Origin: Girardia tigrina
Taxonomy: Eukaryota
DNA length: 60,291 nucleotides
Direction: 5' to 3'
Assembly (NCBI GenBank): GCA_001938485.1
Contig: MQRK01248386.1
Location: 63,151 to 123,441, forward strand
Positions within the stretch are counted from its first letter, which is position 1; every line of letters starts with the position of its first letter. Shown one piece after another: positions 1 through 60,291 of this stretch. The position numbers were made by a program, and so were the translations under genes. The notes beneath the pieces are model-generated. The model saw nothing but the letters and a program-made list of their open reading frames with translations, was not told the origin of the DNA and did no database searches.

Positions 1-558
1 ACCGTTACAAAATTTTATGCGGTAGCATACGGTTCAATTTCGCATTTAAACCCGCATATATCGCATGCTCATTAAAATTTTTTTTGACCGTTACAAGTAA
101 CTTCGAGAAAATTAAATTAAGTTAACTTGAATTTTTTTAATGTAAAATTGTACCTTAAGACCTAACAAATCATTCAGTGAAAATTTGAAGTTTCTATGTG
201 GTCTAAATGCTGAGATATAGGCAAAAGTAATGGCCCATTCTTGACAAGATGAAATACAGTGAAGGTATATGAAAAGTGCTTAAAAAAATACATGAAAGTA
301 AAAAATTGGAAATTGTAGAAATTTTAAATTGAGAAAATCTTTGTATTTGTTTGAACAATCATTTTAATAATGATTGTTATAACTTCTGCGCAAAAATAAA
401 TTGATCGATTTCGTATTGACTGATTTTCAGCTGTTTTTGATTAAAATAAAATAATGGCAACAATTTGAAAACTATTAGTGAATTAACGATATTATCAAAG
501 ACGAAATTTTCCGATTTATCCAAATTATGTGAAAACAAACAAGACTTGGTGAAAAGGG

Positions 559-606
559 CTTATATGAAAATTACCTAATTAAAGAATTAGGTAATTTTCA
601 TATAAG
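559..606. repeat. Perfect 22-bp inverted repeat with 4-nt loop
   Basis: cttatatgaaaattacctaatt-aaag-aattaggtaattttcatataag. Confidence 0.9.
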
Positions 607-867
607 TCCCTGTTAACGAATTTCTTTTATATTTTATATAAATAACCAATTTAAAATGAAATTCAAGCATGAAATTTTTTTATTAGTTTTGTTCCTTGAG
701 ACCAAGATTATTAATCCTACTTTTGAAACATTCATATTATTCAGTAGAATAATAAAATTTGATTTCCTTTAAAAAAACTTCAATATAATTTGACTATCAA
801 AAGTTAAAAATCATTTATATTTCATTAAAAAGTCAAGATAAAAAAATTAAAATGTTTTAAAATTATT

Positions 868-1247
868 TTATAAATTGTCAAAATCATCTGATAAATTGTC
901 AAAACCATATCAAAAATTGTCAAAACTGAATGAAAAACCCTGTATATAGTACGTTTAGTATTAAAAATATTTTTTAGAGAAATCATAATGTTAGTGTGAA
1001 TTTTATTTGTCTTTTTAATTTCGATCATTTGTGAATATGTTTAAAGTATTAAACTCTTGAATTTTGATTCCTCAAGACACATGTTTCATTTTCTGTATTC
1101 ATGATTAATTTAGAGAAAAAAATTTTATAAACTGTATTACATATTTTTACTTACTAAAAAATTTGACTTATATCATAAAATTATATAAATCAAAAAAATC
1201 GATTTTAGTGATTTTTTTTAGAAAAATCATGACTTTTAACAACCCTG
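868..1247. mobile_element. hAT-like element end(s) with 21-bp subterminal tandem repeats
   Basis: Three copies of ataaattgtcaaaa-like 21-mers, followed by ...aaaccctg (940) and ...caaccctg (1247), which resemble CAGGG hAT TIRs. Confidence 0.3.
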
Positions 1248-2672
1248 CCTTAAATGCTTCAAAACTTTCAAAATATGGTGTTTTATTATTTGTTTATGCT
1301 TTTCAATTTTTTCTTCATTTAGTTTTTTCATAAACCATGTTTGTGTACATAATTTGTCCAATGAAATCTTAATGGTTAAATCTATCTGTACATGTTATTC
1401 ATCAAGCGTCCTTTAAGAATATTTATATCATAGTCTGCCATTTTAAAATTGGAAGAAAAATTCCAAACTCTGTGAACTGGTCTCTATATCCTACCATCTC
1501 TATATTGTGTCAGTATTGTTACAGTTTTTAACAGTCATGTATTAAAAAAGCAGCCGCAAAACGTCTTTTAATCGTTGCGCAATTGTAATGTGGTCATTTG
1601 ATTGTGTTGGTTTATAATGTTTTTAAAGACTCAGAGGACCGGAAAAATTCTCTTTCATACTTCTTACTTCCGCCGTTTGTCTTTGCAATTATTTAGGACA
1701 CATTAGTAGTTTTATGCCAGAGTATTTCGTCATATTTTTATGTGCTAAATTTGATTGTCTTGTGCACTTATTGAAGAAAAATTGATGTTTCTTTGTTTCA
1801 CTGTTCTACATTTTGCTTACGAAGAGATTCCTAAAGCTCTTCACTGAGAGAATAGGTGTTTGTTAAGATCACCTCTAGAAGAAAATTTATTGTTATTTCT
1901 ACAGTCAGAAACGTAGATTTGAATCTACGGATAGCCGCCAGAGCTATCTGAAATGGTTTCAGCGGGGAAAGGTTTTTCTTCATGATTTTAACATTTTTAT
2001 CAGTCAGACAGAGGCTTGAATTCCCACCTATAACCGTTTTCTTAACTTCTGATTTCACAATGAGAAGTCTTTCGAACATGTTCACTAAATTATTTCAGTC
2101 TGTTCTGCAGTCCTACATACAGATGGTGATATAATTCTCCTGTCACATTCTTTTTTTACAAAAAAACATAAAATAAGGAAAAATTACATTCCAATTTATT
2201 AAGATAACAATACATAACCCTTTTATTTTATAAAGAAATGGTTGGTTCAAAATGTTTTCTTATGTTGGTTTAAATTTATTGATTCCATTGTAATAGTGCA
2301 CCTTCATGAATTTACTAAACTGAAGTAGTTAATATGTTGTGGCTTGCAACAGATGAAGTTAATGGTATGTCTGATTGCTGCAATTTTTATGTTATATTTC
2401 TACAGGGTATTTGTTGCTATAAATGTGCGATACAAGAAATTGTTATTGTTGGATTTTGTGATGGTTTAGAAAAAGATGAACTATTGTCTTAGAAAACATA
2501 GAGCTTACGTATTTGCAAATACGTATGACAATAATAAAACGAATGATAATGATGAAGTCATACATAAAACATACACCACATATGTTCATGCATATAATAA
2601 TATATATAATATCTATTTATGGATACACTCCATTATTACAAGTACATATCACAATATTTTAAACATATTAGG

Positions 2673-3179
2673 TGTGAGAATATTTTAAATTGTCTGAATA
2701 TGTAAATGTATTGATGTTTTATGTTGATTTGAGTATGCTGAAATTAGAATGGTGATTCTCCCACCCAGATGGAAATTAGTATTTTTAAAATTTAAAGTGA
2801 TTGACAATTCGAACATAATTAAAATAATAATTTGATGAGATCATATTTTTTAAATTAACAATTAAAATTAAGTTTAATATTTTTCATAAAATTTAAATTA
2901 AATTCAGTTTCGAAAAATTGATAACATTTTTTATTATTTTGGATTTTATTTAGAAATGATTTAAATTATTATTCTTAATTAATATTTTTAAAAATTAAAA
3001 TTTTAAAAATATTTAAGAAAAATTGTTCGAATAATAATGATTGAAAATAGAAATAATAAAACCAATTAGTAAGATGTCAAACGGTGAAAGATCTTCTTGG
3101 AGTTGTAATGACTCTAAATGTGATTGTAATAAAAATTCAAATGCGCACTACTGCTCTATCCGGATCGATATGCTCAATA
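2673..3179 (+). mobile_element. Solo LTR (Ty3/Gypsy family A)
   Basis: Starts tgtgagaat. Shares ttctcccacccagat and ttgttcgaataat motifs with the 4895 and 14332 copies. Internal ORF MSNGERSSWSCNDSKCDC..IDMLN. Confidence 0.7.
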
Positions 3180-3858
3180 GGAATTAAACCCTTTTGAATC
3201 TAAACCCTTTTTGAATCCCTAGGTTTTTTTAATATAAGTAATACTTCCGTTTTCTAATTCAAAAATCCTTTAAGGTAATATTATTAATTAAATAATAATT
3301 ATGTTAATCTTGTTGTATAGGAAACTAGCTTACCATCCTCTTTGCACCTGAATCTCTTACTTGCAGACGAAAACAATCAAAATTTAAAAATCAAGGTCTT
3401 AATAACAAACTTTAGGAATTAATAACGAATATTATTGACGTAAAGAATTAATTTTAATTTTATTTTAATTAGTGTTTATGCCAATTTCCTCTGACATTTA
3501 TCGAATTGAGTACTGATGGCTTTTTCCTTTCAATTTCTTGCATTACTTTTTTTTGAGAAAATATAATTAAAATTTCTTCGGTAATTTCCGATTTTCTTTT
3601 TATATCAATTTAAATGGAAAATTTCTCTTTCACTTATTAAATTGAATTAATTTTGCCAAAATAATAGAAATAATAATATTAATATTTACAATAATAATGG
3701 AGATAATTTGATTCAAAAGTGATAATAAATAAAGAATTATTTTTTTATAATGGCAATTTTGAAATTGAATGTGCTGAACTAATTATGTTCTCATGATCGG
3801 ATCACGTTGGATAGCAAATCATAATAAAATTTGTAAATAAAGGTTGTCGCACAATATA

Positions 3859-4161
3859 CCGGATATTTCCGTAAATAATCCCTGGGACATCTTTCGGAAA
3901 ATCGTATTTTTTTCGAGAAAATGGGCAATTAAAATAAGCTTAAGATTCTTAATTTAACATTACCAACGTCTAATATATTTAAACAAATTTTAATAATATC
4001 TTTTTTGTAATTTAAGTTGAATCCTCATTGTACAAAGTAAAAATGAATATACTTCATTTTATAAAATCTATTATAAAATGAAAAATAGTAATTTCGAGAA
4101 ATTTTCCGAAAATAATCCCAGCTAAAAATACGCTCATGGGCTTATTTTCGGAGGAATGCGG
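3859..4161. mobile_element. Tc1/pogo-like MITE
   Basis: Imperfect TIRs (ta)ccggatatttccgtaaataatccc / gggcttattttcggaggaatgcgg(ta), flanked by TA. Confidence 0.6.
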
Positions 4162-4894
4162 TACTTATTATATATCTTAAAATTTATATATTTATGTATT
4201 TATTATAGTGTCTCTAGTACTCATATCTGTAGTTTTCATTGCCGTAATCTTTCGGTGAACATACCACCCATCAAAGTATTATAAGAAGGATAAAATTCAA
4301 AGGGAATTCATTAAATGAATTATACTTGATGTGTAATGATTAGAAAGGTTTTCCAATTTGATAAGAAAACTGAACCCAATTTAAGGGACAATAGAGGAAA
4401 ACAAAGAGAAACTCGTCAGCGGTGATAAAAGAGAGACTCCGACTAATGAGGATACAAATGGGAGTGAAACGCAGTGCATTGAAGAACTTGTCCAAGGAAA
4501 CAATTTTATAATATTTCAATATTTCTCAAAGTAACCCTGATTAGGTGGGATCTAAAATAATAAAAAAATAAGTCAAAAAATTTCAAATTAACAAAAAAAT
4601 TAAAAGAATTTTTATAAACATAAAGAAAAGAAAAAGAATTGAAAAAAAGGAATTATATTAAAAAATATTTTAAACATTATATATATAGAAAATTATATTA
4701 TTGATCGGTTGATCTTAGCGATCAACGTCGATAATATAAATAGAAAATTAAAAAGAAATATATTACTAATGCGATAATCAATCGCCAAGCTTCAACAATC
4801 AGATTTAATTTAAATCTATTCAACAAAAAAGGTCCTCATTTCTACCAAAAAGAAAAACTCTAGTTATTACATACCAATTAAATCCAATTCTCAT

Positions 4895-7460
4895 TGTGAG
4901 GAATAATTTAAATTTGGTATGTTGAGTTTAGTATTTGGAAATGTGTTTCTCCCACCCAGATTGAGAATTGATATTTTGGATGTTCACGATAAATAATTAT
5001 TCGAGTATAATTTACATTTTAAAGTACAGCATAAGATATTTAAAAAACTTTAAAAATATCAAATCGTTTCAAATTTTAATATTAAAAATTTAAATAAAGT
5101 AAATAACTTTTAACTAAGTTTTAAATTAAATAAATGTTCTTTCTTTAAACAAAATCATTTTTTAAATAAAATTAATATGTAGATAAAATTATTACCAAAA
5201 TTACAAAATTTGAACTTTAAAAATAAAATTAGAAAATAATGAACAATTTGTTCGAATAATTGTTTATTAAAAAACATTAACTAAAATTTATCAATTTAAA
5301 ACGATGTCGAATTACGAAAGCTTTGCTGAGAGTTGTCCAAAAGACATTTCTAATTGTATTGAAAATAAAAGTTCGAAAACCCATTATTAATAACATCAAT
5401 ATGAGTTTTAAAACATTTATTAATATCACAAGCGCATTCACTATTTGACATATTTCTTGATCAATATATTTCTGAATTCATACTAATTATTTTCAATAAA
5501 TGAAAATCTGTTAATAAAAATTATTAATTATAAAGAATCTAATTGGTTAAAATTAAACCTAAATATTTTTTTAAAAAGAACATATTAAATTGATATATTA
5601 AAATTTTAAATTACATTAAAAAATAAATAATACATTCAAAAATTATTTTAATTAATTACTTCAAAATTAAACTAAATTATTTTTAATTAGTAAAAATCAA
5701 AGAAAATACCAATCATCCATCTGTGCAGGAGAGGCACAATCCGAATTAACATACAACATGCACAATATCAACACACAATTCAAAGCATTCCTTACACCCA
5801 TGTTAGTGTTCTTAATATGGCGACACACGACTACGTGATTCCGAACATTAGAGGTCCGGATATTTTTGATGGATCAGAGGCAAAAGTTGAGGCATTCATA
5901 ACGAACTTTAACAGGTATGCGAAGATAAGGGGATTTTCAGAGAAGAGGAAAATCTTATTAGCAACACCATATATGACTCCGGATGTTATAATAAAATATG
6001 AAGCAGCGGCAGGTTAAACATGTGAAGAGAAACTAAGATCCGCGTTTTCAAAGGAAAAATCTATATAAATAAAACTGAAACTGCAAAATTACTCGAATCA
6101 ACGGTATTGAGAACGGCCAACATACACAAATAGGAAATACCCAGTAGCAGAAGTGGATAAACTAGATGGCGAATTGTACATAAGAGAAGACTATAGAAAA
6201 GAGGACTTTTCTGAAGGAACGTATAGAAGAGAAGATGGCAAAAGACTGGAATAACCCGTAGGTAATAGAAAATTCAGGAATGATCAGGAAAATGAGGACG
6301 CACGATCACCGGGAGAAGTGATCAGTGTGCTACAATAGGAACTCAATGTAGGTGTATGATTGATTGTATGTATGAATGAGAATTGGATCCAGTGATCCAA
6401 CAGTAACATTTAGAAAGGTTAATGAAATCATTGAAAAGTTAATTGAGAAAAAGTTAGGTAAAAAATAACTATCAAATTTGGTCTACGCTAATCTGATAGA
6501 TGATTAGAACGTACAGAAAGAAATAGCTGTCAAGAAATCTGAAGAGATTGAAGACATTCAAACGAGAATGTTCGAATATGATAAAAATAAAAGAAACTTT
6601 CCTGTAGAAGCATGTAACACAAAAAGAGAAAATGAATGGAGAACAGTGCAAAATAAAAAAGAACACCAAGATCACAGAATGAGAAATTCATAGAACAAGA
6701 AACAAGAAGAAATTTTAAAGTTCGAAAAATTACCTGCTGGGCATGCCACTATGAAAGGCATGTTAGAAGAGGGTGCCCAAACGTGAAGTGTAGTCATTGT
6801 AATAGAAAGGGCATTTAAGAGCACAATGTTATGAAAACCCTAATAGGTTTATGGAGCGTGATCAATGGAAAAAAGATAATTGAAATAATCGATGGAACAA
6901 CATGCAAAATTACTCGAATCAGCGGTATTGAGAACGGCCAACATACACAAATAGGAAATACCCAGTAGCAGAAGTGGATGAACTAGATGGCGAATTGTAC
7001 ATAAGAGAAGACTATAGAAAAGAGGACTTTTCTGAAGGAACGTATAGAAGAGAAGATGGCAAAAGACTGGAATATCCCGTAGGTAATAGAAAATTCAGGA
7101 ATGATCAGGAAAATGAGGACGCACGATCACCGGGAGAAGTGATCAGTGTGCTACAATAGGAACTCAATGTAGGTGTATGATTGATTGTATGTATGAATGC
7201 GTTTGTGATTGTATGTTTGATGATGTGTTTGAAAATATTCCTCTGGAGATGTGTAGATTAGATAATTAACCTGAAGAAGACGATGAAATATGTGCTAGTA
7301 TGGATATAGAAAATGAAAAAAAATAAAAAAAATGTTGAAGATGTATTGATATTACCGAAGTTTAACATAAATTATAAAGAATTGTACACCAAGTATAGAG
7401 TTCCGAATAAAGAATAAAAATGTCAAATGCATGTTAGATACAGGAGCTCGAGTCAAAACC
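4895..7460 (+). mobile_element. Degenerate Ty3/Gypsy element: 5' LTR (4895-5817), PBS, gag with two CCHC knuckles, start of protease
   Basis: The LTR ends cttaata, immediately followed by tggcgac (PBS). Gag reads MATHDYVIPNIRGPDIFDGS. Two frameshifted CX2CX4HX4C motifs at about 6733-6830. Protease MLDTGA at about 7431-7448. Internal direct duplication of about 295 bp (6082-6378 vs 6903-7199). Confidence 0.8.
5385..5796 (-). mobile_element. Solo LTR inserted in inverted orientation inside the 4895 LTR
   Basis: Minus strand reads TGTAAGG...TTAATA. Perfect 5-bp TSD CCCAT at 5380-5384 and 5797-5801. Confidence 0.85.
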
Positions 7461-8600
7461 ACGAACCTAATAAATATTTTATCAGTTTATTGCGTCATTT
7501 AATTATTAGGTTGTGATGAAAGTTTTTACAAATTAACATATAATTAAAATCAAAATTTTTACAATAACAAGTGTTTGTTTTCATTAATTTAATAGCCGTT
7601 ACTTTCAATTATTTTTCTCCAAGGAGGCTGCAACAAGGAAATTCTGCGGTGGTAAAATCCGGCGTTTTCAGGTCGAAAACTTTGAAGAACGCGTTTCATG
7701 TGTTTTTCTTCAATCAAGCGGCATCCGCGAAGGAAATTTTCTAGTAACCAGAAAAGATGATAATGGACTGGGACAACTTCTGGGCTATATGGTGGTTACT
7801 TAAGAATATCACAACCTAATTCTTCAGGATTTTGGCGTGATCGTCGTGAAACATGAGGTCTGACGTTGTCTTCTTGAATACCACGAACATGCAAAGCGGT
7901 CTGGAAACGGTCTGATTGATGCAGTAAAATTCAGCGAAGAACGCATCGTAAAGGCAAAATACACTCCGGAGTTTATAATAAACTCCAAGTTTATGTTAAA
8001 CTTCGGTAATATCAATACATCTTCAGCATTTTTTTTTATTTTTTTCCATTTTCTATATCCATACTAGCACATATTTCATCGTCTTCTTCAGGTTCATTAT
8101 CTAATCTACACATCTCCGGAGGAATATTTTCAAACACATCATCAAACATACAATCACAAACGGTAAATTCTTTGCTTTGGATCCGCTTCAATGGAATGGC
8201 GAAGAGCCCGTTCGTCATTGTTTTTTTGGCATCCGGAGTGTATTTTGCTTTTACGATGCGTATTACCAGAGTGAAATCTAGCATATAATCGGAAAGAAGT
8301 TCTTTCAATCTTGGAACTTCGGCGGTTGCTAGCGCAAATATTTTAAGACGCTTCCGCTGCTGTACTACCAAGTTTGAATTCGTGGAAAATCAAGTTGCAG
8401 ATTTCTTCAAGCTTTTTTGACATTTTAACTTGTCCTAAAATCAATTTATTTTAGAGAAGACTATACAATGTGAATGAAAAGGCTGCTATAAATATAATAC
8501 TTATAATAGTTATAATATATAAGACAAAATTAAATTAAAAAATTTATTTACAGTTTTTAAATAACTGAAAAAAATTTCGTTCCAACCTTATTATTATTAT

Positions 8601-8990
8601 TGTTAGAATCTGTGGGATCACCACTCGGAGAAGAACAAATATCCATCACTAAATTATATTTATTAATCACACTTAATTATTGGATATTGAAAAATATTTG
8701 GAATAATTGATTGATTGCGTTGATATTCTAATAATTCCAATTTCCACTCTGATTTTCAATTCCCGGAAAAATTCTGCCAATTATTAAAACAAATTTGTTT
8801 CTTATTTAATTTACATTCAACGTATATTCTATTTATTTAATTATTTCTTTAAAAAAATGAGGAACTAAATTTCTAAAGCTTTGTTTTTTTTGTTAAACCG
8901 GTATTTTATAAAATTATATTTAATTAACTAATTTAACTTAATTTCGCTTGCCTGTTTCAAAAATTTTCCGTTTACTATTAATTCCTAACA
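8601..8990 (-). mobile_element. Solo LTR (family B)
   Basis: Perfect TGTTAG...CTAACA termini and TSD attat (8596-8600 / 8991-8995). Similar start to the LTR after the PPT at 49983. Confidence 0.75.
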
Positions 8991-10234
8991 ATTATTATTA
9001 TTATTAAAGAAGAGGATCACGCCTCTAAAATACATTTTATTCGATAATTACACTAATCATATTCTTTTGAAAATAAATTTGGAAAATTAAACTTTTCTGT
9101 TACGATTTTCAATTAAAAAGAAATGAAACATATTTTAATTGTGTCGTGTTTTATAGAAAAAAATTATTTTATTATTATTGTAATTGTTCAAAAAAGCTAT
9201 TTTAGGTTTTTTATGAGATTTCGAAAAGCATCACTCTAGTTAAATGTATTTGTAATTCAATGGATCTCTTAAATTATTTTCCTAAAGTATTGAAGTTGAC
9301 GCCCTAATTTGATGAGCTCGCGTCCTGGAAAATATTTCAATGACACCTGCTCAATCCCGTTAGGCCGCATCACTTGCTGAACGAAATTTGTTTGCAACAC
9401 TGCTAAATTACATTTGCTCACTAAGGACAAAAATGTGAAGAGAATTCATTCAAATAAATTATTGCGATAAGTATCCTAAAGATGTAGGACTTTAATAAAT
9501 AAATAATGATAAAATAAATAAATACTTAAATATGTACATAGCGTTTATGAAGTCTATTTTTTCCGCACTAATTCTCATTTATATGTTTCAAAGCAAAAAA
9601 GTTTTATATAAATGATATATTTAAATTGGATATAAATAGCACTTTTAACTTTTTTAATGTCATTTTTTACAAAGTAAATGTGTTTAGTGTTTATTGGTAT
9701 TTATTGCAACCTTCCATTCCCTGAGGGCATTCACAAATCCTTCCTTGATTCTTCAAAGGTAAGCAAATGAAACGACAATTTCCGTATTGGTTTTGGTTTG
9801 AGCAGGAATTGGTAACTAAAATATTCATTAATAATAATAGTGATGATAATAATAAAATAAAAATAAAATAATAATAATATTAATTGTTTGATCATATCTT
9901 AAAGGGGGGTGAAGTGTTCGATCCTGTCAGGGAGAGCGATGGGAGCGGACCATACTTTGTTTATCAATAGTAAAAAAAAGAGAGAAAAATGATTTGTATT
10001 TTTTTCGATTTATTTGTTAAGAAGCATTGTTATTTCGTGTGTTTAGATATTCCTTGTTTGAAAATGGAAAGAAAAAGGTTGTTTGTTTGAATTAATCAAA
10101 AAAGTGGAATGTATGGAAACTGGCGAAAATTTATGAATAATAATAATAAGATATTATAAAAATAAAAAATGCATCGAAGTGGAAATTGATTTGTTTATTT
10201 TAATCTGGGATTTCGTAGAATTTTAATTGCAACA

Positions 10235-10924
10235 ATGTCACGCGTTGAAACGTTGAAATTCTTCTCATGTTTGGACAGATACAACACAGTTTCATCTGAA
10301 ACTATGAAAATAACACTAAAATTTCCTTTCATTGTTACAAGAAATACAATCCTGGAGTACGTTTATAGCGATTATTTCCACTTTGATACAAAGCTCGAAT
10401 CGATTTCAAAAACTTTAAAATTACATCTGTCATCAGAAAACGTTATCGAATCTTATCTCGAGGAATACTACCACAAAATCAAAACCATCTGGAATCATTT
10501 GACTCTCCAGTCTCATTGGAGTCTCAGACAAATCGAATCGTATCTCAAAGCTGTATATAATTTTGAAAGAGTATTGAATGAATGTTTGACGCTGATCGAA
10601 TGGTGTAAATCGGGAGATCAAAACTACAACGAAATAACCGAAGAAAATCTCGCGAGTGTCAAAACCGTCCAACCGGTCGCTCCAAGTGATGTCGGCAAAA
10701 CCGACGAGAAAGGATTCTTAATCAATCTAATCGATTCCCCGGATCGCGTAAAATTCAGTGGCTTAGTAACAGCAGCGTTAAAAGTGACCGACGGGGTGCT
10801 GGTTCTTCTCGATTGTGTGTTGGACGTGTGCGTCTCTCTCACTCGTCCCAGTGTCTCCATATTCTCAATACCGGAGCCCCGCAGCTGCGCCGTATTCACC
10901 CTCTTGCCATCAACATTAATATAA
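10235..10924 (+). CDS. Intronless 229-aa chimeric ORF containing an eEF2 G-domain fragment (possible captured or processed gene chimera)
   Basis: About 10625-10833 encodes [59 protein letters not shown], versus eEF2 [41 protein letters not shown]. The N-terminal part is unrelated and looks helical or spectrin-like. Confidence 0.55.
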   Translation: [229 protein letters not shown]

Positions 10925-11175
10925 TTGTAGAATATTAAAAAAGGTAATAAAAATAAATAGCTTAAATTATTTTAAGAGCCTCTTTATATGATAACCTTTA
11001 GTAAATAAATATAAAATTTCTTTTGTTGAAGAAAAATATAAATAAATAGCAACATGAAGTATATAACTTATCAGACGGGACTGACAGAAATAAATATAAA
11101 TGGATTTATAGTAAATATACGAAATATAATAAAAAAGATGTAAATGTTGGAGGAATAAAACATTAAAATAATAAT

Positions 11176-11577
11176 TGTAAGGATTATTTTCGAATATTGT
11201 GTGTCGAGGGGTTTTGTATGTTGTTTTAATGATTGTAATGATTCATTGATATTATTATTATTATTATGTGAAAGTAATTTAATTAAAAAATCGATTTTAG
11301 ATATTTAATAATTGCTATTTTAAGTAATTAAACTTAGTTAATTAAAAAAGATAATATTTTCGAAAGGTATTATTAGTCTTACCAAGTTTGATTTTAACTC
11401 ATCAATTATTATTAATCAAATTATATTTATCGATTTTACATTTCTCAAATATTAAATAATAATTATTTACAAAATTTATAAATAAAGAATTATAATGAAT
11501 TCTGTAAGCACTACTGATAATTGTTGTAATGACAATTCTGTTTGGGTTATAAATAAATGTTTAAATTGTTATTAATC
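11176..11577 (+). mobile_element. Degenerate solo LTR
   Basis: Starts tgtaaggat, ends gttattaatc, TSD ataat. Carries a frameshifted Cys-rich MNSVSTTDNCCND ORF. Confidence 0.55.
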
Positions 11578-12401
11578 ATAATAAAATAAAATTTAAATTT
11601 TAATAAAAAATTTCTTTTTTTATTTCGAATTTTAAAGTTATTATTACTTGTCTTGTCTTAATATTTTGGCAAATATGAGAGTTATTGTTTTCATTCAATC
11701 GGAATTTAAATTAAAAAAACTTTATTTACTTATAATAATTAATTATTGATTAACAAATAAAATACTTTTTGTACGTTTTCTTTATTAAATATTTCTTGAA
11801 ATCAACTCTAAAATATTTCAATCTAATTTATTTTATTTTCCAAGGAAATTATACTTAGAATAATGGATTTTCTTCGATGTAACAATAGAAGGATTATTTG
11901 ATGTGAGAAAGGTTCATTTACATTTGAAGTAGTCGTTGTAAGAGGCGAGAGTTTTCCTTAGATTTATTATTTCAAAAAATATAATTATATAATTCATAAC
12001 CTTTAATGCTACAAATAGTTTTTTTAACACTTCGTTCTTCATTACACTTACTTTTTGTTATGTTATATTACTCTAAATGTGTGTTGCAAGAAATTGTCAT
12101 TTGACTAAAACTAAATTTATCCTTGCAACAAATATTGAAGAAAGAGTTCATTAAAAAGGCATTATTAGTTTTGTACTTTTTAATATTTATTTTATTATTT
12201 TGTATGAGAAACAATCTCAGTTTTCTGTAAACTTTTTACTTCTTTGAAATACTTTTTTTAAGATGAATAAAACAATTATTGGGTTTATAAAATATAATTT
12301 TTAAATCTATTTCATAATCTTTGTAATCAATTTGATTTCATAGATTATTGTAATGATTATTTACTAACTAAACAAATTAGTAAGGAAGCTTACGAATTGT
12401 A

Positions 12402-13765
12402 TTAGGGTGATTCAAAAGTTTTTTTTCGTTTTTCCACTCATATTTTCAAGATAACAAAGTATTTAAACAGAACACGTTTACTTTTCGAAGTACAGGACCT
12501 TATTTTTGATGGTCTTCAACCATCTTTCAGCCAGTTGCTCGATTCCACGGCTATACCACTCTGTTGCTTAAGAAGAAAAGAAATCGCGGTACCCTTGTTT
12601 AACCTCTTCTATTGAATCTAACTGCAGCCCTTTGAGAAAATGCGCCATTGCTCGAAAGAGGTGGTAGTCGCTGAAGGCAAGGTCGAGACTGTAAGCAGGG
12701 TGTGGCAGAACTTCGATCCCCTGTAGCTCTTGCACTTTACCACGAGTCAAACGTGCAGTGTTTGCCGGAGCTCTGTCTTGTTGTAGAAGAACTCTATTTC
12801 GCTTGACCAATGCCAGGTAACCAAATAAATATGGGAAAGTTATTTTATGAATATTCTATTTTGGCATTATTGATTTTTATATTATTTATTATGGTATATC
12901 ACATAGAGAATTACGTAGACTCTGTACAGCTACTGAGTGTAAAGGTAGGCATTCACAGTACGCCCCTCCGGAACCAGTTCGAAGTGGATCACTCCGTCGA
13001 AATTCAACCACATACAGAGCATAACTTTGCAATTGAAGCGTACTTGTTTAACCACGGGTTAGGTGGGCATACCAAGGTAGAGCGATTGATTCTCCTTGTT
13101 GGGATAACGGAAAATTATCAACTTTTCATCCCTGCCATGATCCTTCTGAAGAAGTGCATGTCATGGGAGTGAGCAAGCAATTCTTTGAAGAGATCAAGTC
13201 GTTGTTGTGCTTGAGCGGCTCTCAGTCGGTGAGGAATTTGTCGACACTGTCTATTGACAAGACTAAGCTGATGAAGATGACGTTGAATAATGAGTTGTGA
13301 AGGACCAAACTCTACTGTTAGTCTCCGCGTGCTAGTGCAGGGGTGCTCTTCCACAACTTGACGTAGAATGTCATCATCAACAACAAATAATCGCACAGAG
13401 CTAGGGTGGTCATCCTAATTGACGTCATCACTTGAGAAACACTTGAACCACAATTGTGACAAATCAACACTGACCGTACCTTTGTCTTCTACTTCACATA
13501 TTTTCCAGGCTGTAGCAGCTGCGTTGAAGCCATTTCTTTCAGAAATGTCGCAAAAGGACTCAAATTCCGTATTTGTGGCTCTCCATAATCTGAGAAAAAT
13601 AAACAAAGAAACGTTTAATGATTAAACAAACACTACACAAGGAGATTCGTCATGCAATACCATAATAAATAATATAAAAATCAATAATGCCAAAATAGAA
13701 TATTCATAAATTAACTGTCACAATGTAAGGCATAGAAAAACGAAAAAACTTTTGATTCACCTTAG
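12402..13765 (-). mobile_element. Mariner (DD34D) transposon, full length, transposase pseudogenised
   Basis: TIRs ttagggtgattcaaaagtttt / aaaacttttgattcaccttag with TA flanks. Motifs LLQQD..PHPAYSLDLAFSDYHLFR. Confidence 0.9.
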
Positions 13766-14331
13766 TAGTAATTTGTAAGCTACCTTCTTTTTTTATAAAT
13801 AATATAATAAAAAAATTTAACATATATTTAAAATTAATATATATATNNNNNNNNNNNNNNNNNNNNNNNNNNNNNNNNNNNNNNNNNNNNNNNNNNNNNN
13901 NNNNNNNNNNNNNNNNNNNNNNNNNNNNNNNNNNNNNNNNNNNNNNNTATATATATATGTTATGCGGAATTGACGTCGTTGCCGAATTCACGAACTGAAA
14001 AAAAAGTTTGCCGGATTCGTGAAATTGTTTTTTTTACTCTGTAATAATATATTTTAACAATAAATTTCAAAGTTATTTCAGATGTAGATATATTCATATT
14101 AGAAGAAACTGTTGTATGATTTAAAAATTATATATGTAGATTTTTAATTAAAATTTGAATTTGTTATTAATAAATTTATAAAAACTTCATTTAAATAGAT
14201 AAATATTTAAATAATTCAATATTCAAATAAAATTAGAATACTAAAAATATATAAGATATATTTAAAAGATTTATTAGCATTATGCATTTTTTTGTAAATA
14301 ATATATATTTAATATCAAGCAACTTTCAGTC

Positions 14332-14869
14332 TGTGAGGAATATTTTAAATTTGGTATGTTGAAATTGGTTTGTTGAATTTTTTATGTTGTGTTTCTCCCA
14401 CCCAGATGGAAAATTGATATTTTAGATGTTCACGATAAATAATTATTTGAGTATAATTTATATAATTTAAATTTTAATTTATATTTTAAAGTACAACATA
14501 AGATATNNNNNNNNNNNNNNNNNNNNNNNNNNNNNNNNNNNNNNNNNNNNNNNNNNNNNNNNNNNNNNNNNNNNNNNNNNNACTAAGTTTTGAATTAATT
14601 AAATATTCTTTCTTTACATAAAATAATTTTTAAATAAAATTAATATGTAAATAAAAATTAATACTAAAACTACAGAATCTGAATTTTAAAAATAAAATCA
14701 GAAAATAATGAAAAATTTGTTCGAATAATTGTTTATTAAAAAACATTAATAAAAAATTTTCAATTTAGAAAGATGTCGAATGACGAGAGTTTCACTGAGA
14801 GTTGTCCAAAAGACAATTCTGATTGTAATGAAAATAAAAGTTTGAAAACCCATGTTGGTGTTCTTAATA
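14332..14869 (+). mobile_element. Solo LTR (family A), close paralog of the 4895 LTR
   Basis: Aligns closely with 4895-5817 once the nested insertion is removed. Ends ggtgttcttaata. Contains an N gap. Confidence 0.8.
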
Positions 14870-15165
14870 ATATAAATAATATTCATTGAAGAATAACAAA
14901 ATGTTTCAGGGATTTCTAAATTAAAATTTTATATTTGATTGAAATATATAATATGGGACAGATTACTATGAAAACTTGTAAAAGTTTTCTCACCTGCCAG
15001 AAACAAAAATGCTTGCTTTAGACTTTTCAAAAAATCAAATGTCTTAAGTGCAGCTCTACCATCGCTGTATTTAGAAAAGGTTCAGACGAATTTGGCCCAA
15101 TTAGGCATTAATTAACATTACTGACTCGATATTCAAAGAAAAATCCTTCTTTTTTGGGTGGTGAC

Positions 15166-15592
15166 TGTGAAGAATATTTTAAATTATGCATGGATCTGGT
15201 GTATGCGATAACTGATCAGTCGAACAGAATTAGCATAACTAAAATAATGACAATTTAATGATCTAATAAAATTTTAATTTAAAATTGATAATATTCGTTA
15301 ATTTCTAATATAAATGATATTTGTCAAAAATTAAAATGAACATGTTTAATGTTGTTTTAAAAGATATTTTTTGAGGTTTGAATAATTTTAAAACTTGTTT
15401 TTTTTTATTATTTTTATATTTTTATGAAATATTTAAAAGTTAAAAGAATAATAAATGTTAGGAAATTGGTTCGAATAATCAATATAAAAAATTCAGAAAT
15501 AACACTAATTAGAACGATGACAAATGGTGAAAGAACTTCCGAGAGTTGTGATGACTCTAAATGTAATAGTAATTGTGTCGGTACTCTTAACA
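15166..15592 (+). mobile_element. Solo LTR (family A)
   Basis: tgtgaagaat...ctcttaaca, with the gttcgaataat motif and ORF MTNGERTSESCDDSKCNSNCVGTLN. Confidence 0.7.
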
Positions 15593-16172
15593 GTCATAAT
15601 ATTCACTCCCCTACTGTAGAAAAAGAATAAAATTAAGAAAATACAAGAATTGGAAAATTGTTTGTGCATGTGCAATATTATAGGTTTTTTGAGTACTTAA
15701 CATATTTTAACTCATTTCCCAATTTAAAAAGAAACAAACGTCATTGAAAACTTTATTCCATCAATGGAGGTGTTCTTTGAACCACTACCAAATTTATTTT
15801 TGTGATTCAGATATTGTTGTTGTACGAACGATAATTCGATTTACATAAAATTGATTAGGAGAAGTTATAAAATATTAAACAATTTTCAATTTCAACAATT
15901 AAAATATCAAAAATATAATGTAAAATATATACTCATAAATGAAAAATATTAATTCAATATATCTTTAAAAAATTATTACTTGAAACTAAAAATATTTTTT
16001 TTAATAATTTAATTATAATTTAAGCTGTGATATTTTCCAATTTATCAAAGAGAAAATTAAATTAGTTATTAAATAATTATTTAATTGGATTACATTTTTC
16101 TTATGTATGAAATTATATTGAATTTTATGTCAGAATAATAAATTTATATATAAAACAAATTTTAAATTTTAT

Positions 16173-19100
16173 TTATTGACCTTTTTCACACTCGTCCAGC
16201 AGAACCGTGACTGAACTGTATTCCATACTTAAGCTCTTGACGTCAGTATAGCGGGTCACCGTTTTCGTGTCGTAAACGTATAGATAATTTCTAAAAAATA
16301 AATTATTTGTCACTTTATCAAAAAATACTTGGTGTAAATTAATAGATGTAAATTTTTTACTCCTGAAAAAATCCACTTTACAAACAATTATTTTCAGACT
16401 CATCAAATTAGATTTATCCAAAAAAGATGAAGAGAGGGATAAGAAAATAAATTTTATCAATTTCTATAAAATGACAAATAATAAATCAAAAATAAGATTA
16501 TTTATCACGTTTTAGAGTATTAATTATAATTTCAAAACGTATTTTTGGATTAACACGTTCACGTCGGCGCGTACAACCGGTGGCCTGCACTAGATATTCT
16601 CATCGGAAGGTGCGTACCTCGATGGCCGACATTTCATTGTGCCATTAGGCGGTCAAATAATGAAAATTTACACATATATTTATTAAAAACATTTATTTTT
16701 AATAACAATTATAACTAAAAACGTATCATAATCATAAATCATTAAAAATAACTCATGAGTATAAATTTAAAATAAGAATTAATATCTTCTCTCATGATTA
16801 TCATAGCTTGATATAATTTTATTTAAATTTATTTAATTTATTTAAATAAATACCGCATTCTCAATGCATTCTTAATGCCTCATAATGTTATAGATCAGCT
16901 CCCGTCCGACAGAGAAAAATTTTAAGCGTACCCACCTAAGGGTGTGGGAAATAAAATACAAAGCTAGCATAAATGTGTTAATATACAAAAATCTGTTCCG
17001 AAAATTACTGTTTTTGTAGAAATTTTGAAGTTTATTTCGATAGGATATTACTTTCATATTCATACGAAAAAAATTGCTTCAAGAAGATTTTTACAAGACA
17101 GGAAACAACTTGGCTTTTATATAAGAATAGCCATTGTTAGGTTCCATATCAGTATGTTTACCGATGCATTTTCTGAATAAATATTTTCGCACATTAAAAT
17201 ATGAAGCCTTATTTGGTTTTCGGTTTTGAGAGAAATTGTCCTTCATAAAATTATGCAACAATTGCATGAAGCAAACAACCTAGATCCATCAAAATATATG
17301 GCTTACCATGGGATATATGAATAATAGAAGGGATAGAATAAGGAAAGGCCAGAAGAAGAGGAAAAGTAGTTGAGTTATTGGGGTTGATCTTCCTATCAAG
17401 AATATTGACAAAAAACACTTCGTTGAAATATTAAATACTAGGTATGATGATGTGATTGTGAATTCAGAAATGCATGCTGGACGAATTCAAAGCTGTTCTG
17501 CAAAAGTTAAACTATATATTTAAATTGATGGCCGAATGTTGGACAATAGTATTACAGAAAATAAATCATTTTTGAAATTATACTGCAGTGAACACAATTT
17601 TCAAATTAAAATTGTGTAAACGAAAAATAATTAATCAAACATTAATTTTTGTAAATTTACCCACTTTTAAAATTAATTTTTTTAACAGTTAATATAAAAT
17701 TATTATTCAATCATCGTCAAAATCTTTAAATTGAAATTAATCGAGCACAAAAATTGAATAGTTAATTCTTAATTAGTTTTTGTAACAATATAATCTTGTT
17801 TTAATAATCGTTTGCAAGTTTGACCACTCGCCAGAAACTCTTATCACTGGGTTTGGAGGTTTTGCCGCACCCACCGTATTCTCCAGACTTGGCCCCATCG
17901 GACTTTCACTTATTTAGATCACTGCAGAATTCCTTAAACAGAAAAATATTCGCCAGTGATGATGACATCAAATCGTTCCTAGACGGCTTTTTTGCTGACA
18001 AAGGCAAAGGTTTTTATGAATCAGNAATAATGAAGCTACCGGAAAGGTGGAAGAAAGTGATTGAAAATAATGGACAGTATATCGTGTAAAAATATTTGTG
18101 CATCCATGTCATTTTTTGATAATAAATATTTTAGTAAAAAACGCAATGACTTTTTGGTCAACCAAATATGTTTGGCACAACTTACCTGTGCGAACAAATT
18201 TTTCTAAAATGAAGTATATCAAATCAAAATACAGAACTTTGTCAGACTCACATTTAAAATCTTTAGTTATGATTAGTGCTTCGAAGATTCTACCGGATTA
18301 CTCAGATATTTTACAAAATCAACAGCAGTTACACCATTCTCACTAGTTAGACCTCCTGCTAATCGTTCCATTTTTTGAAAAAATAGTTATTAAATGGAAT
18401 TTAATGTTATTTTTTTGAATATATTTTCAAAATTTTCACGATCATGTAATTACAATTATAATTTTATATGTTCATTTATTAACAAACTTATCATTTATCT
18501 GTGTATTCACTGATTATGCGTTTTTAATATAATAATTTATATATGCGACCAGCGGGACTATCTTCCAATGCACCATCCGGCCAGCGTTGTCACAAGTTTG
18601 GAGACCCCTGATCTAACATGTACTAAAATTTTAAAACCAATTTCCTAAAAGTAATAAAAAATTGGAATTATTATTCTAAATAAAATTAAGGAAAAATATT
18701 TGAGTGTTAAAACGATTTTAGATTGTTTACAACTATTATAAAACGTAATAAGTATGTATTAAACTCTAAAAATATTGATAACAAATTGATGTATAACTTA
18801 TATTAATGTATAACCTATTAATTAATATATAACTTATATTTTTAAAATATTATAACAATCATCTTTAAACGGGAGGGCGGTCATAATTCTGAATGAAATA
18901 ATCCCGAACGTTAAAAATCTCACGCGGTTAAAATCTCAAAACGTCATAATGAAATAACTTTTTTTTCTATAACACAAGCCAATTCTTCATATAATTGTTT
19001 ATAAAGTGATTTGTTTTGCTAGTCATTATTGTGTAAACGAGTGGATAGATTCCAGAATTCAGCAGTCCATCTCACGCATGAACATATATATAGTTGATAA

Positions 19101-21143
19101 AATAATGTAGAAAGAGTTTTGAAATTCCCATTAATCATCCTTGCTTTACAAGTTTTAGTGCTGTGTGGATTTTGGGAAAATTGTATAAATTTTTGAATTA
19201 AATAAAAAATAAATTTCAAAAAAATTTACAAGATAACATAAATGAAAGTATAATGATTGTACGATTAAAATAAAATATATTAATATATATTTTTAATAAA
19301 AAAATGGAAATTTATTATAAAATAATTAAAATTAAAAGTGGTAATTAAATTTGATGAAAAGACTTTTGCAAATCAAAATAAACTTAATAAGTTTAAAATA
19401 AAATATGTGTAATGAAATTTTAAATAAAATAGTTTGATTACAAATTTTTTAATGTAAGACTTTAAGAATTTTCAAAATAAACAAATAGAATTTTAATTTG
19501 AAATAAATAATTTAAAATAATCACTTTAATATGGTTTGAAGTAAAATATTTTTAATTAAATAATAAATTTAAAAAAATGAAATATTAAATTATTTATCTT
19601 TATTTAAAATTCCTTATTTTGCAAGAAAGAAATGAAAAGTGTTCCTCGGAAATTTATTCAAAAAAATTTGTTTAAAAAATATGTTATTTTATTGTTATAA
19701 AATAAAAGTTTTTAAAAATGTCAACTTCTGATTGTTCAACTACGAATTATCACGAACCTAACAAGTGCTAATTAAAAGAAATTTTTCTTCTTTCCTAATC
19801 ACGTCTCTAATACAAAATGATTCACCATTTAGAGTATGTTGTACATGTAGAGCAACTTCTATGTCAGCCAGTATTTTTGGTTCAGAAGGTCGTTGTTCAT
19901 GCCAAATTCTTTTTATTTTCTTTCAAATGGTTTATTAAGTATATGCAGTGGAGTAGATGCTGTTAAAAATTGAATAATTTGGAATGGTAAATTAGAGTAA
20001 TTTTCGCCTCATACTTATTATCCTATATATTTCCCATATAAATCTTGGTTAATGTATTATTAAACATACTAATTTCCGGAGGACAAATCCTTGCTTTGTT
20101 CTAAAAGAATAAAAGAAATTATTTTTAATTATCGTTAAAGTCGTCCAGCTATCATGGCTTGAGTTTAACTATTTTAAGAGATTTGTTTCATTTAATTATT
20201 CAATATTTTCAATATTATAATCGTTTATGATTGTTATTTTCTAGAAAAAGGTGTAAGTAGCGTTTATGTCACTTTCATTATTAATAGATTCAATGCTCAT
20301 AACTCAACACAAAACTTTAAAAGGATTTAAATCAAAGAATTAAATTCAACAGTTTTGATTTTTGGGATTTTAGAACTTTGGAATTTTGATCTATTGGGAT
20401 TGTGTCATTCTTCCTTATGATCCGAACCCATTTTAATAAATATAAAATTTAATTTACTTTGATTTTTTTGCCGTCCATAAAACTTTAGAAGCAACTAATC
20501 TTAACGAAAAAAGAGTTCCCATATTGGCTTCATAAATTTTATCGAGAGTTTTTGAAGTTGCTTCTAAGGCTTCATCATGAACAAGAATAAGTTCTTTCAC
20601 AACTGGATGAAGACATAAAATCACATTCAAGGATGTGATCTTATTGTTTTCAACCCAACATAACTTGTCAGTTACGATATCATATATCAAGGCTTCTGGA
20701 GGGACAGTAAAATCCGTGATTAAAGGTCGATATCCGGAACCATCCATATATGCAAAATCAATTTTGATAATGTTCTTGTTCTTACAGATCCAAAACATTT
20801 CACTATTAATAAGATATGTACAAAATAAAAATTAAACATAAATCATACGCATCTTTCGGATTTAGAGTAATTTGACTAGGGGACGTAAGAGAAGAAAATA
20901 TTACTTTCTCAAAACCTCTATAGATATTTATAACACCAAGACTTTTTTCCGTTTCCGATGTCCAAAATAAGTTGTCCGATATCCAATCGACAGCCACTCC
21001 GGAAACCTGGATGTTTGGAAGAAGAACCGGTTTGATGGACTCAGGGGAGGAATATGATGAATGGAATATACCCAACTGGTTCTTGAGAATCCAATAGATA
21101 GACTTTGTTTGGCAATTAGATTCAATGATAGATATTTTGTCAT
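16173..21143 (-). CDS. YWTD/LDLR class-B beta-propeller exons and terminal exon of the nidogen-like gene
   Basis: ISIIESNCQTKSIYW, GVAVDWISDNLFWTS, AYMDGSGYRPLI, LIYDIVTDKLCWVE, SKVLWT. The terminal exon 16290-16173 joins in phase 2 after a ttattttttag acceptor. Confidence 0.8.
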
Positions 21144-24100
21144 CTAATTATAAATAAAATATAAACTTAAAATATAATAAAACTGATGTAATAAAAGGTG
21201 TTTTTTTCTACAAATCAATTCATAAACTTTTAAAAGTAAAAAATGTCGGAAGAAGGCGACAATTTAGTAATGAAAATATTATTAAAATATACAATACGAC
21301 TTTGTGTCGCGGAGAGAACTTAAGAATTATCTCTTCTTTTAATTAATTATATTTATTTTAATAAATAAAAAACAAATTCATCAGATCTTTAATAAGTATT
21401 AAGGGATAATTTGTTTATTCTCGTAAAAAAATTTATAAAATTAGAATAACGGTATTTTAGTTTTATTTGTTTCTTGCTCTTTCCCTCGGGTTATTAAATC
21501 CCTTATTTCTTATTTTCTTTACTTTTGCATACTTCCAGATTTAATTTTTGAACGAGTTTTATGAGGACTTTCTTTAATTCTTTGTATTTCCAAAATGTCT
21601 TTGTAAGATCTTAACAAACTTCTTTACTTTTTCTTCAAATTATTTTTCGTTAAATTAACTTTTTAATAAATTATTCTTGTATGTTTGGAATGGAATTTAA
21701 AGTGATTTTAATTATCATGATTAATATGATTTAAAAGGAGTTCATCCATAATCATCCAAGGTCTTCTAAAAAAGACAATGGTGCTGGTTTAGGATTTTAC
21801 TATTAACTATAAAAATAGCAGATTCACTCCTCAAATTATCGGGTATGTGGATCTGCTATTTTTATTGTCTTTAACTTTAAAGAAACTAATCAGGTTAACC
21901 TAACTAGTACAGTTCGGTGAACCTGTTTAGTATGTTAGAAATAAAATAAAAAAATTATCAAACGTAATAATAAAATAACGGTATTGTTATAAATTATAAT
22001 TCGATAATTCTAACCGATACAAAAAAATGGAACAGAAATTCACAGCTGGCGATAAAATATTGTTGTTGACGATAAGATATTCAGTCAGTCGCACTTTCAG
22101 ACAGTAGTATTCAGTTAGACGTAATTATGACTTTTTGAATGTTATTGATCATAGAAGTCAATATTTCTATGGTTTATTTAAATTTAATTTAATTTTAGAT
22201 TCTCTATATTAATTTATATATTGGCGTAAATGACAACTTTATTTGATCTTTCTTCTTTTCGCTCGCAACACAAACTACACCAAAAAAATAATCACGCAGA
22301 CACTCCAACACTTCTGGAGGTTGTTGCTACGACAAAAAATAATAAACTCATTCATCCCTTGAATAAAAACTAAAAAAATAATAATTGACATAAAAAAATA
22401 AAAATACATCATGATCATACACAAAAAATAACAGAAAAATAATATGAAAATAACTAAAAATCGTTTGCTATAAAGACAAACAAAAGAAATACATACAACA
22501 CCCGAAAATCACGATGTACAACGAAAATATAAAAAAACAAAAAGAGAAGAAAGACTCACATTACACAGCCCCCCCTTTAAAAAACAGTATTTAGTGCGTA
22601 ATGTTTGTTTGAAGTAACGGTTGAATATTTCAACTTTTCCGTTGGCTTGTGGGTTGTAGGGTGTAGTTTTAATTTTTCTAAAGTTGAATTTCGAACAGAG
22701 ATTGTTGAACTGAATTGATTGGATTTGTTCTCACTGGTCTGTCACTAGTCGTTTTGGCGGACCGTACCATGAAATCCAGCATTTCTCAAATTTACTGCAA
22801 ATAGTTGAAGCTGAGATGTCTTTAACTGGTGTCACTTCAATCTAGTTTGTTTTCCTATCTATGATACAAAATATGTATCTATAATCTTTGTTTGGAGGAA
22901 AAGGGCCTATTAGATCCAGATGTAAAAATTCTACCTTATCTAGTTCATCATAATTGATTTTTTTTATTTTGTGTTTCTTGGTTGTTTTGTTTTTATTGCA
23001 TATCAGGCAGTTTTTGGTGAAAATTTTAACGTCTTTGTGGATGTTTTTCCAACAACACTTGTTGTCTCAGCATGTTGAATGTTGTTTCAGCGCCGTAATG
23101 ACCGATATCATATATGTTTTTAATGCATTGCATTCTTAAATGAATTGGAATCAGTGGTCTGTTTGTTCCGCTAATTGATTGGTCGAACCAAATATTGTCT
23201 ATTCTTTTTAATTTAAGTGAAGAATTATTGAATTCAATTATTGCATCTTGTTGTTTGTCGATTAGTTCATTGATGTCTAAGAAATTTAAAAAAGTGTTTC
23301 GTTGACTGTGTTGCGCGACAAAAAATCTGCTACTATGTTGCTTTTTCCAGGTATATAATATATTTTACAATCGAACTGTGATATGTAACAGGTTTGGTTT
23401 AGTTGGCGTGGGCTTGGGTTTTTTAGATCGAGTGCATGTGTTAATGGTTTGTGATCAGTGTATATATTAAAGTACTTGTGTTCTAAATATTCTTGGAAAT
23501 GTTTTATTGAACGGAATTTTTCCATTAATTCCCGATCGAATGTTGAATATCGAGTTTCTGTTGGTTTTAGTTTCTGAGAGAAAAAAGCGATAGGTACCTC
23601 TGTTTTCTTTATGATTTGCGATAGTGTAGCACCGATTGCGCAATTCGATGCATTTTTTGTCAAATTTAATTCGGTATTCTGTTGTATCATATGTAATTTT
23701 GTAATTTTTGCAATTTCATCTTTAATTTGTGTGAATGTTTCCAGACTCGAATTGAACCATTGTATTGTTTCTAGTTTCTTTTTGTTTTTTATCATCTCTG
23801 TTAGTGGAGTTAAAATTGCAGAACAGTTTGGGATAAATTTGTGGTAGAAGTTCACCGTACCATAAAATCTTTGAATTTCTTGTACGTTCTTTGGAGGTTG
23901 TATTGATTTGATAACTTCAATCTTTTATTTGATGGGGTATATTATCCAATTTTCGATGGTATGACCCAAGAAATTAATTTTTTTTGTTTACTTCGCATTT
24001 TTCGTAATTTAAATTGAGGTTATTCGTTTTTATAATTTCTAATACTCTCGCTACGTGTATTTTATGATGTTCCAGATCCGTGCTTCCAATTAAAATGTCG

Positions 24101-27100
24101 TCTAAGTAAACGACTGTGTAATGAAGTTTTGAAAATAAATTGTCCATGAATCTCTGAAAAGTGGATGCTGCCTTTTTTAAACGAAACGGCATCTTGAGAT
24201 ATTCAAAAAGTCCGAATGGTGTAAGAATAGCGGTTCTTTTAATATCCTCTTGTGCTACCGGAATTTAATGGTAAGTTTTCTCGAAGTCAAGTTTGGTAAA
24301 GTGTTTGCATCAGCTAATCTTGTAGTGACGTCTCTGATAAGTGGCACGTCCTGATAAGGGTATTCGTCCTTGAACGTGATTGAATTTAATTTACGGTGGT
24401 CTCCGCAGCATCTCTAAGAATTGGCTTTTTTTTGTTTCATTAATAAAGGTGACGACCAGTTTGAATCTGACGGTCTTATTATTTCCTTTTCTATTAACTG
24501 TGCGAATATGGTTTTTGCTTCATTAAGTTTGTCAGTTGGTAGTATACGTACTTTGGTGTGAACTGGTAATCCATTTGTGATTATTTGATGAGTTGTGGAT
24601 ATTTGTTGTATATTTGTTCTGCTAATTTTTTTCTCATTGCTCCAATCATTTAAGATATTTTAATTTTCCTCGATTGTTTTCACTATACTCTTGTCATTTG
24701 TGATAATTGATGATAAAGTTTTTGTGTTTGTAGTTTTAGGTGGGCTTGTCTGTTTGATGTCTTTTTCAGTGATATTTTCTTCAGGTGAAAGTGTATTTTT
24801 TGTAATGTATATGTAGTTTTGTTGAAATGTTTAATTGGATTTGTAGTTGCTTCAGTTTGTGATTTGGATATGTTATGTTCAGGATAGATTATTTGTTTTT
24901 TTTTATTTTGTCGTTTGTGTAGTTGATCTCATAATTATCTTTTTTCATATATCGTCTATTGATATTATTATGATATATTGAGTTGCAGTATGTTGTTATT
25001 TTAGTTTTTGGTATATAGTTACTAAAATGTATATTTGATTGTTTGTATATTATGTTAATATCATTTTTGTATGAATTATATTTTTTGTTAATTAATTTTT
25101 TATTTTTGCCCTACTTACTGACACGGCGTGATTATTTTATTTGTGTGTTTTTTGACCTTTATGTTTACTTTCGAGTGCTCCGATGTTTCTTTCATGTTCG
25201 ACGTGTGTATTTTCTTCGTTGATTTTACTTTCGAATGTTTGTTTGCTGGTTTATTTATTTTGCGAAAATGAACGTGATTCTTCACCCAAAAAGGTACCCT
25301 TCTTCTAATATCTTTCTCGTTCAAGAATTATTTGAAAGAAATGAAAATTGCCTCTGACGAACGTGTCTCATTGATCTTTGGAATATGTTAAATCAATATT
25401 TAAAGAATTTTCGTCGTCTCTTTCACCGGGAGATTGCACCAGTATTTCTGTGAATAGAATAATAAATGAAGACGAAGATGAAGAATTTCTGAGTGAAATG
25501 GTGGAGACAACTGATGATAATTCTGAAGGAATATTTGACAATGAAAGTTCTAATTATGATACTGAAAAAATATCTAAAAGAAAGTAACATTCATTTTTTC
25601 GAAACAAATATTGAAGATTTAAGTGATCCAAATCATGATACCATGTATTTTGAGTTTCATCATAAATCTTTTACAGAAAATTCTAACAATTTCTTAAAAA
25701 ACGTCAACAAACGATTCACTGCTGCCGAAGTAGTTGAAAAGTTGCCAAATTTATGAAGAACATTTATAAGTTAATAATATTTCGGTAATTGAAATAAGAA
25801 TAATAAAACAATTGAAATAAGAAATCAATAAAAAAAATAAATCATTAATAAAATTTACTAGCATAGTAATTAACTTACCGAGGACTATATTTTATCACTT
25901 AGGATGTTAATCTGATGTAGCAATGTACGTTATTTTATTTTTTTTGAATTAAAGAGTTTGTTACTTTGATTAATTGTTTTATTTGATAATTTATTTTTTT
26001 AATTGTAAAAGCAGCGAATTTAATATATTAATTAATCTACAGTAAAATTCGCTGCTTTTACATTAACAGCTGGTTGGGGCAGCTTATGTTCTCAGCCTTA
26101 TTTATGATCTCTATGATAATTTAAAAAGTTACATTCGTTAATTACACTACTCTATATCAATTTTTTTCTCGTACTGTAAAGGTCACTTTTATGTAGTTTT
26201 TGATGCTGATTTCAAGTGTACTAGCCATTTTCTTTCATTACGTCCACATATTTATATAAGTCACAATTCAGGTTTTATTAGCCTTTTAATTAAAAAAACT
26301 TATTCATGTCTATGGATTCCCACATTGCCGATCAATCCAACTTTGTTGTTATTTTTTTGTAATTATATCACAGATATTAGGGTGAACCAAAAGTCTTTTC
26401 GTATTTTTTATTAAAAATTTAAACATAATTTTACAACAATTAAAAAACATTTAAGTTTCAAAGTAATGGCCATTTGAATCTATAGTTTAAACCCATCTAT
26501 GGGCAAGTTGTGCGATCCTGCTGCGGTACCAATCCTTGTTCTTAGAAGGGAAGAACTGGTGACATCCGTTTTCGACCTCGGTCAGATTATTGAAGCTGCG
26601 ACCACGAAGAAAGTATGCCATAGAGCGGAAAAGGTGATAGATGGATGGTGTAAGATCCGGACTATACACTGGGTGTGGAAGAAGTTCAAAGGCGTCGAGA
26701 ATTTTGATTTTTTCCTTTGTTTGTTTGGCGGTGTGCGGTTTTGCATTGTCCTGTTGTAGAAGAACTCGCTTTCGATTGATCAAAGCGGAGTATTTCTCGC
26801 CAAGTGCGGCATACATTCGATCAAGTTGGATGCAGTAAAGGTCAGTGTCGATGGTACGACCATTTGGAACCAGCTCGAAGTGAATCACGCCTCAGAAATT
26901 CCACCAAACACACAAAAGTGCCTTCCTTGAGAAACGATCACGTTTCGCTACCCGTTTCGCCATTTGGGCGGGTCCAACCATTGATTTTGTTGGTCTGGAT
27001 TACTGAAGTAAACCCACTTTTCATCGCAAGTTACAATTCGACGGATGAAACGGTCATTGCACGGATTTTCAAGCAATTTTTGACAAGTTTCGAAACGCTT

Positions 27101-30100
27101 TTCGGCTTGAATTTGTGTCAATTCATGAGACACTTCTCGACATCGTCTATTGACCTTGCCAAGAGCGTGAAGGTGTCGTACAATGGATGTTTGAGTAATA
27201 TCGAGTTCGGCCGACAATCAGCGAGTACTTATTGACGGATTTGTCTCGACGGCTTCACGAATTGCTCCGGAATCTACGGTGATATGTCAGCCTAAACGTG
27301 CATTGTCTCCGAGGTCAATGTCGCCTTCGTTGAATCTTTTGAACCAATTTTGTGCAGTACGATTTGAGACCACAGTTGCGTTTAAGCCCCGTTTCCAGTA
27401 ATGGCATAAAAGAACACGAATTTCAAAATTTTCCGTGATTTTTCTAAAAGACCATAAAAATTATATTAACGACTAATTAGAAGTTTTAATATATATCGTG
27501 ATAGCACAGTTCAAGAGCTTTAAAAACATATAACGCATGTATATAAAATATCTTTATTTGGTAATAAAAAACAATTGAACAAAAAGACATAGAAAATACG
27601 AAAAGACTTTTGGTTCCCCCTAATATGATTATTAATTACTTTTTAATTTACTACTAATTTATGGCTATCGTAATCGTTTGATAAGGAAATCTATTTTGTA
27701 TTATTATAAAAGAATAACAACAAATTATAATTATTAATAAAAATATTTTGTGATCAAAAATTATTATTATTTGTAATTAAAAAGGAAGAATGAAAATAAT
27801 TATAATTGTCAATCGGTTTTGTCAATCGAGTTCATCTTTTGAAGGGAGATTTATTGTTGATGACAACTGATTGATTAAATTACAATTTGGAGTCCTTTTC
27901 TATTTTCTGGAAACAGTATTTATTTACATTTTTATTATGGTTGTTGTGTGGATTATTATTATTATCTCACATTGGATTGAAAAATGTATCTTTCCAAGTT
28001 TGCTTTTTGATTAATAACAGAAAGTACTAATAAATAAAATTTGGTATAGGGTGGTCCAATAAAAATTTCTGTTTTATATACTTAGATGATATAAATTAAA
28101 GATCTCACTGTTTATTATGTATCAATAAGCACAATTATTAATAATTCGTGGATAAAGAAGGTTCTTATTTATGGACTGTTTGCATATTATATTATTTATA
28201 TTTACGTAAAAAACTTGTTCATTTTGTCTGATTGGTACAGTTTTCAGGTTTCCATAGAAATTGACTTGTGGTAGCAAAGTTGTTGCCCCTTAGCTACTGC
28301 TCTTTGTGCTGGACTCATTTAAAATTTATTAAATGATTTTTCATTTAAAATATTTTTTTAAATCGTTAAAAATTATCAAATTCAAAATTTTCAGTCAAAT
28401 AAAATGTTTAATTTCATCACACAATCAAATCAATTAGCTTTTGTCACAAACAATTCGCAAAGGTTAAACTTTTATCACAAAATGTCATTCAAAGAAACAA
28501 ATTCATAAAATAAATTGAAGAACTTATTTTTAAAATTTCGAACAATTTCATGAATTGAAAATAAATTCCTACTTTTAAATAATATTATTAATAAAAAAAA
28601 TTTTTTATAAAAACAACCACGTTTTTCAAGCATTACCAATGCACTAAAAAGAGGAAAATAATTTTTTTCTAGACGTGAGAAATTTTATACCTAACCAAAA
28701 ACGTGGGGCGGATTTCTGAATTACTGCTATTAATAACTGCAATTTCCTCTTTACTGCCATTTAGTAACAATCGATTATTTCTATGCCCCACGTTTTTGGT
28801 TAGGTATAAAATTTCGCACATGTATAGAAAGAAAATTATTTTCCTCTTTTTAGTGCATTGGTAATGCTTGAAAAACGTGGTTGTTTTTATAAAAAGTTTT
28901 TTTATTAATAATATTATTTAACTATTTTTAGTTATCATTTAGGATTTTTTTTTCAAAATTTTTTTTATCAAATTGTATTGTCATCGGAAGCAAGCATGTA
29001 TAAAACTTCATGAAAATAAACGAAAAGATTGCTATTTAATACAGTGTATAAATTTGTAGATAATCGTAAGTGGTTTTTGCAAAAAAAATTAGAAAAAATT
29101 ATTTTTTTTCAAAAATTTTTTTTATCAAATTGTATTGTCATCGGAAGCAAGCCTGTATAAAACTTCATGAAAATAAACGAAAAGATTGCTATTTAATACA
29201 GTGTATAAATTTGTAGATAATCGTAAGTGGTTTTTTGCAAAACAAATTAGAAAAAATTATTTTTTTTCAAAAATTTTTTTTATAATATTGTATTGTCATC
29301 GGAAGCAAGCCTGTATAAAAATATTCAGCTCAATTGGATAACTGAAAGTGGTCGAAAAATCAATTGCAAGATTTGTTCCAGACAGACAAACAAACAGACA
29401 AGAAAGCAAGCTAATAAAAACGTGGTAAAATAGAGCCAAATAGTAAAATGTAATTCAGAAAAACTCGTTCAAATTCAGATAAATGAAAATTCTTATAAAA
29501 TATTTGTTTTGAAAATCTAAAAAAATTGTAAACCCCGTAAATTGAATTCGTAAATAAGAAAAAAATTTGTAAAAATAAATTCAAAATCAGAAAGTTGTCA
29601 ACAAAAAACGCGACCAAAAAATCTAAAACAGTAAAAAATGTAAATTGCAATGAAATCGAAAAATCATCGATTTTCGAAATTTCATAAAATTGAAAATGAT
29701 TTTTAATCGCTTTTGGAAATGACGTTGCTAACTCTGATTGGTTAACCAATCAGAGAGAGTTATTCAACTCAACTACTTCAATCTCGGTACACAATCATTC
29801 GGCACACATTACCATTGATAATTTGAATCGAATAATGACACTAAAAATGAGCCGAACAAAGAAATCTTTGTTTGAGTTTTTAAATCGAATACAATTCAAA
29901 AATTCCAAATAGAAAAATTTTAATTATTGATTATTTAAAATTCTTTTTTTATTTAATTTAAATTATTTAATATATACATATAATATATACTTTCTGCCTT
30001 TATCTTTTGTATTTTTTACTATATATACAAAAGATAACAGCAGTAAGTAAATAAATCAGTGATAAATAATTCATCATGATAAAAAAGAACGATTCAAAGT

Positions 30101-33100
30101 TTTTGAACTATAAATTCGAATGTAATTGTCTTTTGAAGAGGGAATATTTCGAGATATGGATATAGATAATGAATATAATAAAAAATTCAATTTAAAATTT
30201 CGAAACATTGTCCATTATTTTAATTTATCTAGAAATAAGAAATAGAAATTTTTATAGGAATACCATATATCACCGTATATATTATTCCGCTTCAGTAACT
30301 GAATATCAACTTTGATTGGGATCTGAATATTTTACCCACTAAAAAGATTTAGTTTTATTATTATTATATACTTTAAGTCGAAAACATTTAGGCAATCTGA
30401 GATTTTTATTTTATTTTTCTTTATTTTTAATCAACTTTTTCCAAAATCATTCTTCTCTCTTCTGTATGACATGGTTTGAGAATTAACGATTCATTTTACC
30501 CTAAAGAATGATGTCAAACTAAAGTAGCTGGATCTCTACAGAAGTACTAAATCAACAGGAAAATCGCGTTGAGAAAAACATTACCAAGATAACTAAGAAT
30601 AATTTATTACAAAACGATTTCGTTACGTTTTTCAATAATCTGTTAAGAATTTCTTTTGAAAACACCAAACAATAATCGAAGAATTTCGATCAGACTTCTT
30701 CAATTTGTGAGGATCTTTACCTAACTCAGTCATATTTTTGGCTTCATGGAATTTCCATGTAACTTTTTATTTCAATAATAAAATATTAATTATTGTTATT
30801 ATGACAAAAATGGAAAATTCAGCGAAGTAAATTATATGAAAGGATCATAAAAAACTTAAATTAAACCAAGTTTGTAATATGTTATTCATTTTGATTTAAA
30901 TAAAAAATCTTAATTTTTTCAAACAATGATAAAAGGTAAAAGACGTCCACGTATGAAAGATCGTTAAGATTTATCTATTTATATATCTAATTACAATTAT
31001 AACCTGATGATAGTTTTTTCCACAGGACCGGATTAAAGAATTTTGATTCCACGGTTGATCTCTTCCTCCTATTTAAAGATGGTAATTTCCAAATATAATA
31101 ACCCTGGCTAATCAAAAGGTTTTCCATTGGACCTTAAATTTAAATATTTAAATACTCTTCAAATGAATAAGTCTTATACCAGCAAGTTTACAAGTTTTTC
31201 CGTCCCCAACAAATCCGGGATTACATTGACATAACATATTTGGCGATACTCCGATTTGTAAGCATTTACCGTTTACATCACAATCTTTTGTAACTTCACA
31301 TCCTAGTTCTTTAAAAAGTAGGTTATTAAATGATCCAAAAGGAATTCTAACTTATCGGTATACATATCTTTCCTGGACCTGTGAACAAGATACTACAATG
31401 ACAACGTTTGTCGGTTTTGCATATTGCATTGGGATCGCAATCTTTATTAGTCTTGCACTGATCTTTTGGAGCGCAACTAAGATAAGTCAAAAACAATAAT
31501 TTAAACATTGCTAAGGATAAATAATATCACAAAATGTTAATACATTTTATTTTGGATGTCCTATATGCTTTAGAGATTTACAAATAAAAATAATTTTTCT
31601 GTAATAAAAATTTGAAAATGTTTACTAATAAATAAAATTAGAAATCTGAAACTTATTCAATTTGATTTTTTAAATCTTTGGAATCATTTTAAACTAATAA
31701 TTCGATACAATCATAATTGAAAATAAGATTCCGACTAATTTGGTCTTTAATTATATAATCTTTTATTCATCTATTCTCTTTCCACATCAATATCTACTTT
31801 GTATAAAATCAAATTGACATAATTTATACTTAAAATAATTTTTACTGCCAATATATTTTTCTACTAAATACAAAACTCTGTTAAATGTGAAGGAAAATCG
31901 TATTATCAATATAAATGTGACAAGTGTGAATCATTGTACATTGGAGAGATAGAGAGAGATCGAAAAGTTCAAATGTCCCTTTCGCGGCTGTACCAAGTCA
32001 ACTACTGCAGCCGATTGGATGCTCAATCATGGTACCACAATCCATGAAACGATAAGAAGCCACGTTAACAAAAGCTACCGGACAGGGAAGCAATTGTCAA
32101 GAAGAAAGAGGTGATAATAGAATCACTTCCGCATCTTACTGTTTCAGGCACTACTAAATGGAACTCCCTTAATCATGCAATCAGAAGCGAAATACAAAGG
32201 TTGAGTAGAAAAAGAAAAAGAGCACCAATCAACCTGCGGTGGTTGGATGAGCACCTAGATGATCTTGCGATGATGATCAGAGAAAAATGGACAAGACGTT
32301 CAAAATTCGTAAAAGACAGAAACGACACAACGTACTCGAGGTGGAAGTCAAGCAGACTTCTTATTCCGATAAAGATTCGATAATTGAAACGGAAGAGCAG
32401 AAGCTCTTGTAGAGCAAATTGAAAAGATCCTTGCAAACGACGGTGAAGGGAAACTGAAAGAACTCATAACAGAGTTACGTGTTCTCTGTAACACACAATC
32501 AAAAGAGAACACAGCTTGCGCTCTCTCAACTCCGATAGGAAACGAAGAACTATCTGCACATTTGAAGAACTGGAGGTGGCAGTGAGGCAATTTAAGAGCG
32601 GTACAGCAGCAGACTCAGATGGGCTTATTCCTGAAGTATATAAATGGGGAGGTACGAATATCATCTCCCTACAGGAAATATGATTCAGGAATTTATGGGA
32701 CGGTGTGGAAGAGTTCCACCAAGTTGGTGAGAGGTCAGAGTGGTAATTCTCTTTCTAGGGAAAGGATCTCGTAAAGACCTGAATAACTATATAGGTATAT
32801 TCCTACTAGACGTAGGCGGTAAAGTCTTTGCGAGATATCTTGCTAATCGTATTACTCCGATAATTGAAGCCTCACTGGACGAATGGCAATTTGGATTCCG
32901 GACAGGCAGAGGAACGCAACAAGCTATCAGCATCTTGAAAAATCTACATTTTTGTAATCTTTATAGATCTGGAGAAAGCATTCGACAGCGTCCCCCGGGA
33001 GTCTCTCTGGAGCTGTTTAAAGAGACTAGGGATAAGAGGAGAATGATTGAAGTCATCAAAGCATCCCATAAGGAATTTAAAGGTTCAATAGGGGATAAAA

Positions 33101-36100
33101 CCTTCAATATGAACATAGGAGTTAGACAAGGTTGTATTTTATGTCCATTCCTATTCAATATAGTCTTCGATACAGTCCTGAAACGAGCGATATTGAATGG
33201 TCTCTCAGGAGGAGCAAAGATGACTACTGAAGATAGAAGCTGCCTCGAGATCAACAGACTCGATTGTAGATTTAGGACTAAAGATATCAATAAGACCAAA
33301 GTTATGAACCTAAACGGAGATAAGTGGGCCTCCCATCTCATTCGAATGGTATTGAGCCTCTAGGATCTTTAGAGGGTCCACCCAAACTAAAGAATCACTA
33401 GCAGCCCCCCGATAGGCCTCCTACGGGGTCGGATAGTTTCGGTCTCCGAGATCTTTTCGGCTTCCCTGTGAGAAACGACCACCCATGGGTTGTATAGCCA
33501 TGGTTCTGAATACCTTTGGCTGTATTCGTGGACTTCGTACAGCCGCGAAGGGGACATCTGAACTCCCCCCTTGCAGGTAGATCTGCAATCCTAAAAGTCA
33601 GATGTGTTTCTTCAGTACCTATCGCTTCTTCCACCGCCGTCGAGATAGTCGGGGGGTCCGTCACGGATTGAATCTGGTTGCCTGAAATGTTGAGGTTTTC
33701 TACGACTCTTTCTTCTGTGGTTGTACTGATTTGCGCTGGTGTCATTGTCGGTTCTCCAATTTCTTCTGTCTCCTACAATTTATGATCCCGGTAGAGGTGC
33801 CTTGTCAGCCACCCCTTCGTTTTGTACGACTTTTTGCATAGTGTGCATGGGAATGGTAATTGCTGTTGTTGTATCTCATTGAGCTGATCAGGATTAGCGG
33901 AAGTGGACACTGCGTGGTCCCTTTTCATGTGTCTGTTCAGCTCCTTCTTTTCGGCAAACTCCTTGTAGCATCTTTCTACTGGACATTGGTGACGTTTGTC
34001 TTTCTTGATCAGCTTCGGTACAGTTGTTCTTGTCCTATTGTGTCTTCCTGATCGAATTAAGGAGTTTATGTATGTTTCCCTCAATACAGTAGGATCTCTG
34101 TGATTGATGCGGTTGATCAAATATTCATATACCGCATCATCACCAAATAGCCACTGTATGTCCACTCGAAGACATTCCGAAATTGATTGTTTCTTTCTCC
34201 CACTGATCTTTTTCCCCATTTGTATTTCTCCCTTCCAGATTCGTTTGATTGTCTCGTACTCCTCTGAAGTTTCCGTCTTACTGTGGAAAGTAAGCCGTTT
34301 CATCGCGATAATATCCATGGGATGTGGGAGCCCAATGTCCAGGATGTCCATACGGATCTTTTCAATTTTGTGTTTCTTCCTAACTATGCGCGTGCATAGG
34401 TTATGAAGGGCATGCAATTTCTTAATGTTCTTGTCCGCAGTTCTCCAGCTTTCACAGCCGTAGTAGACTGGAGAATAGTAAACGGAGAATATGCATGCGT
34501 TGATTACTTTCTTCTTAATCCTCATATTCAGTTTGGAGCTCTTCAGCACTGGTCTCAGATCCCGGATCTTCTGGGTTCCTTTCTTGATTCTTTCTTTCAC
34601 TTCCGCGTCCACATTTCCCGCTGAAGAGATCGTGGATCCTAGGTAACAAGAGCTAGAGACCCACTCAATACTGGCCTCAAGTTGGTGCCCAGCAGTAAGG
34701 ATCCGAGTATCTCCATTTAGGTTCAAAACTTTGGTTTTACCGATGTTAATTTTGAGACCTAAATCTAAAAAGGATGCATTTAAAATGTTCAAATTATTTA
34801 TCAAGTTGTTCCAGTCCGTGTCGATGAGGCAGNNNNNNNNNNNNNNNNNNNNNNNNNNNNNNNNNNNNNNNNNNNNNNNNNNGACCTAAATCTAAAAAGG
34901 ATGCATTTAAAATGTTCAAATTATTTATCAAGTTGTTCCAGTCCGTGTCGATGAGGCAGAGATCGTCAGCATAGGCTAGTCTGTTGATCTCAAGGAAGCT
35001 TACATCTTCATGTTTCATCATCACTCCTCCAGAGAGACCGTTCAATATTGCTCTTTTCACAACCGTGTTGAATACAATATTGAACAGGAGCGGCCCTAAA
35101 ACACAACCTTGACGCACTCCTNNNNNNNNNNNNNNNNNNNNNNNNNNNNNNNNNNNNNNNNNNNNNNNNNNATGTTTCATCATCACTCCTCCAGAGAGAC
35201 CGTTCAATATTGCTCTTTTCACAACCGTGTTGAATACAATATTGAACAGGAGCGGCCCTAAAACACAACCTTGACGCACTCCTTTATCCATGTTGAAGGT
35301 TTCGTCACCTATAGAACATTCGAATCCCTCATGGAAAGCTTTGATGATCTCTAACCTTCTCCCCCTTATCCCTAGTCTCTTTAAACAGCTCCAGAGAGAC
35401 TCCCGGGGCACACTGTCGAATGCCTTCTCCAAGTCGATAAAAATAACATACATATTAATAGATGTACATATTAATGTTCTTGTATCGCACTTCCTCCTGC
35501 AATTTCCTCAAGATACTTATAGCCAACTGAGTTCCTCTGCCCGGCCGGAATCCATACTGCCACTCGTCCAGTATCGCTTCGGTGATCGGAGTGATTCGAT
35601 TCGCGATGATTCTAGCTAGAATCTTTTCTCCTAGATTTAAAAGAAAAATGCCTCGGTAGTTATTTGGATCTTTTCGAGAGCCTTTCCCTTTGAAAAGAAC
35701 CACCACTTTGGCTTCTTTCCAAATAGGTGGGAATGCCTCTAATCCGTTCCATATGTTCCTAAAGCACTCCTCCAGTAGGGTTAGTATTTTCACACCCCCC
35801 ACTTATAGATTTCAGGGATCAATCCATCAGATCCCGCGGCGGTTCCACTCTTCAACTGCTTCACTGCCTCTGTTATTTCTTCTCTCGTCGGAGGAGAATC
35901 CAAATCATCGAGATTTAGAGTNNNNNNNNNNNNNNNNNNNNNNNNNNNNNNNNNNNNNNNNNNNNNNNNNNNNNNNNNNNNNNNNNNNNNNNNNNNNNNN
36001 NNNNNNNNNNNNNNNNNNNNNNNNNNNNNNNNNNNNNNNNNNNNNNNTGATTTACAGAGGATACGTAGTTCCGTAGTGAGCTCCTTCAGTTTTCCTTCTC

Positions 36101-39100
36101 CATCATTGTTTAGTATCTTCTCGATTTGTTCGCTTAGAGCCTCGACTCTTTCACGTTTCCATCTTCTAATATTCTTCTGGAGAAGTATTCTGCTGGATTT
36201 CCACCTGGAAAAAGTGTCGTTGTTTCTATTCCTCACAAACACAGTGCGTCTCGCCCATTTTTCTATAATAAGTATCTTTAACTCCTCTAGGTGACCATGT
36301 AGCCACTTTTGATTCGGGGGAGTTCGCTTTGATCTTGTGCTTGCTCCTCGTACCACATCGCAGATCTTTTGATTGGTGGACTTCCAATNNNNNNNNNNNN
36401 NNNNNNNNNNNNNNNNNNNNNNNNNNNNNNNNNNNNNNNNNNNNNNNNNNNNNNNNNNNNNNNNNNNNNNNNNNNNNNNNNNNNNNNNNNNNNNNNNNNN
36501 NNNNNNNNNNNNNNNNNNNNNNNNNNNNACTCTGGCAGTTATAACTACCAGATCGTGGTCGGAACCACAGTCAAATCCTGGGTAGCTTCGGATGTCCGTG
36601 TACCTATTAGCTCGATTTCTTTCAATAAGAAAGAGATCAAGTAATGACCTGGATGTTGCAGGTTGAGTCCAGCTCGTTCTCTGGCTAAGTTATTTCCTGT
36701 AAAAGGTGTTTTCGACACGCAGTCCACATGATATCGCCATCTCGGTAAGCAGCTCTCCGTTCTCCGACGTCTTAACTCCAGTTGCGTAGATACCTACAAC
36801 CGATTTGCACTCTTCGGTGCTCTTCAACCTACANNNNNNNNNNNNNNNNNNNNNNNNNNNNNNNNNNNNNNNNNNNNNNNNNNNNNNNNNNNNNNNNNNN
36901 NNNNNNNNNNNNNNNNNNNNNNNNNNNNNNNNNNNNNNNNNNNNNNNNNNNNNNNNNNNNNNNNNNNNNNNNNNNNNNNNNNNNNNNNNNNNNNNNNNNN
37001 NNAAAAGCCGATCATTAATTGGTCTAAAATCCAGTTTGGTCGGGTCATCTTCTCTGATCATCAGCGCAACTCCTCTTTCTCTTCGTGTTCCAACTGCACA
37101 GCCACTGTGGAGAATTCGCCAAATTCAAATTAAACGGAGATACCAAAGTTCTCACCACCGGACACAGCTTGAGACTGGTATTGAGTGGGTATCCAAATTC
37201 GTCTATTTGAGTTCCACAATCTCCTAAAATGGAACCGATGAAGATGAGACAAGAGGAAAAATTCAAAAGGGTACCAGGACGATCAGGGACCTCAAAGCGG
37301 TTCTGAGGAGCTCCAAACTCTCATAACGGAACAAGAAGAAGATTGTCAGCTCTTGCATACTTCCCTGTAGTATACTACAGTTGTGAGAGTTGGCGAACAG
37401 GTAAGAAAACAATCAAGAAGCTGGTTGCCTTTCACAATTGGTGCACTCGCACAATCATGAAAGTGCAAAAGACTGAGAGGATACAGTTGGATACTATCGA
37501 AATTGGACTCCCGCTCCCCATGAATATCATTGCAAGCAGAAGACTTGCCTATCATAGCAGGTTGGACAATTCTGATACACGAAACATTGTTAGGTGTCTG
37601 TGGGGAGAAAGAAGCAAGCTCTCTCCGAATGCCTCAGAGAGGATATACAGTGGCTCTTTGCGGATAGTGCAACGTATGAAGACTTCATTCACCGCAGAGT
37701 CCACAGAGACCCAACTATAGAAAGAGAGCAATACATCAACTCCTTAATAAGAGAAGGGAAGCAGATCAGAACAAAAGCCGATCTGCCAAAATTACTCAAT
37801 GAGAGAGATAAACTCCTTCAATGTGCGATAGAAGGTAGCTTTAAGGAGTTCGCCAAGCAAAAAGAGCTGAATAGACATCTCAAATGGGATCACACGGAAT
37901 CCACAGTAAGCATTCCGCTTCAGCTCCCACAAGATGAAAAACAGTTTAAATCTACCAAATGCAGCAAAGGTTACAAAACGAAAGGATGGTTCAAGAGGCA
38001 TCTGCGTAAAGATCATCAAATACAGGTGAAGGAAAATATCAATGAACATCCGACAGAATCATCAGCGCAATCCAATAGAAGAAACGACAATCCAAACAGA
38101 GACGAAGAACCCACACTCATCCAAACGACCGACTTTCAGTCAGCAACAGTCACCCCGACTATTTCAACGGTTCTGGAGCAAACGACCTATCCCGAAGATA
38201 CACATTTGTCTTTTAGGATCGCAGATCCAAATGCGAGGGGAAAGTTCAAATGTCCCTTTCGCGGCTGTACCAAGTCCACCAATACAGCCAAAGGGATGCT
38301 CAATCATAGTACCACAATCCATGATTGGTCGTTTGCAACAGGGAAGCCCAAGAAATTTCGGAGACTGAATCACTCCGTCCCCGTAGGAGGCTTATCGGGG
38401 AGTAGCTAGCACTCTCTAGTTTGGGTGGACCCTCTAAAGAGCCTAGTGGCTCAATACCATTCGAAAGAGATGGGAGGCCTACATTGGAGAGATGGAATCA
38501 ACTGACATTAGCCCGATTTCCGTCTCGTAATTACTGTTAGTTATACCAAAATTTCATGTAATAAATTGCACAATTAATAATTTTCCTTGTAAAAAAATTT
38601 AAACAAAATGTCCACTTCATTTAGTAATTTAAAAATCAATTCACTGATCATATTATTTAAATAATATTTCATTTTAAATCCCGATTAAATTTCCAAATTA
38701 TATTTAATACAATTTTAATTATATATGTAAAGAGTTAACTGAAACTGACGTTTCAATGAACTATCTTTACTAAATAAAAATAATAAATAAAAAAGTTTTA
38801 AAAACCACGTTTTCATATGGACTAAAAAGAGGAAAATAATTTTTTTCTAGACATGTGAGAAATTTTATACCTAACCAAAAACGTGGGGCGGATTTCTGAA
38901 TTACTGCTATTAGTAACTGATATTTCCTCTTTACTGATTTTTTAGTAACAATCGATTATTTCTATGCCCCACGTTTTTGGTTAGGTATAAAATTTTTCAC
39001 ATGTCTAGAAAAAAATTATTTTCCTCTTTTTAGTCCATATGAAAACGTGGTTTTTAANNNNNNNNNNNNNNNNNNNNNNNNNNNNNNNNNNNNNNNNNNN

Positions 39101-39888
39101 NNNNNNNNNNNNNNNNNNNNNNNNNNNNNNNNNNNNNNNNNNNNNNNNNNNNNNNNNNNNNNNNNNNNNNNNNNNNNNNNNNNNNNNNNNNNNNNNNNNN
39201 NNNNNNNNNNNNNNNNNNNNNNNNNNNNNNNNNNNNNNNNNNNNNNNNNNNNNNNNNNNNNNNNNNNNNTCAGAACGATCGGATGAGTGGAAGTGGTCTA
39301 AAAAAGCGTGTGAAAAGTGAAACATCACAAACAAACAGAAAGACAGACAGAACCCAAAGCAAGTTAAGTAAAACGTGGTAATAAATGAATATGTAAAAAA
39401 ATTTTAATATAACGAACTTATATAATAAAATAATATACAAACAAACAGATATACATGTAGAACGAATACTGGCTTTGAATATCAACAAGTTCTGCATAAC
39501 ATTATCGTAACGTCTACACAAGATAAACGGTAAACGGAATTGAAATATAATAATAAAAAGAAATCGATATAATGTTCTGATAATTTGAGTTGCTATTCAG
39601 ATAATTATTTGCGATACAATAGTTAAGATTGGAGATTGAAATTGTGGTGGAAATTTGATATGACAAATGTTGTTGTAGAATTGAAATTGACAATTCATTG
39701 TTTCTCTTTTGATTCATTATCTATTGGATTTAGAACTGTTTTTTGATACACGTGAATAATTCTTCTGTTTATGACAAAAGATCAGAATAAATCCAAAAAA
39801 TTGTTGTCGTAAACGCTTATGATTTAACAGTTTCATATTTGCATTTTTAATTCTTGAAATCTATATCTGTATTGATTTTTTATTACTA

Positions 39889-39937
<49 letters not shown>

Positions 39938-42900
39938 ATAAGTGACCGTATGTCACTACAATATATAATTGCTTTAAATCATTCATTTAATAATTTTAAT
40001 TTAATTTATTCGAAACTAGTATTTAATTTTAAATTATTTGAAACATTTAATTCCAAATAAAAAAAATTAGAAATTATTTCAAAACTCGAAAATTCTAATT
40101 TTTTAAAAATTACATTTTAGAAATTTTTATTTATTTAAATTATATTACGAAAATTTATATTAACATTGAAGTTGAAAATTCTTGTACAAGATGTATAAGT
40201 TAAAATTATAAATCCCAAATTCTTATTTTTAAAAAATATACTTTAAGTTTTTCAAATTATTTAAATTTTGATCAGCAAAATGAAAATTACATAACTCATA
40301 ATAATTATCATTAATCCGCTTTACCAAAACATTAAGGAAATAAAGTCCTTTATTAGTCTCATTTTAAATTATGAACTTTTTATCAGGATATTTTTCATTC
40401 ATAAAACTAAAAAATGGTTTTATATGAACTTCTTCAACACCAAGAAAAATTCATTCAAATTTTATTATAAATCAAAGGTAAATTTCCTATGAACAAACAT
40501 ACTTTATTCTCTGCAGATTACATAAAAATGGATACAAAATTAGGTGCTAAAGGTGACTCCATTGCCAGTTTCTTATATGTTCTTATACAACACAAATAAA
40601 ACATCCTTTGTAACAAATATCAATAGATCTAGCATCACCTATGGCGTAAACTTCAGATTTTGTGAATTACATTTTATATCACCCTTTTCAGTCAAAAAAC
40701 CAATTCAAAAGTTTCATAAATTGGAAAATTGGTGGATAAACTTGTCACATCAAATGATACCATCCACTCTTTTTCATTCTAAGCAGACTGATTTAAAATT
40801 CAGTCTTAAAATTTTAGGCTTTCCTCAACGTCTAACTGATTTAAAATAAAAAAATTAAACAATTTATCCAAAATTTTACCAAGTCTTTAGGGAAAAGTTC
40901 ACATCATTGAAATATATATATAGATTGATAGATGATATATAAAGATCAAATCTTACACTTTGTTAGCCATATATAATGAACTTTTGCAAACACAATTTCC
41001 TCTGTCGCAATTCATTGTAATGTTGTCACAAATATCTGGAAAATAGAGACAATTTCTTCGCTGACAAATACCGTTAGCATCCAGTTGGAAGCCTGCATCA
41101 CATATACAATTATTGGTGATAGGATTACAATGCTGATTTGGGGGGCACTCAATACATTTTTCTAATAAAAGCGAATTAATTGAAATAAAAACCTTGATTA
41201 AGCTGTAACTTGTGAACACATTAATTGAGGCATATTTACAGTGCAGGGGATTACTCTTGGATTCCACACAACACTGATAAATTCCAGAGTCACCGACGGT
41301 TGCCTTTTGAATATTAAGTTTGGCAGATGCTGATTGTCTTATGAAATTCATGGACATTAAAGGAGAGATTTTTCGCCAGCTTAGGTAGTTTACATTTCCA
41401 ATACCATTTTCATAAAAACAAATAATCTCAGCATCTTTTGATTCTGGTATATCAATTTTGTTCGGCATTATAACAATATTTGGTAGTTCTGTTATACCAA
41501 TTAAAAATGGTAACAAAAAGATATTAATTATTATCATAAATATTATCCACATTAAAAGAAATGATTGATGAAACGGTACAAATTTATTAATTTATATAGT
41601 TATCTTTATTATTTAAAATTTGTCCATAAGAAAAAATGCAAACACCATACTACCCTAGCCTAAACCGCATTTTTAATCACTTTTTTTTAAATAAATGAGT
41701 ATAAAATATGAACTAATTGCACGATTTGTATAAAATAAAAATTTCTATAATACTTTTACAATAAAACTGGTAATCTCTAAACAATAAACATTTATTTCAA
41801 TCTGGAAACAGTTTGGTTCAAAAGTTATCGGACAACTTAGATGTGTTTTATAAACAGCGGTAACTACAGTGAAACATCTTCGATAAAAAAATAAAACCAA
41901 TAACGACTTTTATACGTTTCTCCATAGTAGCTATTAGGGTGAGTCATAAGTTGTGGGGCACTTTTTATTAAAAATTAAAATGTTCATAAAACAACGCACA
42001 ATAAAGATTATGATTCGAAATAAAGTCCATTATGTTCAATACATTGTNNNNNNNNNNNNNNNNNNNNNNNNNNNNNNNNNNNNNNNNNNNNNNNNNNNNN
42101 NNNNNNNNNNNNNNNNNNNNNNNNNNNNNNNNNNNNNNNNNNNNNNNNNNNNNNNNNNNNNNNNNNNNNNNNNNNNNNNNNNNNNNNNNNNNNNNNNNNN
42201 NNNNNNNNNNNNNNNNNNNNNNNNNNNNNNNNNNNNNNNNNNNNNNNNNNNNNNNNNNNNNNNNNNNNNNNNNNNNNNNNNNNNNNNNNNNNNNNNNNNN
42301 NNNNNNNNNNNNNNNNNNNNNNNNNNNNNNNNNNNNNNNNNNNNNNNNNNNNNNNNNNNNNNNNNNNNNNNNNNNNNNNNNNNNNNNNNNNNNNNNNNNN
42401 NNNNNNNNNNNNNNNNNNNNNNNNNNNNNNNNNNNNNNNNNNNNNNNNNNNNNNNNNNNNNNNNNNNNNNNNNNNNNNNNNNNNNNNNNNNNNNNNNNNN
42501 NNNNNNNNNNNNNNNNNNNNNNNNNNNNNNNNNNNNNNNNNNNNNNNNNNNNNNNNNNNNNNNNNNNNNNNNNNNNNNNNNNNNNNNNNNNNNNNNNNNN
42601 NNNNNNNNNNNNNNNNNNNNNNNNNNNNNNNNNNNNNNNNNNNNNNNNNNNNNNNNNNNNNNNNNNNNNNNNNNNNNNNNNNNNNNNNNNNNNNNNNNNN
42701 NNNNNNNNNNNNNNNNNNNNNNNNNNNNNNNNNNNNNNNNNNNNNNNNNNNNNNNNNNNNNNNNNNNNNNNNNNNNNNNNNNNNNNNNNNNNNNNNNNNN
42801 NNNNNNNNNNNNNNNNNNNNNNNNNNNNNNNNNNNNNNNNNNNNNNNNNNNNNNNNNNNNNNNNNNNNNNNAATTTTTCCATAATTTTCTAAAATGTTTA

Positions 42901-44992
42901 AAAAATTAGAATGAACATAAAATCATGATTTTCTTACAAATACTGAAACTTCAGTTTATGAGCTTTATTACGATATACAAATTCAATTAAAATCGATTCG
43001 ACAATTCATGTTGTAATTAAAGATAATAACTTTGGAAAGAGTGCCCCACAACTTATGACTCACCCTAATATAAGATTAAAACAAGTTTCCCTACTTATGC
43101 TGGTCCATATGCCTAATAATCTTTCAATCAACTCGTCCTGAAAATTAATATTTTTTTTAATTTCTCGTATCAAAAATGTCATCAAATAAACTATAATTGT
43201 TAAGGAGTTCAAAAATATATATATTACGCACAAATACCAAAACCTCTTAAAGTTATGAAAACTAGAAAAACCCAAAAAAATTTATTTAATTTTTTAAATT
43301 TATAAATACATTTGTGTATGATTGCCAAATATTTCTGTGTAAAATGACTAACTATTAAATTAGTTAATAAATCTTTTAATTGATTTTTACATAAGTCGAT
43401 TTTTCGCTTTTTAAAAGTATAGTAATATCAATAAATTGAATAAGATTCACATGATAATTTACATTCTAAATCAATAAAGCCCATTCGAAACACATAAATC
43501 TCTTAGGAAAGATCAAAAATAAGTAATCTTATGCATTTTGTATTTTAAATTTTACCAGTAGTAACACCACCAACTCATCTAACTTCTATGTGCTTCATTT
43601 GAGAGATCTCTTCCTCACTGGCGTTTCCCGATATTTTACAATTTAATTTGATATTCCCGGCTTTGTCACATTTAAAACATTTACTTTTACACATGTTTTG
43701 TAAATGCCTAATCATTGCAACCACTTCTTAGTTATGTTGCCGAGTATATATCTTTTTAGCCATGTTAACAATACTTTAGAATATAAAATCATCATCTAAT
43801 CTTGGATGCACCTCTTTCTTTAACTGGCCTGGCAAGTTGTGAATGAAGCATATTGAACAAAATACATCGATTTGATCAAAATCTTCTACTACAGTCATGA
43901 TCAGTTGGTCGATTTTAGCTGCTGAAACATATAAACGATCACTTGGTAGAATTTTATTTTTTACCTAGCATTAACCTTTTATCAAATTTACTCAAACCAA
44001 ACACTCAGCGCAATCCACTTTTAATTTCTTTTCTTTTTCACCAATTTTCTTTTTAAATCTTTTCCACCAATTTTCATCTCAACCATCCACCTGAATAGCA
44101 AACATAAATTTGTTGATCAAACACTCGACATCTTCTCCACCATCGAATTTCTTGAGATTCTTAATTGATTTCCTTGCTGCGAAAGCTTGTTACAAATTGA
44201 TAATAAGATTTTTAAAAGTGATTAGTAAAAGTGATCTACAATATTTGTTTTACTTAAAAAAATATAATACCAAATGTTTAATTACAATATATATGTACTT
44301 GAAAAACACCTGTCATTTGTGGAGAAATAGCAATCGGAATTAAATACGATTGTTTTAATTGACTAATTAATTGCGGGAACTTTGAGCCGATGGATTTTTG
44401 ATCGGAAAAATAAAACTTTGCCATCAGCTTCGACTTATCAAGCTAACGCGATCATAAACTGGATGAAATTAACGGATGCAGTCCTAACATATGATGGCTG
44501 CGGCGATTTCGCGATTTGGTATCGCATGTATGACTGGGGAGTTAAATTTTCGTCTTTGAAAGTTTCTGTTTTAATTTATAAGTCGTAGTAATATTTTATT
44601 ATTTATTGTTTCGAATTGAGTGTTTAATTTTTCAATTTTTTTAAATTAACTTTTTTTTAATTTAATTTTTTTTATAATAAATAAAAAGAAACTTTAAAAA
44701 TAATAGTAATAATAATACAAATAATAAGCGATAATAACTCGATAGCATCATGGAACAGTTTAAACATTTTTAGATAATCGTAAAATGAATTGTGTCATAA
44801 AATTAAAATTAACTTTTTGAGGAAATCGATTTTAATGGAATTTAATTTTTTTAATGGATTATAATGAAACGTTTTAGTTAATTTAAAATAATTATAAAGA
44901 TAAAGATAATCACAATAATTTGTAAATTTCCCGTCGTTGTTTAAACGAATCACTTTCATCATCGGGAACTTCACACAGGCAGAAATCATAAT

Positions 44993-45039
<47 letters not shown>

Positions 45040-48000
45040 TATATATATATATTTTGAATCTAAATTCTACAATATTTATATTTTCAATTTTGAATTATAT
45101 ATTTTTCAAATTTTTAATTGTGTAACACATAAAAATATATCAAATAATTTCTTTATAAAATTTAGGAACTAAAAAATTTGTATATAATTTAAAGACATTA
45201 TACGAACCGCATGATTTTCCATCACTGCTCAACACGTACTGCTCAGGACAAATGCATTTAGAGTTGACGCAGACATTGTTAATTGGACAATCCGCATTAA
45301 TTTTGCATTCTAATAAAATAAGAATAAGTATTTTATTGAATAATTATCGTTTTAAAAAGATCATTTGAAACCACAAATAAATAATAGAAGGAATAAATAT
45401 AATTTGTTAATCGATTCTTGAATTTTTAATTCAATAATAGCACAGACAATCGATTACTTGAAATGATGAATCACATCAGAAGATGTTAAAGGAATGCTTC
45501 CTAAATATGTCCTAGTGAAAGGGTTGGTAACATTATTGATCATGACAATAACATGGGAATGATTTAGGGTATGATGAATCGTGGGTTTTATTATTGATAG
45601 AGACTCTCCCAACACAAATAGATATTTATTCGGATTGCAAATATTTAAAATTGTCTATATTCATAATTAAAAAAAATAATTTGAAGAACAAATTTATAGA
45701 AAAACTATTTCAATTAGTAATTTAATTACTTTAAAAAACGTTTTTAACAATGAAATTTAAGTCGTCCAGATACTTGACACGACACTAATAATTGTTTTGA
45801 TAATTAAAATTATTAATTTAAAACCCTTTTATTCATATTGGAACATATATCTTCATGTGAAATTAAAAAAAAACAATTATTGGAAGAAGTTCAAATATAA
45901 TTTGTATGGCCCCGGTACAAGAGAGTACACTGAATGTACAGCTATGTTGAGAACCATAAGTGGAATTGATTATTGGGAAATAATTTTTAAGGTTTATCAA
46001 TTCTCCAGTATATAAAATAAATAATACATACATAAATAACTAATTAACAAATAATATATTTTAAAATATTTTTTTAGAAAAAGAAACTTTTATACATGCA
46101 CTAAAAAGATCTATTCATTTATTTTCATCGGAAATGAGCAAATATGCAAAGTCTCAGCTTAATTGAGCATTGAGAAGTGGTTGAAAAATCAATTACAAGA
46201 TTTGTGCCAGACAAGTAGACAGATGAAGCTAATATTAAAAAGTTTAAAAAAAGAAAAAAAATGATTTTTTTCCTAATTTGAAAATATTTATTTTGTAACA
46301 AATTATTCAAAGTTTTTGTATGAAATACTAAATTTAGAGAAATAGTTTCCTTAATTTGATGGATAAAATGAAGAATTTGTGGATCTTTTACATAAATTAC
46401 ATGCATAAAAATTATTACATTAAAAAATATACAATATTTTTCGAAAATTTGAAATTTGAATATATTTCAAAATTCCAAAACTCAAACACTTTTTAAAAGG
46501 TTTTTAAATTTTTGGATGGTTAATTAATCTTATCATTTAGGGTCGAATTTTTACTAACCATTAAGTAGCAGTTAAATAATTATTTCAATTTATTTCTTTA
46601 AAATTGCATTTAAATTGGGGTTACAAATTAAATAAGTTTTAATAATAAATATCAATTATTCTAATGATTTATTAACGTTACCACATCTATATACTTTATA
46701 GTTTGGAGGTTGAAGAAGAATAATTAGTCTAAATATTACCGAGTAGAACCAATCAGTCCAGCTAATCAAATGTAAGGAATCAACCACTGAACCCGATACC
46801 AGGACACAAGGCAACTCAAGTACCAATCGTCGATCCGAATGCATCTGTGACCGTAGAGTAATAAAGCGAGTCCCTTAAAAAGCTACCGCCTTATAAATCT
46901 CACTGTGAGAGAAACCTTAGATGCCTGTTTTGAGGAGGTGTAAAGTCCACGTACTCCACCAAAGGGATGAAGAATCATGGTACTGCTATTCATGACTGGT
47001 CGTTTCTCACTGGATTGCCGAACTGTCCGCGGAAGCGAAAGGTTGACGTCTCCATAGGAGGCCTATCGGGTGGTTAATAGACTTATTTGGTTTGGGTTAA
47101 CTATCTAAAGTGCATTTAGGCCCAATGCCATTCTTGAAAAGAGATGAGAGACCCAAATGTACCTAAGTTATAAATATCAGTATGACATAGTCTGGTTTTT
47201 ACTAAAATTCTTTTTAAAAATTTACCATCGATATTGGGAAATATTAATCTCAACAAAAAGTACTATTGGGACATAAAAGTATATATATATATATAGGATT
47301 TATTCAAATATTACAAAAACTCTGCATCCTTCAGAAAGAAGAAAAGCTAATCACTCATTTCTTTAATTAAAATTAGTATTTAATGAAGGATTATGTATCT
47401 AAGTTTGAAATGCTTTAGTTTTATTGATCTATCTCCATAAGAACCCTGTAGCATGATTGTTTTAAGAATTATTTGTAGTTTGTTCTTCATAAGAACTATA
47501 AATAAAATATCTTTTTAAAGTGTAATGGTCATTATTTTAATTGTACTTTATAAGATACAATCTACGTAAAAGAATATATTACCAAATGAGGAGTAAAAAA
47601 ATAATATGTCCTCTTTCTGGAAAACAAATTTTGTTTGAAGGATGCATCTCGTTCTGGATACTTAGATTAGATATAACAATATTTAGGGTCTCTTAATTAA
47701 GAAAACATAAGCATAAAATCTCAGAAATTGACCACAAAAAAAGAAAAATCACAAGATACAAAAGCTTAAAAGCAGTGGAAAATAATTAACAAAACTTTAA
47801 GCCTCACCCCTACCTGCACTAACTATAAACAATAAAAATGTTAGGAAAGACACGAAGATTATTTCTAAAACTAATTCAAGTTATTCCTTCCAACGTTTTG
47901 AAAAACAATTTACAGTCATTTCAAATGTTTCAACATTTCTGCGATAAAGATAGGTTTAGGAGTCACCTTTAGATGACTAAGTGGAAATAATCTTAAAATA

Positions 48001-51000
48001 TTTATATTTTACTAAAATATAAAATTCCTACCGGTTTGTACAACACATTTATTATTTTCCAGTTTGAATCCCGTTTTACAGATACATCTCAAATTATTAT
48101 CACTTGATTGTTTACAAACGGCATTTGGATCACTGCATGGAAGAGTCTGGGTACATTCATCCTGGGATCTACAGGAATCTATTCCATTACCGACCAATGG
48201 TTTCATGCAGATGCAGGTACCCATTATACATTCAGCTTTCAAGTGACATTTTGGATTACAAACTGCAAAATTAATTTTGAATGTCAGTATTTATTAACTA
48301 TCAGTAGATAAATTATGAACCAACGTCTCTTACCTATCGGTTGACAAACTGGAGAGTACGGTGTTTTTATGAATCCGGGTTTACATAAACAATCATAAAA
48401 TGGCATTGTAAAATGTTTCTGACACAATGAATTTGGATCTGCGCATTTGTCGGTTAAACTGCATTTATTGTCGGGGACGCAGATGAATCCGTTACCGGAA
48501 AAACCAATTTTACAAATACAGGTTCCGAGAATACAGACTGCATTCTGATCGCAGGATGGTACGCACGCTAAATGAATATTTTGTAGAATAACTCCTTCAG
48601 ATTAACATTTCTTTAGTATATATATTGGATTTTGTTTAGTTTTGTACCCGTAATGTGTACTGAAGGTGTGCAGAAAATTTAGAGTATGGACTATCTCAGA
48701 ATATAATAAAATAATTTGGGGTGACTTTAACACAAAATATCCACAAAATTACAATAAATGAGATACAAGAAAACAATATTGTAAGCCATAATAATGTAAA
48801 TGTAATCAAATGTAATCTTAGGTTTAGTAATAAAATTATGGTAATAAAATCTTTATTTTCAAAAAATTAAACTAAAATAATTAGAATATTTTGAATTTTT
48901 TCAAAAAAAAATATATAAATAAAGAAAAAATTAAAAAAAACTTTTCAAGAAATATTAATGAATATAATTAACAAAAGATGCGTCATTTCTAAAAATATTT
49001 TTGTAATAATATATTTCGACTGTTTTACTGCCATCTCCAGGTCACTGAGTTTTACCTCTTTTATTGATTATGTATTATTCTATTCTCACAGAAAGAAATA
49101 ACATTTTAAACTTAAAAATCAGTCATTTAAATTTAAAAAGATGTTTTTTAATAAATCACCTACTCCTTTGAGTTTGTGTTCGGACATTGTTTATCAGTGT
49201 AAGTTTAATGAGTGCAATGTCGCATACATTGGAGAGACTGCATTGGATTTTTGAGGACCACTTCCGGCCGTTCATGGAAAGAAGTATATGTTGGAAATCA
49301 TTGACAGATTCAGTAGATATATTAGTTTGACGGCTGTTAATAATCAAGACGAAGCAACGGTGATAAAAACCTTTCAACACAAGTGGATATATAAATTCGG
49401 AGCTCCAGCAAATATCCACATTGACAGAGGAAAAGTTTTTAAGTACCAGAGTTTTGGCGAATACGCGAAATCAATGCTGATGACAATACATTTTTCAAGT
49501 CCATATCATCATAATGCAAACCGGACAATAGAACGACAGTTTTGGATCATCTGGATGCTCTTAATGCTACATTAAAGGAAGGAGGAGGTTCAAACTGGGT
49601 TGACATCCTCTCGGAACTGAAGTTCAGTTTGAACGCTTCCAGGCAAAGTACTATTCGAGTAAGCCCAGCAGAAGTGATATTGGGAAAGCGTATCACATTA
49701 GATGGCTCTCGCCACTATGAGCTGGATAAAAAAAAGTTATAGAATATATTAAACAAAAGAACTATCTTAAAACAAACCAAGGAGTTATAACGAGAAGAGA
49801 GTTTCGGGAAGGAGATTTAGTACTGGTAAAGAGGGAAAATAGACCAAAAGGATCAGGCAGATATGAAGGACCATATAAAATCATCCGGAAAATACATGAT
49901 CGTTGCGTACAATTGAAAAATAAGACAGGGCTCGTAATAACGAGGAATATCGAATGGCTAAAGCCTTTTAAAGAAGGGGGGGTGTTAGGATAAGAGACTC
50001 ATATATTTATATTTATATCCATATCTATATTTATACACATAAGAGATCATAAATATTATTACAAATGCTCCTGAAATATCAATAGAAATATTAAAACAAC
50101 GTTTTAATAAAGATTTAAATAAATTAATAAATTTTTGTTATGTCTGATTCGACTTACAGTTCCCATTTGAAAACATTGGTAATGAATGGGTTAATATCCT
50201 TAATGGTAATAACTAATAGTATAATTTTTCAAAATTATTTATAAATAAATATAAAAATTTACATTTCGGTATACACTTTTGATCTTGATTTGTAAAACCC
50301 TCTGGACATTTACAAGAGTTAACATTATCTATTTTCGTACAAACTGATCCTGAAATCATACAATCTGAATCCTTCTGACATTCGTTAAGTTTTCGACATG
50401 AAGTAATCCCATCGCCGGTGTATCCAGGATTGCAAGTGCAAGTACCAAGCATGCAGTATGCGTTAGGATGACATGGCTGATAACAATCTCAAATAAAAAC
50501 AGTTATCCTTTACAGAATATGTAAATTAAAGTACTTACTAACAGGCAAGCAGTAGCCAAATTTGTACATAAAACCAGGCCTGCAAGTGCATATAGATTTA
50601 AAATTTGGCAATTTTACACAAATCTCTAATGGATTTTTACATGAATTTAATGTATTTACTTCACATTCATTCTTTTCAACGCATGTTGAGTTAGAATTTA
50701 AAACAAAATTTGATTTACATTGACATTGTCCCCCAACACACTCTTCATTTGCCTGACATGGTTTAGGACATGCTAAAAAGAATAGGTATACACATTTTAT
50801 AGCAAAGTAACTTACGAATTGGCGAACACAAATTATTGTTTAACCGAATATATCCCAATTTACACTGACACTTTAGTGATCCTGATTCCATAGTACAAAC
50901 TGCATTATTATCCCTGCAATCACTGTCTAGTCTACATTCATCTTTGGGTTTACATGACTTCCCATCCCCAATAAGATTAGGACCGGGACATGTACATCCA

Positions 51001-54000
51001 AGTGATGGACTACAAATGGCGTTTAGATGACATACAGAGCAATCATGACAATTCAAAACTCCATCTCCTTGAAATCCTAATCGACATTGACATACTTTAT
51101 TTCTACAATCTGCGAATATGTGACATTTATCCGGACATCCTAGTATTAATAATACTAAAAATTCTCATTTCCAATTTTTACCTTCTTCAACACATTGAAA
51201 TACTGATTTTGGAACAAATCCCTTTCGACACATGCATCGTTTTCCTTGAAACAATGCATGGTAAACACATTTATGATTGGGATCTGAGCAATCATTTTCA
51301 CTTTGACAATGATCAATTGGTACACAAGTCGATCCATTCGTAGAAAGACTATAACCATCTTTACAAACACAAATTCCAAGTTCGCATTTTGCATTTTTAT
51401 GACAACTTGGATTGCATGCTTTTAAAGAAATTGTTGAAAGAATGTAATAAAATGTAGTAATATTAAACAATAAAAAAATTGATTTTATGAATTTTTAAAG
51501 TCCTTTACTCTGATATAGTCATTTACTAATTCATTAAAATACATTATGTAAAATAAATAAACCATCAAGAGAAGGAAGCTGAAATTGTACGGACATCAGA
51601 CTGTTAAGAGAACTCACACATTTGACAGAACATTTATTACATTCACAAATTTTATCATCTTTATGATGATTAATATTATTGCTTTCACTAGAATCCATCA
51701 ATCAATTTTCAATATCTCCCATTATAATCTGAACTATACTTGATAAGATTATTTTATTTAAAAATATTTAATTTAAATTTGATTGGCTAAAATAAAATAT
51801 TTTTATAAACATTTTTAAACATTAATTTGATTTTAATTATATAAAAATTTACAAAAATAAATCATTAAAATTATTTAAAAGTTGCAATAATAAAAACTAA
51901 AAATTTGAATATTAAATCTAAATTTAAATAAATTAGTTGCAGATTATAAAAAATTAAATATTGATAATCCATCTGGTTAGGAGAGACACAATCCCAAATC
52001 AACATACAACATTTAAACATGCAAACACTACAAAAACAATTATACACCAAATATTCCTCACACAGACAACAAATGTACTGGTCAAGGTTATGATTGAAGG
52101 AAGAGTGGAAGGAGAAAGACTAAAGAGACGATTGACATACGACCCAAAATAGAGTGGATTGAGGATGGAAGGTCTAAAACGAACAGCATCAAATAAATAA
52201 ATGTGGCGAAGGCGTGTGTATAATTGATAGAAAGATGTAAAATTTATAAATTCATTGTAGATATTTCAATTTCTTATATCAAATTATCGATATTTTAAAT
52301 ACTATGTCAAATATTTATGTAAAAATATGGATTGTTATCAGTCTTCGGAACGGCCGAATTGTGCACATTATAGATTTCATTCATAATAAAAAAATTCTTT
52401 TAAAATTTATTTGTAAGACAATTGTGTACTTTAAATTACTTACCCAAATCTCTGAATATCCAAACAAATTACTCAATACTTGTTTTCTTTATTTTAGTAT
52501 AATTCATCGTTATTTTGAAAGAATCATTTTATAGGGTTATTCATAATTATAAACCCATCTATTGAAAATTATATACCTATTTATTCCTAATTATATACCC
52601 ATCTAGTCAAAATTATATACCCATCTATTCAAAATTATATACCCATTTATTAATATTATAGACAAAATAAATATTATTAAATTATTTTTTAATTAAGATA
52701 GAACAAAGATATCTTAAAACGACAAACGAATAATAATGATTTATTTTACCAAGAATTTAATTAAATAAAATCTTCTCTTCTTCTAGCTCTTTCTAGCCAT
52801 CTTCTCATATTTATAAAAAAAGTTTTGACATTCCTGCGAATAATCATTTCTCGAACATAAAATCGAGTCTAATGTAGCCTCAATACCTATTTAGATTACC
52901 AACCATATATAATACAAATATTTATATACATTAAAATTGTTTAATTATTTAACTTAATTATTCTGATAAAATTTTCTCAAAGAATTTTACATTATTATTC
53001 AATTTTGTTAAATTAATTTCATTTCCCGTTCACTTTTAATCTTTAACATAGATAAATTAAAAATCACCAAAAAACTTCGAAATATTGTATAGAGTTAGCT
53101 CATTCGTTGGTTTTACGAAACGCAAGTAGACGACAAAAGGCAAATCTACACCGAGATATTGTGTTTTCTATTGATTGTATCGTTCAGTCATCCTCATCCT
53201 CGGCATTACCATCATCATCATCAATGACACAAATATATCAATATCAGAATCGAGTTCTCGTAGTAAACAAGTATTACACGGAAGATGCAAGATATGTTAT
53301 GACACAGCAGTCGATTATGAAACAAAGCATAAAGCCAGCAGAATTAATTCAAAATGTTGTCGCTGTGACTTCTTCATTTGTAAGAAACATTCAAAAATCG
53401 AGATTGTTTGTGATAATTGTGAATTGGACAAATCAGATTGAATATACTTCAAAATTAATTAGCACTTGTTATTTGAAACAAATTTTTTGCTTCTTTTCTT
53501 TGATTGCTTTTATGGACATATTTGTCCATGCATGGTATAATATGTAACTATTTCCCACATGGTGTTTGTAGGGTTAATTATTCAGTAATAATTTCGTTGT
53601 TTTTGAAATATAATTTAGAAATTTTAACAGTTAATTATGAAATTAATTATTATATTTGATGAACAAGAATTTATATCACAATCGATGTACCTCACACATT
53701 AAATTTGAAAAATCCACAAATTTTACTAACATTTTTTATCAAAATTAATCCATGTGTTCATAAATTAAGAATTGCTGCCAAAAGTGTCTCATATATTGTC
53801 ATAAATATTTACTTTTACAGGATAGAAGATTTTAATTTTTTACAATTAAAATTATAAACTTACCGATTGGAGTACATAAAGAATTTTGGAAAGTAAATCC
53901 AGGTTTACATATGCACTTTTTGAATTTTTCATTTCCAACTAAACATACAGCATTTCGGTCCCTGCAATCGCTGTCATACTGACACTGGTCTTCCAATTGA

Positions 54001-57000
54001 CAGATGATTCCATTTCCTTGGTATCCCTGTATACATTTGCAACCATCTACTGAACAAATGGCTTTAGAGTGACAAGTGCTACATTTGACACAAGCTCGGA
54101 TTCCATCTCCAAGATGATCCGATGGACACGTACATTTTCCAAGCTTACATTGAGCTAGAGGGTGACAAGCGACGGGGCATGCTATATCATTAAAAAAATT
54201 ATTATTGAAAGTTTCAAGTGAACATTACCTTCAGGTTGACATCCAGTGTTTATCATTTTAAATCCATAAACACAAATGCAAACAAAACTCTTTGCATTTG
54301 GAGTGAGCTGACAAACGGAAAATTTATCTTTACAAGGATTGTCAATACCACATTCAAATGGTGGTTGACAATTAAATCCATCTCCAACAAAACCAGATGA
54401 ACATTGACAAGTACCACTTTCACATTTGGCGTTCTTATGACATTTCGGATTGCAGTCTATATAGAAAATGCTTTAACATATTTACATATATGTTGATCTA
54501 TCAAATATCATTTTAAGTCTGTTAATAAAATAAAATTACAAGGTATTACAAAAGTCTTTTTTTAGTTTCCAGTGCTTTTTGGCGCTGAAATTAAAATTTA
54601 ATTTTCTTTTCAATTCAAGAGTTTACATTATATTTATGAGGAGTTAGTTAAAATTTTAACTTCGACAAATAATTAAAGAATTTTTTAATTTGAAAATCAA
54701 AAAAATTAAATTAATACAAATAGTTTTAAATTTTAAAAAGTTAAAAATGATTTTTTAAAAAATAAACAAAAATTAAATAAGTATATACAACCAAAAAATG
54801 TTTACATAAATAACTATTGAAATATAGGAAAATAATTAATAAAAGTTTAAAATAAAAAATTTTAAATAAATTATAAACGGATTAAAATTTATAATATTTT
54901 TAAGAAATAATTTGTTTAAGAACATGCTTTTTGTAAATGAATAATTTAGTAGTTTTATGATAAAATTTTTAAAAATATATTTTAAAAATAAATTTTTTAA
55001 TTTTAAGTTAAATATTAGAAATTAAATTGAAAGAAATATTGAATAAATGAATTTTGGTGAAGTGATTAAATTAACGAGAAATTTGTTTTTTATATTTGTA
55101 TTATTGTCATAAATAAATTTTTGTGTTGAATATGAATCTTGCTTTGAGAGTCAAAATAGTTGTTACACAGTATTTTGTACCTGTCGATAATTTAGATAAC
55201 TACATCGATGTTCTTACTTATGTTTTACGACGTGAACTAATTTCTTCGCTTTACTGTTTAGCGTCCGATGAGAAGAAGTAAGGACGTAAATGCTCCTCTT
55301 TTTCCTCTTAGGATTTGAAACCAATATAATAAAACCCAATTGTAAATAGTGATAAAATAAATAATTATGCAGACTCAGCACATACGCTGAATTAGATGTT
55401 TGATACAAACTTATATAAGGTGTTCCAAAAGTAATGAAAGTATGTTTGTTTTAATCTATCTCCAGAAATGCATTTTATTTCGTGGAAATACTTTTTACGT
55501 TTTAACACTGACTATTCTCATTTATTTACAGATGAATGAAATCTCGACACGACGCCATCTTGAAGAGAGCATTAAAATGGTACTCCTCTAGGCACAATTC
55601 CAGAATTTTGAAGAGGTACAAAGACAGTGGCATTGTCATTTCATACCTCACCTCCTAAGTTTACGACGATCAAGGTAGGTTTTGAACAATTTCAGCTGAC
55701 TGGAAGCGTTGAAGATCTTCCCAGATCAGGGCGCCTAACTATATCTACAACGGCTGAACGGCTCAAACAATTTTAAAATTTGGTCGCTACAGATCCTTCA
55801 AAGTCTGTGTCGAGTGGGGCATCCGCTCTTAACCTGCCACAAACGAACTAGCATCGACGCGCTCAAGAGCAGATTCTAAACTCTCTCCAGGAAATTATGT
55901 TGGGCGAGTGTCTTGGAACCTTACTTCTTTGATGGTCCAGTCAATGCTAATGCCTATCTACACTTGCTGAATACAACTGTGTGGCCTTATGCGAGATAAA
56001 TGAAGCTAACCTTCCAGCATGACTGTGCTCCTGCCCATTACGTAGCTTCAGTAGGCAGCTGGCTCGACCAAAAGTTTCCTCAGCTGTGGACCAGTAGAGG
56101 TCATCCAATAGAGCAGCCCCCTCGTTCGCCAAACTTAACTGTGTGTGATTACTTCCTCTGGGGCCACCTGAAAGAGCATGTGTACCGCACAAGGCCTGCT
56201 ATCATTGCTGAGGTCCGAGACAAGATCTAGGCCAGCATTAAAGAAATAGCACTGGTAATAGTCAAGTCAGTAAATCTGCAGCGTATGAGCGGTTTGAATA
56301 GTACATCACTTTGGTCGGAAAACAACTGAAAATGTGTGTTGTCAGATACTGCTTTAACTTTGCCATTAACTTTGCATTTTCTTTTATTTTGTCAGATATA
56401 CATACAAAATAATTTCCTCCCCTTACTTTTGGAACACCCTATGTGTAAATTTAATGAATGTTTAAGAATAAGTCAAATGAGTAGAGATTTATATTACGAA
56501 CAAATAGTTGTTGGGCATGACCCAAGACATAAAACGTCCTAAATATATCAGAGCAGAAGAATGAATCATTGGAATATTTACTTGGTTTAGAAATGAATTA
56601 TAAAATTTGAAACCAAACAAAGTGGTTAACTAAATTTCTTTCTGAAGCATTTTAACTTAAAACCTTTTTTTACGTTTTTTTATCAATCATGGTATAATTA
56701 TGATTTCGACCATCATCTCATTGTAATATATTTTAGTATATTTGTATTTTTTATTTAAAAAATTAATTTTTATTGCCGGCTTTAAAGAAACGTCATATAA
56801 AACGACTCAAAATAGAATGTTCGTGATTTTTCTTCAAACTTTTCACATATTCAAGTAACAAAGTTATTTTAAATTGAAACTAAAAATTTAAAATAGATTC
56901 TTTCTTTATGGACCAAATATGTCTTCTACAAAAGTTCAGATTATGTTTATGATGAAATATGGTGCAATGAGATATTGATAGAGTTCGTAGTGATAAAAAA

Positions 57001-59391
57001 GCATATATGAATTGGAAGTTACAACATTTCAGAAAGAAAGATTGTAAGCCACTTTGAATAGGGGGAAAATGGGCATTCTCCCCACAAGACCCCCCCCGGG
57101 GGAGGTCATCCGTTGCCATGGCAACGGTTCCAGTTACCATAGAAACGGTTCCGACCACCCTAGCAACGGTTCCGATCATCCTAGCCTAAGCAGCAACGGT
57201 TTCGATCACCCTAGAAACGGTCCCGATCACCTTAGCAACGGTTCCGGTTCACTTGGTAACGGTAATCAAGGTCTTAGTTACCATAGCAACAGTAACAAAG
57301 GGACATTTTTCATTAGCAACGGATACAGTGATTCAAGGCGGTTTTAACCATGGTTATCGTATCCATAACAACCGTAGAAAAAAGTGCTAATCGATCACTG
57401 CACTGTGCCCAGATGTGCTAATCAATATTTTTAAAGTGCTAATCGAGAGTGCACATTGTGCCGCACATTTTCAATGTGCTAGCACAGTGCTTTTTTAATT
57501 GCACATGTGCAAAAGTGCAAAAATCAATACATAAATTTTTTTAAAAGTACTAGTGTCAAAAATCGATATCATGTGTTTGATGCACATTTTAATTCTCTAT
57601 CTGAATGTGCAATTAGAAATTTCATATATTGATTACTTTTTCCTATAATTAGCATAATGTGCAAATTTACACAAAATGCATATCGATTTTAGAGGTACAA
57701 GAAAGCAGAATTTCAAAAAAGTGCTGATGCATTTGAATAGTAAACCATATACGCACATTTAGATTCCATATCAACATTATCAAAAAAAGTGTTGGAAAAT
57801 TGATTTTTTTGAACATTTCTGAAATTCTCAAAAAAAGTGCTAAAAAATCGATTTTTTCGTATATATCTGAAACCCCTATGATATATGTATGTTATTTGCG
57901 ATCAAACAATACCTCATGAATCGCCTAATGTAGCCCATTAACAATCACAAGTACCTTGGTTACCGTAACTAAGATAAACAACCTTTTATATTATATGTAA
58001 AAACTACATGTATAAAACTCCTATGGTACTTAAAACATGCATCAGCCTAATACATAACATCTACATAATCAGCTAAATACCTGAGCCTAGGCATCAACCA
58101 TCAAAAGTACATTGGTTACCGTAACCATGATACATAACCTTTTAATATTATATATAAAAACAATCGAAAACACCTTAGAAACCATCACCGTTGCCTTAAA
58201 AACCATAAAAAAAACACCTTAAAAATCATCGAAAACATGTAAAAATCACCAAAATAACACAAAAAAGTGCAAAATCAATACTGCACTCGTCTGCACATGT
58301 GATAATCAATACTGTACATGTGCTAACCAATACTGCACATATGCAGTCTGCCTAGGCTTAGTGCAAGTGTAGAAAATCAATAAGTTCACAATTGTGCAAA
58401 GTGCAATATATTCATGTTTTTTTATATAATATAGTGTAATGTGGTGTCGAATGCCCATAGGAGGCTAAATGCGAAGAAAGAAAAAGGATTCTTATCGAAA
58501 AATATTTCACGAAATTGTACATTATTAGTTGTGGCTTCGTCTTAAATAGCGATTTTTATTAATAAAATTATAATAAATATTAATAAATATTATAAAATAA
58601 AATACTCAAAGTGAACTCAGTTGTTGAAAATTTTTGTTTATACAATTATTTTTATTTTAAAAATAAATATAGCCAAACTAACTCAACGTTTCGAAAGTAT
58701 ATATTTCATTATATTAAGAAAGAAAAATAATTAAAGAAGAAGTTATTTATATAATTTACAGTGTATAATTTGTTCAAATAATTTTTTTACCTTTTGGAAG
58801 ACAAAAGTTGTTGATCAGGATATGATGTGGTTTACAAGTACACTGTAAGTTTTTTACCGATGGGTTAAGTAAACACATTTTATTTGGATCTCGACAGTCT
58901 TCATTAATTCGACATTCGTCCAACGGCCGGCAGTTGAATCCGTCTCCAACAAAGTCACTCTTACAAACACATCCTCTATCTGGTAAACATTGCGCATCTT
59001 TGTGACAAACTGAACAACTGGTACAACTCTTTATTCCATCTCCAAAATAACCAGGAAGACAATAACAAGTCTGAGTAATGCACATAGCAAACATGTGGCA
59101 TTTTGGTTGGCATTCTTTAAATGATGTTTAACGAGGACAATTATATTTTCAAGCAATTATAGTAACCTTTTGGCACACATCTTCCATTCTCATCCTGAAA
59201 TCCCGGTAAACAAACACATTTTCGAATATAATCTTTCATCATTTCGCATCTCGAATTGGTCATGGGACATTCGGAATTCTTGGAACATTGGTCACTCGGA
59301 CGACATGCTAAACCATCTCCTGTGAAACCGGTTTTACAAATACATTTGCTTGAAATACAAACTGCATTTGGATCACAAGAAGGTGAACAAC
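16173..59391 (-). CDS. Nidogen-like extracellular matrix protein (>=28 EGF-like repeats, Ig domain, C-terminal YWTD/LDLR-B propeller); 5'-partial, multi-exon
   Basis: Manually spliced GT-AG exons (minus): 59391-59167, 59114-58791, 54456-54229, 54181-53864, 51418-51182, 51139-50816, 50772-50539, 50487-50263, 48567-48334, 48262-48032, 45309-45208, 41488-41210, 41161-40957, 31476-31352, 31308-31180, 31132-31004, 21143-20849, 20802-20458, 16290-16173. Exon lengths and phases are mutually compatible and give about 1,434 codons with no internal stop, ending ...VTVLLDECEKGQ*. The start codon lies beyond the window. Confidence 0.85.
17818..18166 (+). mobile_element. Mariner transposon 3' fragment
   Basis: PHPPYSPDLAPSDFHLFRSLQN..KLPERWKKVIENNGQY. 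The TIR ends ctttttggtcaaccaaa followed by TA. Confidence 0.9.
18167..18610 (+). mobile_element. hAT (Buster/SPIN-like) transposon 3' end
   Basis: MFGTTYLCEQ.FSKMKYIKSKYR..LSDSHLKSL matches the hAT C-terminal dimerisation motif. Terminus agtttggagacccctg. Confidence 0.8.
18871..20429. mobile_element. MULE/Mutator-like relic(s)
   Basis: GGG..cgg.tcataa-type inverted ends with internal aatccc-like repeats. Minus-strand RPSEPKILADIEVALHVQHTLNGESFCIRD (about 19800-19915) and plus-strand RFQNSAVHLTHEHIY resemble MULE transposase segments. Confidence 0.45.
22215..24600 (-). mobile_element. Degenerate Ty3/Gypsy pol (RT, RNase H, integrase) with PPT and 3' LTR
   Basis: FQRFMD..YLDDILIGS (RT); IAFFSQKLKPTETRYSTFDRE and YTDHKPL (RNase H); HLDLIGPFP..TPYNPQANGKVE (integrase). 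PPT aaaggggggg at about 22569-22578, then an LTR starting TGTAATG at 22565. Confidence 0.9.
26004..26062. repeat. 18-bp inverted repeat (possible mini-MITE)
   Basis: tgtaaaagcagcgaattt ... aaattcgctgcttttaca. Confidence 0.75.
26377..27623 (-). mobile_element. Mariner (DD34D) transposon, full length, pseudogenised
   Basis: TIRs ttagggtgaaccaaaagtcttttcgtatttt / aaaatacgaaaagacttttggttccccctaa with TA flanks. Motifs IVTCDEKW, QQDNAKPH, YSPDLTPS. Confidence 0.92.
28574..29430 (+). mobile_element. HINE/DINE-1-like non-autonomous element with long 5' fold-back and a ~157-bp tandem array
   Basis: Inverted arms 28574-28709 / 28785-28921. About 2.5 tandem units (tcatcggaagcaagc at 28981, 29138, 29296). 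(GACA)-type microsatellite, then aagctaataaaaacgtggtaa. Confidence 0.65.
31004..31476 (-). CDS. Two EGF exons plus the start of the G3-like propeller of the nidogen-like gene
   Basis: VCAPKDQCKTNKDCDPNAIC..., GCEVTKDCDVNGKC...GFVGDGKTC, then GPMENLLISQGYYIWKLPSLNRRKRST. The phase-2 acceptor at 31476 supplies the missing sixth Cys of the exon ending at 40957. Confidence 0.85.
31800..31950 (+). mobile_element. Penelope-like element relic (GIY-YIG endonuclease N-terminal motif), interrupted by a LINE; continues after 38480
   Basis: 31904-31948 reads YQYKCDKCESLYIGE, matching the Y..C..C...YIGET motif of Penelope-like elements. Confidence 0.6.
31951..38479 (+). mobile_element. Non-LTR retrotransposon (RT plus C-terminal C2H2 fingers), 5'-truncated and split by a nested copy
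   Basis: Left half has WQFGFRTGRGT and GVRQGCILCPFLFN, ending ...KTKVMNLNGD. The right half resumes (with a frameshift) as TKVLTTGH..IEWVSKFVYL and runs to three C2H2-type fingers. 14-bp TSD tacattggagagat at 31937-31950 and 38480-38493. Confidence 0.85.
33323..37130 (-). mobile_element. Non-LTR retrotransposon (APE endonuclease-RT-3xC2H2), better-preserved copy nested antisense in the same family
   Basis: GVALMI..RPINDRL and LRVENTFYRK (APE); FIDLEKAFDSV, GVRQGCVLGPLLFN and LAYADD (RT); three C2H2 fingers. 12-bp TSD taaacggagata at 33311-33322 and 37131-37142. Confidence 0.9.
38798..39382 (+). mobile_element. Second HINE-like element with 5' fold-back
   Basis: Arms 38798-38889 / 38966-39057 with nearly the same spacer as the 28574 copy. 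After the gap, gacagacag...aagttaagtaaaacgtggtaa. Confidence 0.65.
39892..39932. repeat. (TA)n microsatellite
   Basis: Uninterrupted TA run; a second run lies at about 44997-45051. Confidence 0.9.
40957..41488 (-). CDS. Ig-like domain exon followed by an EGF exon of the nidogen-like gene
   Basis: ELPNIVIMP..AEIIC..LSWRK..LNIQKATVGDSGIYQC has Ig I/C2-set hallmarks (C, W, DxGxYxC). A 48-bp intron (41162-41209) separates it from the EGF exon. Confidence 0.85.
41934..43068. mobile_element. Tc1/mariner-type element or MITE (interior mostly an N gap)
   Basis: Perfect 28-bp TIRs ttagggtgagtcataagttgtggggcac / gtgccccacaacttatgactcaccctaa with TA flanks. Confidence 0.85.
43560..44200 (-). mobile_element. 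Retroelement gag relic with zinc knuckle
   Basis: Minus strand KCFKCDKAGNIKLNC at about 43638-43682; interrupted reading frame. Confidence 0.5.
45208..59391 (-). CDS. EGF-repeat exons (11 phase-1 exons, about 24 EGF-like modules) of the nidogen-like gene
   Basis: Repeated 6-Cys modules such as CSPSCDPNAVCISSKCICKTGFTGDGLAC and CNPKCHKNAKCESGTCQCSSGFVGDGFNC. All 11 exon lengths are multiples of 3, with phase-1 boundaries. Confidence 0.9.
46730..47154 (+). mobile_element. 5'-truncated, older copy of the RT-C2H2 LINE (3' end only)
   Basis: KGMKNHGTAIHDWSFLTG and ggaggcctatcggg match the 3' ends of the nested copies. The 3' UTR gtttgggtt..ctaaag..ccattc..gagatgagagacc is also conserved. Confidence 0.75.
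49011..49239. mobile_element. Penelope-like relic: GIY-YIG motif (+) and a degenerate hammerhead-like motif (-)
   Basis: DIVYQCKFNECNVAYIGET at about 49183-49239. Minus strand ctggagatggcagtaaaacagtcgaaat at 49013-49040. Confidence 0.55.
49240..50100 (+). mobile_element. Ty3/Gypsy integrase 3' fragment with PPT and start of 3' LTR
   Basis: ALDF*GPLP..IIDRFSRY..HIDRGKVF..SSPYHHNANRTIER and YEGPYKI (GPY/F motif). PPT aaagaaggggggg, then TGTTAGG at 49983. Confidence 0.88.
51565..52225 (+). mobile_element. RTE-like LINE 3' fragment interrupted by a solo LTR
   Basis: RKLKLYGHQ | ...LVKVMIEGRVEGER..W resembles the C-terminal motif of RTE-clade ORFs. Confidence 0.55.
51602..52062 (-). mobile_element. 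Solo LTR (family A)
   Basis: Minus strand TGTGAGGAAT...CTCTTAACA. Perfect TSD cagac (51597-51601 / 52063-52067). Carries the ctcctaaccagatgg motif. Confidence 0.88.
52545..52650. repeat. 22-bp minisatellite (about 5 copies)
   Basis: aattatatacccatctattcaa-like units. Confidence 0.75.
53070..53573 (+). mobile_element. piggyBac transposon 3' relic
   Basis: Cys-rich C-terminus GRCKIC..CCRCDFFICKKH..CDNC and a terminus ...gtaGGG|TTAA. Confidence 0.8.
55416..56441 (+). mobile_element. rosa-family (DD41D) Tc1/mariner element, internally deleted
   Basis: TIRs taaggtgttccaaaagtaa / ttacttttggaacacccta. FQHD-(41 aa)-DYFLWGHLK gives 41 residues between the second and third catalytic D. Confidence 0.85.
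57112..57320. repeat. About 21-bp tandem array of ccatagcaacggttcc units, within a probable non-autonomous DNA element (about 56800-58450)
   Basis: About 9 units containing cc(a/c)tagcaacgg variants, starting with the palindrome gttgccatggcaac. Confidence 0.75.
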
Positions 59392-59448
59392 CTAAAGAAA
59401 TACTTTATTAAATAATTTAACAATCAAAAGTCTGTTAAAAAGAAGACA

Positions 59449-60103
59449 TGTAAAATATGTGAGATTTATAATGAATATAATTTAAAAGAAAGTTTAAAAA
59501 ATTGAATTACTAAAAAAACTACAAAATTTGATTGAATATTCAATATATAATTTATAATATATTATATATATATATTCAATATATAATTGTTGTGATTTAT
59601 AAATGTTTGAACGTTTTCAAACAAAATTTATTTCTATGCCGAAAGAAGAAAATATTACTGCCACATACGGTGTCCTTAACATGGCGACCAAGATCTCAAA
59701 AATATTCCTCAACAGAGCTGTGCCTGACAGGTACACGAAAGATGAGGATATGGAATACAAATGGTTCGTCGAGCTGATTAACACCAGAGATAGGATGAAA
59801 CCTATGTTCCTACACTATGATTCTATAAAAGTATAAAAAGAAGTTGAAAACAAAACCGAGAATTTTGACGGCTGACTGCAGAAATTGTTGTTAAGAAACC
59901 TTCAATATTCGAAGATTTATCAATTGGGATCCGAATCTTTAGAAGATTTTTTCATGACAATTAAACAGTTTCTGATAAGGTTTTCATTATACTGCCAGAA
60001 CAATGAGGACATCTTTAATGAATTGGAAATATTCGATAAAAAGGACACTGAAGATATAAAAGAAAAAATGAAAAAGAACAAAACAATACAAATAAATATA
60101 TAA
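59449..60103 (+). mobile_element. Ty3/Gypsy 5' LTR, PBS and degenerate gag start
   Basis: LTR end ggtgtccttaaca followed by tggcgaccaagat (PBS-like). The ORF ..YGVLN|MATKISK reads through the junction; further gag-like ORF at 59885-60103. Confidence 0.65.
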
Positions 60104-60291
60104 ATATTTATCGATTTAAGCAGGGAGTTTCATTTTATTAGAAACAGTAATCCAATGTAGTTGTACCTGCACATTAATTCATAAAATATAAAGTGATGTT
60201 ATATTTAGCTCTCCTTGAATTATTAATTTTAATTTTTTGAATAATTCAGTTTTTTCATTATGTATTCTACATTTTGTTTACTTTAGACATG

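What the first reader, a model, noticed from the sequence alone, without database searches (positions are those of the whole stretch)
2673..59836. Gypsy LTRs encode a length-variable, mostly Cys-containing leader peptide kept in frame with gag across the LTR/PBS junction
Seen: in both elements with internal sequence, the last LTR base is the A of the gag ATG (ctt aat A|TG GCG AC at 5817; ctt aac A|TG GCG AC at 59681), so the PBS itself is read as M-A-T. In nine LTR copies an upstream ATG ORF reaches that last base in the same frame (3n+1 nt): 3074-3179 (35 codons), 5304-5817 minus the insertion (32), 5451-5385 minus strand (22), 14773-14869 (32), 15517-15592 (25), 51698-51602 minus strand (32), 59603-59681 (26), 8646-8601 minus strand (15) and 19718-19763 (15; LTR start not located). 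One degenerate copy (11495) is off by one base. Examples: MSNDESFTESCPKDNSDCNENKSLKTHVGVLN and MSNSECACDINKCFKTHIDVIN. The length differences are multiples of 3 in otherwise indel-ridden AT-rich LTRs. Known: gag starting inside the LTR is described for yeast Ty1. Inference: this is a selected LTR-encoded N-terminal Gag extension or alternative start, and every solo LTR leaves a portable promoter plus ATG micro-ORF in the host genome.
Basis: partly seen in the sequence, partly recalled or inferred. Interest (0 to 1): 0.78.

Follow-up and report, generated by a model that had tools for sequence, protein, structure and literature searches.

The report
Movable gag start inside gypsy LTR
A large group of jumping genes in this animal genome keeps its capsid gene's reading frame open backwards through the primer site into the terminal repeat, so the protein likely starts inside the repeat, as in yeast Ty1; the extra front piece varies freely in length, overlaps a likely RNA-end signal and is missing in some relatives, so it is probably a tolerated extension, not a special peptide.

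Summary
Observation confirmed and much wider than the window. The repeats are LTRs of compact Ty3/gypsy elements primed by tRNA-Arg. The LTR's last A plus the primer site's TGG form an ATG in gag frame (2,930 genome matches, 17 in the control). An upstream in-frame ATG lies inside the LTR in 106 of 133 copies of six families and in 19 of 25 family representatives (2.7 expected), metagenomic relatives included. Out-of-frame ATGs are scarce just before the first in-frame ATG but common inside the leader, which fits cap-scanning. Selection acts mainly on frame: leader codons are weakly constrained, length runs 8-35 codons, 6 of 25 representatives lack it, and it is predicted disordered. The conserved Asn-Lys is an AATAAA hexamer, and the Cys codons probably come from a UG-rich poly(A) cassette. 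A Cys-peptide function and a 'portable micro-ORF' are therefore not supported. Transcription start and translation were not measured. The layout is known from Ty1 (copia); my ten paper searches found no gypsy case. The scan noted a similar gypsy layout before in another genome (e1-9837252).

The parts
2673..3179 (+). Solo LTR, relative of family A; leader ORF 3074-3179 (35 codons), AATAAA 51 nt before the end; no target duplication
4895..5817 (+). 5' LTR of a decayed family-B element; its leader (ATG 5304, AATAAA 5364) is interrupted by a nested LTR; last base 5817 is the A of the junction ATG
5385..5796 (-). Nested solo LTR of family J with exact 5-bp duplication; leader 5451-5386 (22 codons), AATAAA at -36
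   Evidence: same family in L299 and L337
5818..5824 (+). Primer-binding site, 7 nt complementary to the 3' end of tRNA-Arg(ACG), read as part of M-A-T
5817..7170 (+). Broken gag remnant (first open stretch 66 codons; internal duplication 6082-6378 / 6903-7199); end approximate
8601..8990 (-). Solo LTR of family E with exact ATAAT duplication; leader 8646-8602 (15 codons), AATAAA upstream of the ATG (-63)
11176..11555 (+). Degenerate solo LTR; ATG 11495, 20 codons to a likely LTR end; right boundary uncertain
14332..14869 (+). Family-B LTR with an N gap; leader 14773-14869 (32 codons), AATAAA 14833-14838, out-of-frame ATGs at -89, -41, -17
15166..15592 (+). Solo LTR, relative of family A; leader 15517-15592 (25 codons) lacking the hexamer; this end was not found joined to a PBS in the genome
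19718..19763 (+). Leader (15 codons) at the end of a family-D variant LTR; LTR start not firmly located (candidate 19453); AATAAA at -62
51602..52062 (-). Solo LTR of family C with exact GTCTG duplication; leader 51698-51603 (32 codons), AATAAA at -36; lies sense upstream of EGF-repeat exons, run-on frame stops after 22 flank codons
59458..59681 (+). Short 5' LTR (family W, seen once); leader 59603-59681 (26 codons, no Cys, no AATAAA)
59681..59836 (+). Junction ATG, 9-nt PBS match (59682-59690) and 51-codon gag-like remnant

Best explanation
These are Ty3/gypsy retrotransposons whose gag reading frame runs through the tRNA-Arg primer site into the LTR, and Gag likely starts at the first ATG that a scanning ribosome meets there, so the leader is probably translated as a dispensable, predicted-disordered N-terminal extension kept in frame by selection. 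Shown: the LTR's last A and the PBS's TGG form an ATG in gag frame in every family seen; most families have a further in-frame, stop-free ATG 8-35 codons upstream; out-of-frame ATGs avoid the stretch just before that ATG but not the leader; some families have no leader. Inferred: transcription starts upstream of the leader ATG; the junction ATG is the default start where no leader exists and an internal Met where one does; any ATG in the short R-U5 region must be in frame and stop-free, which fixes length modulo 3 but not sequence; the same bases serve as poly(A) signal (AATAAA, UG-rich flanks), integration end and primer site, which explains the Asn-Lys and most Cys; the PBS has shrunk to 5-14 nt in most families while doubling as codons.
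For: Element type: LTR pairs 92-97% alike in 9 of 16 loci with a junction, exact 5-bp duplications in 4, polypurine tract, gag with zinc knuckle, pol PR-RT-RH-IN in a shifted frame. Leader intact in 23/32, 20/25, 16/24, 15/16, 13/14 and 19/22 copies of families A, B, C, D, E, G. Family leader lengths 24, 30, 36, 39, 42, 54, 57, 66, 78, 90, 93, 96 nt; 19 of 25 representatives against 2.72 expected. Shared versus single-copy changes: leader N/S 22/12 vs 112/24 (ratio 0.39, p=0.034); gag 0.27 (p=7e-6); upstream LTR 1.2 (p=0.84). Out-of-frame ATGs: 7 in 1,411 nt just upstream of the start, 22 in 1,122 nt inside leaders, 52 in 3,174 nt further up (p=0.001 each; p=0.023 and 0.0007 with 17 deeper groups). 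Five long-leader families have an out-of-frame ATG 11-19 nt before the junction ATG, which makes it a poor first start. Family F (4 copies), whose gag is broken in every copy, has lost the frame. Five public Gag proteins are open from the LTR ATG to the gag end. AATAAA in 89 of 96 intact long leaders; 88 of 89 Asn-Lys pairs are AAT AAA. Residues 1-36 have pLDDT under 50 and the fold begins near 41. Primer identity: tRNA-Arg(ACG) genes in L382 and CCA-bearing tRNA copies joined to LTR ends.
Against: No transcription start, poly(A) site, ribosome footprint or peptide was measured. With AATAAA only 36-39 nt from the LTR end, a short R could put the start of transcription downstream of a -96 ATG. 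Families A, C, D and G have another ATG 24-38 nt above the leader ATG. Between-family leader dN/dS is 0.36-1.2 near saturation, with flat divergence over codon positions. The p=0.034 test is small and could reflect RNA-level constraint. Shared indels within leaders were too few to test (1 in frame, 1 not) and shared stops were absent from the control region too. The ATG-poor zone is not significant at 30 nt in the 11 metagenomic families alone (p=0.28, 0.56). I chose the representatives, several families rest on 1-3 copies, and all are related.
Confidence: 0.7

Rival explanations
1. Two starts are used by leaky scanning, giving a long and a short Gag, and the long form has its own role (targeting or restriction).
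For: The junction ATG has A at -3 in 22 of 25 representatives and G at +4, a better context than many leader ATGs (A at -3 in 10 of 19); Met33 is at least 90% invariant in 15 Gags.
Against: The junction ATG is forced by the LTR end and PBS, so its conservation needs no use as a start; 3-5 out-of-frame ATGs lie between the two starts in families A, B, C and J; leader residues are barely conserved.
Confidence: 0.13
2. Only the junction ATG is used; the leader lies in U3 or is an untranslated by-product of the poly(A) cassette and LTR end.
For: Six of 25 representatives have no leader, four of them metagenomic families, and m331 keeps an intact gag while lacking the leader part of its sister m329; AATAAA near the end allows a short R; weak codon-position signal.
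Against: Does not explain ATG-headed, stop-free frames of twelve different 3n lengths (19 of 25 vs 2.7), the ATG-poor zone that moves with the leader ATG, or out-of-frame ATGs just before the junction.
Confidence: 0.1
3. The gag mRNA is cis- or trans-spliced at a T-rich AG just upstream of the leader ATG, which makes that ATG first.
For: TTAG lies 1-4 nt before the ATG in families A, B, E and some MQ copies.
Against: Absent in C, D, G and most metagenomic families; a contig of RNA run X8 crosses the site unspliced and no joint or loose end is listed there, though 235 loose-end rows were not shown and DNA may be present.
Confidence: 0.04
4. The leader is a functional Cys-rich peptide (metal or lipid binding), and solo LTRs give the host ready-made promoter plus micro-ORF modules.
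For: Cys exceeds composition in families C and MQ (p=0.008, 0.025), and Cys18 is shared by four families.
Against: Not enriched in B or MTSY (p=0.27); Cys codons are TGT 249 to TGC 15 and sit in UG-rich sequence around AATAAA; no Cys in D, G, H, W or the seven metagenomic leaders; none of the window's solo copies joins a long frame.
Confidence: 0.03

Closest known systems
Ty1 of Saccharomyces cerevisiae (Ty1/copia, Pseudoviridae)
   Same: PBS lies inside the GAG ORF and is short and bipartite (PMC4974528; passages and section 5 read); that GAG begins within the LTR is recalled.
   Different: Copia domain order and tRNA-iMet primer. Here: gypsy order, tRNA-Arg, an ATG built from the LTR end plus PBS, a start that moves between families from 0 to about 96 nt upstream, and overlap with AATAAA.
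Ty3 of S. cerevisiae (Ty3/gypsy, Metaviridae)
   Same: Best solved-structure match of Pol (7q5b, E 8e-99); about 5 kb, gag and pol in different frames, PR-RT-RH-IN.
   Different: The Ty3 PBS is adjacent to the 5' UTR and in the 3' UTR, not in GAG (PMC4974528, section 5); Ty3 uses tRNA-iMet and a +1 shift, whereas pol here lies in the -1 frame.
mdg1/412 lineage of Drosophila gypsy elements (recalled; search did not retrieve a paper on it)
   Same: Recalled: tRNA-Arg primer site beginning TGGCGAC and short ORFs at the 5' end.
   Different: Recalled: their short ORFs are separate from gag, which starts far downstream; here the frame is gag itself. Not tested.
Unnamed gypsy clade noted earlier in this scan (e1-9837252, another genome)
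   Same: By its note: compact element, gag starting in the LTR, PBS translated, many unnamed relatives.
   Different: By its note: 121-bp AGTT-type LTRs; here TGT-start LTRs of 120-540 bp. I could not compare sequences.

Membership tests
Ty3/gypsy LTR retrotransposons (Metaviridae) | Paired LTRs with target-site duplication | tested here: met
   3' LTR found in 9 of 16 loci with a junction (23 examined), 92-97% alike; exact 5-bp duplications in L110, L115, L119, L120
Ty3/gypsy LTR retrotransposons (Metaviridae) | PBS complementary to a host tRNA 3' end, and PPT before the 3' LTR | tested here: met
   5-18 nt match to tRNA-Arg(ACG) in 24 families; tRNA copies with CCA at LTR ends; purine tract before 3' LTRs
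Ty3/gypsy LTR retrotransposons (Metaviridae) | Pol order PR-RT-RH-IN | tested here: met
   Pfam hits on natural ORF pieces of L110, L105, L035; Ty3 Pol best PDB match
Ty3/gypsy LTR retrotransposons (Metaviridae) | Gag with capsid fold and CCHC knuckle | tested here: inconclusive
   zf-CCHC passes its cut-off in L041; Foldseek ranks dArc and Ty3 capsids first but none reaches E 0.001; atlas look-alikes are retrotransposon Gag clusters
A named gypsy clade (Mag, CsRn1, mdg1, Gmr1, Saci2) | RT phylogeny with reference elements | not tested
   No reference set on hand; of the 120 Pol relatives listed, one carries an NCBI name (30% identity) and the close ones (47-95%) are unnamed metagenomic proteins
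Ty1/copia | Integrase before RT; tRNA-iMet primer | tested here: not met
   RNase H precedes integrase; primer is tRNA-Arg
Ty1-like layout (works like) | gag frame open from inside the LTR across the PBS | tested here: met
Ty1-like layout (works like) | RNA starts upstream of the LTR ATG and translation initiates there | not testable with these tools
   Only assembled contigs of runs were available; they show neither ends nor strand
Errantivirus (env-bearing gypsy) | env ORF after pol | tested here: not met
   Internal region at most about 4.2 kb and filled by gag and pol; pol runs to the PPT in the intact metagenomic relatives

The most novel reading that the evidence does not exclude
A widespread, undescribed gypsy clade has almost no non-coding leader: the last 100 bases of the LTR are at once Gag codons, poly(A) signal and integration end, and the primer site is translated. 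The junction ATG is a built-in default, and competition between premature polyadenylation inside the leader and read-through, or between the two ATGs, would set how much Gag is made and in which form, with solo LTRs pouring out stop-less leader RNAs.
Probability: 0.2. Interest if true: 0.75.

Novelty: new variant of a known kind. Interest (0 to 1): 0.5.

Why it matters
It extends the Ty1 layout (gag read through the primer site) to a large animal gypsy group and shows how a start codon can wander within an LTR under a simple rule: first ATG in frame, no stop. Dozens of families with leaders from 0 to 35 codons are a natural series for studying overlapping codes (protein, poly(A) signal, integration end, primer site) and for locating start sites from sequence alone. 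For annotation, gag in these elements should not be clipped at the LTR edge, and short Cys-rich ORFs in such solo LTRs should not be called host micropeptides.

Tried and rejected
Frame +1 as control: always closed by the TAA in the LTR end, so uninformative; frame +2 was open in 13 of 133 copies against 118 of 133 for the gag frame. Within-family indel spectrum in leaders: too few events. RNA: only contigs; a contig of RNA-library run X8 spans 33 nt of leader and about 630 nt of gag, and LTR bins are roughly 20-30 times deeper than gag bins in X1 and X2, but DNA cannot be excluded and ends cannot be read. Splice-acceptor idea: not supported, not excluded. RNA folding of six leader regions: z -0.35 to -1.57, nothing significant. 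Polyadenylated retrocopies that would map the cut site: 0 found in the loci held. Run-on length of solo-LTR frames (29 ends, median 20 codons) was set aside because some are 5' LTRs with variant PBS. A TGTTYRAA motif as start-site marker: found in 14 of 25 representatives at inconsistent distance. First gag tree had a family-A copy mislabelled MTSY; redone, leaving out H, W, F and m323 (short frames). tRNA scan of 12 loci found no genes because those matches were LTR tails or PBS. Paper searches found no gypsy element with gag starting in the LTR; phrase matching is narrow, most subscription papers and Repbase-type records are not held, and no supplements were read. PMC4558846, PMC12471100, PMC3601003 and PMC11410931 (passages only) did not mention the layout in the passages shown.

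Full report
Observation. The window lies in a 1.43-Gb, AT-rich genome; Ig- and EGF-like exons point to an animal. Earlier scan notes call it a flatworm; I did not test that. The junction pattern LTR end + ATGGCGAC occurs 2,930 times against 17 for the control, 1,719 times with a gag-type continuation; three other family patterns gave 104, 79 and 164 matches.

The element. Of 23 long loci, 16 showed the junction and 9 a 3' LTR, 92-97% alike; four had exact 5-bp target duplications, and a purine tract precedes the 3' LTR. Natural ORF pieces carry a zinc knuckle, protease, RT, RNase H and integrase in gypsy order, with pol overlapping gag in the -1 frame. Ty3 Pol is the best solved match. Close Pol relatives are unnamed metagenomic proteins, so the clade is unnamed here. 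All genomic copies examined are decayed to some degree.

The primer. The genome has tRNA-Arg(ACG) genes. LTR ends of families A-E are sometimes followed not by gag but by a copy of that tRNA's 3' end with CCA, up to the whole tRNA in L378; two tails carry a changed base where the modified A58 is expected. This points to tRNA-Arg as primer even where the PBS matches only 5-9 nt; the match is 5-18 nt over 24 families. With no spacer between LTR and PBS, the last A and TGG always spell ATG, and in every family seen that ATG is in gag frame.

The leader across copies and families. In six families with 14-32 copies each, an in-frame, stop-free ATG leader is present in 106 of 133 copies; A, B and C were sampled largely by gag similarity, D, E and G by junction pattern. 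A scan of metagenomes gave 60 loci, 14 with a junction, all opening a gag frame. Taking one copy for each of 14 genomic and 11 metagenomic families, 19 have a leader of 24-96 nt against 2.72 expected; window copies extend this to 105 nt. Six have none: K (one copy), F (four copies, gag broken in all), m317, m320, m323 and m331. On a Gag tree of 21 families the leaderless ones fall in three places, and m331 is the fully supported sister of leader-bearing m329, lacking the LTR's 3' part. The leader is therefore common but dispensable. Five public Gag proteins are open from the LTR ATG onward, though their starts are gene-caller choices.

What is selected. Changes shared by three or more copies, compared with single-copy changes, give a ratio of 0.39 in the leader (p=0.034), 0.27 in gag and 1.2 in the LTR upstream. 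Between four families with 32-codon leaders, dN/dS is 0.36-1.2 with no third-position excess, against 0.05-0.34 with a clear excess in gag. So residues matter little. Position matters: out-of-frame ATGs are 0.5 per 100 nt in the 60 nt above the first in-frame ATG, 2.0 inside leaders and 1.6 further upstream, and leaderless families other than F have their nearest out-of-frame ATG 59-175 nt above the junction. Families A, B, C, MTSY and J have an out-of-frame ATG 11-19 nt before the junction ATG. This is what cap-scanning predicts if the RNA starts shortly above the leader ATG (inference). The model of P0004 leaves residues 1-36 unfolded and begins the helical domain near 41, so an extension there is plausible without cost.

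The Cys and Asn-Lys. In 96 intact long leaders, 89 contain AATAAA, mostly at -36 or -39, and 88 of 89 Asn-Lys pairs at that place are AAT AAA; over 192 junction copies the hexamer peaks at -30 to -39. Cys codons are nearly all TGT and flank it in UG-rich sequence; other codons in the leader are also biased to A/T endings, so this is suggestive only. In families whose ATG lies downstream of the hexamer (D, G, m321, m326, m328, m329, m330) the leader has no Cys; E is an exception. I read the motif as the poly(A) cassette overprinted on the frame (inference; no cut site mapped). It implies a short U5, and that a solo-LTR RNA of the long-leader families would be cut inside the ORF.

RNA. Four runs were laid, all as contigs. 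One RNA-library contig bridges leader and gag and another crosses the candidate splice acceptor unspliced, but DNA may be present and ends cannot be read. The central step, where transcription and translation start, stays untested.

Comparison. In Ty1 the PBS lies in GAG, whereas in Ty3 it lies outside (PMC4974528; passages and section 5). Ten searches found no gypsy element with this layout, a weak negative given the library. The scan's own notes report it for other gypsy and microsporidian elements; these are unchecked leads. Verdict: real and selected, a gypsy variant of a known layout, with a movable start and overlapping signals as the new points; the peptide and portable micro-ORF readings are not supported.

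Noticed in passing
L029, L236, L377-L381; shorter tails in L001, L003, L026, L034, L037, L184, L230, L237: LTR ends followed by 11-76 nt copied from mature tRNA-Arg (with CCA; two with a changed base at the A58 position) and then unrelated DNA: likely integrated ends where the primer copy was not removed or was read past the usual stop.
   Followed up: partly
L382 (G000:C199729) and G000:C240781: Tandem arrays of tRNA-Arg genes about 430 nt apart; one copy in L382 has a GCG anticodon.
   Followed up: no
window 51602-52062 and 50763-51494 (minus): A family-C solo LTR sits in sense just upstream of EGF-repeat exons of a host gene; an Ig-like exon lies at 40953-41591. Possible alternative promoter, untested.
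   Followed up: partly
window 32000-38500: Several RT and C2H2 zinc-finger ORF pieces in both orientations, in direct and inverted copies: non-LTR retroelement remains.
   Followed up: no
window 23026-23924 (minus): RNase H of another gypsy-type pol fragment, not linked here to any of the LTRs.
   Followed up: no
window 10190-10924: 244-codon ORF ending in an EF-2/EF-Tu GTPase-like fragment (Pfam E 5e-5, below cut-off), possibly a captured gene piece.
   Followed up: no
window 7200-8162 and 28594-28903 / 38798-39057: A 133-nt inverted duplication beside the decayed element, which ends in protease codons joined to a family-D LTR end near 7472; and short inverted-repeat elements resembling MITEs.
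   Followed up: no
L324:60-181: A 122-nt LTR that is stop-free in gag frame over nearly its whole length, with five in-frame ATGs.
   Followed up: partly
G000:C189409, C195683, C180258, C181691, C227028: Pairs of LTR-PBS junctions 110-510 nt apart, suggesting tandem LTRs or very short non-autonomous units.
   Followed up: no
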